DNA from: Mizuhopecten yessoensis
Lineage: Eukaryota
NCBI RefSeq assembly: GCF_002113885.1
Contig: NW_018404981.1
Coordinates: forward strand, 90,136 to 154,135
Length of the DNA: 64,000 nt
Reading direction: 5' to 3'
This document shows, in pieces, positions 1-64,000 of this stretch. The translations under genes were made by a program, and so were the position numbers. Every line of letters begins with the position of its first letter. The stretch's first letter is position 1. The notes beneath the pieces are model-generated. The model made no database searches and was not told the DNA's origin. It saw only the letters and a list, made by a program, of their open reading frames with translations.

Positions 1-436
1 GAGAAGAAGATTTTTGAAATTTTAGTCAATTCGACCCTTTTTGGCCCCGCCCCTCAGGCTTCTGGGGCGTAGGACTAAACCGGCAACTAGTTTTGTTGAC
101 CTTTGTCCATGAAACGTCCCTGCAAAATTTCATTGCAATTGGTTCAGGGGTTTTGGAGAAGAAGATTTTTGAAATTTTAGTCAATTTGACCCCTTTTGGC
201 CTTGCCCCTCAGGCCCCTGGGGGCGTAGGACTAAACCGGCAACTATTTTTGTTGACCTTTGTCCATGGAAGGTCCCTGCAAAATTTCATTGAAATTGGTT
301 CAGGGGTTTTGGAGAAGAAGTCGAAAATGTAAATTGTTTACGGACGCACGACGGACGACGAACGACGGACGACGGACGACGACGGACAAAAGGCGATCGC
401 AATAGGTCACTTGAGACTTTGTCTCAGGTGACCTAA
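1..436 (+). mobile_element. Helentron/HINE-like (pearl/DTC-type) element: about 156-bp tandem core, (GACG) microsatellite, 3' palindrome
   Basis: Unit restarts at 1, 156 and 312; ggacgac repeats at 341-387; hairpin taggtcacttgagac-ttt-gtctcaggtgaccta at 403-435. Confidence 0.65.
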
Positions 437-1068
437 AAAAGCGAAAAGGAAGTCTACATACATCTCAACTTTGTGACGCTGACCGGACGGGGGTCTGTAC
501 TATTTTTAACATATTCTACGGTGGCTTGATATATATTCAAAGGTTAGAAAAACAATGGCCAACGAAGACTGAAGGTGCATCGCAAAAACGTATTGCGTGG
601 CATTTTATTATGTCGTTCCGGCGATTATGAAAAACCGCCATTTGCGACATATTTTAGATGATATGGTTTTCTTATCTTCTTAATTCTGAACAAAATATTC
701 TAAAGGTGATATCAGCCGAGCAACTCTCGAAGTAAGATGGATAGATTATTCAGAGCACATTTGATTATCTGAACGGGACATCTGAAGCACTCGTCCGGGT
801 TATGACACGTAAACTCTCCCGATGACACCCGGTTCACATTCCTTGCAAGGATTGTCGGCAAATGAAACTGTGAGGAAATTGGGAACACACCTCAAATGAA
901 TGAAGAAATTAAAGGCAACACCATTTCATAACACAACATACCAAAATAAACAAATCAGAATGGTAATACCCAAAATTTACATCAACAAACACGAATAAGC
1001 ATCGCCCAAGTCACCTTTGTGACCCATTTGTAACCAAAATGGGGAAAAGGGGGGTGTGTGTGTGTGGG

Positions 1069-1538
1069 NNNNNNNNNNNNNNNNNNNNNNNNNNNNNNNN
1101 NNNNNNNNNNNNNNNNNNNNNNNNNNNNNNNNNNNNNNNNNNNNNNNNNNNNNNNNNNNNNNNNNNNNNNNNNNNNNNNNNNNNNNNNNNNNNNNNNNNN
1201 NNNNNNNNNNNNNNNNNNNNNNNNNNNNNNNNNNNNNNNNNNNNNNNNNNNNNNNNNNNNNNNNNNNNNNNNNNNNNNNNNNNNNNNNNNNNNNNNNNNN
1301 NNNNNNNNNNNNNNNNNNNNNNNNNNNNNNNNNNNNNNNNNNNNNNNNNNNNNNNNNNNNNNNNNNNNNNNNNNNNNNNNNNNNNNNNNNNNNNNNNNNN
1401 NNNNNNNNNNNNNNNNNNNNNNNNNNNNNNNNNNNNNNNNNNNNNNNNNNNNNNNNNNNNNNNNNNNNNNNNNNNNNNNNNNNNNNNNNNNNNNNNNNNN
1501 NNNNNNNNNNNNNNNNNNNNNNNNNNNNNNNNNNNNNN
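1069..1538. other. Assembly gap
   Basis: Run of N. Confidence 1.
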
Positions 1539-4500
1539 GGGGGGGGTACATCGACATCGAATAACACAAGCCCTATAGATATACATGTCCTCCTGTAGTC
1601 AGGTGATCACAGAACGTTGGTAATTTCTCCACAATAACAATACAAAATTCTTACTCTGTATTATCATGGGAAACAGATCAGTTGTTCTTGAAACGACGTT
1701 AAACCTTCATATTTACATTACGTATCTAGGTAAACTTGAGATATATACAAAGCAATGTGTATTTTCCGTATATTTGTTTGCATACGTATTTCACAAACCT
1801 CGCGTATATCAATCTATTCTACCACAGTGGTTAACGCAAATAGATATATCTTGGTGTCAATAAATTTTAGACATTTTTTTTGTGCATGAAATCCAAAATA
1901 AAAACTGAAGTCTGTTGCTGATATCCAAACCACTTTCGATGATCTGTGAATGTTGTTTTGTTGACTGAAAACTACAATAGCCGAGGGCTGCCAGGCTAAA
2001 ATAATAACTAGAAATACAAAACAAAACAAAAAAACAAACAAAAATAAACATTTGTCACTGCACCAATATTTTCATCTCGTCCGTTTTAACTCAACAATGG
2101 TCATTATTATCAAAAGAACTTGAAAGAATGATTTAAGTGTTCCGAAAACTATACAGTATACAGGGAAGGAAGTGGAATTGGATACATGTGAGGATATTCC
2201 TATCGTGAACTTTCTCTTGATTCATAGTAACGTCCCTGATCCCTGATGTTGTGCCCTTAATTCACAAGATGTTTCGAAAAAGTAAATATTTTTTAGGCAC
2301 CCAAATAAGAAATGATAGCTCTTCACCTGGTTTATATCGTGGTATGAGGCTGATTGTAAGCTAACTCATTCTCCAGGAAAATAAAGTCCTTTCCGTTCAA
2401 TATTATCAAAGATTGAAGCACATTGTGCAAGATATCTATGGAATATAAAGTAAGAATGAACCAGAGAAATACAATTATTCTGTAATGAAAATTTATTCCA
2501 ATGACTGAAGCAGTTGCATGCTAAGTGTGGTGTAATCATGTTTTTCCCTTTCTTCATAAATGCTTTTCAGTCCGTTTCTACATGCAACGACAACGATGGA
2601 TGATGACGTGGGATATACAGATGGTATTTTGTTCTTATTTTACTAACACCACTCTCAAAACACCAATATCAAACAAAACATTTAAGTTTATTGTACACAA
2701 ATAAAGCGAATAAATAATGAAGCGAAGACATTACTTCAATATAAATATAAAGAAAAAAGAAGTTACTGAAAATAATAGAGGGAGAACAATTCATGTTTCG
2801 TATCGACCGACTTTAAAACTAGCAGTGTTAACCCATAACTCTGGTATTTCACAATAATTACCAAACAGGTCAATTCCTTTCAAATTCTAAGCGCCTTCTA
2901 GGTAAGATATGCTTATCAAGAATGCTTTTTCATACGACTGCTGTTTTGCTTCAGCTCTTTACATTTTATTACTCGGTACATGGTTAATGAAATAGAGTAA
3001 ACTCATTATGATCCTTTAAAGTTTGTGTAACACTACAGGTATACAATAATAGTACATCTATATGCGGCACATAATATTGAATGTAGTCCTTTTGTTTGTA
3101 AAATGTTTAGATTTTAATGTGAGCGCTAAAATCGGAATGCGTAATTTTTGATGAAAATTGTTGTATAAATGAATTTAACGTAAACCAAATTGGCAACGAC
3201 TGGAAGCACGCATGCGTGTGCGTAGGCAAAAAATTAAGACCAGTTATTTTGCGTATGTCGTGTCGTCTTCATACTATTGAAGTGTGATGACATGTAGTTT
3301 TTGACATCATGAAGTTGTCCGTTTCAAATAAACAAGAAAAGCCCTGTAACAAATGCTAAATTTGAAGTCAGTCTTTTCATCGTATATCTGAAACGAATCG
3401 AGAACCGAAAACAGCGAGTTTTCTGCAATCTTCAACACAGACAAATTCTGGGAATTAAAATGAAAAAGGGAATGAGTCTACAAAATACAAAGGTCGAAAT
3501 ACAAGTAAACGAGAGCAATGTTTTTGTTTAATACAGTGAACGATCTAGGAAATTAATTGTTATTTGGATGCCAACATGGCAGCATTAATGAGATGATTAT
3601 TCTATAGTGACATGTTCGTGTAACACCTAATGAGTAATACGAGTGAGGTGAATTGCATTCATACTACGAACAGTACTGTTATATCATTCTGAGGATTACA
3701 CAAGTCTTACACTCCTACAAAATTACATCTTTATTGAAACAAAACTATCATGTTTTCCAAAACACTTACAATGCAAGTATTTACGTTAGTGCGCTTATTG
3801 GAATTTTGTCGTTTCCTATGGGCAAGTAAAAACAGTTCAATAATATTATCTTCCTTTATTGAAATATTTTAATATCATTAAAATTATTATCTAAACAAAT
3901 TCAACATTTAATTAAAATGTGTGAGTATATCACTTATGTTTGTTGAAGTTAGTGAGAAGAACAGCCATCTTCTGGGGAGGGGATCCGGCATTACAAGTTT
4001 AACGCCATGATAGTAAAGATGTCAAAAATCTACATTGGCATTCTTTTTTTTTTAGGTTCTGCGTTTGTTTTGATTATCATCAAAATGTGGTGTTAATTAC
4101 GCATGTCAAAACATAAAACTGTTATTGTCGATTTTATATGACGTGCTAAACAACAGGTCAGAACCATTGTGGTAGTTTTTTTCACATCATCGATAAACTG
4201 TCAACCGCAACGCAGCTGGTTACAATGTAGACCAAGGAAGGGCATTTGTGTCTGCCTGGGGGATCTGTAGGACTAGGCAATTCATTGATAGGCCAAGGAA
4301 ATGTGAACTATTTTTTTATTCTTCAAGTTTGCAGGCGCTTCACATCTATTTCTCTTTAATTTATTGGCATTTATTCATATTGCCTATTACTATATTCTGA
4401 TTATAGTCCAACAAGCATTGAAAACAACCCGCCTAACTATATCTTATTTCATAGGTATCTCATAGGTAAGACACCAATGGAAAACCCAAGGCATATGAAT

Positions 4501-6208
4501 ATGTATCTGTTTTAAAGTAGGATATAAATATGTGTTTTTTGAGGGTTTATTTTCAAGACCTGATTTCAATGCGTGATCCTAAAAGCGTTTAAAAAACAAC
4601 AGACAACTGCAGCTGACAGTGTGTGATATATGTTCAGGACAAATGACTCGCAGTGATCAAGTGGCCATTTATTGTAAAAAGTGGGATCCAAGACCTGATA
4701 TCAGTATTCCTTTCCTAGAATGGCTACCAGTCCCTCAGATTTTTTTGAAGGATTTTCCAACTGCATTTTGCTACTGGCTTATATCCCCTAGTTTGAAATT
4801 ATTAGAGTCAATTTTAAGCTGAGTGATTCAATATTGTAGAGATCGGGGCCGATCAATACCATTCCAGAAGGTACTTAGACACAAAATTTGGTAATTGTTA
4901 CTGACTATGCATGAGATACATCCCGAAAAACCTGATCAATTAACTGACTGACGGACCAGTAATACCGGGGACCTATTATGTCTACTGGTATCATCCATCG
5001 GGGCACTATTATATAAATTTACATTCGATTTAAAACTTTATCAAAGGAGGAGCTCAAAGTCTTGAATTCCAGGATGCCATGGTTTCAGCGCCATAGCAGG
5101 CCAGAGCTGATATTGTTCATAACTTTTGTATAGAAGGTACAGACCTTTTAACGATAACGAAAGAGATTTTCTACCATTGTATTTCTTACGTCACAGTGTG
5201 ACATTTAATTTGGTAAATGACGTCACAGTCGCCGAACCATTGGTTAATTAAACGATATTGTAAATGAAAGTGTTCCATGGCTTGTAATTAAAACAGTTAA
5301 ATCCGAGCTCGAAATTTTAGAAGTATTTAACATAAGCAAATGTGTAAAAAAAAAAAATTAAGATTGGATTATAGCCCCACAGTAACATAATGTTCCCAAA
5401 TAAACCGCAATTTGTTGTTTACTGTGTTCAGTGATAGGACATCTAGATATGAATTATGTTAAGAGAAATGCTCAGAATGATCAAACAGTATCGCATTTGC
5501 ATGATTTCCTATATCATAGAGATGATAATACTAGAAACGTTTATTTTATTTTCGAAATATGATTTCGTTTAAAACTTAAACAGTTGAGGCAACAATATGA
5601 GTTATGAAAGCCAACAGCATTAGAGGAAGCTTGTGCTTTCTCAAGATTAACAATCCAAGAGCATCTCCATACTAATATATTTACATTATTTTAGATTAAT
5701 TACGAAAGATATTGTACAGGGACTTTGAAATTGAAGGCTTATGTAACTTTGAAATAGAGCAGGCGTCCACTCTCAAGATTAAAGAGAATGTAACGTTACG
5801 TCATAATTATGATGACGTCAGAAATTGAGAATGACATTCCTAGCACTATGTCTGAAATTGATACTGTATAGGGATTGTAAATACATGACAAATAACTAGC
5901 ACTATGTTTATATAAAGTTAGCATATAGGATTTTAATGGCGATTAATTCATGTTCGCAATTTAGCCCTACCCGTTTTAAACTATATTAAAGTTACGCATT
6001 CGTTTTTTGAAAGGCACATGTGCGTCAAGATTACAAATTATGGCATTAATATTAAAAAGGGCCAATTTGATTTTAAGTGTCAAATTCTGAAAGACTCACA
6101 GTATCAATTTCATTCTGTCTGCACTTTGATTATTAGCGTTAATATACTGTACGTTTGATACAATGAAAATCAAAGCATGTACAAAAATCATTATTATGTA
6201 ATACTGGA

Positions 6209-6314
6209 TCAGCATACGGGCTTCATGTCCTTTTCCATTTCCGGTAGCTCGGGGATTAGTTTCTCACATCCATGGAGCCTATGTGGATTAGCACTTGACG
6301 CGAGATCGATGAAT
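6209..6314 (-). CDS. Laminin-like gene exon 25 (terminal, stop)
   Basis: FIDLASSANPHRLHGCEKLIPELPEMEKDMKPVC*; acceptor ttgacag, phase 2 fits. Confidence 0.75.
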
Positions 6315-9300
6315 CTGTCAAGAAATGAAATTGACCTATCGGTTAATTTTACAAACGTCAGTGTAGCTACGATATCCTGTTATAAACTTATCGATATTGG
6401 ATAGTCTCTCATGTATTCACAACCATAATTTCATAAATATGATATTTTATCAAGGTAGCAATTAATGGGGAAATTATAAATTTCAAGCTAGATCAAAATG
6501 TATGACACACCGATACAATATATATCTACAATATCAATGCTTATATCAAAGATATACAATTGCTTAGTATCTAAATACCAATCTCTTTGTCAAATTATCT
6601 ACAAATACCGATTTCTTTATTAAAGGACACCACTGAAAGGTATCTAAACAATTCCATCTTTGAGGGTTATAAAAGAGGGAGGTAAGGAAACGCCAATGCA
6701 GCTCAAAGACTCGAATGTCCTGATTACGTAAAGACACTGAATGTTTGTGGCAGGATGAAGTAAGGTTTATGGCATGTTTCACACAGCTTAGACTAGACGT
6801 ATAACATAGTTACATAAGGCATGCTTATCTCTGACAAAGCATATGCTAAATTCCAAGTGGGGTCAGATATCCAAATCCAAAATGAGTAGTTTTATTATCT
6901 TCTCAAAAGGTGTTTTTGTCTAGTTTATAAATAATCCGGATATTCTGTCGTAGATTCCGTAGTATAGTCATACTCACACGTCATTGACAATGACACGTGC
7001 TACTCCTCCAGTAAATGTGGCCGGGTCCTCGCCTTCCTCTCCTCCGACCGTAATTTGGTATTCTGGAGGGCTGTCCCCGCCTATAGTTAGCCATCCTTTC
7101 TGTTTATGTTGCAGGGTCACTGACGTACCATTCAGCGTAACCTTTACTCTATCCCTGCACGAAACATATTGTATTTTAAATATCATTTTTTATTTTGGAT
7201 AGAAAAGATATGAATATATTTACGTCTATTCGCTCTTAGGGTTCTTTCTTGTTGTATTGTCGCATGTACTGACAAGGAAACCCAGCAACATGCTTGCTTT
7301 TAGTCGTATGTGATGATACCATTGTATGTCTTTATGACGTCACAATCATTGTTATTACATGAGATTCATATCAAAATTAGTTTCTGCTTTAATTGCGTCT
7401 TTGATACCAGGGGTAACGATCACTTTCGCCCTCTGCACCCCTGGAATATGTCATAGCAAAATAGAAGGATCAGTGTGCGCCACTTTGTAGATGAGACAAG
7501 AAATTTAGTTTGATTATTTGGTGTACACCAAAAGAAGAATTTCGCGGTAGCGTAACAGTAAAACGTTCCTCTGTAATCTTCAAAGGTCATGTATTAGCCT
7601 AGTGATTGATCAGGTATTTCTACCTGAGACCATTCAAATAGCTAGCCATGTGCCTTCAATTTTGCTATGAAATATTCCAGGGGTTCAGAGAACGTAAGTG
7701 AGCGTTACCTCTGCAGCATCGAGGATGCTTTAATTGATGTGCATACAAGCATGACAAACTCCTATAGATGTGAAAAATAGATATTTGAATACTATCAAAT
7801 GTTATGCTTCTGTAACTAATTACAGATATTTCGTAACAATTATTACTTTGCAGTCGTTGTTCGCACACACATGGTATCAGTGGTTAACGGTGCGTTTAGT
7901 GTAAATTCCTCCTTCGACTTACGCTAGCCGAGGGGCTTATTGTTTTCAAAATATTTTAGCTTTATCTTGCTATATTTCTAATATTGTTTTAAATGGACTG
8001 TAATTGTTTTGTGTGTTTTTTCTGTGTCTCGATAAAGGAGCGGATTGCTCCGAAAATTTGACGATATCATACTGTCTACGCTGTAAGAATGACCTCCTTG
8101 CCCCACGTAAGTATGGAGAGGAATACTACACATACTCTAGGTCCTCCACGACAAGGGTCATCCACGTTTCCTCGTGGTGGGGTGTGGTAAATAGCTTCTC
8201 CTCGTTGTCCACCACACTTTCGGTGATGGTCACTCCCGCAGCATCCAAGTCTATGTTGATGTTAAATTTCTAGGAAACAATCGAGTAATGTTAATCATCT
8301 ATATAAAAGAAATATTTTGCTAGGGATGTGGGGAAATAGCAACCAATTACAACCTAATTTTGACATTAACATTTTACAACAATAAACAATAGTTTGCAAA
8401 CAAAAACTTCTGCATAGATAAGAAACTGTGTAAAGAAATATAGATCTCGTCAGTATTAACGTAGTTTACCCGACCTCATTTAACTGCAAAGATTCCGGTC
8501 ATTTTCAAACATGAGCCGGATATGGCTGTGTCTCCTCATCTTTGAACTTCCTCTACACATTAGAACTTTACACGCCAAGTTTAATTGAAATCTCTCCATA
8601 TTTTAGGGCATTTATCACATCGCCTACTATTAGTTTGAAACAAACTCCTACACGGAAAAATACATGACACAAGCTACCCCTTACGATAGAACTAATCACC
8701 AAATCACAGAAACCTGTATTTTAATGAAAACATCTTACGTCTTTCCTTTTATAGTTGAGAACTGTACCAGCAGCACCGCTACTGACTGTGACGTATATCC
8801 GGGTTGACTCCAGCAGCTCGTCTAACGTTACTGGCGTACTATTTTCCGTAAATTTAACACAGTGATGCCACACCTGAAATGGAGATGTTACGCATTGTTG
8901 TTACAACCCGTTTACTGATTGGCATGTAGCTAATATACAACTATGCTAAATGCCACCACGCATTGTTTGCAATTTAAGTTAAATGACGTGAATCTAAATA
9001 TAAACTCAATGCCATCATTTATCTCACCAACAAAATAGTTATGACGTTATAATAACCATAAGACTTTGTGAATGCATATCCTACCTTGGGTAATTTCTCA
9101 ATCATTTCTGGCTGAAGTCATTTTTTCTATAAATATTGATTTATATCAAAGTTTTACTTTATACACAAACAACGTACGTATCAAACGTGTCGCAACGTTT
9201 CAAGACCGATTGGTCCCTTTGTCAAGCTATGACAAGCTATCAATAGGTGAAACGTACGGAAGCCCTGGAGGGACATTTTTAGTTACCACTTATATGTTAG

Positions 9301-12300
9301 CATTTATTTGTTACTACTTATAAGTGGTAACTAAAATTGTCCCTCTAGGGCTTCCGTAGAAACATCCCGGTTCGAGTGTCATCATCCCTGATACTACAGG
9401 GGTTTCGCTCACTTTCGCTTTATTCACCCCTGGAATATATCGTAGCTAAATTGAAGACACAAGTCTCGCTATTTGATTTGTCTCATGTAAAAAAACACCT
9501 AACCAATTGCTAGGTTCATACATGCCTTTTGAAAATAACAGAGAAGCGATATCCAACTTCAAATCCCGTCAATTGTACCGTTATGCGACAGTGAGATTTT
9601 TCTTATATACACCAAAGGAATAAACTAGTCTTCTTGTCTCATTCACAAGGTGCTGCACACTGAGCCTTCAAATTTGCTATGACATATTTCAGGGATATGC
9701 AGAAAGCGAAAGTGAGAGTTAATACATTTTTTTTGTCACATCGTTGTACAGGTAAACAATACAAGTCTCTCACTCAGTCAGAGCTTGACAAATGGACCAG
9801 TCGGTCATTAAACCTTGCGCCACGTTTAATACGTACACTGTGTATAAAGTATGACTTTGATATTGAATATTTCTAACCCGATGAATCTTATTGAAGATAA
9901 ATATGTATTCTATTCTTCATATACCTAATCCCATGTCACCGATAACAACGGTCAGTTTCAATTAATTAACGAAACCGACAACGAACAGGGTACTATATGG
10001 TTGCAGGTATATTACATTGTCAGCGACAATTGATATTTGGAATGAATGACAAACGCATTAAAATATTATTCTTATGACAAATAATATTATGGCATTGAAT
10101 ATTGCATTCATGTGTTTATCTTTATTTTTTGTAATGTAAATTCCGAAAACACAAATTTTAATTAAAACGGAACAGGTACATTTGTAAAACACTTCACGAG
10201 CATCAGATAAATATGTATTGAGGTCAACTTGATTCTCTACAGACTGACATTGCAAAAGACCAATCCCTACAACGTAGTACAGGGAGGATATTTCTATCGT
10301 TTTTAATATCAGTGATCGTATCCTAGCAACGCTAGAAGTATTAATAACCCTCCTGTATTTCACTCCGTAACTAAGTAACAAATATCCATGGCACCAGCTA
10401 CGTCTTAACCAAATACCATAAGTATGCGCAAAAATAGATTGAAATGTATGACCTATGTCAACAAGTACAAAATATGTTATGGATGATTCAATAAGTTACG
10501 TACAGACATATGCAAATCTACCTGCTTTAGGTTAGGTATGTCCACCTCCGTTATATATATGTTTGAATAATCCTTTTTAGATCTTTTAATCAATGAATCA
10601 GTACACATAATTACCAACATGATATTTCGCACATGGATAAGTTGATCCTCAAGGTTCTATTATTACAAAAACACGACAAGGAGCCGAGAATATCGTCCCT
10701 TATAATTCTGTATAAAAATACAATTCAGTCACCTGCCACTTATTCTAATAGCATTGTTATTGGCAGAGAGAACATGCATTCTTTAATGTTTAAGTAATAT
10801 CAAGTTAATTGAAGTTTCTTAAAAATATAAATGTATTGTTTCATGGGTAAAAAATAAATTGTTATTCTTTTAATCATTACCAAAACAAATACGTTACAAT
10901 ATCGTAATTAATCTGAAAAGTGTGAAAAGGGCGAATATGAGTTACTATAAAAGTAATATAGTCAAGTGCCGAATACATGGGATACTGAACATCTGAGGAG
11001 GCCACGGTGGCCATGTTTAAATGACCGATTAGAAAATGAAATGCGTTACGCACAGGCACGCATGACCGCAAGAAGAAAAAGAAGAGGAAGAAGGAAGTGA
11101 AAGATGAGGTAAACTACGTCCCCAAATCTGGAGGACTTCATAAAGAAAAACGCAGTATTATACTATATTGATTTGACAAAAACACTCATCAATAAAACTC
11201 ACACTGTCTGTGCACGAACCATACACCACGTTCCTGCTTTCTTGTAGCATGTACATGGGAATGTCCTTGTCTGATATACGTAGTGTTGAGATACATCCAG
11301 TCAGTGACCTTCAAAATACAGGTTAGATAAAAGTACATCCTTAAAGTTATTGAATTGGTCAAAACCACTGTCTATGTCCATGATAAGTGACTCATCTCCC
11401 TCTCCCAACATACCCTACCCCACCCTATCTCGATAACTACTAAATTACAGAGTTTTTATTTAACTTATTCTGTTTATGCTCCGGAATTGTCTCTTTTCGC
11501 ATTATTCCTCTTTTATCATTCAAAATATCCAAAGAAAACACAAATACTATGGATAAGCAGTATTATCCGAAAGCAAGCCCATAGAACAAACGAAATGAAA
11601 TGTTGTTGAATTCGAATACCTTTTCTAGGAAATATACACCACATGGCCGTAGCAGCGGGTAATAAGGTAAAAATGTGAATTTTTTCCATTTAATGCATTC
11701 AATGTGGCTTTCTTTTCACCCCTTTTTTCTGTAATAAAATTAGGTTTGTACCTGAGCTTTGTTTTACCAGAAATGATTTGACTCTTCGAACCTAAGCCAG
11801 CAACGTAAATGCCGTCGTCTATTCTGGGAGGGATTTCTTGCGTGGACGTCTCTGGAGAAAACGTGTCTGACACACCATCTAGTGTTGCCTGTATTTCTCT
11901 TGTCTGTACGTTCACCTGCCAAAAAGATCATCAGAGTTTTGAACTGAATTTAATCGACAAAACACTTGTTACTGAAAATCAGATTTTGTCGTTGGACCCA
12001 AATTTCGTGGTTTCTTCAAAACACACTATTTCGTGGGTACATGATTCTTGCATAAAAGGTATCTATTTATAGGGAGAATAGCTTTATGTCAAACCTGAAA
12101 TTCCTTCCTGGACCTATGAATAAGTGCATGAAGAGAACCCACGAAATCAACAAAATTTAAAATCCTACGACTATTAGTGATTTAACAGTAATATATCGGA
12201 TAATATATTATAGAGACACCAAACTATATCTTTTACATGCACGTACTACCTTACTCTAACCTTTAAATCAAATCCAAAAATGTTTTGTCAACAAAATAAT

Positions 12301-15300
12301 GTAACATATCTTGTATAGACGGTACTTTGAATGTGCCAAATTAGGCTTTTTTTCTTTGAATTCGTCTTAATGCTGTACTCTAGCTATCGTTCGGCTTTTT
12401 TAATGAATATTCACTCTCTCGAATCAATTAACAGTGATGAAATGTATCAATTGGTAATTATATTCATACAATTGATATTCATTTATCTGCATTTGAATAT
12501 AGTTATAGCCAAAAATTGACTAAAATGTTGCAACACTTACCTCTACAATGTGGAATAACCCATCTGCGTATGTATTATTGTTGCTTCTAAGAACAGTTGT
12601 TCCCCGCTTAGTTCTCGCCTCCATATGTACAGAACCTTCAGAAACGGAAAGAAGCATCTGGAAATGCTGAAACAGAAAAGGAACTCATGATACTTCGAAA
12701 GGCCCACCTCTTAGCATATACGTGTCTTGCTTTTAGTTCCATATGAGCATTTTTAAAAGCTTAGAAACTGTATGTTACTTAAGCTTTGATACCTGATAGA
12801 GTTGTGATTTAATTGAGATTTAAATGACTCATCGGTCAGGGTTTGAATGACGTTATACAACTTGATATAGCATCTATGTTTGTAAAACATACCATATAGT
12901 CAATATACAAGAACAAATTGATAAAACTTTTTTCTAGATATGTTAAGTTTCTTCCTAGATATGAAGATAATTTAATAATTAACTCATTCAAACTAGTTTT
13001 TGTGTCTTCGCCATTTGACTTCAGAATTTCTTTTGTCTTTCACAAATATCATAGTCAGATATTTTCGTGGGACATAATACCGTTTCGTTGGTACATGATA
13101 ACGAGTACCCACTCAAACGAAAAAATTGCTTTGTCAAATATGTAATTACTATGAATTCGTGGATGAAGATTACCGACGAAATCAATGAAACTAAAAAAAT
13201 ACACGAAACTTAGAGTAAACTGTATCAAGAAAAGAAGTAAGAAATGGCTGTGAAGATACTGGTAAATGCCGTGTGATAAGTTACATCGATATAATGACTG
13301 TTAAACACTTTCATTTTTTAGGACCCAACTTTTATTGTATATTGCATGAGGACCAAAAAATTGAATGGTGTTTTTAATTCGCACTTTAACTCTATTGACA
13401 CCTTTCAATATTTAAAACCCTATTCATAAGCTTACAGTGTAGTAGAATGAATACGTAACGCCAAACTTGATGTATCTTGCACCTAATGTATTTAATGTGT
13501 GTGTGTGCTATGTTTTATATTTCTTAGCCGTGTTGTAAATATTGTGTACTTTCTGTCGACCATACGTGAGCTTAGCTCTTGACTCAATGTGTTCTCGAAT
13601 TTAGATAAAGTCAATTATTTTTATCATCATCTTTCTCTCTTTATTATCCTGTTTATCGCAGTTTCATTGAAGGACTTGAAAATACGAAATAATAACTGAA
13701 TATATAAAGTTTTCGTAGTACTTATTAAAACAAATAGTGAATCAAATATATTCATATTTCCTTTATTGTTCCCAACTGGTGTACCAATAACCCCTGTTCA
13801 GAAGTACGTTTGACATCTATAAATTTCACTGATAAATATATATTTTAATATATATACATGTAAATCACAAATAGCGATAGTATATCTATATCATAAACAG
13901 CGACAATAATTGTGTTTTTGTCTATTCGTATAGAGCCAAATGCTTTTATCTCGTTGCAAATGCCTGATTAAAACGTATAAATGTTATATATTTAGTAACA
14001 TGAATTCTACTTGGGAAGTGATATAGCGTATCTCGGATTGATTTTTGTTCTATTTTATAACGGTAAAGATGACTAAAAACTTGTAAGCACGCGTGATCCG
14101 ATTCTCATTCACATGTACAAAGAAATTATAGATTCTAACACGCATTTTATTTCCACCTCATATTCATGAGTTTTAGCGTGGCTACATATCATACGTAAAT
14201 TAAGATAAGTTCTTATTGCAAATAGTTTGTGAGAGTTTAATCTTATGTTCGTGTTAACTAAATGTCAACGTTACCATTTTGACTTTTTGACTATTTTCGT
14301 CAATGTTACGTCACAATATTATGACGTTATGCATAGTATCGTTATTCTGACGTCACAATTGGTCTTTTTAAAGAAGGGAATATCCATTGCGAAACTGCCT
14401 GAGTTTTTTAATGCTTCATAAATAAGACGACCTCGACGGTAAGCCGGTCTCGAAATTACACCATGGATTCCATTTTAACAAAAATAAACATATTACCGTC
14501 CACATCTTGTCGTAAATAGATGTGACAGTAAATGATATGTTTTCGTATTCGCCCTCCCAAAATGTGACAATGAAATATGATGTCACGCATTTGATTTTAT
14601 TAGAATGTCAAATTACAAAAGTTTCGGAACATGTTTGCTAAAATAAGGTTTTTGTCAGAAAGAAAATGACCAATTCAATATCTTTCAAGAGAGGTGTAGT
14701 AAGCGTAAGCGCACCTGTAGTTGGTCGTTCAATAGCAGCAGGATACCTTCCTTCTGTCGGGTAGAAAATCTCAGATACAGACTTTCCACTCGATAGTACG
14801 GGAGCAACATGGACATAGGGAACATGACATATCCGTTCCCATCAAACACCATTGAAGGTACACTAGATGAAGCACTGTTAAAATAAACATATACATAAGG
14901 CAGCAGCTGAGTATATGGTTGAAATGGATATAAAAAAAANNNNNNNNNNNNNNNNNNNNNNNNNNNNNNNNNNNNNNNNNNNNNNNNNNNNNNNNNNNNN
15001 NNNNNNNNNNNNNNNNNNNNNNNNNNNNNNNNNNNNNNNNNNNNNNNNNNNNNNNNNNNNNNNNNNNNNNNNNNNNNNNNNNNNNNNNNNNNNNNNNNNN
15101 NNNNNNNNNNNNNNNNNNNNNNNNNNNNNNNNNNNNNNNNNNNNNNNNNNNNNNNNNNNNNNNNNNNNNNNNNNNNNNNNNNNNNNNNNNNNNNNNNNNN
15201 NNNNNNNNACATATCCCTCACCAGCGACCGTCATTTACCATACGGTATTAACAAAAATTACATATCCCTCACCAGCGACCGTCATTTACCATACGGTAAT

Positions 15301-18300
15301 AACAAAAATCACATATCCTCACCAGCGACCGTCATTTACCATACGGTATTAACAAAAATAACATATCCCTCACCAGCGACCGTCATTTCCCATACGGTAT
15401 TAACAAAAATCACATATCCCTCACCAGCGACCGTCATTTACTATACGGTATTAACAAAAATCACATATCCCTCACCAACGACCGTCATTTACCATACGGT
15501 ATTAACAAAGATCACATATCCCTCACCAGCGACCGTCATTTTCCATACGGTATTAACAAAAATTACATATCCCTCACCAGCAACTGTCATTTACCATGCG
15601 GTTTTAACAAAAATCACATATCCCTCACCAACGACCGTCATTTACCATACGGTATTAACAAAAATTACATATCACTCACCAGCGACCGTCATTTACCATA
15701 CGGTATTAACAAAAATCACATATCCCTCACCAGCGACCGTCATTTACTTTTACCAACATAACTGGATCGACTACGTAAAAAACTTCCGATATTATTTCCC
15801 GAACTTTTAATTTTTAGAAATTAATTCTCAGGTTTTATTCAAATTACTTCGAAACATGTTCTACCTGAACATTTTCGCTGGACAAATCTTCTTAAATTAT
15901 AGATGAAAGATCGCCACTGGGATAGAGTTTCAGATATTACTATCATTTGTGACCCAACACGACTATGCGCCTGTCTATATATTTTATTGGTGGCTTATAT
16001 TGTCATCAATTAATTTAGGTCACGTTATAGTAACACATCTAGGTCACGTTATAGTAACACATCTAGGTCACGTTATAGTAGCACATCTAGGTCACATTAT
16101 AGTAACACATCTAGGTCACGTTATAGTAACACATCTAGGTCACGTTATAGTAACACATCTAGGTCACATGATAGTAACACATCTAGGTCACGTTATAGTA
16201 ACACATCTAGGTCACGTTATAGTAACACGTCTATTACAGATACTCATTGTGACCGGGCGTTCTAACTTATGTCATTGACGCGAGATGATCTAAAATTAAT
16301 GTCAGCTATCACAATGATTATCACGAACGGCGACATTTCAAGCTGGTTGATATCGACCTACATTTGCCAAAATGCCAAAGTATGCCATTCATTTTGTTTT
16401 GAAAAGAGACAGGTTTTACATAGAATAAAGTGAAGGGTTTAGTTCTACAAAAAGGTTTGAAGGTATTTCTATATTTTTTCCCGGCAAGTTTATCTTAACC
16501 TTAAATAACAGGATGCAGAAATATTCCCTTATTATTTTATCATTTTTATTGATTGATTGATTAAACAGTTTATCCCAGTATTTCTGTAGTATCTACCATT
16601 CCGAGGTACACGTCTTCACAGGTTCTCTCATGGTTCCAGTATTTGCCAATCCAACAGCTTGTCCATTGACCATCACGTTTCCAATACAACCAGACACGTT
16701 ATTATTTCCCTGAAAAAGTGAATTTGATTTCTAAAGTAAAATAAACATATATGTGTATATACATTTTTTATACAAAATGTACGTGTGTCGAAATGCAACA
16801 ATGCAAGATGTAGTATTTGAAGAATTGTTGTGGAAGGAAAATAATTTACATTCAAAAATGGAGAGAAAAAATGATTGCTAATTTGAACTTTAGATCTCGG
16901 AATGTTGTTTATGCAATGATCTGTACAAATTGTTCTTAATTTTACATTCGCGTCAACACGTGACAGTTCACAGATAATCGACAAAAAGACCATCTTTGAT
17001 TTTTAACTGTTAATAAACATATACATTCTTGTGTAAATGATACATTCCATGTAATTCCCTATATATCGAGCTACAGAATGCACCGTTCAAAGAGAGTCCA
17101 AAGAATCAACGTTAGTCGATATATCAAAACCTAGTTTAAATTGTTCTAACAGTACATATCGTCGCATGAATAAATGAAGAAAATGTTTGCAGAAAGGTCT
17201 GTAGCTATATTCATGCAAGCAACAGACTTTATATTGTTTGGAACACCACCTTTGTCTTTCTACAGATGTTAACGCTAAAGTGCCCTGTCAATTCTGGCGT
17301 TATTTTTGTTACATGTGGGATATGTATTGTGACGTCATTCGGTATCATAAAGTCATCATTTTCTATGTTGTGTTATGTCCTGTCAACGTGATAAAAACAC
17401 TCCCTGATGAACCTCTAAACAAGTGATAGTACTAGGGAGGTACTAAGAACCTCTTTTCGTCATTTCTTTTATATTTAACCATCAAAAGGACTTTTTTGTT
17501 TATATATATATATATTTCTTTCTATATTGTTATTTATGTTATATCGCTTTTGCCCGGTTGTATTAAACGAGAAAATTCTATTATGGGTTGTGTTTTAAAT
17601 TTATTCAATTATTATGCATGTTTTCTTCATGCACTGCATTCATTCTCAAAGCTATTTCACTCATCAAAAAATCGATAACTGTCGATTACCAGGCGGCGCT
17701 GTACGTACGTAGATACTTATCACAAGACGTCATACTATAAAAATGTATTTGCGGAAATATTCGTTTCAATGTGAACAGGCTGTTAACCTGGACATGGTGT
17801 GTCGCAAAGGTCACTGATGATGTCAGAAGGCGATTCGATAACGGATGATGGACTATGTAACCTGTATAATTAACCACGGATAATAATTTGTGAACCGCTT
17901 TGAGACGACCTACGGACTAGGTTGTGATTAAGCAGTATATTATAACCTCGAATTGTCATTATTAATATGATTATAAATACATAATATAGATACATACTTT
18001 ATATAGCTAATGAACCTTTGCCATAGAAAAAAGTACCTAGTGACCTAATATATAAATCATAGTACCTTATAAACCTTACACCCTATAGATAGTTATTTAC
18101 ACGGGTACCTACATTTTCGGTTTGTTTTTACTCGAAATGAGAAATTAAATTTATACGAGTAAACTGTAGCCATATAAGATTATGTATTTTTAGCATAAAT
18201 AGCCCCTGGTATCGATTTTATTTTTAAAATCATATACCGATATCCCGATTTTCAGTAAAACATTAAACAGTATACACAATAAGACTTTTCTCAGTTTATT

Positions 18301-21300
18301 TATATATATGCATTTACCACCATTCCGTGCTCAGTGTTTTGGTTCACCTGTCATCAAACTCTTTCAAACACCTATTATTACATTACTAGATTGTTTTTAG
18401 ATAACGTATTAAAATAAAATGAATATCGCAGGTAATATTTATAGCTGCCATATTATTACACGGATAATTATTTTCGCGATCAAGTAAATGCCCTGCGATT
18501 AGGCGAAAAAATACCACCACGATATAACCAGTTATATTGTATATACAAGGCAGATAAGATAGATTACACATATTTATTTTTTAAATTGAGCATATTTTTT
18601 CTAATCCTATCATATGCTTTTGTGAGTATTCACTTTCTTCTTCTTTTTTTAAAACTTATTTTCGGAAAATGCAATTCCCTCATAGATGATGTATACATAC
18701 AAAATAGAAGAAAGGGAATACACATGTCTGCCACATAAGAATGTTTTAATACAGAACATTGGTAATCTCCCATCAATCAAAAGTCTTCAGAAAAAATGAA
18801 TAATAAAAAGACAGAAAGACAAAAAGGATGGACGGATAAACTGCGATAAACCAATGGGCAATAGCGTTTAGTTTGAAACCATTTATTCGAAAATTAAGTG
18901 CCGACTACTTGTACCCGACTTTATTGTCTAGCACATATTTGCTAAAATGTGGCTCTTACCTGGTTAGGGGAACTAGTTCCGCTAACATGTACTGTTGTTG
19001 GAGAGCTCTGTAAAGCCAGCATGTTAGGGAAAGCTATTGCCTCTCGGGTAGGTTCACTGTCATTGCCAAGTCGTGTTGTCCGCATTTCTATGGTTTGACC
19101 GGTTCTGTGAAAAACAATAACTGCATTTCAATGATAGATTAAGAGGTCATCATTTTTCCACCGAAAACGATCAAAATGTTGAAAGAAAATATAATATAAA
19201 GAATCCACAACGGCAAACACAAGGAGAGGTCGGATCTTCCCACCTAGTGATATGTCTATATCTACCTACCTAGTGATATGTTTAGATCTACCGACCTAGT
19301 GATATGTATAGATCTACCTACCTAGTGATATGTTTAGATCTACCCACCTAGTGATATGTCTATATCTACCCACCTAGTGATCTGTATATATCTACCCACC
19401 TGGTTATATGTTTAGATCTACCTACCTAGTGATCTGTATATATCTACCCACCTAGTGATCTATATATATCTACTTACCTTGTGATATGTTTAGATCTACC
19501 CACCTAGTGATATGCAGGTTGTACCACTGCGAATTCTCCATGGTGACGGAGGATTTTATGGTACCGTAAAGTTCCCCATCAGCACCCGTCACAGACACCG
19601 TAGGTACACTGTCCACCAGTCCTATACCATAGGCTACCTTTGTGGTGTAGAAACGTAACATTAGTTAAATATTCCTAGTCGTTTTAAACCTCATTTTATT
19701 TATAGCTGACCTGACCACTGGACAAAATTTGAAATCGTCTTTTTTGGAAACGAACATAATTATTAAAAGGTCTAACATATTTTCCTTTAAATATAAGAAA
19801 CCACTTTCTTCATTTCAATTTTGTAAATGGGTACAAACATGTTCCATGGAGATTTTATAATTGTCCTCAATATCAATGCGTCATTAACTTATTCACCCGT
19901 GAAATTTCGTAATGAACTATACCAACCTTTGAATTGGAAGAGTTTAAATGTGTCTTCAAGGATTAATGAGTTAATGTTTAAATTAGGGTCGTCACACCGA
20001 ATGAAATTAAGTAAACCGTTTACTCGAAACATCTACCGACCGAGTTACCGGTTAACCGTTGACAACCCTAGTTTAAAGGTATGTGGTATGGTCTCTATTG
20101 TCATTTGAATTCAACATACATTTAAACCTGTACAACTGTCAGCAGCCAGGTATAGACACACAAAATCAAAAGCATTCAGTATTATCGAGTAACAAGGTCC
20201 ACGGCACAACTACACCGATCGAACTTGGCGTTTATAAAACAAAGCAGATTTGGTTGAAAACCATACTGATTTCAGTACTAGAAACAAACTTAAGCAATAT
20301 TCCAAAAGTCATTTATTTTATGCTGAAGAGTAGATTTACCTCTGAATCAGTTAAAATTGCAAATAAGAAGAGTTCGTGATAGGATAATTTTGACTAGGAT
20401 TACCTCCCCTTATGTATTGAAGACGAAGCAACTAAACTGGGGATGTTTGGCTGAATTTTCCTTGTCATGTTCTTAATCTTTGAATGTTCATTTTTATTTT
20501 ATAAACTTTGTGGTCCTTATTTTGAATTTTTCATGTTTATGCTTAACTTACTTGTCAAACACAATAACTATAACATTCCTTCATCGGTTTGTGTACGAGT
20601 AAGATGATGTGATCTTATATAATACTTTTCAAAAAATAAAACCATGTACAATGTTCTCAACACACTGTAACAGTTATCAGACGTCAAACCAAAATAGATC
20701 ATTTCTAAATGTCAAACGATGATAGATTAGTTAGTAGGTTGGTGTGTTAAACTACTTACTGTTCCGTTACCATGGAAATTCGCTACCGTCATTGCCGACC
20801 TTTCAGGCTTAACGCACACCTCAAGTGACGTCACCGGAGATTCCGTTTCACCTGTCGATGGCACCTCGAGTTGATATTCCCATCCGTCTACCATTGCTAC
20901 GGAAACCTGTGAGGGATATCATCGTCACTATGTAACCGTGATGACAGGCCTATAGATATTTTTGTTTGAACGCTAATGAGGATGTCCGCTGGGGATGTAA
21001 CCTTGCTAAAGGTTCAACAAGCCCCCGCAATAAAATTCCATGATGACTTTAATCATCTAACTCATGGTTAAAACCCCATTAAACATTAAACATTGAAATT
21101 TCCATGATTTAGATATATATTTAATGATATGTACCGAAGTGCCCTAGTTTATTAGAAGGCAATACTTGTGGTTAATATCTTCATTACAAAGCCTCCTCAA
21201 CATTACCCTCTTACCGGGGTTTTTTTGTTTGGTTTTTTTATTATAATATAACATAAGCAAGCAGTACACAAATTACCAATGTTAAGTTCATTTATTATTC

Positions 21301-24300
21301 ATCCCCAACACATATTCCCTCGTAAAAGCTTTTTGCGGTTACTGGCCGGACACAAAGTTGGTTTGTACCATGCAAAACCACAAAAAACATGGTTAAATTT
21401 CCTGGTGATATTTAAAATGTACAAAAAAAGTAAACCAATGGCCATGTTACCTTGATCAATACATGAAATATATATGAAGTGTCCTTTCGTGATAGTAAGC
21501 GTTGTTACAAATGCTTATAAACATTATAGTATTTTAGTAGCCCTAACTATATCACTGACACTAGACTTATATTCTCATCTATCCTTAGTGAGTTGCACGC
21601 AGAATATTGTGCGCTATTTTGTGACAGAGTTTTGTGATCTACGTGATATATTTGTGAACTATATTACAGAGTATTGTGACCTACATTTGTACGTGACAAA
21701 GAATTGTGAGCTTTTGACAAAGCAGGCAGAGGTGTATTACGTACAGGTAGTGCCGAGGTGATGGCGCGAGCCCTATCGATTTTTTTGCGGAGTTCTGCTA
21801 TGTTGTTGCGGAGGTTTGTTGCCTCCTTCTGCACTGACACACAGGGCTGGACATCCGTACTGCCAGTAATCTCCTTCATCTGTTGCATGTTGGATCGGAC
21901 AGTGTCCACTGAAAGGTGAAATATGATATAATTTGAGAGATACATTTCTAATTCTTAATACCCGACATGTGTTGTAATGAATCGTCCTCAAATTTTAATT
22001 TCGCTTGAAAGCTTGTCGCAAAAATGAAAATTTTAACATAGATATCCAATTTTATGATAGTTTCTGTTTATGCACTCTTGCAAGCTAGAAGGATGTAAAC
22101 TCATACCTATATATATGTAATGAAATCAAACCTTTAGCTAAAAGATCTGTCATCATTTCAACGTGTTGGCGTGACGTTCCCTGTCCGTTTTGACTAGATT
22201 CCGCCTTCTTTAGTTCAGTCATAGCTATCGCCTCTGCCTTTTCGATCCTATTTCTGATGGTTACACCATGCTGGTTGATTTTAGCGCTTATTTTGGCTAT
22301 CCTTGTTTGTGTGGTCTCAATTTGTGTCTTGGTGTCCATCCAAAATGTTTCAACTTCAGTGGCATTGTTAACGAAATCGCTGATAACGGCTACGTTTCCT
22401 TTCACAGTGTCCCATCTCTCTTCAATTACTTGATTAAGAACAAAATTGATCCTTATTAGGCTATATTTCAATTTTTCAGATGATTACATGTTAAAACAGA
22501 ATAATTCCATTTATTAACACAAGCAACCTCACTGACACAAATATTTAAATGGTACCCTAACTTGGGTTATTTATTATGATTTGATTGTATGGAAAAGTAA
22601 GATAAACATTTACGTACGCAAGCTCACAAAATTGGATATAACACCTGGAAACTTGATGAGATCTTACATGTCTGATATCTGGTTTAGCTAAAACTAGCCA
22701 TTTCTGTGTACCAAATGTAGGATGAGTATATTATGTTGTACGTATTCGCCATCATGACTGTACATAATTGTACATTGTATAACTAGTAAATGACACATAT
22801 AAATATTCTACGCACCAGTCAAGAACAGTGACGTCAAACAATTTTTTTTTACGTCACACCTATGAATTTCTAAACGTGGTAAATGGTTCCAAATCAACAA
22901 AGACAAAAACTTAAGAAGAAACTAATGTGAGTAACGTATCAAAATTGGTATATAAGTATCATTTTTCCTCCTTTGTTGATTATGACATTTTGAGGAAAAC
23001 AGTAATTTGCTATACTCACGATCATGTCTGCGACTGATTGGGATAGACTTCGCCATCAAGTCATCAGACTTATCTCGCTCCAGTTCTGCTCTCTTCTGCA
23101 ACGTGTCTCCTTCAAAATAATTTTGATTTACACATCCTTTAAAGTAGACATTTAGTGTTTTGTTAGCATATATAACAACATGTATAGTAGGAAAGCGATA
23201 GAAGTTTAAGGAGCATTTAAAGCGTCGAGCGTCAAAGCGTGGTGACAGAGTAAAATGTAATAGGAGGTTCATTTCGGAGCTGATAATTTCTTTTCGTTTT
23301 CTTTTTTTCTTTCGTATTTATATATTTATACATGTATGTTATGAATACATTTGTAACCTAACTATTGCATTAACAATACTGGAACAAAAGAAGGCAGACC
23401 GGGGGACTGCTTAGTTTGTAGTTGTGAACACACGAGTGAAATTACTGCGTCAACCGTAGTTGTTTCAACCCACATTTTACTGTATGGTTCAGGTATCATT
23501 CAAATGAGCAAATGGAATAATTACTTGAGATTCTTATTCGTATCCCTTGTGACTGAAAAAGGAGGCATAGTTCGCGCACGTGTTATTTTAACAAGATTAG
23601 GGACTAATTGTTTCTAGCTTTGTAATGATGCTTTCTGGTGTTATTATAGCTCCATGGGAATCAAACGTACAAGCAGAAGTGACTTTAGCTTCATTCTAAA
23701 AGGCTGAAAAATAGCAAAACCGAAAACCAAAAACATGGTTTAAAACTTAGATGCATTTTGTTTAAAAGAAAAATTAATTAAATGAAATATAAAATAGGAT
23801 GTCCGTTCTCTGTGTGCCGTAATGGGGTCAAAGTGACCTCAGACAATACATTATTCGAGGGCAAGGACAGAACATCAAAAAGATTTATTGCTTTAGTTTA
23901 TAGGCTTAATGTTTAGGTAAATCTAAGTGTAGCTATAAGTTGATATAACAACAACAGATTACTTACGGAATGAGTTGTGGTAAGCGCCAGCATTAGGGTC
24001 ATCCCCTCCAAGCCACCACCAACCGGATTCCTCTTTTTCCTTATCTTCAATTACGAAGTCAGAGCCTTCGTTACCGCTCCCCATTTCTACTGTTGTGCCG
24101 ATCTCCGTCGTAGTGACCGATTTCTCAGTGGTCAGTTGGGGAACTGTAGTGGGTATACTCGCCAGAGTCGTAGGGGAGCTTGTTGTTGTAGTCGTGGGGG
24201 AGGGAGTAGTAATTGGAGATGGTGTCGACTTGGTCGGGAGAACGGTTGTGATTAGCTTGTCAGAAGTTGAATAAAACATTCCATTTCCACTGAAAACTAT

Positions 24301-27300
24301 ATCGTCGTCGTCAGATGTTGTTTCAAAAAAGTCATCTGTTGATTCGGCCATTGACATCTCTGTTGTTGTTGGGGTTGAAGATCGACGAGAAGTTGTTGCT
24401 GAGGTTGTTACTGGTAAAACTGTTGTTGTCGTGGTTGTTGTTGATGGGCGCGTAGTCGATGGAACTGGCGTCGTTGTTTTAGTACGGGGCGTCGATGTAA
24501 CTTTTGTTGTTGGGCGGGGCGTCGTTGGAACTTGCGTTGTTGGGCGGGGCGTCGTTGGAACTTTCGTTGTTGGGCGGGTCGTCGTTGGAACTTGCGTTGT
24601 TGGGCGGGGCGGCGTCGGAACTGGCGTTGTCGTTGTTGTTGTTGGGCGGGTCGTTGTCGGAACTGGCCTTGATGTTGTTAGGCGGGAAGTCGACGGAACT
24701 GGCGTTGTTGGGCGGGGCGTCGTCGGAACTTGTGTCGTTATTTTAGGGCGGGGCGTCGACGGCGCTGAAGTTGATGGATGCGCAGTCGTCGGAACAGGTG
24801 TTGTTGTAGGGCGGGGCGTCGACGGCACAGTTGTTGATGTTTTTATTTTCATTAGCGGCGTCGTAGATTTGCCGAGAGGCGGAGACGAGGGGGAAAGTCG
24901 TGGTTTTGGTGTTGTCACACGCGTGGGCATAAGATCCTCTCCACCACTTCCTAATATGGTGATGTACTGTTCACAGTCAATGACCATATCCTCGTCGTCT
25001 CCCCCACCTGATCCAGTGACTAGGTCCTCACATCGCTCACGAAGTATGTTCTCATCTGCCAGTAACAGGCGTAGTTCGTCCATCCGTCTGTCGAGTTTCT
25101 GACAATAAATCACTGATAGTTAGTATGTTTATCATTCATTTTTGATAGACGATTTTCAAATATTGTTTCACTATCGACTGGATAGCATTGGTTTTCGTTT
25201 TGTTTTGTTTGTTTTGGGTTTTTTGGCATCAGTCCATTAATAATCTACCCAAATGATTAATAATACTCAGGTTTTTTTGTAATGAGATTATTTAACAACA
25301 AAACTATCGTCTTTGTAAGAAGACCAACTGTAATAACGGCATAGCAATATATGTTCTGGTTACCGAAAAGCAATCAAGATAAATTAAAACTGTTACAATT
25401 ATCCTATAGAGAATGCCACTGGTATAATAATTATTATAAAACCTTCCACTTCCACGTCATTATTTACTAGTGTAGTCATCCAGAAATTCAGTGTCTTTCT
25501 TTGAGTTCCCTAAACAAACGGAATATGAACCTTCAAGACTGACGTCACAATTAAAACAATAGATGGGACGTCATAGACTCCAAGATACAGTCGTTGGACA
25601 AATGGCGTTGTTGAAAGAAATAGCTACTGTTATTTTATCAAATAATGTCTCGGTCTTGAATTCGTTTTATAGAAAATTCGTGGAGAACGGAGATCAGTAA
25701 AAGGCCTACTGAAAAAGGCATACTCACGGCAAAATAAAACAAAACAAAACAAAAACGAGAAAAAACAAACCGTGACAATATCAGCCAGTCTCCCCACAAT
25801 AGCCAACAATTGCAAACGCACGTTGCTCCCACTATTTCGTCGGACATCAATAGACTTCTTTGCCTTTTGCAGTACAGGAATAATCGTCCTGGAAATTACA
25901 TCATCAAATTGACAATACAATGTACAACCAAACACCTACTGGGAGTGTGTAGCGTAATATATATTCGGATACTAAAGACTACTAGGGCCCGGTTCATGTC
26001 CTAGTTAGCGTTACCTCAAATTAATGAAAGTTTCTTAAAGAAATATTTCAGGAGACGCGATTTGTTTTCTTTTTTCTTGCATTTCTATTCATCAGATGAG
26101 TGTATGAAATCCTTAGTAACGAGTAAGCTTGTATTTAATTATCTGGGCTCGCACGAAAAAGCAATTTATTTGTGTAAAGTCAAACAGCGACTTCAACTTA
26201 CATGTAACATCCAACAAAATAAAGATTTTAAAAAGGCATATTTAAATGAACGAAGAAGGTAAATTTACTTTTTATTTAATTAGATAAAAGCTTGAAAGCA
26301 CAATAACAGTTGATAATTGACAGTTTCCAGTATTAAAAAAATGAAAGATTAAGTTTTGTTTATTTAAATTTTGCAGATCAAATAAAGAATCAGAATATGA
26401 TTAAGTTACATGATTCTTCAAACAGAATAGAGATAAACACGAAAATGAAAACAGCTTATCATAAAGTGGTTTACTGTGTATTTTTGTAACAACATCCACA
26501 AGGATCTATATTATATTAAGAATGTCATAAATCCTGACATAGACGAACCTTGTTTATTCTGCAAACCTTTATAAAACAGACTTTTAACTAGGTATTGCTA
26601 TATACCAATCGGGAATCGTCGGCACTTTCCGTAAACGAGAAAATATTTACGTTTACGGAGAGTGCCGACGGTACCTGATTGGCTATATGCATAATTATAC
26701 AAAATATTTTGAAAATTTCTTTTCCGAATTAAAACTGTGTTTTGTGAGATGTTCGATGCAGACACTTTATATATTTCTTCTCACCTAGCCAACGACTCCA
26801 CTGTCCGACCTAACTGTCGAGCATGTTGATAGCTTTTAGTGGTGAAGTCTTCAATTTCATTCATATTGGTAATGGGTGCCTCTGTTTGGAAAACGATCGT
26901 GTCGCCTGGTGGGCGTCTCTCGATAAAAGCGTTACGTAATTCTATGTTTCTCTGAAAGAAACGCCAAGAAAGATTTACGAACCACAAAAAAGTCTTAGAG
27001 AGAAAGATCACGACAATGAAATATACAATGAATATGAAAATAATAAGACATTAAGATCTACATTTTTACAAATAGACCAACTCACTTAACCGTGGGAAGG
27101 TAACTTGGATTTGTAAATCACAAAAGCAAGTATCATTGAGATTGATGTCACCATATGAAATGACTCGAATGTATTGTGACGTCACTCACATTGCAATTTA
27201 CATTCTTATGATTGCAAACAAACAGGATGCAGTGTCATTTTACGATATTTTATTATGGCGTCATGTTGGCTTGGTTTAACATTTATTAATGCAGACTTGG

Positions 27301-30300
27301 GGTAAGTGATTTTATCAAAAAATTCATTATTTATAGCAAACAATGTAAACATAATTTCTCTGTTTGATAGCTAAACTAACATTGCTGCTATTCTTTTCTA
27401 GGGGACATTTTTCTCCTGTCATTTTGGTTACAGAAATATAAAAATCGAAAGGGAAGAGAGAAAAAAAGAAATACAGAAATTACAGAAATAGAAAAGGAAA
27501 GAGAAGAAAGGAATACACGAGAGAAAGACTTACAAATACAAACTAAGAAGATGTGCGATCTGATTAAGCTCAATGGAACAGCATCTGAGCAGCCATAAAA
27601 CATACCTGCACGTCTCGTCGAACGGCTCTGATTTCCTTATTAGCTGTGTATGAGTAGTTCCGGGCGTCCAGATACATGTCGGTGATGCTGTTCAGGTACC
27701 GCTGTGGGTTAAAACGGGCACATGGCATTTATCCACATATGTATTCTAAGCTTGACAGTGAGGATAATCTGTAAATTTTAATTTCAAATTGCATATACAG
27801 TTAACTTATATTTTCTGTATCTTATATATTCGTATCGTAAACTAAAGTCTATCTGCTGTACCGTTAATATTTACAGTTGGTGTTACAAAGTTATGATCAC
27901 TTCATTTGTAACGTCACAACGCGCTCAGCAAACGTCAGAACCTTTGATTACGCTCACTCTTGTTTAATTAATCTCATACCTAATATAATGATTAATGACT
28001 TCTATTTCGATGCATATGTGGTTATATGAACCTGGAAACATATATTAATTTCGGTTAATATAATCCCTTTCATGTCTAAATTATCACATATTTACCTCAA
28101 CAAAAGTCTATAATTGATAATTATATAAATCTGTGTTATCTGTCTGGAGCCTGTTTAACTGATATTATACCAGGTATGTGTGTATCCGCTGTTTGACGTC
28201 ACCCCGGATTTGTCCGTACAGTCTCGTCTCGATTTTCCGTCGATAACGATCGATGTCCAAAAAGAAAGATCTGGCATCTCTGCTATTAAGACTGTTGAGT
28301 ACTGCAGCATGCATCCGTTCCTGTTCCATACAGCGACTGAAACCGACAAAATTAGTCACAAACAGTGAATTGTAACCTTATTACTTACTATTTACAATGT
28401 ACAAGTACAACTAAAAATGTATAAATCAGGAAATTCCAAGAAAAATATCTTCAAAATGATGTCTATATATTTTCATTTCAGTAATAATTACAATGACTTC
28501 GATATGCTCCATAAAGTAACGGTAAGTATTTTATCATGAAATTGTGTTGTACAATAAGTAATTGTAATCAATTAGTGAAATTAATCTCGAATTTATTATT
28601 GTCCGCTTTATACGGTGAATGTTTTGCGTACATGATCGCTTGTAAAACACTTTGCCTGGGAGTAACAAAAACAAATCTTGAAATACTAAAAATCATTAAA
28701 CAATCAGAACGGTATAATGTATTGATATTAGCATTATGTCATACTAGTTACCCTTTTATACGCTGTATGATCGTTTTCATGACGTGTGCTCGTCTTTGTG
28801 ACTGGTCAGCAAGCATGACGTTGTGGCTGAAGTCTTTGAAATGCATATCTGGAGGTATGCTAATGGACACGGGGGCTACCCGTCTCTCGTACGCCCTCAG
28901 GTGTACAAAGCGCACGAGCTGGGTGACGTCTAATAATGCATCTATGTTGAAGGAGTAGAAAACGAATTTTAGTGTGGGAGAGGAACATTGTGACGCATCT
29001 TGAAGCTGTTTACCCTATAGATATCACTGGCATCCGAAATAAGCAGGTGTTTTTTTAAAGTCAACACCAAAAAGAAAGAAAAAAACATTAACGAGAAAGA
29101 AATATATTTATAAATTAATAGACTAAGAAATCCCAAAAGTATCTTTGAACCCACCATTGGTAAGCTTTTCATAAGTTCTATGTTTGTTTGATATTTCTCT
29201 GGGTAGTCTTGTCAACAGTAAATGTATAATGCAGTAACTTCTGATTATAACTTCAATCACTGGGTTCGACAGTGTTCTTTCAAAGTAGGCTTGTTATTTG
29301 ACCAATTTACTCAATTTATAAATTGTAAAAAAATGAACAAGAGAGATTTTTGTTTTCTTACAGCCATATTTGTTCTGCTCAATTGGTTTGAAGCTCAAAA
29401 CGAAATATTAAGATCTAGCGATCAGGAATAATTTGACCTTACAAGGGAAATCTGCATGATAATATTAGATGAAGATCTGTAACTAAGTACTTCTTAGGAA
29501 CTACCAATAACAAACTTTAACTGCCAAATTCCAGATGGTTTGCTGACAGTCATGTTGTTTTCCGTTCATGCAGTCTCAGAATGGCACGTACAAATTTCAA
29601 GACCAATGAAAACCTACCTATGAAATTTGAGAAAGATCTGTCAAGTATTTCTTGAGACAATATCAATCTTGAACTGCTAAAATCCAATGGCTGCCATCTT
29701 TATCTCGATCAGCCTCAAATAATTCATTGTGCAAAATTACAGACCAATGCGAATACTATAAACTGTGAGATAGGTCCGTCAACTCCTCCAACAATTTTAG
29801 CCCCTAATAATCAAGTACCCAACTCATTATATTCTGATAGCAACGTCATTAACTCTTTCAACGAAAATAAGTATCGGAAGCTAAGGGAACTAACTCTAAC
29901 TGATACCAGTATAACATGAAATGTTCGTTGTGTATAAACATTCGAGGTTTTCGTGGTTGCTATTGAACCACGACAACATATACAAACGAATTTGGATGAT
30001 ATACGTGTCCACTGTTTATTTTTATTGGATATCCACGAAAATGTGTACCGCGAAACGATTTAAATGGTTTCAAACCACGAAGGAGAGTACCCACGAACAT
30101 TTCGTGTTAGTCTGCATATCACTATTGGAATCTTAGCCAACAGAATGATCATTTTAATTTCGAGAGACATGTCATTCGTAGATTACGATATGGTTAAATG
30201 TTCTAACAATACGAAAACTAGACTTCGAAAAGCTTATGTAGAATTTACTTTTAGAACTAAACATATATCGCCACATAATATATCTATTGTAATATTATCA

Positions 30301-33300
30301 ATAGAAAAAAACCCGCATAAAATCATTTGAATTTTAAAAGTTTAAATATTTCAGGTTTGGCATATCTAAAGAGCGTTTAGTCAACGCTTTGTCGGTAAGC
30401 AGGGGTCTGAACTCGTGCTGAACGTTTAAACGTGGTTTAAATGTCGTTTTTTGTGAATATTACTCGCCCACATCATTCAAAGTTATGTTAATTCCGGTAC
30501 AGGATCGGTTATTATCATCAACACAAGAATCAAAATATCGATATTCATTTCATAATACAATTTCAATAAGAATTATAATTTTAAATTTCTGTATGCAAGT
30601 AGATATGAAATATAGATCACTTGGAAGTATTTGATATCGATTATAATACGGATCAGGGATACATGAACGCCGTCAAACATAATACTACATAAAGAGATAT
30701 AAAAACAGCATTAATTACATTAAATATTCACATGATTGACTTTAAGAGAATACTTGAATACGGTATTCGGATATCAATATATGATTGAACCTGTATTGAC
30801 AAGAAATATCTTTGGAAACATGCACATGTAGTTTTCATGTAGCGTTTTCAGTGTGATCGTTCAACGGGAGGTAACTCGTAAGTAATATAATTTTCGATAG
30901 TTTTTTTACACAGGATTATATTTTTGTATGTAAATATGTGAAAAATATGAAATCGTTATCCCTACCCTGTTTTTTCATGTTAAGCCTGTTCATTATGTCT
31001 CCATCTTAAATATCTAGTGAAATGCCGTGTAAATAATTGAAACTGTTGATATATTGTTATGAAAGATGTCAGGCATATGATAAGGTTAGACGAGCTGTTA
31101 CGATGTATGTACCGGTACTAACATTCGAAGACTGCGCCCGTCGCCGGGCCGAGATGTGCTCACCAAATGGTACGCGCTAACTTCAGTATAGGGACGCTAC
31201 AATCTTATGTTCATATCTAAAACCAACGATTGTTTTGAAGATATTGTATCATCAACGCAACGCAACTATCAGTCGGAACTGTGATGAGAGAAATGAAAGA
31301 AATTCCAAAAACTCCATTTGTATCTTAAACGCCACTACTGAAAAATTTGCTACCTACCATAAGCACGATTGTTTTCGTCGTGGATAAATTTCAGCTGCTC
31401 TTTCACTTCCATTATATCATGTCGGGCATCGGAGTTTATACTGGTAAAACTTTCGCTGACCTGAAATGTGTTTAAATTAGTTTAAACATATTTTTTTATG
31501 AAAATTAAAGATCAAAACCTACAGATAAATCTACAATCGGTTGAATCATTCTGATTTTGTTTTTAAATGATAATTTAATATTTAATAGTCTTTTCTAGTT
31601 TGTATACGGAACCTATATTCAGAAAACCTTTTACATAAAAGTGGAATTAAAATTCTGTTACATACCTTTTTAACTTTCTTTTGCATAATTTGAAGGATAT
31701 TGGACATTGTGTGTTTGAGGTTGTGCACAGCCACGTTAAGTTTTGGCCGCATTCTCTGTTCCTGTAGAGACAAAAAAAGACAGTATAAATGTAGGCCAGA
31801 ACTAGTGTTTATCAACAAAGTAATATAATCGTCATCGCTTATCTTCATCGTCGTCATCGTCATCCTAGTCGTCTTCATCGGCACGGTGAACGTTATCACG
31901 TTCAGTTCACTAATGAACGAGATCTAACATGATTTCTTTCCGCAAATCATTATTTATATCTCAAATAATTGTCATCGAATAATAAAAATACTTAATTCAA
32001 CAAAGATCTATCAACAATAATTTCCCCAAAAAATAACAACAGCTGCAATGCAATGCACGTCTGTGCACATATGCACATGTATAAGCCAGACAGAGAACCA
32101 TCTTCATATGACCTTAGCTGTTTTGAGAAAATAATACCCCAAACAAACCTACACGTATCTAAGGCAGCCATATGAACAGTTGACTCTTTACAAATGCTGT
32201 TATATAAACATTAAAGATGCATTCATATTGGCATTGAGACCATGCAATTGGGGCATTTGTTTACATTCGCAAGTTTAGAAAATGGAATTTCAATTTTGCA
32301 TTGTAACATAAAAAGGCTAAATGTCACAGCACTCCGATAAGAGTGCACATAACTTAAGGTAAAGAACAATGACCGAAGGAGAATCGCCGTGTTTATCATC
32401 TGGTGCTGTTCTAAATCGGGAAGACATGTTTTTTAAAAACAGGTATACGTTTGTTAATACATCTCGCACAGCGTAATAGTCTGTCGACGATATTCGTAAC
32501 CGATGTCGTCTGCCGAAACCTGATCATCAAGCTATACACACCGATCAGTGGTATTTATGGTTATCGGGCTATAATACTGATCCTGGGTATGTCGCAAATC
32601 AGCAATATTCTGTGACAAATATGATTATTTCTCAAAAATGTGCCAGACGACTAGCTTTTTATTTAGAGACATGATAGTGATTCCAGTCGCTAATCATTTG
32701 AATCGCATACATCTGTGTTATTACTTAAATCAGAATATCTTTAGTGCAAGATGTGGTTACACGAAACTGTTCTTACCCATCTTGAGACCGCTGCGGGCGC
32801 TCTTTGTCCGTATCCATAGCGACGCCGGTATCCTTGACGATGACGATTGTATCTGTAAGGGGAATGACTTTGCATTGAATTGCTTATTGCGATATTTTCA
32901 ACCGCTACTGGACTGATTTGGAGATCCATGGCGGCGTGTTGACGGGGCATCCCATCTTTCCTTTGAAGAGCCTTTTCGTCGACAACCAAGCCATGTCCTG
33001 TCTTTGGCAGATTCCTAGATTTGCTGACATCGACATTAAGTGATGTTCGACGAGGGAATTGTTGTGGGGACGATGCTTTGTGATGTGATGAATGTTTTCT
33101 CCCCGCTTTCAATTGATGTGGTCTACGATTCGTTCCTCTATTTCTTGGAATTTGTTCCGATCTGGATTTTCCCTCAACCTCGTCACGATGACCCGGATGA
33201 ATTGCAGGCGGTCTGTGACGATCATCACGTCGATGGCTAAGTCTCATTTGTCTGTTTCTAGCATTTCGCCGTCGTGAATTCCTTGTAGATCCGCTACTAT

Positions 33301-36300
33301 GGTGGTGTCTGCTTTTGGTAGTAATATCCACATTTTCACATGCTGTAAAACAAAGACATGCATGGAAATTATTTGAAAACGTAACTTCCACGAAAAAAAC
33401 GAAATAGTATGGTGTGATGCAGGAGGTATGCTTCACAAACAAACTTCATTTTTTTTCTCTGTATTTACAAGTTCATAAAAGTGTCTACCGGCTATGAGGT
33501 CACTCTAAATGTGTGTTTTTCTAGTGTTACCACGCTGAAATGTCACAGTTCGGTCACACACTAGAAAATAACATCCTACGTGGAACGCACAGAGACACAA
33601 CTGATACAATATATCAGACGGGGGTCAGCTTTAACTGGTTTGTCAATCACAACATAGGTTTATTTTAACTTGAAATACAAGAAAATATACTGAAAGGAAA
33701 AATAAACATTTGCGGTGATTTGATGTTATTTATTTGAATGTTATATACATTATACGTATGCAAAAAAATCTTTTATGAACAAATTACCAAAATTTCAATA
33801 TATTTTAAATTATAATTCATAAGTAATTGCAATGCATTTGACAGTACCCCGAAATATCGCAAAGTGAAATCGACTGACTCGTCAGTATCTCGTTTGCCCC
33901 TCTCGCTCAGTTGTCACAGCCCTGATTCTGTTGTGCATGGGATTTTTCAGTGCATTTATCCTTCTCATGGGTATACTAGAGTAGCGGAGATATTCTGTCG
34001 CCCCTTTACCCTCCTCTCAAGTTCGTCCCACAGATAATCGCTTGGGGACAAATCTGATCTGTACAGCGGTCAGTCGAGTGGGTTCATACTATGGTTTGCG
34101 AGAAAAGTCTTGAAAAACTCTGGCTACATGGGGTCAGGCATCATCATGCTGGAAAATTAGGCGATGCAGTTGCACAAATGGAACTGCAACCGGCTGGAGG
34201 ATTTAATCCCTATATCTGACGGCGGTTAAATTCCCGGCTAGTACAATAAACGGTGACTTTACCCAGTGAGATATCTCTCCCCAGACCATAACCGAGCCAT
34301 CCCAAACCTATCCCTCTCATGAACGCAAGCGTCGGCGAAGCGTTCCCCCCACGACGTCGGTATACACGACGTCGACCGTCCGGACGAAAAAGAATGACCC
34401 GCGACTCTTCTGTGAAAAATACCCGTATCCGTTGCCTCATTGGAATTCGTCGGGGAGCGTGTGCCGCCAACTAAGCCATACAGCACGCGCGATGTGCACG
34501 AGTGAGAGGCAGATCAACGTTTTGACGACGAGCTCTCACACCAACCTCGCCCAATCGGTTCCTTACAGTTTTGGGGTGAATGTGGTGATTATGATTGCCT
34601 GCCATATTGTGTCAATTACGCAGATGGGCAAGACGAATAGCCCTGTCTTGACGTCGCGTCGTTACGCGCAGACGTCCCAATCGCGGTCGGTCGGCAACCC
34701 TTCCGGTGTCTCGCAAACGACGGACAAGACGTTCTGTGGCGGAAACATTCACACCGAACAGCAAAGGAACCTGTTTGTTGTTGCCTTTGACCTTGCATTA
34801 GCAATGCAATAGCCAGGCCCCTCTGAACTTCCGTCGTCCGTACCATGGTTGCAAGATATTCAAATTGACAGTAAATAGCGGAAAGCGATGTGTATACCTC
34901 AAGAGTATTAAATGGTATGACAAGATGTGTTGGCTAACTTGTCATCATTATTCTGCACGTATTTTGTTTTTCATTTTGTCACTTCACTATGTGGCACGGT
35001 ACCTTACACGGTTGAGTAACTTTAGACAACAGTTTGAGTGACAGGGACCAAGATGCTATAATTTTAGGCCAATCAGTTAAATAACTGTTGCATATTTTGT
35101 TACCCTCCTTTTCTTTATTCTTTCAGTATATTTGAAATAGAACATTAAAAATGCTTCTTATTTGCCAAATAAAGATATTTTAATGAATGTAATAAATGAG
35201 ATTTTACTGATAATGGCGCCACTTGTCATAATAGATCCAAGCCAATGATCCGACTCGGAAAGCAACACTTACTAACATTGTGCACCGTTAAGGTTCAACA
35301 AGCCTCCTAAATGCTGTAGTCACCTAAAATTCCAATCACCTGATAAGTCATATTGAACGACCTTAATTAAATATCGGAACTTATGTATGTAATTTGAATA
35401 TATAACTTTTACATTGGTTATGAAAAAAATGCATAGCCAGGTTAACATAGTCAAAAATAAGGCATTAAGGCTGATGTCGTCATAAAAATTGCTCGCCGGA
35501 CTTATAACATGTCAATCTCTTTTGCTAGCCCAACTGAGTGCTAAGAAATGCCACTAATTAAAGTTAATTTATATGTCTACGTCATGCGGAGCTTTATTTG
35601 ACTTCTACTAGCTGTTGAGAGGAATTTCTTCCTCAAATAAAGATAGATGTTCCCATGCATAACTACTTAAGCCATAGTAAAATACCCGCGTAATTTATTT
35701 AGCAGGTTATAAATAAGAAAACAAAGATGATATGCCATTTAATAACATTCTGTGATGCTGTGGGGTGGCTAGACATGTTATAAACAGTGAACCTTAAAAG
35801 AGTGATAATGTTTATAATATGAAGTTTAAGTTGATTTTATGGTCATATGTCTGTGGTTTCACACATATTTAAATGTACCAGTATAATATGCTACTCGGAC
35901 GTTTCACCATAAATTTTGGACATTCCCAAAGCAACTCTCATCTACTTTTGAGGCCGGTATACATCTCCACACATAGTCAAAGAGAAATTAAGCTCCGCAT
36001 GACCTAGGCATATAAATGAACCCTAATTAAAACATGTATGTCATTTCGAAGCATTCAGTGAGGTAGCTAAAGAGATTGACATGTTATAAGTCCAGTGAGC
36101 TATTTTATAAAGACATCAGCCTTAATGCTTTATTATTGACTACGTTTTCCTGGTTATGTACCTTTCAAGAACCTAATGTACAAGTTCAATACAATTGTAT
36201 TTTTAAATAACATATATATATTTTGATTTTTAATGAAGGATCTGTGAATATGACTTACCAGGGATTGAAATTTTGGGTGACTATTGCATGGTTTAGGAGG

Positions 36301-39300
36301 CTTGTTGAACCTTAACACGTGCACGGTTCGTTAGACAGTTACATATGTTAAGACACAGCCTGCAGCAAAAGTGTTGGCCATCACTACGAAATAAATGTTT
36401 GATCTTCATCCATATGATTCATTATCAAAATTGCTGCGAATACTTAATTCTAAATTAAAAGATGATATTTCTATCTTCATAAGGTCATATTTAATTTAAC
36501 TTATATACATATTTGTTAATGTGTGATTTTAAAACACCTAAATCATGTCTTATGAGTTTATTAGACAATACGGATTTCAGAAAGTCGTAACGTTTTACAT
36601 AGAGTTTTAGAGCCAGACATCCGTTAATGTTGTATTTCAGGTAAATTTAATACAGGTAACTATCATAAATGTGTTACTTGGTACTATATGTTTACGTCAT
36701 GCGGTGTCGAACCTTTCATGATGGTATTGTGAAATACCCATTTAGCCTATAATCTCAATGGTAAAATGTCAAAAAACTGGGACATATTCCCCCTTACTTA
36801 AGTTCAATCTTAAAGTAAGAGTATCGAATAACCAGACCGATTCAGGTATCCAACACGGATTTATATACAAACAAAACATTTAAAGAACCCGTTCCTCTTA
36901 GATGAATGACTAGCCTGTAAAATATGAATGAATGGAATTTTACCCAACTTATTGAACTATGCAGACAGTTCAGCTGGGTATATATTGCAGATACAACGTT
37001 TTTCTTTGAGTATGTGGCATTTGTTATAATAATTCGTTAATTTTAATCGTACCCTTCCTATATTCTTAAGCAAACCTTTTTACGTATTTCGTTCATCACA
37101 TATTCAATATGACAAGGGAAGATTTGAAATATATCAGACCACTCATGAAAACGCCCACGCAGCCTTTTACTATATCAAATACTACATAGGAATTCTATAG
37201 ACACGACTGAACCTGCTTATAAACATATTCAACATAGATAAGTTAAAACATGAACCGTTTACAAAACTGGTAACGAAATAAAAATGTTATTCATGGCGCC
37301 GCGATGGGTTTGTTTGCGATTTATTAGCATTACAATAACACTAACCCTGAACTAAGATAGCGCCATTGACGGGATACGCTGTTATTTGGTGTGAGGTGAT
37401 TTCAGAGGTGTGTTATTTTTCAGCCAATCAGATTCGTGTATGTGATATGTCCTGATCGAGTTTGGTGAGGTGATAGTGACCTAGATACGCGTGTTTAGTG
37501 CAGTGTGTCTTATATGCACCATAAATAGTATAAACATGTTTAGATATCAGTTGCAGGGACTTGTCATAGCTCAGCGACACAGAAGTCATGGTTGAATGGT
37601 TTATGATTTTGTAGATTATCAAAATCGAAACCCAAACACATATGTATTTGGATCCAAAGAATAACCATCAGTTAAAAACTATGAAATGATTCATTTTTAG
37701 ATCTGAATTAAAAAAAAAAAAGCGTCATTAGGAAATGTTACTGTTTTTGTCATTAAGCTAACAATTCAGCTTGGTGTGCCTTTACCTTAACGTCCTTGAA
37801 GTAGATGGTACAAGGTATCGGGACCAAGGTGTATAAAGATTTGTCAACTTAACATGTAAGCTTAAGTCTGAACATATTGATGTTGTTGTTTTTTGGAGGG
37901 TTTTTTATTCATTTTAAATCCAATGATGTATATATTTCGATTTGATTTATCCTCATTAAGAAACGAATTTATATCTAATTTTACGTTAAATATTTGAGTT
38001 AGCTAACAAACCTTAAGTCTGACACTGCTTATATACAAAGTATTGCCTGTTTCATGTAAGTGTATCTAAGTAGATTATACAATATCTATAGTTCAAAATT
38101 CATTATCGATTCTCCGAAATAGGTATAATTATCATGTATTTCGTCTCCGTCAAGGAACAGTTTTTATTTTCTGAGATAACTTTGAGAATATCTTATTTCA
38201 AAACTCCTACAATCTGTAGTACGTTTCACTAAGCTAGACAAAACGGCTAAGGAATAACACAATAAACCCGAAGCAAGAAAACGCATATTTAAAAAAAATA
38301 GCATTTCGATACCTTAAACCAAAGTAAGCACTTATTGCACTATCTGGCTATTTCGTCCATTTGGACTCACTATAGGTTACGGAAACCTCGGAGAATGACA
38401 ATTCCCCAGCAGAGACATCCATCTTGTATCACTAGAATACGAAGTAATCAAACGCTAATTAAAACAAAAATGAAGTCGATGAAGAAAAGCAAACAAACCT
38501 AATAGGAAGATACAAACAAATCTAAAGAATATGTCATATTAACAAAACCCCTTTATCTGCCAATTAATAAATCTACGCCGTGCTTTTCAAAGCAAAGAAA
38601 CATCCGCGAGTTTGCACATGTTGGGACAAATTATGCATAGCTAGCGATAATTTACATACCCCATAAAAAAGATGTCATTTTAAAAACGTATTACTCAGGA
38701 TAAGTGTGTACCGCTTTGATGAACAACTTTATGTTTATATATAGCAGAGGATTAATTAAGATATTGGATGTTTGCCAATAGATGTACTGTCGTGCAATGT
38801 GCAATTTCCTTATATTGTCATTATTCAGAACGCAGGAAAACTGTGGATGTGCTGGTGGAACCGAAGACACCAATACCCTGAAACGGAGACGAATCATTAG
38901 CGATCATAAAGAAGTAGTTTATTATTTTCCAGTTCCCAGACGTTGCAAAAACACACCGCAAAGAAACAATTCAAATTGCGTCACTTTTCCCTTATTTCAA
39001 TTTTTTGTGACATCAATTTAGCTAATGACGTTGAAATGATTCTGACGTCACAATAAATCGTTACCCTTCCTTAACATGAACTTTTATGCAATGCTTCAAA
39101 CACGCTTATTGTAGCTTCCTATAATCTATTTATATATCTCAGCATTGATATACACGAGATAGGATGAAATTACGTATTGTGTATTTCACCCGAGTTCAGC
39201 CGAGTGTTATATCCTACATATAAGTTGTAACATGCAAAGCGGTATATCGAGTAAAGGTCAAACTGGACTCGATGAAAACTAACTAGCTCTGCATTGAGGG

Positions 39301-42300
39301 TGAAATTTCCTAGCCAAGTGATAGAATTAACTTCTTAGCCGTCTAATGCATTCAATTTGTTTGTTTTTGTCTCGTTGGTTTTTGCGTGCAGGTGGCACAT
39401 TAGTCGCCTCATACGACTCCTCGACTGTTTCGTGTTGGATACAGCGATTCTTTCCTGATGTCCGCGAACTTGTTCGACTGTACTGTTGAAACATTTTAAA
39501 AAAACCAGTCAGACCGACAAAACAAAATCACAAAAACAAAACAATCTGTCACAGAGTGTGGCGTAGATATTGTAGAACCCGTGTATAAAGGTTACACCTA
39601 CAGTAATGTCAGCATGTTTAACAGCGTGTCACGTGCATAAAAACACCTACATCGCTTGCTGTATTGGTGTCATACAGTACTAGCCCCATGTATGTCTGTA
39701 TTGTAGCATTGTCTAAATGTCGCAGTGTTAGTCCATTGTTTCAAGTAACAGAAAAAAAAGGGAAATTATGTGTATGTATGTTGGTGTCGTTGGCGCCGTG
39801 CTATGTATAACCGGTATATAGTTAGATCTAGTTTGGAGGTCGCGTTCCCACGGATCCTAGTCGTACCGCTTATATCACACGTATACCTACTACATACATA
39901 CACAACAACCCATACACAATGTATTGATCGTTTTTAGGATGAATAATACTGAAGGCTTTCTAAATTCTTATCTCATTTTATATCGCATTAAAACGCGTCC
40001 ACAATAACTCCTTCGGCATGTCTATTACGGTGTCGTTGCATTTGATCCTTCTTTTCAGCTGCAATGGAAATTTTACGGGTCCAAATGTTTTGTGGTTTTC
40101 ATAAAAAGTGAACACTGTACACCGGGAATCTTTCGCCCAGCCAAATATTTAAGCAATGAATGTTTTAGCAAATGCTGTTATGGTCCTATAACACACATCA
40201 TATGAAATATAAATGCGTCGAAAATGTCCAGGTACATAGCATGTATTGTTACAAAAGGCGCCTCTAATGAGTTTTTTGTTGTTCATGTTTAAACATAAGG
40301 CAATAACCATTGGTTATCTTAAATTGTGCAATCACACTAAAATGTCCAAACATTGACAAGGAAGTAAAACAATTTTCCAGACAACCTTATGACAACAGAC
40401 TCAAAAGAGGGTCATTTAGGATCACAATTACTATAATGGGGATGGTTGTCAATTTCTAGATTTTAGTCCTTTCGGTGATTTCCCAAAAATAGAAAACGCA
40501 GAAAGGGGATGGATGGTTTTATTAATCTTATTCATGGGCGGTTTTATTCACAATATAGCTTCAGAAATCCTGAAATACAAAGCTATAGTAAACATTGCTA
40601 AATATTGAACAAAAAGGTGCGAATATGTATGAAACTTGTGCTACTCTTCAAATTATGTCATAACTGCAACTGAGCATAATTATTTTAACATATGTTTTTG
40701 AGTTGATGGATATATTTCCATTGTCATTCTTTCACAAGATACTGTTAAAACAAACATGACACATTTCATTTGGAGATAAATTAAACATCCTATATAAACA
40801 GCTGATAAATCCGATTTCTGTCAATGTACCACAGTGTCAGCACAGACGGAAATCTAAAAATTGTAGACATCATAACAAAACAAAAGACATCAAAAACTTC
40901 CACCAAATACGGGGGCCACAGAAGGGGAGGTGTATGTGGAACCCGTTCTATGTTAAAACAGTTAACATGTCACCATTGATTCGGTTCTCGTGAAATCCTT
41001 GTCTTCTTTGGAAGGATGTGTTCTCTATCGACTTATCCAGGGTATCTCCTTTACCGGGCATGCCTATTTATGATTTGTAACTATAAGTATATATATTCTC
41101 AATGTGTTTTCCTTCATTTGACAGGGGACAACATGACATGAACCACATGTGGTGTAAGGAATGTTTAGCCCTTCGGAACACAAGGTATTGCCAGATATTT
41201 TTTATCAGATGCTTGTGAAGGTTGTTTGGTTGTGTGGTGGTGATGGTGGAAGCAGTGTAGGTGGAGAGCGGGTTGTGTTTCCGTTGAATTGATATTTATT
41301 TCAATTTGCATTGTGTCTGTCAGTTTGACATTCGATTTCTAACGTTGTCCTTGTGTATAAACGATTTAACCTAATATGTTAACGATGTGTTTGTGTGTCC
41401 TATTATTGTTAACGATATGTTCATTTGTGTAAATTATGTGTTAATCTGTGTTAACGATGTGTTAATTTGTGTAAATGATGTGTTCATCTGTGTAAATGAT
41501 GTGTTAATCTGTGTTAACGATATGTTTGTGTGTTAACGATATGTTTATTTGTGTTAACGATATGTTTATGTGTGTTAACGATATGTTTATTTGTGTTAAT
41601 GTGTGTTCACGATNTATGTGCTTATTTGTGTTTACGATATGTTTATTTGTGTTAATGTGTGTTAATGTGTGTTCACGATATGTTTATTTGTGTTAAGGTG
41701 TGTTAATGTGTGTTCATGATGTGTTTATTTGTGCTTATGGTTCTGATTCACCACCTCTACCCTACACTATCCATGGATAAAAAAAACCATTACATTTTGT
41801 CATGTGATTACTAGACGCACAAGTCAAAAAGTTACAATCGATACAATGTAAATACTTTGTAGACATATACATTTCTGGCTGATCGAGTATAACGGTATAC
41901 ATATACACTAGCTCGGTTTTAAGTGACATAGTACCCACGAGATAATACCCTAATGTAAACATGCCCTGTTGGGGTCAGTAGGCTCCGCGACACACAAAAG
42001 ACCAATGATTTTACGTTAATCTACGTGCATTACACATACGACTTATCGGGCACGATAAAACTTAGTATATGTTTAGTGAATTTATCAAACCATATCAGTT
42101 ACAATATGATTAAAAATTCCTGTCTGTATACCGTATTAGTGGCCCATCTTTTATATTCTTGGTAATTCCCCACTAGGCAAGACTGTAAAAGTCACTGATT
42201 TATATTTTAAGTGCTTTGCCTTTGATTTGAAATTTGAAATTTAATCTACCATGATCGTTTTTAATCACTTAATTAAAATAAGAATTCTAGAAACATTATA

Positions 42301-42986
42301 GCAACATGAAAATGATTTCCATGTTATTGATTCCTCAGAATTCAAATCACCACAAAATTGATACATATCATGTTACTACATACCTACCCTGCTAATTACT
42401 TAGGAGCCTTGTAATATAGTATAATATAAAAGTTATTTATAAATTAAGAACATAAACGTACATGAATTTATTCATGTTTTGTTACCAGTTGCTGATAAAC
42501 AATAAATAAATAAACATACACATTTCTGTTTTAAGTATCATGTTATTATATTTGATATCAATATTAGTTAGTAATATGTGTATATACATGTAAATATCGT
42601 CACAACATCGAGAGCTATTGCCAATCCAAGCGTGTCTACTTTACACCGGCAGGAGAGTGCATTGGGCAAAAAACACGACATGTGTTTCCCGGGGGCTGTG
42701 TGTTTATAGCGCTCTAGTTTAAAGTCGTGATAGTCACTTTGTTTTACCTCGTGATTACCTGTATAATACACTCACCTTTCCCAAGACACCGTCTAACACC
42801 TGGTTCTGTTTCATATCCGCTGTCGACACCTCGTGTTTGGGATTGAGGAGACACATTTTCCCTTTTATGTTGTATATCCTTTTCTGATTCGATCTTTCTG
42901 CCTTCGTATCCCGATATTGCTAAGCACGTTAGAATGAAAATTGTATGAAATAATATCCTCAATCGACATTTCACTAATTTTGTCAT
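6209..42986 (-). CDS. Laminin-alpha-like secreted protein (signal peptide, basic IDR, laminin alpha domain I/II coiled coil with mucin/proteoglycan insert, 3 LamG domains); 25 exons, about 1689 aa
   Basis: Exons 42776-42986, 32777-33342, 31666-31761, 31358-31460, 28752-28941, 28171-28336, 27606-27701, 26785-26951, 25771-25888, 23967-25098, 23020-23136, 22132-22428, 21745-21908, 20760-20906, 19504-19637, 18960-19104, 16597-16709, 14715-14874, 12541-12666, 11752-11915, 11203-11308, 8739-8873, 8136-8269, 6978-7154 and 6209-6314 join with GT-AG introns in matching phase into 5070 nt of open frame. Motifs: LRNNIAELRKKIDRARAITSALPVSV (laminin alpha domain II end), NSQWYNLHITR, SGCIGNVMVNG, FDGNGYV, LRFSTRQKEGILL, YADGLFH, SLTGCIS (LamG). 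Confidence 0.8.
6978..7154 (-). CDS. Laminin-like gene exon 24 (LG3)
   Basis: DRVKVTLNG...YQITVGG...TFTGGVARVIVND; gcag/gtgag. Confidence 0.8.
7410..7710. mobile_element. MITE family A (about 300 bp, about 60-bp TIR)
   Basis: cacccctggaatatgtcatagcaaaat ... attttgctatgaaatattccagggg; related copies at about 9398-9720 and 56765-57115. Confidence 0.7.
8136..8269 (-). CDS. Laminin-like gene exon 23 (LG3)
   Basis: KFNINIDLDAAGVTI...HEETWMTLVVEDL; cctag/gtatgt. Confidence 0.75.
8739..8873 (-). CDS. Laminin-like gene exon 22 (LG3 start)
   Basis: VWHHCVKFTENS...IYVTVSSGAAGTVLNYKRKD; tttcag/gtaag. Confidence 0.75.
9398..9720. mobile_element. MITE family A copy
   Basis: cgctcactttcgct...cacccctggaatat ... 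ttgctatgacatatttcaggg...agcgaaagtgag. Confidence 0.65.
11203..11308 (-). CDS. Laminin-like gene exon 21 (LG2 end)
   Basis: SLTGCISTLRISD...NVVYGSCTDS. Confidence 0.85.
11752..11915 (-). CDS. Laminin-like gene exon 20 (LG2)
   Basis: VNVQTREIQATLDG...GIYVAGLG. Confidence 0.8.
12541..12666 (-). CDS. Laminin-like gene exon 19 (LG2)
   Basis: HFQMLLSVSEGSVHM...NNTYADGLFHIVE; tttcag/gtaag. Confidence 0.85.
14715..14874 (-). CDS. Laminin-like gene exon 18 (LG2 start)
   Basis: SMVFDGNGYVMF...LYLRFSTRQKEGILLLL. Confidence 0.85.
14940..15208. other. Assembly gap (probably collapsed 51-bp minisatellite)
   Basis: Run of N adjoining the repeat. Confidence 0.95.
15209..15750. repeat. 51-bp minisatellite (at least 10 copies, runs into an assembly gap)
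   Basis: Unit acatatccctcaccagcgaccgtcatttaccatacggtattaacaaaaat(c/t). Confidence 0.95.
16014..16232. repeat. 24-bp minisatellite (about 9 copies)
   Basis: Unit tctaggtcacgttatagtaacaca. Confidence 0.95.
16597..16709 (-). CDS. Laminin-like gene exon 17 (LG1 end)
   Basis: GNNNVSGCIGNVMVNGQAVGL...KTCTSE; LamG GC motif. Confidence 0.85.
18960..19104 (-). CDS. Laminin-like gene exon 16 (LG1)
   Basis: TGQTIEMRTTRLG...TVHVSGTSSPNQ; tttttcacag/gtaag. Confidence 0.8.
19238..19515. repeat. 26-bp minisatellite (about 11 copies) spanning the exon 15 donor
   Basis: Unit acctagtgatatgtttagatctacc(c/t). Confidence 0.95.
19504..19637 (-). CDS. Laminin-like gene exon 15 (LG1)
   Basis: VAYGIGLVDSVPTVSV...MENSQWYNLHITR. 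Confidence 0.8.
20760..20906 (-). CDS. Laminin-like gene exon 14 (LG1 start)
   Basis: VSVAMVDGWEYQLEVP...VTSLEVCVKP; cacag/gtaag. Confidence 0.8.
21745..21908 (-). CDS. Laminin-like gene exon 13 (laminin alpha domain II end)
   Basis: ...NLRNNIAELRKKIDRARAITSALP; typical of the segment preceding LG1 in laminin alpha chains. Confidence 0.85.
22132..22428 (-). CDS. Laminin-like gene exon 12 (coiled coil)
   Basis: IEERWDTVKGNVAVISDFVNNATE...RIEKAEAIAMTELKKAE...MMTDLLAK; heptad-like. Confidence 0.8.
23020..23136 (-). CDS. Laminin-like gene exon 11
   Basis: CVNQNYFEGDTLQKRAELERDKSDDLMAKSIPISRRHD; aag/gtgag. Confidence 0.75.
23967..25098 (-). CDS. Laminin-like gene exon 10 (Thr/Pro mucin-like plus acidic Ser-Gly region)
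   Basis: 377-codon open frame with TT(P/Q/K)VPTT(P/T)RP repeats and GSGGGDDED, GSGGED, FSGNG, GSGNEGSD; tgtcag/gtaag. Confidence 0.85.
25771..25888 (-). CDS. Laminin-like gene exon 9
   Basis: TIIPVLQKAKKSIDVRRNSGSNVRLQLLAIVGRLADIVT; phases 2 and 0 fit the neighbours. Confidence 0.7.
26785..26951 (-). CDS. Laminin-like gene exon 8
   Basis: RNIELRNAFIERRPPGD...HARQLGRTVESLA; ctttcag/gtgag. Confidence 0.75.
27606..27701 (-). CDS. Laminin-like gene exon 7
   Basis: RYLNSITDMYLDARNYSYTANKEIRAVRRDVQ; cacag/gtatg. Confidence 0.75.
28171..28336 (-). CDS. Laminin-like gene exon 6 (contains RGD)
   Basis: RCMEQERMHAAVLNSL...YGQIRGDVKQRIHTYL; the donor (gtataa) is weak but in phase. Confidence 0.7.
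28752..28941 (-). CDS. Laminin-like gene exon 5 (laminin alpha domain I-like)
   Basis: ALLDVTQLVRF...DMHFKDFSHNVMLADQSQRRAHVMKTIIQRIK resembles the laminin alpha 'mr.rdF....Ae.E...A..ll' segment. Confidence 0.75.
29905..30115. mobile_element. MITE family B copy
   Basis: Closely similar to 54278-54466. Confidence 0.65.
31358..31460 (-). CDS. Laminin-like gene exon 4
   Basis: VSESFTSINSDARHDIMEVKEQLKFIHDENNRAY; tttcag/gtag. Confidence 0.75.
31666..31761 (-). CDS. Laminin-like gene exon 3 (coiled coil)
   Basis: EQRMRPKLNVAVHNLKHTMSNILQIMQKKVKK; ctacag/gtatg. Confidence 0.75.
32777..33342 (-). CDS. Laminin-like gene exon 2 (Arg/His/Ser-rich basic disordered region)
   Basis: Long open frame CENVDITTKSRHHH...RRRYGYGQRAPAAVSRW; acceptor ttttacag, donor gtaag. 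Confidence 0.8.
33688..35128 (-). mobile_element. Decayed Tc1/mariner DNA transposon (about 1.44 kb) in intron 1 of the laminin-like gene
   Basis: Ends tactgaaagga...ttctttcagta, each flanked by TA. Frameshifted transposase from 34846 to about 33870: MVRTTEVQRGLAIALL..., VFFTEESR, IFQHDDA*PHVA, RSDLSPSDYLWDEL (degenerate DD34E). Confidence 0.85.
35292..36311. mobile_element. Non-autonomous foldback element with long TIRs and TTAA flanks (Kolobok-like)
   Basis: ttaa|ggttcaacaagcctcctaaa ... tttaggaggcttgttgaacc|ttaa; inverted similarity extends about 250 bp (e.g. cttataacatgtcaatctcttt / aaagagattgacatgttataag). Confidence 0.75.
41375..41740. repeat. Degenerate minisatellite, unit about 20 bp
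   Basis: tgtgttaacgatatgtttatt variants. Confidence 0.85.
42776..42986 (-). CDS. Laminin-like gene exon 1 (signal peptide)
   Basis: MTKLVKCRLRILFHTIFILTCLAISGYEG: basic n-region plus hydrophobic core. Donor AAG|gtgagt, phase 1, matches exon 2 (GK-A-CENVD). Confidence 0.65.
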
Positions 42987-43100
42987 GATGTGTCAATGTC
43001 GAAAATAACACTGTGTTCAGTATACACCTATAACAATTCACCTGCTGGTGATCCACAGATTCACAGGTAATATATTTAACGTGTGTTTAACTTTGTGAAT

Positions 43101-43113
43101 CACGTGGTTTATA
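43101..43113 (-). promoter_or_regulatory. Candidate TATA box with adjacent CACGTG E-box upstream of laminin-like exon 1
   Basis: Minus-strand TATAAAccacgtg about 120 bp before ATG 42986; short motifs in AT-rich DNA. Confidence 0.3.
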
Positions 43114-46100
43114 AAGGGTATGGAGGTCATACAGCTATATTCGGCTTTTGTAAACACTTACGTCATGATCGTGGTAAAGGTTTTTGCGGTATACAGTCGT
43201 GGGATAGACACACAAATACGACGTACCACGGTGGTCTGACCTTTTCATCGTGAAGCCTGGCATTTGCAAGTTACATTTCAAATGTACAAAATGGATCAAA
43301 CCAAGTTCTGAAAAAATACTGATAATTTCAGATTTCAATAGGTAAATCATAGCATGAATACAAAATTGAGTACAGTACATAGACAACACAAAGATTAACA
43401 GGATAACACAGTTATTCAGATTGCTTTGAATGCATGACCAATATGTTATCCGATGTTTTGTGAATGGCAGGGGGCATTTCGGGAAAGAAAGGAAATTGTT
43501 CGTCAGGCCAAACTTTAATTCTCGTCAAATAGACGAGCCCGTTGCAATACAAATAACTAGTACGATAAATAAGCAAGGACGACTATTTATAAAGAGTGTT
43601 TGACAGAGCATTAACGCTTAACGTTTTCTGATGTGTAAAGTGTCAATCTATAAGGCAGAGTGACAGACAGGTTATTCTTTGTTCGTGGTGTATATCTAGA
43701 CGTTAGACTCAGTCAACTGTTCAGAAACTAAAACATAAAATCATTAGACTATGTTTAATTGATCACCAACCCAGATGTTCACCCTACAATGTATCCTTGA
43801 CCCCAGTTCATTCTAGCTCTATCAACTTATCACGACCCTGATATCGTAAATATTTTATTGATATTGTTGTTTGGTTGAATAAATCACTCTTCTGAATTTT
43901 ATTGAGTTGATTTAATTCAATTGAATATGTTAAATCAGCTGTAAATAGAAAGCTACCACATTTGCATATAGTTAGACGTTTAGGAAAAATTCTTTATAGT
44001 GCGTCACGTTAAGCTAACAAATCTTTTAACCAATTGAGCACGAATGGTGTTGAGTTACCAGCAGTTGCATGGCATATACTGCTGTAAGTTTTTATATTTT
44101 TCTAAAACTTTCAAAAGTTTATTACATGCATATATATGCAATATGTAACAGAAAGATACACATTAGTAAAATATTATTATCTTATATATGATATCCATTA
44201 ACCTTTATAAATCTATTACTTTTTACATTTTTAGTTGTTTCTTATAAAAAAAGTAATATTGAAATTCAAGGAATTAGAATTAAATTCACAACAGGCTATA
44301 TTATGACATAAACTATTAACCAATATTTTACTGTATGACCCTGTGTGAACCTTGTTTGTGGATAGTCAGTAATATTCCACAATACGCTGTATTATAGCAT
44401 ATATCTATAGTCTGCCGTTTGGCCCTCTATGGACAAGTTTGTTGATGGTCATTTATATTTCGCGATATTTATTTATTTTATTGGCGATGAAAGAACACAT
44501 ATGTATCATGATTTTAAATACTTTGCAAAAATCAACACGACCATTTACAAACTAGCATTTTGTTATTCTTTTTGCAAATCTAACACCTTAGCGAATGTGT
44601 CGCTGGAAGAATCATTGCGAATATAAGTTTACTCAAAAGTCAGAGTAGTACAGCATTGGTACATGTATCATATAGCAGTGAAGAAATAAAACTAATAAAA
44701 GCGATTTCTCAAAGACCCGATCCTGGTCTGGTGACCTCCGGTTTCTTCAGTAATAGTGACATATTTTGTTATACGTATTAATACTTAAATTAAATCACTT
44801 GACATTCTCACATTAGAGTACAAATATTTTTGTATTCATCCGGAGCTGTCAATATGTTATCTTAATTTCCTATTGGTAAAACATACATGAAGTGCATACA
44901 GATGAGCGGGTTATCGCCCTTATCGTGAAACTTGATCTAAATCCCTGCTTTGATGCCGTTTATTGTTTTGCGTATTTTTAACAAAACATCTTTAGAAGAA
45001 TGAGTGTAGCTTGTTTATATTTAAACTTAGTGTTGGACAATGACTTAGCAATACCCCTACATATCCTCCTTTAAAGTATAAAATGCAACGATGTTGGCTT
45101 AAAACACAAAATTATAATCTTACTTTCGGAATAACACTATCAAATGATAAGCAATGTATAGAGCTAATACTGTGGAAACTGCCAACAGGACAAGTTGTTT
45201 TTTTATCCTTCCTTGTTTGGTCACGTCTGGTCTATATGATCTTCCCCATCGATGCTTCTTACCTCCATCATAAAATAGCTGATGGCATGTTTTAGGTCAC
45301 CAGCAGAAAATCCCAACCCATCAATAATGATACCAAAAGCCTTTCTCACTGTGGTATTTCTATATATCTGTCACTGTTTAATCAGATTTTCTGTAAAAAA
45401 GACGGCCCGATATGTTTAATGCATCATAGTTTTGAACACAACCTACTTCAAAATATTGCCAAAGTCAAAACTTTTGAAACGGTGTACCAGATTATTGCCA
45501 AAGTCATCATTTTTGAAGCGGTACAGCAAGTCTAAATGATTCATGTTTTCGTCATCATGACTGCTGTTTTTCTGTCTACTTAGCCGCTACCATTTCTTGA
45601 CCAATGTCCCGCCTTTGAGTGTAAGAAATAAAAGTGTTAAATCTGTTCCCAGTGGTCTTCCGAAGCAAGCATATCACTTTGACACTCTTTGCATCAATTG
45701 TATTTCTTGCACATATGTTGCAAAATTGTTGACTTGTATTAACTTTGCTGTATCATTATCGGAAGATATAGTCGTAAATGACTGATGGAAAGTTAATGTA
45801 TTTGATGGACTAGTGCATGCAAAAGCAATTCATTTTTAGCTGTTTTGATATCAGGAATAATATATAATTGTTCTATAGTAAAAAATGGAAGGGGTTTAAA
45901 GTTGCAGCCCAAACGGGCCTCGATACCCGCCTTTTTCTGCTAGCTATTGTAAAGTTGTCGTCTGAACTTCATAATGATAATATCAACAAATAAATCATAA
46001 CAAAGAGGATGCAGTGATAGATTGGCAGACAAAGGTTGAAAAAAAGCGCAACAATCGAACTAGAGTGGGGAAGTGGGTTTTTTCCAGTAATTTTGTATTC

Positions 46101-49100
46101 AATGTTGTCGGTATGATGGCAATCGTGTGTATAGTTAACCCGTTTTAAAGATAAATACCAGATTTTCACGAAATCATTGAAACAGTGAGTTTAAAAAGGG
46201 GGAGAACACCAATTCTTAGCTTTTGTTAACACTAAAATAATCATTCCACCTTGTATGAAATGACAATGTAAAATAATAAGGAGTTAACCCCAATTTTAAC
46301 ATAAATCACGATGTTACAGTGTCTATTTATTATTTGACATAAGCTCCAGTAATAATTCCATTTTAAGAAAAACGGAAATGGAAACAGTTTTTGGAAATGG
46401 TTTTATTTAACAAAACAAAAACCATATTCTTTAAACAATGATGTGATGAAATTAAAAATAATCTCTATATATTTTTTTCGTTCATCTAAATTTATGTCAG
46501 TCATATTGTCCAATCCATTTTCGAAATTTACCGATGCAAGTTGGCAATTGCTTATTTGCGTTGAGCATTAAGAATGATCTTTTTGGTGTTGATGATTTTG
46601 TTATCCTCGTTCAAAGCTAGATCTAAAGATGGTCAATTTGTGTTGGTAAGTTGGCATGTTTCTGGTCAAAGGTTAACAGTGAGACTGAAGTATTCTGAAG
46701 TAACAAGCTTGGGGAGGAAGATGAATTGTTGTTTTTAACTTATTTAGTTATTTAAGTAGTGTTATGAAATAGAGGATGCGATTCAGAATTCGGAAGCATT
46801 CAGGACCCGTATTCATGAAACCGTTCTTTTTTTTCAATGATTTGGAAAAACTTTGAAGTGACTTAAAGTCGAATACTGTTTTCAATATTTTCATTTGACG
46901 TTTTGATCGTTTGACATGATTTAAGTGAGTTACAAGAATGTTGGTTTGAGCACAAAATCAATGCTTGAGCATGAAAACGGATATTGCACAATCACATGAC
47001 GTAACTAACCCTTATCAGTCATAGTTTGGGTGATACCGACATTGCTCCGACCATGCAAACAATGTCTACCAACCGACACAAAAAACAACTCTGCTTATCT
47101 AATTGTTCTGGTGATTTGATAATGATGAATGTGTGTTATAATGACAGAAAATTTACACTTAGACATCCTGACAGGACCCCAATTGGCCATTAGTTAATAA
47201 TTGTCATTGCTGGAGCCGAATTGTTTTTAGCTTTTGATTGACAGATTACTTAATAATTGTGTAGCGGTTGACATTTCATTTCCGATTAGTTTAGGCTCGA
47301 CCATTGCTTCTGTAGTTGAAACCTTGAATTGTTGTGCCCTTTACAAGAAAGGACAAGTAAGTTTTTGTTTATTCTGTGCCTAATTGATGCTTAACTCGTT
47401 CCTATATATTGAGTGTCGTCTACTTCCTTACATCAATATGAAACTGGCACAAACTTTCATCCAATTTTACTTAACTGAATTCTTCGAAAGCGGCGTCCAT
47501 TACATTACATATGATTTAATAGCTTTGTAGCCGTTCTGTTGAATTCAATATCTTATGTGCACCTTAACCTCACCTCTGTTTTGCCATGTAATCTACCATA
47601 TTCAGGAAGCCATCATGACAATCTGCCTTAGGGATTGCCAGAAACAGAAATATTCCTATTTATGGTGTAGGGGCAGTAACTCATACTGAAAGGCATGGAA
47701 GACTTTTACAAAAAAAGAATGATTAGCATTTGATGGAATGTATTGAATATTTCGAGCGATAATCTCTCTGCCATGTTGGAAGCCGCTACAAACCCGCAAT
47801 AAAATGTACCCCCTCATTATAATATCTCATTGAAAATCCGCCACGTGACGGTGCTTCACCAAAAAATGAATGGCATTATTGTCCGAGATGCAATGAAAAT
47901 AACTTACTACACAGGAAATTCATTTACCATTCTTTGCTCAGAGTTACTCTTCTATTTACTCGCTTAAATCATGTGACACGATCTGAAGGTCAAATGCGAT
48001 TATTGAAAAACATAATCGTAGTTAACACTCGGAAAGAAATTCTAAGTTATTGATAATTTCTATTAATTAATCACCGTAACAAGAAAATGGGCTTAAGCGC
48101 AGAATTTGACTTTAAACATTAGGACGGTTTCAAGAGTGCAGATCCTAAATAACGTTACCTGAACTCGGCTGTATGTCACACCAGTATTGCGCTCCCTTCG
48201 TTAGCCCTTTGTATGGTACAGATCACGGCATAATGTTCTGGTGTATATATATACAATGAACTAAATGAAACAGCTCCTCATAATTTAAAGTATATTTTTT
48301 ATCAATTGTTAAAATAACTGGTTTCAGGATATCAGCTGTGTGTACCTAAATGATCTACTGTGACCAACAAGAATAACTAACAGCCTTTTACCAGAAAGGC
48401 AAAATGTATGTCTCCTTTAAAAAAAAAATGCATTTGCATGCTGCTTAATGTTCGTTGGAACCGTTCTCTGAACATCGTGTGTATTTTCAAAATAATAAAG
48501 ATACAATAATGCATTATGTTAATGTTGTATATTTTTATCATATACTGTACATGTTAATTACCATGAGTACAATAAGAAGCAATGTAAATGTACACACAAA
48601 TTGTGTGAGTTAAAGTTTAAATTCCGAATTGAAATGACGAGGCAAATACGCATAAACACGGTATTACTAATCTTGTAACGTGGTCTACATATCTCAATTA
48701 ATTGTTCACGTAAATATGTGAATATATAACCCGAGAAAAGATACTACCGAGAAAAGGTCAAGTGAAGTGACGTTATGAATAGAATATTAACCTGTCGCTT
48801 CTGAAAAAAGACTAAAAATACTAACATCGAGTCAATATATCATATCATCAACCTTTTATGTGAGTATGATTCAACCAACGAGTAACTAGAAAAAATGTTG
48901 TCGCATGATATACCAATATATATATATGTACGGGGTCAAAAGCAAAGGCCATCATGTTTACTTTCCGACAACAGTCATATTATATCTTATTTTTAAGACA
49001 AAGGCATTAAAGATAATTTTCCATTGTCTATTTGCATAACTACATAATTAATAACAAACTAATCTGAAACGAAGCCCTGTAGTTTACCGTAATGTAATGT

Positions 49101-49144
49101 AAATACTTCCACTGACCTCATTCATCGGGGTTAGTTTAGAGTTC

Positions 49145-49291
49145 GTTGATGAACGAAGATTTCATCAATCCTTATTAATAGAACAATGCATTTTAAACAT
49201 CATCCTTATTAGCAATACGTATTGCTAATAAGAATGATTTTTAGATGCATTGTTCTATTAATAAGGATTGATGAAATCTTCGTTCATCAAC
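49145..49291. repeat. Near-perfect palindrome, about 146 bp
   Basis: gttgatgaacgaagatttcatcaatccttattaatagaacaatgcat...caatac|gtattg...atgcattgttctattaataaggattgatgaaatcttcgttcatcaac. Confidence 0.9.
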
Positions 49292-50960
49292 ATACCCGCA
49301 TATCGTATATACATGCATGTTCATCTGATGATACAGGCATCACGACTTTGTAGTGCGGATGTATATCAATAGTAGACGATGGCGTGTGTACATACATCCG
49401 CGCAATAAATGAGTACTAATTGAGTCAGATGAACATAAATGCGTGGTACGGCATAACACATTAAAATCTGTCGTTATCTTCATGATAGTCCGAACCAAAC
49501 AAACCATGACGGGAAAATTGAGGTTTCGTGATAGAATAATACAATGAAATGATTTCGGGATCGAAATTTAAATGAGAACTTTGTTCGTGATAATAGTATT
49601 GATAATACATAAAGTTCACTTTAAATCCAACCAATAAAGCTCAGTACAACATTTATTCTTAAATTTTCGTTTTTATCTTTCAAAAGCAAAAGAGTATATA
49701 GGTCCAAAAAAGAATAATTTTGCACAATATTTTACAAAGGTTATAGAGAGCTCGTATCGGGCTTATTTATAATTAATGATAAAAAGAACCTAAGAAATAC
49801 TTTAAATATTGGGTAGCTACGGTAATGCTTATTTTTTTATTTATTTTTCTTATTTTTGCTTATTACCTTTACGTGGTTTCAAAACTTTAATATATTGTAC
49901 AAATTGCCAAGATTCCGAATATAAAGTGAAATGTCTAATGCCATCCTCATTCTTCAACATCCATTGATAAGAAATAACCCTTGCATTAACTCATTCTTCG
50001 CAAAAAATATATACTTATCAGTTATTGACTTTTGGTGAGGTGAACATATTCATCGAACAAAAATCCTGGTATACTGTTATATTTCATGCTCAATAAGATT
50101 TTGTATCATTAAACAAAATAGAAATATGAAATTATACGGAGGAGACATTTGATGGAAGCGTTATGACGTTACAATTGAAATATCGGTCACAAAGTTAAAA
50201 TATTAATCTGCTGCTTCTCAATAAAGTAGAACACGGGGTCAATATAAACAATCATTGACCTCCAAGTTATTAGGATCCAACAAAAGAGGATGAAGGGAAA
50301 ATGTGTGTCATGTACTAATCTATGATATTTTACCGCCATCACCGATCACTAAATAAAATACTAGTATATTCCACGATTACTTTTCTGACAAAATATGTCG
50401 TTACGTCAAATAATAGTAAGTTAGTATTGTGATATATTTTTAACTTTGTAGTGCTGAAAAGTGATATTAAACAATCGTTTGTAGAATTAAACAATTTGGG
50501 CTGTGTCAGGTAATTGAATTAAATTTCAAATTATATTTCACTATCGTGACTGGAAAACATTTGTCCCTGTGTTGAAAGTTGCATCAGCTATATCAAATTA
50601 ATAAGAGGTGATCAATAATTGCTTGAATCCATTCCCACTACATATTAAAATGCTTCGTGACGTTTCTATTGACGCTGTGATGTTTTAGCACACTTTTGTG
50701 ACGTTTCTATTGACGCTGTGACGTGCTGCACACTTTTGTGGCGTTTGAACTTATCAAGCAATGTTTCATCACACTTTGTTACATTTCATAAAGCTTCATA
50801 CGTGTCATGAGCCATGAAGCTCTGTCATAGAGAACGAGGCTTTGTATGTGTCATGACTATTCTTCGAGAGTCTAATTCGTTCGTAACGCGTCAACTTGCG
50901 TGTTTCACGTGTAAAGGTACTGTGAATCGAGCCAAAACACGATGTATTATTACATAATCA

Positions 50961-51200
50961 TTACCGATGTTTGGTACCGGCCCTGGAGAAACTTGGAGGC
51001 AGTTTGCTGTTTGCTTCCTCATCATCATTTAGCTGGTCATCCCTAATTGACTTTACACCATTTTTCTTCTTGCTACACAACCTTAGTATCCCAATAACGA
51101 CTATGTCCGAAACTATCTCTATAATCTCGAACAAGGACACAATGGACAATCCTATCCACAGTCCGAGCTGACCACCGATGTCCGACAGAAGGTTCTCCAC
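50961..51200 (-). CDS. DEG/ENaC terminal exon (TM2, GxS filter, C-tail)
   Basis: VENLLSDIGGQLGLWIGLSIVSLFEIIE...*. Confidence 0.93.
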   Translation of the reverse strand: MENLLSDIGGQLGLWIGLSIVSLFEIIEIVSDIVVIGILRLCSKKKNGVKSIRDDQLNDDEEANSKLPPSFSRAGTKHR

Positions 51201-54200
51201 CTGTTAATGGTAACATGTTAACATATTATCCTGAGAGTAAAATAACATTTCGGCAAGGGGGATAACTCAATCGGTTATTGAAGCATACACTAGGTGGCTT
51301 TGGGTTATGGTGACCAAGGATTATGTGTGCTTACGGAAAAAACAATTGTTTCTTTCAACGTACTACTGTTGTTGCATGCAAAGCGTTTGTATACGACATA
51401 AAATCGTTTATTCACAAAGTAGAGAAGGATAAAGAGATAAATGTATAACAATTTGAATTCCAGTTTTTATCATGGATTTATAAGAAACATTTTGTAAAAG
51501 GGTAGCACGCACCTATCCGGCCAAACCTCACCCCGAAATCTTAGGTGTAAGATCTTTGGAAAAAAATCACAACAACCGATAAAAAAAAGCCTTTCCATCT
51601 CTTCTGTAACAACATGTACAGGTATAAACAACATTCAGTCCATCTTATTATACCCCAAGTCTACTAATACAACTATTTACAACTTTAGTCTGTTTTTTGG
51701 TATTATTGAGGTCTTTTTTTTTTGTATTACTGAAGTCTGTTTCTGATATTACTGATGGGTGTTTTTGGTACATCTTTTGTGTATTTAAAGTATAACGTTA
51801 GTCTGTTTTTTGGTATTATTTGAGTCTGTTTTTGGTATTACTTAATTCTGGTTTTGGTATTACATTAGTCTGTTTATGGTATAACATTAGTCTGTTTTTG
51901 GTATTACTTACCTCATATGATGCTTCTGTTTTGATCACTTCGAAGTTCAAGTACCGATAATATATTTCTACTTTAACTCCATTTTCACTGGAATAATAAA
52001 CAGATGTCGTTATATTTAAAACAACATTAAACATAAATGAAATTTTAATATAACTAGGATTGGAGTGTAAACAATAATTCATAGGGTTTTAAATAAATGA
52101 TTTTAGTTGAAAAAAAGTATTAAACGCAAAACAAAAGATGCATTAACCTAGGACTGGAGAACCGACAACGTCTGTCAGAGTTTGGAAATAACGCTACTTA
52201 CTTCATAAAACTCCTTTTTTCGGTTTCCGTCGAACTCGTCGTTATGGTAGAGAAGATTGTGCTGGAGGCAGATCGGAAGTCGTTGATGGCGGCGTCCTGT
52301 TGACGACAAATCGTGTTAAAAAGACTCGAAAGACAGAAGAAGAAATAAGAAATAAAAGGAAACATATCCAATTCGTAAACCTTTACAGAAAACGGAGATG
52401 GAAACAGATAATTCGGAAAGTGTCATCTGAATGAATACACAAGTGGCAACTAAACCAAACTTCGAACTTAGATAAAGTAGAGACCGCTCATGGTTTATAT
52501 GTAAATAATAAATTATTTCACACTGCATGGTAGTAAACAACGAAATCGTAAAACTATAGTTAAGATCACTATGATGTCTAAATAGGACGCTTCTATCCTG
52601 AAATTTTGGATACTTTGAACATGCCTCAATTGTGATAGGTATGAATACCTAAAGCAGGGGGACCTATTGTATCATAACTAATGTAATCAAAGTCAGCTTA
52701 ATGGAGACTTTTATTCTGAAAAAGGGTCATTGTCTATCATATATTCGCTTCCTCTGTTGTTTTCTTTTAATAAAGATGCCCTTCAAAGGACTCCGAAACT
52801 ATTTCATTATCTTCGCATACGCAATGATTTATAACTTGAATCATAACAGTCCAACTTCGCGATGACGTCGCGATGACGTTTTCAGAGACGTACTACAAGA
52901 AACGGACCAGAATCCTCGACAGCTGTGTGCAGTCGACATGTTCATTTCCATTAAGTCTCACGACATACAATGTACATGTATTTTGACCTTAGGTTCAACT
53001 AGATATTTGACTGATCTTGTTTTGAAAATAAACTTTATATATTTTTCAACAACTGAGAATCATTTCCAACTTATATCCAACACACTTCTGACCTGTTGGT
53101 GACACACAAGAGATTTTGGTGTGATAGGAAAGCGGAGCACCGAATGGCCCTATACCTTTTCACGTCCGATAAGAAAACCCCGACCTTATAAGTATAAAGA
53201 AGTGTTAGAACTGACCATGTATGCGGTGGACGGCCAGGCGGACATGGACACTTCCGTCATGAACTCTGTTTCACTGAAAACAAAGTTGAAAACTGAACAA
53301 TTGTTATTAGAATTATTAATGAATCGATACTAAAAAAACTGAACTTGCCCGATTATTGAACAGAAACAAATTGAATTTGGTTTTTATTTATTTTCAATTA
53401 AAAAACATGTTTTAACTCCCATCGCTCTCTCTGTTTTCTTTAACTATAAAAAAGTGTCGATAATATAAACGTTAAAGGTTAAAATAGGTATATACTTTAA
53501 ACAACTTAATTAAAAAAAAACAAGTCAATTACATTTACTTAAAACGCATGAAACTTCTGTAAACTGGTAAATAGAGGAGAATTTGTCATCTTACATTTAA
53601 TCAACAGCATAAGTCACGTTTAACGGTGTAAACAATGTTACTAGGCCGACAGATGCACGATGCAAGGTACAAGGTATACAATGGAGGACATACATGCGTT
53701 TTACTAACTGGCATTTATTGCCTTTACGGCTAGAGCAAGACTATGGTTAAGATCACAACCTTTGCCATTTTTAATCCTTTGATGTCCCCCAAGTAGGGGA
53801 GACAGAAAATAGTTCCCGATTCTGAAGAGGCCAGTTGATTACAGTATATATGATTTTGACCCGGACCCAAACAGGGCAATAGGCGTCTGTTCGATAAATT
53901 TCCACAATTGTTTTTGTTTTCAATAAAAACATGATATATGCCAGTGAGAAAACGCAATTAATTTGCATTTACAATATATACTTAAATCAAATGTCTTTAC
54001 AACCCATATACATAACGTACTCGCAAGGTGGAACGCAGGACGATGAACAGGGCAGATCACTCTTTTCATACTTTTCCAGTACATTGCTTTCACATATTGC
54101 TGTGCGAAAAAACATATAAAATATGTCAATGTATTGCAAAAGTTCGGTCGGAACATTACACAGGTAAAGTATAAGTTTCAGGGATATAACACGTTTCCGG

Positions 54201-57200
54201 TTCCCTGAGACAAGGTTTATTGACCGATGAGAAGCTAAGAAAAAACGGTCTGGCCAAGGAAAACCAGAAACTTGTTACTGTATAACATGAAATGTTCGTT
54301 GTGTATAAACATTCGTGGTTTTCGTTGTCGCTATTGAACCACGAAAATAAATACAACGAATTTGAAAGATATACTTGTCTACTGTTTTATATAGGATATC
54401 AACGAAACGATCTAAATGGCTTCAAACCACGAAGGAATGTATCCACGAACATTTCGTGTTATACAGTATATTCCTCAAGTGATTACTTTAAAATTTTGAA
54501 TAACTCGTTCACCAATTAAGTATAGCGTAACCCCGCTGTCAGATCATTATTCACCTAACCAAAGCGCTGGACGAGTACTTTCCAGTTACTATTTTTCGTT
54601 ACAGGCATTATCGTTTGTTGATCTAAACCGACCGTCATCTGGAGAGTCTGCACATATTTTGCATAATTGAGGTATTCATTAATGATATATTCAAACAAGA
54701 ATGCCTTGAAAAATAACATTTTCTGCCAAATGTGTATCAATATACTTGTAATTTTGGACAGCAATTTTATTTGTGCAAATCTATCGGTATAAATTATGTA
54801 AAACATCTTTGTAAAATAAGATTATCAGCACACAAATTATATATTCAATGTGGCAGGTATAATAATATCAAAAGAGGAAACATACTGTTTACATTATGTA
54901 ACAAGATTGAGATAGGAGATGCATTTCGTTTCATTTTGACATGTCCTTGCTATGCTGACATAAGATCTAAATTCATCAAAAGATCATATATAAATCGTAC
55001 TAGCATGTTTAAATTTATGCAACTGCTAAACAGTAATAGTTTATCAGAAATTAGAAATTTGGGTAAACATTTAGTGCATGCGATCAAGAAAAGGTCTCAA
55101 CTTCTTTAATTAGTGGTAAATGTTCAATCTCCACTAGTGTAATGTACAAATATAATATCTTGATATATATTATGTTTGCATGGTTATATATTGTATTGTA
55201 CTGTATATATGTTGTATTGTACTGTGTATATGTTGTATTGAACTGTATATATATTGTATTGTACTGTATATATTGTATTGTACTGTATATATATTGTATT
55301 GTACTGTATATATGTTGTTTTGTACTGTATATATGTTGTAACCGATAAGTCGAAAAAATTAAAGTAATAATAAACATGCAAACTTGCACATGAAAATGGC
55401 GCTTGGATTCTGTCGTACACGTGATGAAAATATGTGACTTTCTGAAAATGTACCTTCAATGTCAGTAAAAGGTGTAGCTTTGCATATATTCTTACATTTG
55501 ACATCTTCTCAACGTGTAACATATATAATGACAAACGACTGGAAAGGTCATGGCTGAGTCAAGTACACCACACATAACAGCTACGTGATCATGTTTGTCC
55601 TCTAGACGAATAACAGTAATATTTCTTTTGATATAATGTTGATAATTGTTAACATTTTGCTATTATGGTGGGGGTTTTTTTCCATCTTCGTTACTAAATT
55701 ATGATAGTCCAATGTCACCAAGCGAACAAACAACCTAGTTGTATTAAATAAAGGGAAGTGACTCCGACCAATTTGACATGTTTGCTGTTTTAATTGACTG
55801 AACAGGATTTTCGCGTTTTCATGACTAGACTACATTATTCCGTCTTTGCGTATTGCAGAGTTATCTTCTCTTGAGAAGACGTATTGATTGTTACTTCATT
55901 TGTTTGTGAGAGTAACGTCATCAATTATTGAGAAAACGACATAATTTTCTCACACAAACCAATACCAATAATACGCAAAGACGGAATTGGACTACCGACA
56001 ACTCATGTCAAATATTGAACAGAAAAAGCAATTACACTGTACGGAAGTTTTAAAATGAACATTATCAAGGATCTGGAAATTAAATGTATTATTCTGATTT
56101 TAATTAACAGCCCTTACCTTGTGTGTCGTTAGAATAGAGACACCAGCCGACCCCGTAAGGATACTCTGACAGTTCATCCGTGAGGGCAGCTCCTGAGCAG
56201 GGTAAATCCAGGCTACAGCATCCGCAGAACCTGATCAGGCTCTGCTGGAAACAAGTTTTCTGGCAGGCCTTCCACACAAAATCATATGTTTAAGAATGCA
56301 TATTAATAGTATTATTAATGTGATATGTCTACAAATTCGAATCATCAGCCATATAAATGCAAAGACGAAAATAAGCATCCGCAAAAATAATCCGACTCAA
56401 ATACCTTATTAAATTTTGTTAGGACATATCATTTAAAAATAACACCATACTACATATGAATCAATTTGTTACTCAAGTCCTGGGGTTTATAAAGATTGAA
56501 ATGGTAAGAGGTGGTTCAAGGAATATATGTACAAGCAAAGGAAGGTCATACAGGTAAGAAAAACTAAAAACGAAATACACTCGGTATATAGTCGTAACTA
56601 ATCAGGTAGACATGTTTTACAACAATCTAAGTCATTTGTGCGATTGATTCGAAGATGTTTACATGTACTGTTTTTTAAGGCGGGGTGACAACGTCACAAT
56701 GGCAAATAACAATGACGTCATAACCAAATCATGTGTCGTCTTATAGAGTAGATCATCCTCGATATCCAGGGGTTACGCTCACTTTCGCTCTCTACACCCC
56801 TGGAATATGTCATAGCAAAATTGAAGGCTCAGTGTGCGCCTCCTTGTTGATGAGACAAGGAGACTAAATCGATCCTTTGATATACATCAAAAGAATCTCG
56901 CGGTCACGTAACGGTAAAAATTGACAGTCTTTGAAGTCGGGCGTCTTTCCTTTGTCATCTTCAAAGGACAGGTATCAGCCTAGCGATTGGTCAGTTTGTT
57001 TTACCTGAGACCAATCAAACACCTTCACCTTGGGTGAAGCAGCCTCGATATCCAGGGGTTGTGATCTCTTTCGATCTCTACACCCCTGGAAAATGTCATA
57101 GCAAAATTGAAGGCACGAAGAAATTTGTTTGATTGGTCTCAGGTAAAACAAACTGAAGATCAACGTCATATGATGACATGTAAACATGTTACGCATATTC

Positions 57201-60200
57201 TATGCGTAAAAAGTGGTTAATCGTTGGTAGACCTCAGTTGATACTTTATAATGCATACCCTACGTCAAATATGCAAGTTAACTTTGGTTCAGCAAGAGAA
57301 GTTAAATTCAATGATATTTCTCTAGTCAAACATTTGATTAAACTTTGCTACTATTTAAGTATCACAGTTATTAAGATGTTTTCACATTCAATATATACTA
57401 CTTTTAACAGTTTTTTCATCTACCTCTCAACTGATGTCCATGTGAAATGTCTAGTAAAGGAAAAAGAATTATTTTATCCAGAGTGTTTAATAGTCCTATT
57501 CTGACTACGGCAACACTTAACGTAAGGGTATAATGCTACCTCAAAATCATTATACATCAGATCTGTTTAAGAGTATCTCTTAATTATCGCTACATTAATA
57601 CGTCCGAATGGCCGGGGTCTTTTCAATACATTTAATCTTAAAAACATGTGAAAATCAGTTCAAATTCAAATTCAAATCTGTTTTTAATTTTCCATATTAT
57701 TTTTTTTAAATGGAACTCTTTTAGAAAGAGTTTTTATGTATTTCCAGTAGATTACTTACCACGTAAGAATAATCTATACTAAGCTGGCCTTCTTCAGCCC
57801 AGGCGTTGTATAGGTAGTTTTCTGCCTTGGTATAGTCTTTGCATTCCCCGTGTGGTGCTTTAGCTCGAATAATTTCTGTCTGTAAAGTTTGTACAGTATA
57901 ATTGCTCATCCTATAGACCATTAACAACGCATTATCCGTCTCATTACATTCCACTGGAATAGCTGCTGTGGTACAATTAAACAATGACTTAGGTTCATTT
58001 GCAATTTTAGAATTATGTATGTGATATGTTTACGAATTTTGATCACCAAACATTTAAGTCGTTAAACAATGCAAAGATGAAAATAAACATTCGCAAAAAA
58101 ATACTAATTCGAATACAGCAGTATCCCTGTCACTCATAGCCCATATTATCAGATCGTACTTACAAGTTTTAGAGAAATTCCTGTCTTGAATCCAGGGGCG
58201 AGGTTTATACCGTTTTCCTCCGGGAAAGGCATACTAGTCTGGTTGTGTATCGTCAATTTGATCCCGGCGTCTGGAGAAAGGCTCCCGATATATTCGTCCT
58301 GCTCAAGGTAAAGCTCCAGTGCTAGACCTGTCAATGGGATGCACTATGTGACGTCAGTTACTATCTCTATTGTGTTATTTTGGTCGATGCATTCGGCACA
58401 TCTTATTTTCCAATCAAGAACTATTAAATCATACGTCTCTCGCCTCGACCATCACTGGAGAAACCAACAGATCGGTTATAAGTATATATATAAGGAACCA
58501 ATTCTAATTCACCTGTAGCCAAATATATTGATTGAATATTTATTTCAAAGTTAAGAACACACTTAATGTCATCACTGTGCGACTCTTACGTTTTATATGC
58601 ATCAAAACTAGATAATCTGTCATTTATAATCACTTTGAGGAGATATGTCAATGATGATGTTGTCATAGTTATTATATAATATCATGATTTGATTGTGATT
58701 GTACTGAGCTGATTGAATAAGATTTCCCAGTCCTATTGTCAGAATAAAATCTGTATATCTGTGCAATAACAACAGCCCAAATTCAGAACATTCTGAACGG
58801 ACGGAACGTAGCGCTACCATGTCCAGTCACCGACATTCCAGTAAGATAGCCCTTTAAAGTGACCATCGACCAATCATTTGTGGACACCGCCTTAATGTGA
58901 CATCAGCTATTTGACACAAAACTCTACGATACAAAATAGGACAAAGTGGTAGGCCATTGCCTTAGACACTTAAGTATAAGAGCCGCGGGAAGCGGGCAGA
59001 TCCAGCAACTATGAAGGTTTCAAGTACTGTAGTAATACCGCAGGAGGATACAGACCATACCGACCATTGGCACGCGGCATGACTCGTCTCCTATCAAAGC
59101 TATGAATAACTAAACGTTGAACTATATCTTCAAACTTAAAAAATCGTTAAGATTTAAGCCATCTGTAATTGTAACGTATGGTAATAAACATATGATTGAA
59201 ACGAATTTCATTCTGTATTTTTAGAAAAAATAACTTCATCTGAAAAAAAAAATCATTTTCACCATTTGTTTAACCATCAAACCAACAGTGCATGTCACAT
59301 TTTTTAAACAATGGTGATTAACAAGATTTTAAACCTAGATATTCAGGAACCAGAATTAAACAATATAAGCTTCGTCTGCATGAAAATGTTTACACTTCAA
59401 AACGTTCTGAGAAGATTTACGTAGACTATCTTTCGAGATAAAAACAAAAAACAAAAACAACAAAAAACAAAAAAAAGATGCACTATGAAGAATGTAATTT
59501 ACTAATTGTCACATCGAGGTCGAAGGAAATTAAAAATACTAACGTCTGCTGGAGGCTTTGCGAACGTTTAAAATCAAATCATCACTATATCTATTAATAT
59601 TTACCGTATACGGGTCCTGATTTCTCTGTTTCAGCGATAGTGGAATTGAAACCAGAATTGAACGTATAACAGTTCCCATACTTGTAGTGTATAAAGTGTG
59701 AGAAATTCCTAAAACCAACAAATCATCACAAATGTTAACAAAAGTCTTTTATATGTCACTTACGATCTTAAAGTTAATGCGACCAATTACAAACAAGAAC
59801 GCTTGCCAATTACTATCAGGAATATTGAAATAGCAATTCAATTGTCAATCAAGTCAGGATTGTTTAATAAACAATACAGTTGTCAATTACAATATGGAAT
59901 ATTAAGCAATATATCAAGTTTCCAGTTAATAAAAATCGTTTTTCTCGTAAGGTGGGTGTAGAGAGATGGTCATGAATGTCATTATTTATCAAGAAAAAAT
60001 CTGATTTTCTGCTAGTTTTCGATAAATAAAGTGATTGGAAAGATATTTAGTATTAAGCGTTATAGCTATTTGTCGGTACAACAAATTCAAATCGTACGTT
60101 CCAGAATTATGAAAAGAATCTCAGTTCTAATCTGTATTTCAACTAGACAAAAATAACATATATAGCTCTATTTAATTAATGCTTTCCATGACTTATAATG

Positions 60201-62629
60201 TATCCCTGTGTGTTTACAACCACATAAGATCGCACGACCCAGGTATGCTTACAACCAATCATAATAACACAAAATAGGATAGGTCTCATGTTCTTTGGTA
60301 TCTATATACATCAAAAATAAAATATTAATAAAGGTTAGGAAAGCATCAATCTTTCCCAAGAGTTGTCGTTTATTACACTCACGAACACCTCTGTCAATGG
60401 CTAAATGCCCAGAATCATGGTAAAGCCTTGCTAAAGCTAATGAGGTTTAATTTGTCGTTCCTAACTGTAAGTGAGTGCAAGGAACGACAACTCTTGGTAA
60501 GGATTGTGACATCATGTTTATCATTCTTTAAAATGTTATAACGGGAAGCCACTTTGAATTTATTTTAACAAATATGAAACTAACGAAGGTGAGCAAGATT
60601 TTCCTTTGAAGTTACACGACACCAGCATATCCTCAAGTTGATGTCCGGTAGCTGTTATTGTAGCATCATCAAGGGAGGCGAATTCGTATGCGAAATCGAA
60701 GCTAACGGAGGCTTCGCTGTCGTAACTATCGTAGAATGAACTGTTGTCATCGAACGTGTCCCATTCCCATACCTGTGGGGCCTCGGTCGTATCTGCGGCC
60801 TGCAATAATTATATATATATATACTAGAAATTAATCAAATAGTTAAATGACAGCGTATACACGTGTGCGGTAAGTATTCTTACATAGCTGTGTACCAATT
60901 ATATATCTTCAACATGTTTTTACCATTCAAATGGAAGCATCTTGAATGTGGTTTCTAGAATAGTGAAATCATGAAACTGTTGTTTGAGAGATACAAACAT
61001 GTACAATGAAACGTATATAGATACAAGATTATGTATGCTGCTTTGATGAAAACAAGGGGTGCAAATATTCGAAGCGTTTAGGCCCGCACTTCAACATGAA
61101 CACTAACATAATTAGCGCGCATCTACTTCCAAACTTGTATTGAATAGGAAGTGAATTGTTTTGCAATTGAAAAGGCAGTATTCAGTCTGCACTGTATGAA
61201 TCACGCGATGAATTCCCAAGATGGTTTCTGTCGATATATCCACTTCACCTGTCACGCAGATTGTTCTTTTCATACCCGCGTTGTACAATGAAACTGAATG
61301 TGACCAGAAATGTGAACATCATCCACTGTTAGATGTAATTTTCTTGTTGATTGTGTTTCAATTAAAGACAACTGAACGATTTCTGTTTCAAGTTGTTTGT
61401 ACTGGATGTCTGCAAACTGCGCATTCGTGTCATACCTATACTTGTATAGACTTGTATTTCTAAATCAAATATCAGTAATTAAGTACAAGAAATGATAAAC
61501 AGTTCATTATTACACTATTAAATGTTTATCATCTCAAAAAAAGGGTTGCCGTTCGATTTGGTTTGGTTTGGTTTGGTTTAGTATTGTTTAACGTCCTATC
61601 AACAGCTATGGTCATTTAAGGACGGCCTCCCGAAGTAAGAAATACTTTAAATATTGGGTGGCTACGGTAATGCTTATTTTTTTATTTATTTTTATTTTTC
61701 TTATTTTTGCTTATTACCTTTACGTGGTTTCAAAACTTTAATATATTGTACATCATCAGAATTATGTGACCGGTTAAGAGTCAAACTCCTGACAGTTTAG
61801 TTTGGTGACAATATAAATTGTCTGACCCATCATTAGCAGTTGTACAACATGACGAAATATATATAGTAGGTGTTTTTCATGTCGTCTGTTTTACTTGAAA
61901 ACTAATCCGTTCTTACTAAAATTCGCTAGATGTAAAATTCCATGATATCTTTATGCAACCCAGTGGCCGCAAATGTTCATTCTGAAATAAATTTACGAAA
62001 GGACGCAATTGTCTTTGGACTGCCCTCGTATCGTCTGCTTGATGAGAATGAACAATAACGTCAGTTGAACAAGAATTCAATTCCTACCTGTGTTCCCTTT
62101 GAAAAATCTGATTGGGCCACGCGGTAACATTGACACGGAGCAGCATGAAACAAAATGTGCCTTGTTAATTTGTTTTGTAATGTTTGAAAACTATTCTGTT
62201 TGATTGTCAGTCAGCATGGTGTTCCTAAACTAAAAGGACGTGAAGCATCAGTGTGATATAATACAACATCGTAAAAGGAATATGTCTTATTACTGTCGCC
62301 TGTTTTCTGGAAACATCAAAATCTTGAGAGGTTTCTCATCAACTACAAGGAAGACACGAGTACATCAATAGTTTCATGTCCTCCTGTTATCTTAGCCGTT
62401 CTTAAAACAGGACAGAAAGAACAACCAAAGAAATCAGAGCCACCTACCGCTATCAGGTTCCTTATGTCCGTGCTAGTACTGGAAAGCAGGCTTTTCCGTA
62501 TGGGGTTACTGTTACATATTGTTACTGCCGGGAACAGCATACTTCCGTTAGAGTTAAGAACGAGGTTGGTGGAGGTCGGGTAAGTGTAGAACTTCTTGAT
62601 TAATTCTGTCAACTGCCAAACTGTCATAC
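50961..62629 (-). CDS. DEG/ENaC family amiloride-sensitive sodium channel subunit (ASIC/FaNaC-like); 5'-partial, 11 exons, about 493 aa visible
   Basis: Exons 62448-62629, 60585-60799, 59605-59708, 58164-58327, 57760-57879, 56118-56268, 54021-54099, 53216-53273, 52202-52296, 51912-51987 and 50961-51200 splice in frame. Hallmarks: FPAVTICNSNP, GHQLEDMLVSCNFKG, YGNCYTFN, GL.L.L..EQ.EY, GI.L.PG, Cys-rich thumb, WPS, TM2 LLSDIGGQLGLWIGLS. Confidence 0.93.
51912..51987 (-). CDS. DEG/ENaC exon
   Basis: ENGVKVEIYYRYLNFEVIKTEASYE. Confidence 0.9.
52202..52296 (-). CDS. DEG/ENaC exon (knuckle)
   Basis: DAAINDFRSASSTIFSTITTSSTETEKRSFM; caacag/gtaag, phases fit. Confidence 0.8.
53216..53273 (-). CDS. 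DEG/ENaC exon
   Basis: ETEFMTEVSMSAWPSTAYM. Confidence 0.88.
54021..54099 (-). CDS. DEG/ENaC exon (thumb)
   Basis: ICESNVLEKYEKSDLPCSSSCVPPC. Confidence 0.88.
54278..54466. mobile_element. MITE family B (TA-flanked, Tc1/mariner-type non-autonomous)
   Basis: ta|ctgtataacatgaaatgttcgt ... acgaacatttcgtgttatacag|ta; related copies at about 29905-30115 and 11969-12190. Confidence 0.7.
54630..55340 (+). mobile_element. 5'-truncated non-LTR retrotransposon 3' end with (TGTAT)-rich tail
   Basis: ORF 54732-55109 LCKIRLSAHKL.I..GRY...C...EIGD..FIL.CP.Y.DIR matches the C-terminal Cys/His region that follows RT in invertebrate LINEs; a microsatellite follows. Confidence 0.7.
55185..55340. repeat. AT-rich micro/minisatellite (tattgtactgtatata)
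   Basis: Visible tandem iteration. Confidence 0.85.
56118..56268 (-). CDS. DEG/ENaC exon (Cys-rich thumb)
   Basis: ACQKTCFQQSLIRFCGCC...GWCLYSNDTQ. Confidence 0.9.
56765..57115. mobile_element. MITE family A copy, rearranged with a duplicated left end
   Basis: gatatccaggggtt...cacccctggaa..tgtcatagcaaaattgaagg occurs at about 56761 and again at about 57047. Confidence 0.6.
57760..57879 (-). CDS. DEG/ENaC exon
   Basis: TEIIRAKAPHGEC...IDYSYV. Confidence 0.88.
58164..58327 (-). CDS. DEG/ENaC exon
   Basis: GLALELYLEQDEYIGSLSPDAGIKLTIHNQTSMPFPEENGINLAPGFKTGISL. Confidence 0.92.
59605..59708 (-). CDS. DEG/ENaC exon (YGNCYTFN signature)
   Basis: NFSHFIHYKYGNCYTFNSGFNSTIAETEKSGPVY; this frame is missing from the supplied ORF track. 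Confidence 0.92.
60585..60799 (-). CDS. DEG/ENaC exon (finger, GHQLEDML)
   Basis: ...ATGHQLEDMLVSCNFKGKSCSP; the acceptor could alternatively be at 60772. Confidence 0.88.
62448..62629 (-). CDS. DEG/ENaC exon (TM1 end, FPAVTICN)
   Basis: MTVWQLTELIKKFYTYPTSTNL...FPAVTICNSNPIRKS. Confidence 0.9.
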
Positions 62630-64000
62630 CTGTAATTTGTAATTTCAAAAAGTGTACATAATGAATATATTATATATTGGCCTTTATGGTCCCTAATTCC
62701 ATCAAGTTATTTTTAATACTATCCTGAGAAATGTGGTTTCTATAGTTAGCAGTTGAAATTTGTAAAAATTAACTAAACTGGAATATTCAGTCAATTTGTT
62801 TTCATGCTTTTTTATTATTGCATCAGAATCGTATCTGCCACTGTTTCCTTTGTAATATTCGTAATTTAAATTGATGACTTTTATAAAGGATCTTATCATT
62901 TTAAATTTCAAAGTTTCTTATCATTTTAAATTTCAAAGTTTTACCGTACCATACGTTGATACGGTAAAACCACACATACATACAATATCAAAATGGTCTT
63001 AACGTGTTTTAAATCGTTTATTAAGATAAAAGGTACCTCTGCACCAGTTACGTGTATATCTGCGAGGAATAGTTCACTCAGAGTTTCTTAGTGGAGTACT
63101 CTCCCCTTTTTAAAGAGGAAGATGAATCAGCCTTAGAGTAACTTCCCCTTTTATTTTCTATGTGACACTCATAATTTGTAAGTTGATGATTCAAACTTCT
63201 TGTTAAATTGGTAATGTTAAGATCCAGAGATCGACCTTTTTTTCATTTGCAAAGTATTATTTTGTTAACCATAGCAATGATAAAAATATAGTTTACCTGT
63301 AGGTACTCTTTACCTTCATGCTTACTATACGACATATCAGGTAATGCTGTTTTGTGAGGAGTATGTGGCTTTACTACCTTATACAAAATTAGCTAAGGAG
63401 ACATAATTAGACACATGAAGACCTGTTCACTTCACAGACGTCATGTAATATTAAAAGCGAAAATATAACAGTACATATAAGCGTAAAAAGAAATGTCGGC
63501 AGAAACCTAATATTTTAATTACCTGTCATGATAATAACTGTAATTACACAGGTTGTCAGTCACTCTTGTTATACATCAGTTTTCTCCACATGCCGAGTCA
63601 GAAAATGACACAAATAAGTGGCAGTGTTCAGGCATTGTCGACAACTTTAGATTGCACTCGTCAAATCTCGGCAGATTTCGTGAGGAAGGGTACCGGAATC
63701 AGTCGAGGTTAGCCGAAAACTTTCGATTGATCAATCAATCCTGACTAAACTAGCGGTGTGTCCGAACAACAGGAAAACTACACGAAACCAGCGTGTTTCT
63801 TACACTTGCGAGTTGTAGCGCACAATATCGAAATGTTGGGTGTACACGTCTTTTTTCCATAATGTTATCAAGTACACTTTAAATGTTACGTCTTTCGGAA
63901 GCAAGCTTTTATCTAATTATCACGATTTCTGCGAAAGATGTCGAATTATAACGATTAATCATTGGTGGGTTGATTTAATTTGGAATTATGCTGTTCCCCA

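What the first reader, a model, noticed from the sequence alone, without database searches (positions are those of the whole stretch)
6209..42986. 'Headless, tailless' laminin-alpha-derived secreted protein: coiled coil plus LG1-3 only, short arm replaced by a basic disordered region
Seen: 25 exons splice in phase into about 1689 aa with laminin alpha domain I/II-like motifs followed by exactly three LamG domains and a stop. No Cys-rich LE (EGF) repeats, LN or L4 domains are visible between the signal peptide and the coiled coil. Established: canonical laminin alpha chains have LN/LE/L4 short arms and five LG domains. The distal coiled coil plus LG1-3 corresponds to the integrin-binding E8 region, LG4-5 bind dystroglycan and heparin, and LN domains are needed for polymerisation. 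Inference: this is a divergent, lineage-specific, non-polymerising laminin-alpha paralogue repurposed for a specialised extracellular matrix such as shell, ligament, byssus or the myoepithelial attachment. It might compete for beta/gamma chains or self-oligomerise.
Basis: partly seen in the sequence, partly recalled or inferred. Interest (0 to 1): 0.85.

Follow-up and report, generated by a model that had tools for sequence, protein, structure and literature searches.

The report
Stripped-down laminin-alpha gene of bivalves
Scallops and oysters share an intact, expressed gene for a cut-down laminin-alpha-like matrix protein. It has lost the parts that build networks and the main sites that bind dystroglycan, keeps the tip that binds integrins, and carries a mucin-like insert in its rod; I found no paper describing it.

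Summary
Confirmed, with corrections. The minus strand holds a 25-exon gene (all introns GT-AG, all in phase) encoding 1680 aa, identical to RefSeq XP_021348606.1 of Mizuhopecten yessoensis ('uncharacterized'). RNA contigs from two studies splice exon 1 directly to exon 2 and on to exon 8, leaving no room for LN/LE exons. Orthologues in Pecten, Ylistrum, Crassostrea and Saccostrea have the same layout, share the intron positions and end at the same Cys-stop; oyster mRNA contigs hold the whole ORF. The N gap lies in intron 17, which is short and exon-free in four relatives. The last coiled-coil helix plus LG1-LG2 align collinearly with laminin alpha1/alpha2 (E 3e-21). The third domain has an LG fold by structure only. 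Pfam Laminin_I/II are not hit, and laminin origin of the N-terminal rod half is unproven. A ~330-aa Thr/Pro insert with acidic Ser-Gly sites splits the rod in all species. Best reading: a non-polymerising laminin-alpha derivative pairing with beta/gamma chains to bind integrins while displaying glycans (inferred). A shell or byssus role is untested. No paper found; the scan had not noted this on other DNA.

The parts
42776..42986 (-). Exon 1 (aa 1-70): start codon with an in-frame stop just upstream, hydrophobic signal-peptide-like stretch (aa ~9-26), first Cys of a Cys pair
   Evidence: joined to exon 2 in RNA contigs; orthologous exon at 58% identity in the Ylistrum locus
32777..33342 (-). 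Exon 2 (aa 71-259): second Cys, then an Arg/His/Ser-rich basic low-complexity region (net charge +26); fast-evolving but basic in all species
25771..31761 (-). Exons 3-9 (31761-31666, 31460-31358, 28941-28752, 28336-28171, 27701-27606, 26951-26785, 25888-25771; aa 260-571): N-terminal coiled-coil segment, basic, with Pro-containing breaks
   Evidence: heptad score above all 100 shuffles; RNA joints for exons 2-8; 27% identity to oysters; no database relative
23967..25098 (-). Exon 10 (aa 572-948): end of the first coiled-coil segment, invariant Cys594-Cys613 loop, Thr/Pro-rich mucin-like tract with acidic Ser-Gly sites, conserved Trp-rich DDPNAG motif
   Evidence: same insert in all scallop and oyster orthologues
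21745..23109 (-). Exons 11-13 (23109-23020, 22428-22132, 21908-21745; aa 949-1132): distal helical/coiled-coil segment ending in the laminin-alpha domain II helix; invariant Cys1100
   Evidence: helical in a low-confidence model; the last ~25 residues align with laminin alpha1 5mc9; heptad enrichment not significant
16597..20906 (-). Exons 14-17 (20906-20760, 19637-19504, 19104-18960, 16709-16597; aa 1133-1311): LG1
   Evidence: collinear with LG1 of laminin alpha1/alpha2
14940..15208 (.). Assembly gap inside intron 17, abutting a 51-bp tandem array (15209-15747); not filled
   Evidence: the orthologous intron is 179-469 bp and exon-free in four species
11203..14874 (-). Exons 18-21 (14874-14715, 12666-12541, 11915-11752, 11308-11203; aa 1312-1497): LG2, the best-conserved domain (44% to oysters)
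   Evidence: Pfam Laminin_G_2 E 6e-21 for the whole protein, best stretch aa 1348-1475
6209..8873 (-). Exons 22-25 (8873-8739, 8269-8136, 7154-6978, 6314-6209; aa 1498-1680 plus stop): third LG domain and an 18-aa tail ending in an invariant Cys
   Evidence: LG fold by AlphaFold2 and Foldseek; no sequence-level hit; same end in all orthologues

Best explanation
A bivalve paralogue derived from a laminin alpha-chain gene, already present in the common ancestor of scallops and oysters, which lost the whole short arm and two of the five LG domains and gained a mucin/proteoglycan loop in its rod. SHOWN: gene structure, expression, conservation, signal-peptide-like start, three LG folds, homology of the last coiled-coil helix plus LG1-LG2 to laminin alpha. 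INFERRED: it is secreted and assembles through its roughly 520-residue split coiled coil with laminin beta and gamma chains (ordinary or equally divergent ones). The beta/gamma C-termini would close LG1-3 into the cloverleaf that binds laminin-type integrins. Lacking an alpha LN domain it could not join the three-arm polymer, and lacking LG4-5 it would lose the main dystroglycan/heparin site. The insert would loop out between the Cys594-Cys613 knob and the Trp-rich motif as an O-glycosylated, probably glycosaminoglycan-bearing brush. It would then act as a cell-anchoring, hydrated, non-network laminin that softens or specialises one tissue's basement membrane. That would be a genetically fixed counterpart of the processed vertebrate alpha3A/alpha4 laminins.
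For: The collinear match from the domain II helix through LG1-LG2 ranks laminin alpha1/alpha2 first (E 3e-21 and 3e-20, against neurexin 4e-15). The top Foldseek hits are the three laminin alpha E8/LG1-3 structures over 560-660 columns (low-confidence model). ESM Atlas feature hits include alpha3-like and alpha2-like clusters carrying Laminin_II (0.96, 0.95). The retained module is exactly the E8 integrin-binding unit, which needs the heterotrimer and the gamma-tail Glu to work (PMC5580876). The two rod segments sum to about 520 aa against 561-591 in laminins (PMC9788559). The rod is as conserved as the LG domains (dN/dS 0.12-0.16). Acidic Ser-Gly sites occur in all five species checked. Exon coverage in some RNA runs and none in two others suggests tissue restriction.
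Against: No Pfam Laminin_I/II hit. The N-terminal rod half matches nothing. The heptad signal of the distal segment is weak (9 of 100 shuffles reach it). From my own knowledge, no laminin alpha chain has a 330-aa insert in the coiled coil, and such an insert could hinder trimer zippering. No beta/gamma sequence of this species was available, so partner binding was not tested. The third LG cannot be assigned to LG3 by sequence.
Confidence: 0.5

Rival explanations
1. The protein is laminin-alpha-derived but has left the heterotrimer system. It self-assembles through its own coiled coil (homodimer or homotrimer, perhaps stapled by the spare Cys residues) and works as a stand-alone secreted mucin-proteoglycan whose LG domains bind glycans, mineral or matrix, for example in mucus, adhesive, shell-muscle attachment or shell matrix.
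For: Very high divergence from laminins (about 15% identity); the rod lacks Laminin_I/II signatures; the large insert; four invariant Cys (1100, 1163, 1312, 1680) outside the usual LG pairs; basic N-terminal region with furin-like sites in oysters. LG domains occur in lophotrochozoan shell-matrix proteins (PMC13425148).
Against: The segment best matched to laminin is the domain II helix-LG1-LG2 unit, and LG1 and LG2 are what clamp the beta/gamma C-termini (PMC5580876). The N-terminal rod is strongly basic (+20 to +25), which would disfavour self-pairing (inference). No paper or proteome names these accessions.
Confidence: 0.3
2. Chimaera. Only the distal E8-like part (exons 11-25) comes from laminin alpha, by partial duplication. 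The N-terminal rod, basic exon and mucin exon were recruited from an unrelated secreted coiled-coil or mucin gene. The protein would then be an E8-type fragment on a foreign stalk, perhaps acting as a decoy or short-range partner for beta/gamma tips.
For: Detectable laminin homology starts only about 25 residues before LG1. The N-terminal rod has no hit in PDB, Pfam or the Atlas. A phase-1 intron separates the mucin exon from the distal part.
Against: The summed rod length approaches a full laminin long arm. An N-terminal Cys pair (C-x2-C in oysters, C-x4-C in scallops) recalls the interchain Cys motif at the start of laminin coiled coils (from memory, not tested). Coiled coils diverge fast, so a blank search is weak evidence.
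Confidence: 0.15
3. Artefact or unrelated LG protein: the model misses LN/LE or LG4-5 exons, joins two genes across the gap, or belongs with neurexin/agrin/perlecan.
For: The gap lies inside the model. Exons 9-25 were not tested with RNA of this species. The third LG alone ranks agrin first in Foldseek.
Against: Exon 1-2 junction and a short 5' piece in RNA; full-length intron-free oyster contigs with in-frame stops upstream and a stop after LG3; matching intron positions and the same terminus in five genomes; no LG-like sequence downstream in the window or 10 kb downstream in four relatives; an ENaC/DEG-like gene ends 8 kb upstream.
Confidence: 0.03

Closest known systems
Laminin alpha1/alpha2 chains (PDB 5mc9, 2wjs)
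   Same: Best sequence and structure matches; collinear from the domain II terminal helix through LG1 and LG2; three tandem LG domains directly after a coiled coil.
   Different: No LN, LE or L4 domains, no LG4-5, a mucin insert in the rod, only about 15% identity, no Pfam Laminin_I/II hit.
Truncated vertebrate laminin alpha3A and alpha4 chains (LM332, LM411)
   Same: Lack the alpha LN domain, do not polymerise, bind integrins and not dystroglycan (PMC11260871; PMC9788559). From my own knowledge, LG4-5 is removed from them by proteolysis and alpha4 carries chondroitin sulfate.
   Different: They keep a few LE repeats and encode all five LG domains (own knowledge). Here the losses are in the gene. 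In the PDB sequence search the alpha5 chain, the solved member of their alpha3/5 branch, scores far lower (E 0.019). A convergent origin is likely but was not tested with a tree.
Agrin, perlecan domain V, pikachurin/EGFLAM (three-LG matrix proteins and proteoglycans)
   Same: Three C-terminal LG domains; Ser/Thr-rich and glycosaminoglycan-bearing segments; agrin is the top Foldseek hit for the isolated third domain.
   Different: Their LG domains are separated by EGF repeats and have no coiled coil before them (own knowledge); sequence scores are 17 orders of magnitude weaker than for laminin alpha1.
Database records of this family: LOC110447323 / OWF52764 'Laminin-like protein epi-1' (M. yessoensis), LOC117339075 (Pecten), LOC132561742 (Ylistrum), LOC105342640 and LOC128181232 (Crassostrea), LOC133181020 (Saccostrea)
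   Same: The same gene and its orthologues, already predicted by annotation pipelines.
   Different: Named 'uncharacterized' or given an automatic name; several models lack the first exon. No paper in the held library cites the accessions I searched (Ylistrum and Saccostrea ids not searched).

Membership tests
Laminin alpha chain | Signal peptide (secreted) | tested here: met
   Hydrophobic N-terminal stretch, the most hydrophobic in the protein, in scallop and oysters; no dedicated predictor was run
Laminin alpha chain | N-terminal LN domain (absent in alpha3A and alpha4) | tested here: not met
   No Pfam hit; exon 1 splices directly to the basic exon
Laminin alpha chain | LE repeats and L4/LF domains | tested here: not met
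   4 Cys before residue 390; no LE motif in five loci
Laminin alpha chain | Laminin coiled coil of 561-591 aa (Pfam Laminin_I and Laminin_II) | tested here: inconclusive
   About 520 aa of helical/heptad sequence in two pieces; the terminal helix aligns with alpha1 and Atlas neighbours carry Laminin_II, but there is no Pfam hit and the N-terminal half has no match
Laminin alpha chain | LG1-LG3 directly after the coiled coil | tested here: met
   LG1 and LG2 in register; third domain has an LG fold but its identity as LG3 is not proven
Laminin alpha chain | Five LG domains (LG4-5 present) | tested here: not met
   Stop after the third LG in all species, including oyster mRNA contigs
Laminin alpha chain | Assembly into an alpha-beta-gamma heterotrimer | not testable with these tools
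   No beta/gamma sequences and no multimer prediction available
Laminin alpha chain | Phylogenetic placement inside the alpha1/2 or alpha3/5 clade | not tested
Agrin/perlecan/pikachurin/neurexin LG proteins | EGF repeats between LG domains; no preceding coiled coil; transmembrane segment in neurexin | tested here: not met
   LG domains abut with short linkers, no EGF hit, no second hydrophobic segment
Mucin-type proteoglycan | Thr/Ser/Pro-rich tract and Ser-Gly sites in acidic context | tested here: met
   28% Thr, 15% Pro; acidic Ser-Gly sites in five species
Mucin-type proteoglycan | Glycan chains actually attached | not testable with these tools
   Needs biochemistry

The most novel reading that the evidence does not exclude
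Bivalves have evolved a distinct laminin class: an alpha-derived chain that hard-codes the processed, non-polymerising, integrin-only form and is also a proteoglycan, with a 330-aa glycan brush looped out of the laminin coiled coil, and with the C-terminal Cys possibly stapling LG3 back to the rod so that the LG1-3 cloverleaf stays closed. It would show that the laminin long arm tolerates a large insertion, or that LG1-3 can work without beta/gamma chains.
Probability: 0.3. Interest if true: 0.8.

Novelty: new variant of a known kind. Interest (0 to 1): 0.6.

Why it matters
Laminin chains have a very stable domain plan across animals, and the short-armed alpha chains described in the reviews I read are vertebrate ones. 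A conserved bivalve gene reduced to rod plus three LG domains, with a proteoglycan-like insert in the rod, would be an independent and more extreme case. It makes testable whether the coiled coil can be interrupted, whether LG1-3 need beta/gamma chains, and how invertebrates tune basement-membrane or attachment matrices. It also corrects automatic annotations that call it epi-1 or leave off its first exon.

Tried and rejected
Pfam scans of single exons were nearly blank (one weak Laminin_G_2 hit). A profile search with the distal alignment returned nothing. A scan of metagenome contigs found no relative. Searches reached only scallops and oysters; they need shared exact words and a similar length, so absence from mussels, clams or gastropods is not shown. 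The 751-aa model was poor (pLDDT 43) and was used only for ranking hits. The third LG found no PDB sequence match and no profile match to LG1-2. An alternative Cys-containing frame of exon 3 was rejected because the next exon has a stop in that phase (sequence) and orthologues use the other frame. The longer exon 11 and 17 and shorter exon 9 of my first chain were dropped after comparison with orthologues. Conserved blocks in intron 1 have indels and stops, so they are not hidden exons. An RGD at aa 433 is present in scallops only and lies in a predicted helix, so it was given no weight. Fahey and Degnan 2012 on laminin evolution is not held, so an earlier mention there cannot be excluded. The joined model was not sent to any search tool; the gap was not filled and the contig of this species was not fetched.
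Full report
Gene model. I rebuilt the gene on the minus strand from splice-site candidates. Twenty-five exons from 42986 to 6209 join in phase, with AG/GT at every intron and a single stop at the end. A search with exon 12 alone, by reference, returned a Pecten maximus protein at 65% identity, which led to orthologues in Ylistrum, Crassostrea and Saccostrea and to this species' own records. After three borders were adjusted to match the orthologues, the chain is 1680 aa and identical to RefSeq XP_021348606.1 of Mizuhopecten yessoensis. Whole-protein searches used database proteins by id, one of which (P0007) proved identical to the chain. I did not fetch this species' contig or fill the gap.

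The gap. The N run at 14940-15208 is inside intron 17, between LG1 and LG2, and abuts a 51-bp tandem array. The intron is phase 2 on both sides. The orthologous intron sits at the same alignment column and is 340, 469, 179 and 384 bp with no exon in Pecten, Ylistrum, C. angulata and Saccostrea. Oyster contigs of 4.9-5.3 kb carry the whole ORF without introns. The coding sequence is therefore very probably continuous across the gap, although this junction was not read in RNA of this species.

Is it really headless? RNA contigs from two studies show GT-AG joints for exons 2 to 7. Their loose ends match the end of exon 1 and the start of exon 8, and only about 290-307 letters precede exon 2, of which 211 are exon 1 coding sequence. 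An in-frame stop lies just before the ATG. No LE-like motif occurs in any frame of the window or of four orthologous loci, and an ENaC/DEG-like gene ends about 8 kb upstream. Oyster mRNA contigs also have in-frame stops before the start. A true exon 1 orthologue (58% identity) lies upstream of the mis-started Ylistrum model. Two raw-read runs had no reads on the exons, so expression is probably restricted, but the tissues are not disclosed. Contigs drop rare variants, so a rare alternative first exon is not excluded.

Is it really tailless? All orthologues end in the same K-P-V-C-stop. No LG-like sequence was found downstream in the window or within 10 kb in four relatives.

Conservation. The introns fall at matching alignment columns and phases in scallops and oysters (22 of 24 exactly, two within 2-3 columns); oysters have one extra intron at the start of the mucin tract. 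Identity to oysters is about 27% in the first rod segment, 31-35% in the second, and 25-44% in the LG domains. dN/dS against Pecten is 0.11 over the ordered regions.

What the parts are. A profile of the last helix plus LG1-LG2 hits laminin alpha1 (E 3e-21) and alpha2 (3e-20) first, collinearly from the domain II helix onward. Neurexin follows at 4e-15, agrin at 4e-4 and alpha5 at 0.019. Foldseek on a low-confidence model also ranks the alpha1, alpha2 and alpha5 E8/LG1-3 structures first. ESM Atlas features point to alpha3-like and alpha2-like clusters and to a mollusc LG-only cluster of 55 members. The third domain has no sequence match but folds as an LG sandwich (pLDDT 70; TM about 0.6-0.7). 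Its start resembles the V-x-F start of alpha1/alpha2 LG3 seen in the alignments, which is weak support for LG3. Pfam Laminin_I and II are not hit. The first rod segment (aa 256-592) has significant heptad periodicity but no detectable relative. Between the rod segments lie an invariant Cys594-Cys613 loop, a tract of 28% Thr and 15% Pro with acidic Ser-Gly sites, and a conserved Trp-rich motif, in all species. Four invariant Cys (1100, 1163, 1312, 1680) lie outside the usual LG pairs; a bond from the terminal Cys to the rod is a guess.

Mechanism. Laminin integrin binding needs LG1-3 closed into a cloverleaf by the beta/gamma C-termini, plus the gamma-tail Glu (PMC5580876). LN domains are needed for polymerisation, and LG4-5 hold the main dystroglycan site (PMC11260871; PMC9788559). 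The gene keeps exactly the first module and about 520 rod residues, against 561-591 in laminins. The most likely reading (0.5) is a secreted, non-polymerising alpha-derived chain that trimerises with beta/gamma chains, anchors cells through integrins and carries a glycan brush. Every step after secretion is inferred. Rivals are self-assembly without beta/gamma (0.3), a chimaera with only the distal part from laminin (0.15), and artefact (0.03).

Comparison with what is known. It works most like processed vertebrate alpha3A/alpha4 laminins, but it fails three defining tests of a laminin alpha chain (LN, LE/L4, five LG domains). It should be filed as laminin-alpha-derived rather than as a canonical member. 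The gene is already in databases as 'uncharacterized' or under an automatic 'epi-1-like' name. Nine literature searches found no description; the library lacks most subscription journals and Fahey and Degnan 2012. The range beyond scallops and oysters is unknown because the searches were of limited reach.

Verdict. New variant of a known kind; interest 0.6.

Noticed in passing
window 36690-36956 and 37148-37513 (intron 1): Non-coding blocks 73-79% identical to the Pecten maximus intron at the matching position, with indels and stops; one holds a CCAAT-type motif. Possible conserved enhancer or alternative promoter, or a shared old repeat. Shorter blocks at 38751-38785 and 39821-39929.
   Followed up: partly
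window ~50960-62700, minus strand: Exons of an amiloride-sensitive sodium channel (ENaC/DEG, Pfam ASC) gene ending about 8 kb upstream of the laminin-like gene.
   Followed up: no
window ~34200-34900 (intron 1): GC-rich decayed stretch whose translations look like a Tc1/mariner transposase remnant (by eye).
   Followed up: no
window 19233-19514: 26-bp minisatellite of about 11 copies that overlaps the end and donor site of exon 15, repeating the donor-like sequence; noted before by the scan.
   Followed up: partly
window 29909-30109 (intron 4): Short interspersed repeat that attracts many RNA reads with unrelated flanks, probably an element common in other transcripts; a similar stretch appears near 54286.
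   Followed up: no
window 15209-15747, 16016-16233, 41407-41741: Tandem arrays of 51, 24 and about 21-42 bp units inside introns; the first abuts the assembly gap.
   Followed up: no
L006 3104-3316; L001 9505-10000: Public models of the Ylistrum and Pecten orthologues are mis-started. Ylistrum has a proper signal-peptide exon upstream of its annotated low-complexity first exon; Pecten's basic exon extends about 500 bp upstream of the annotated start.
   Followed up: yes
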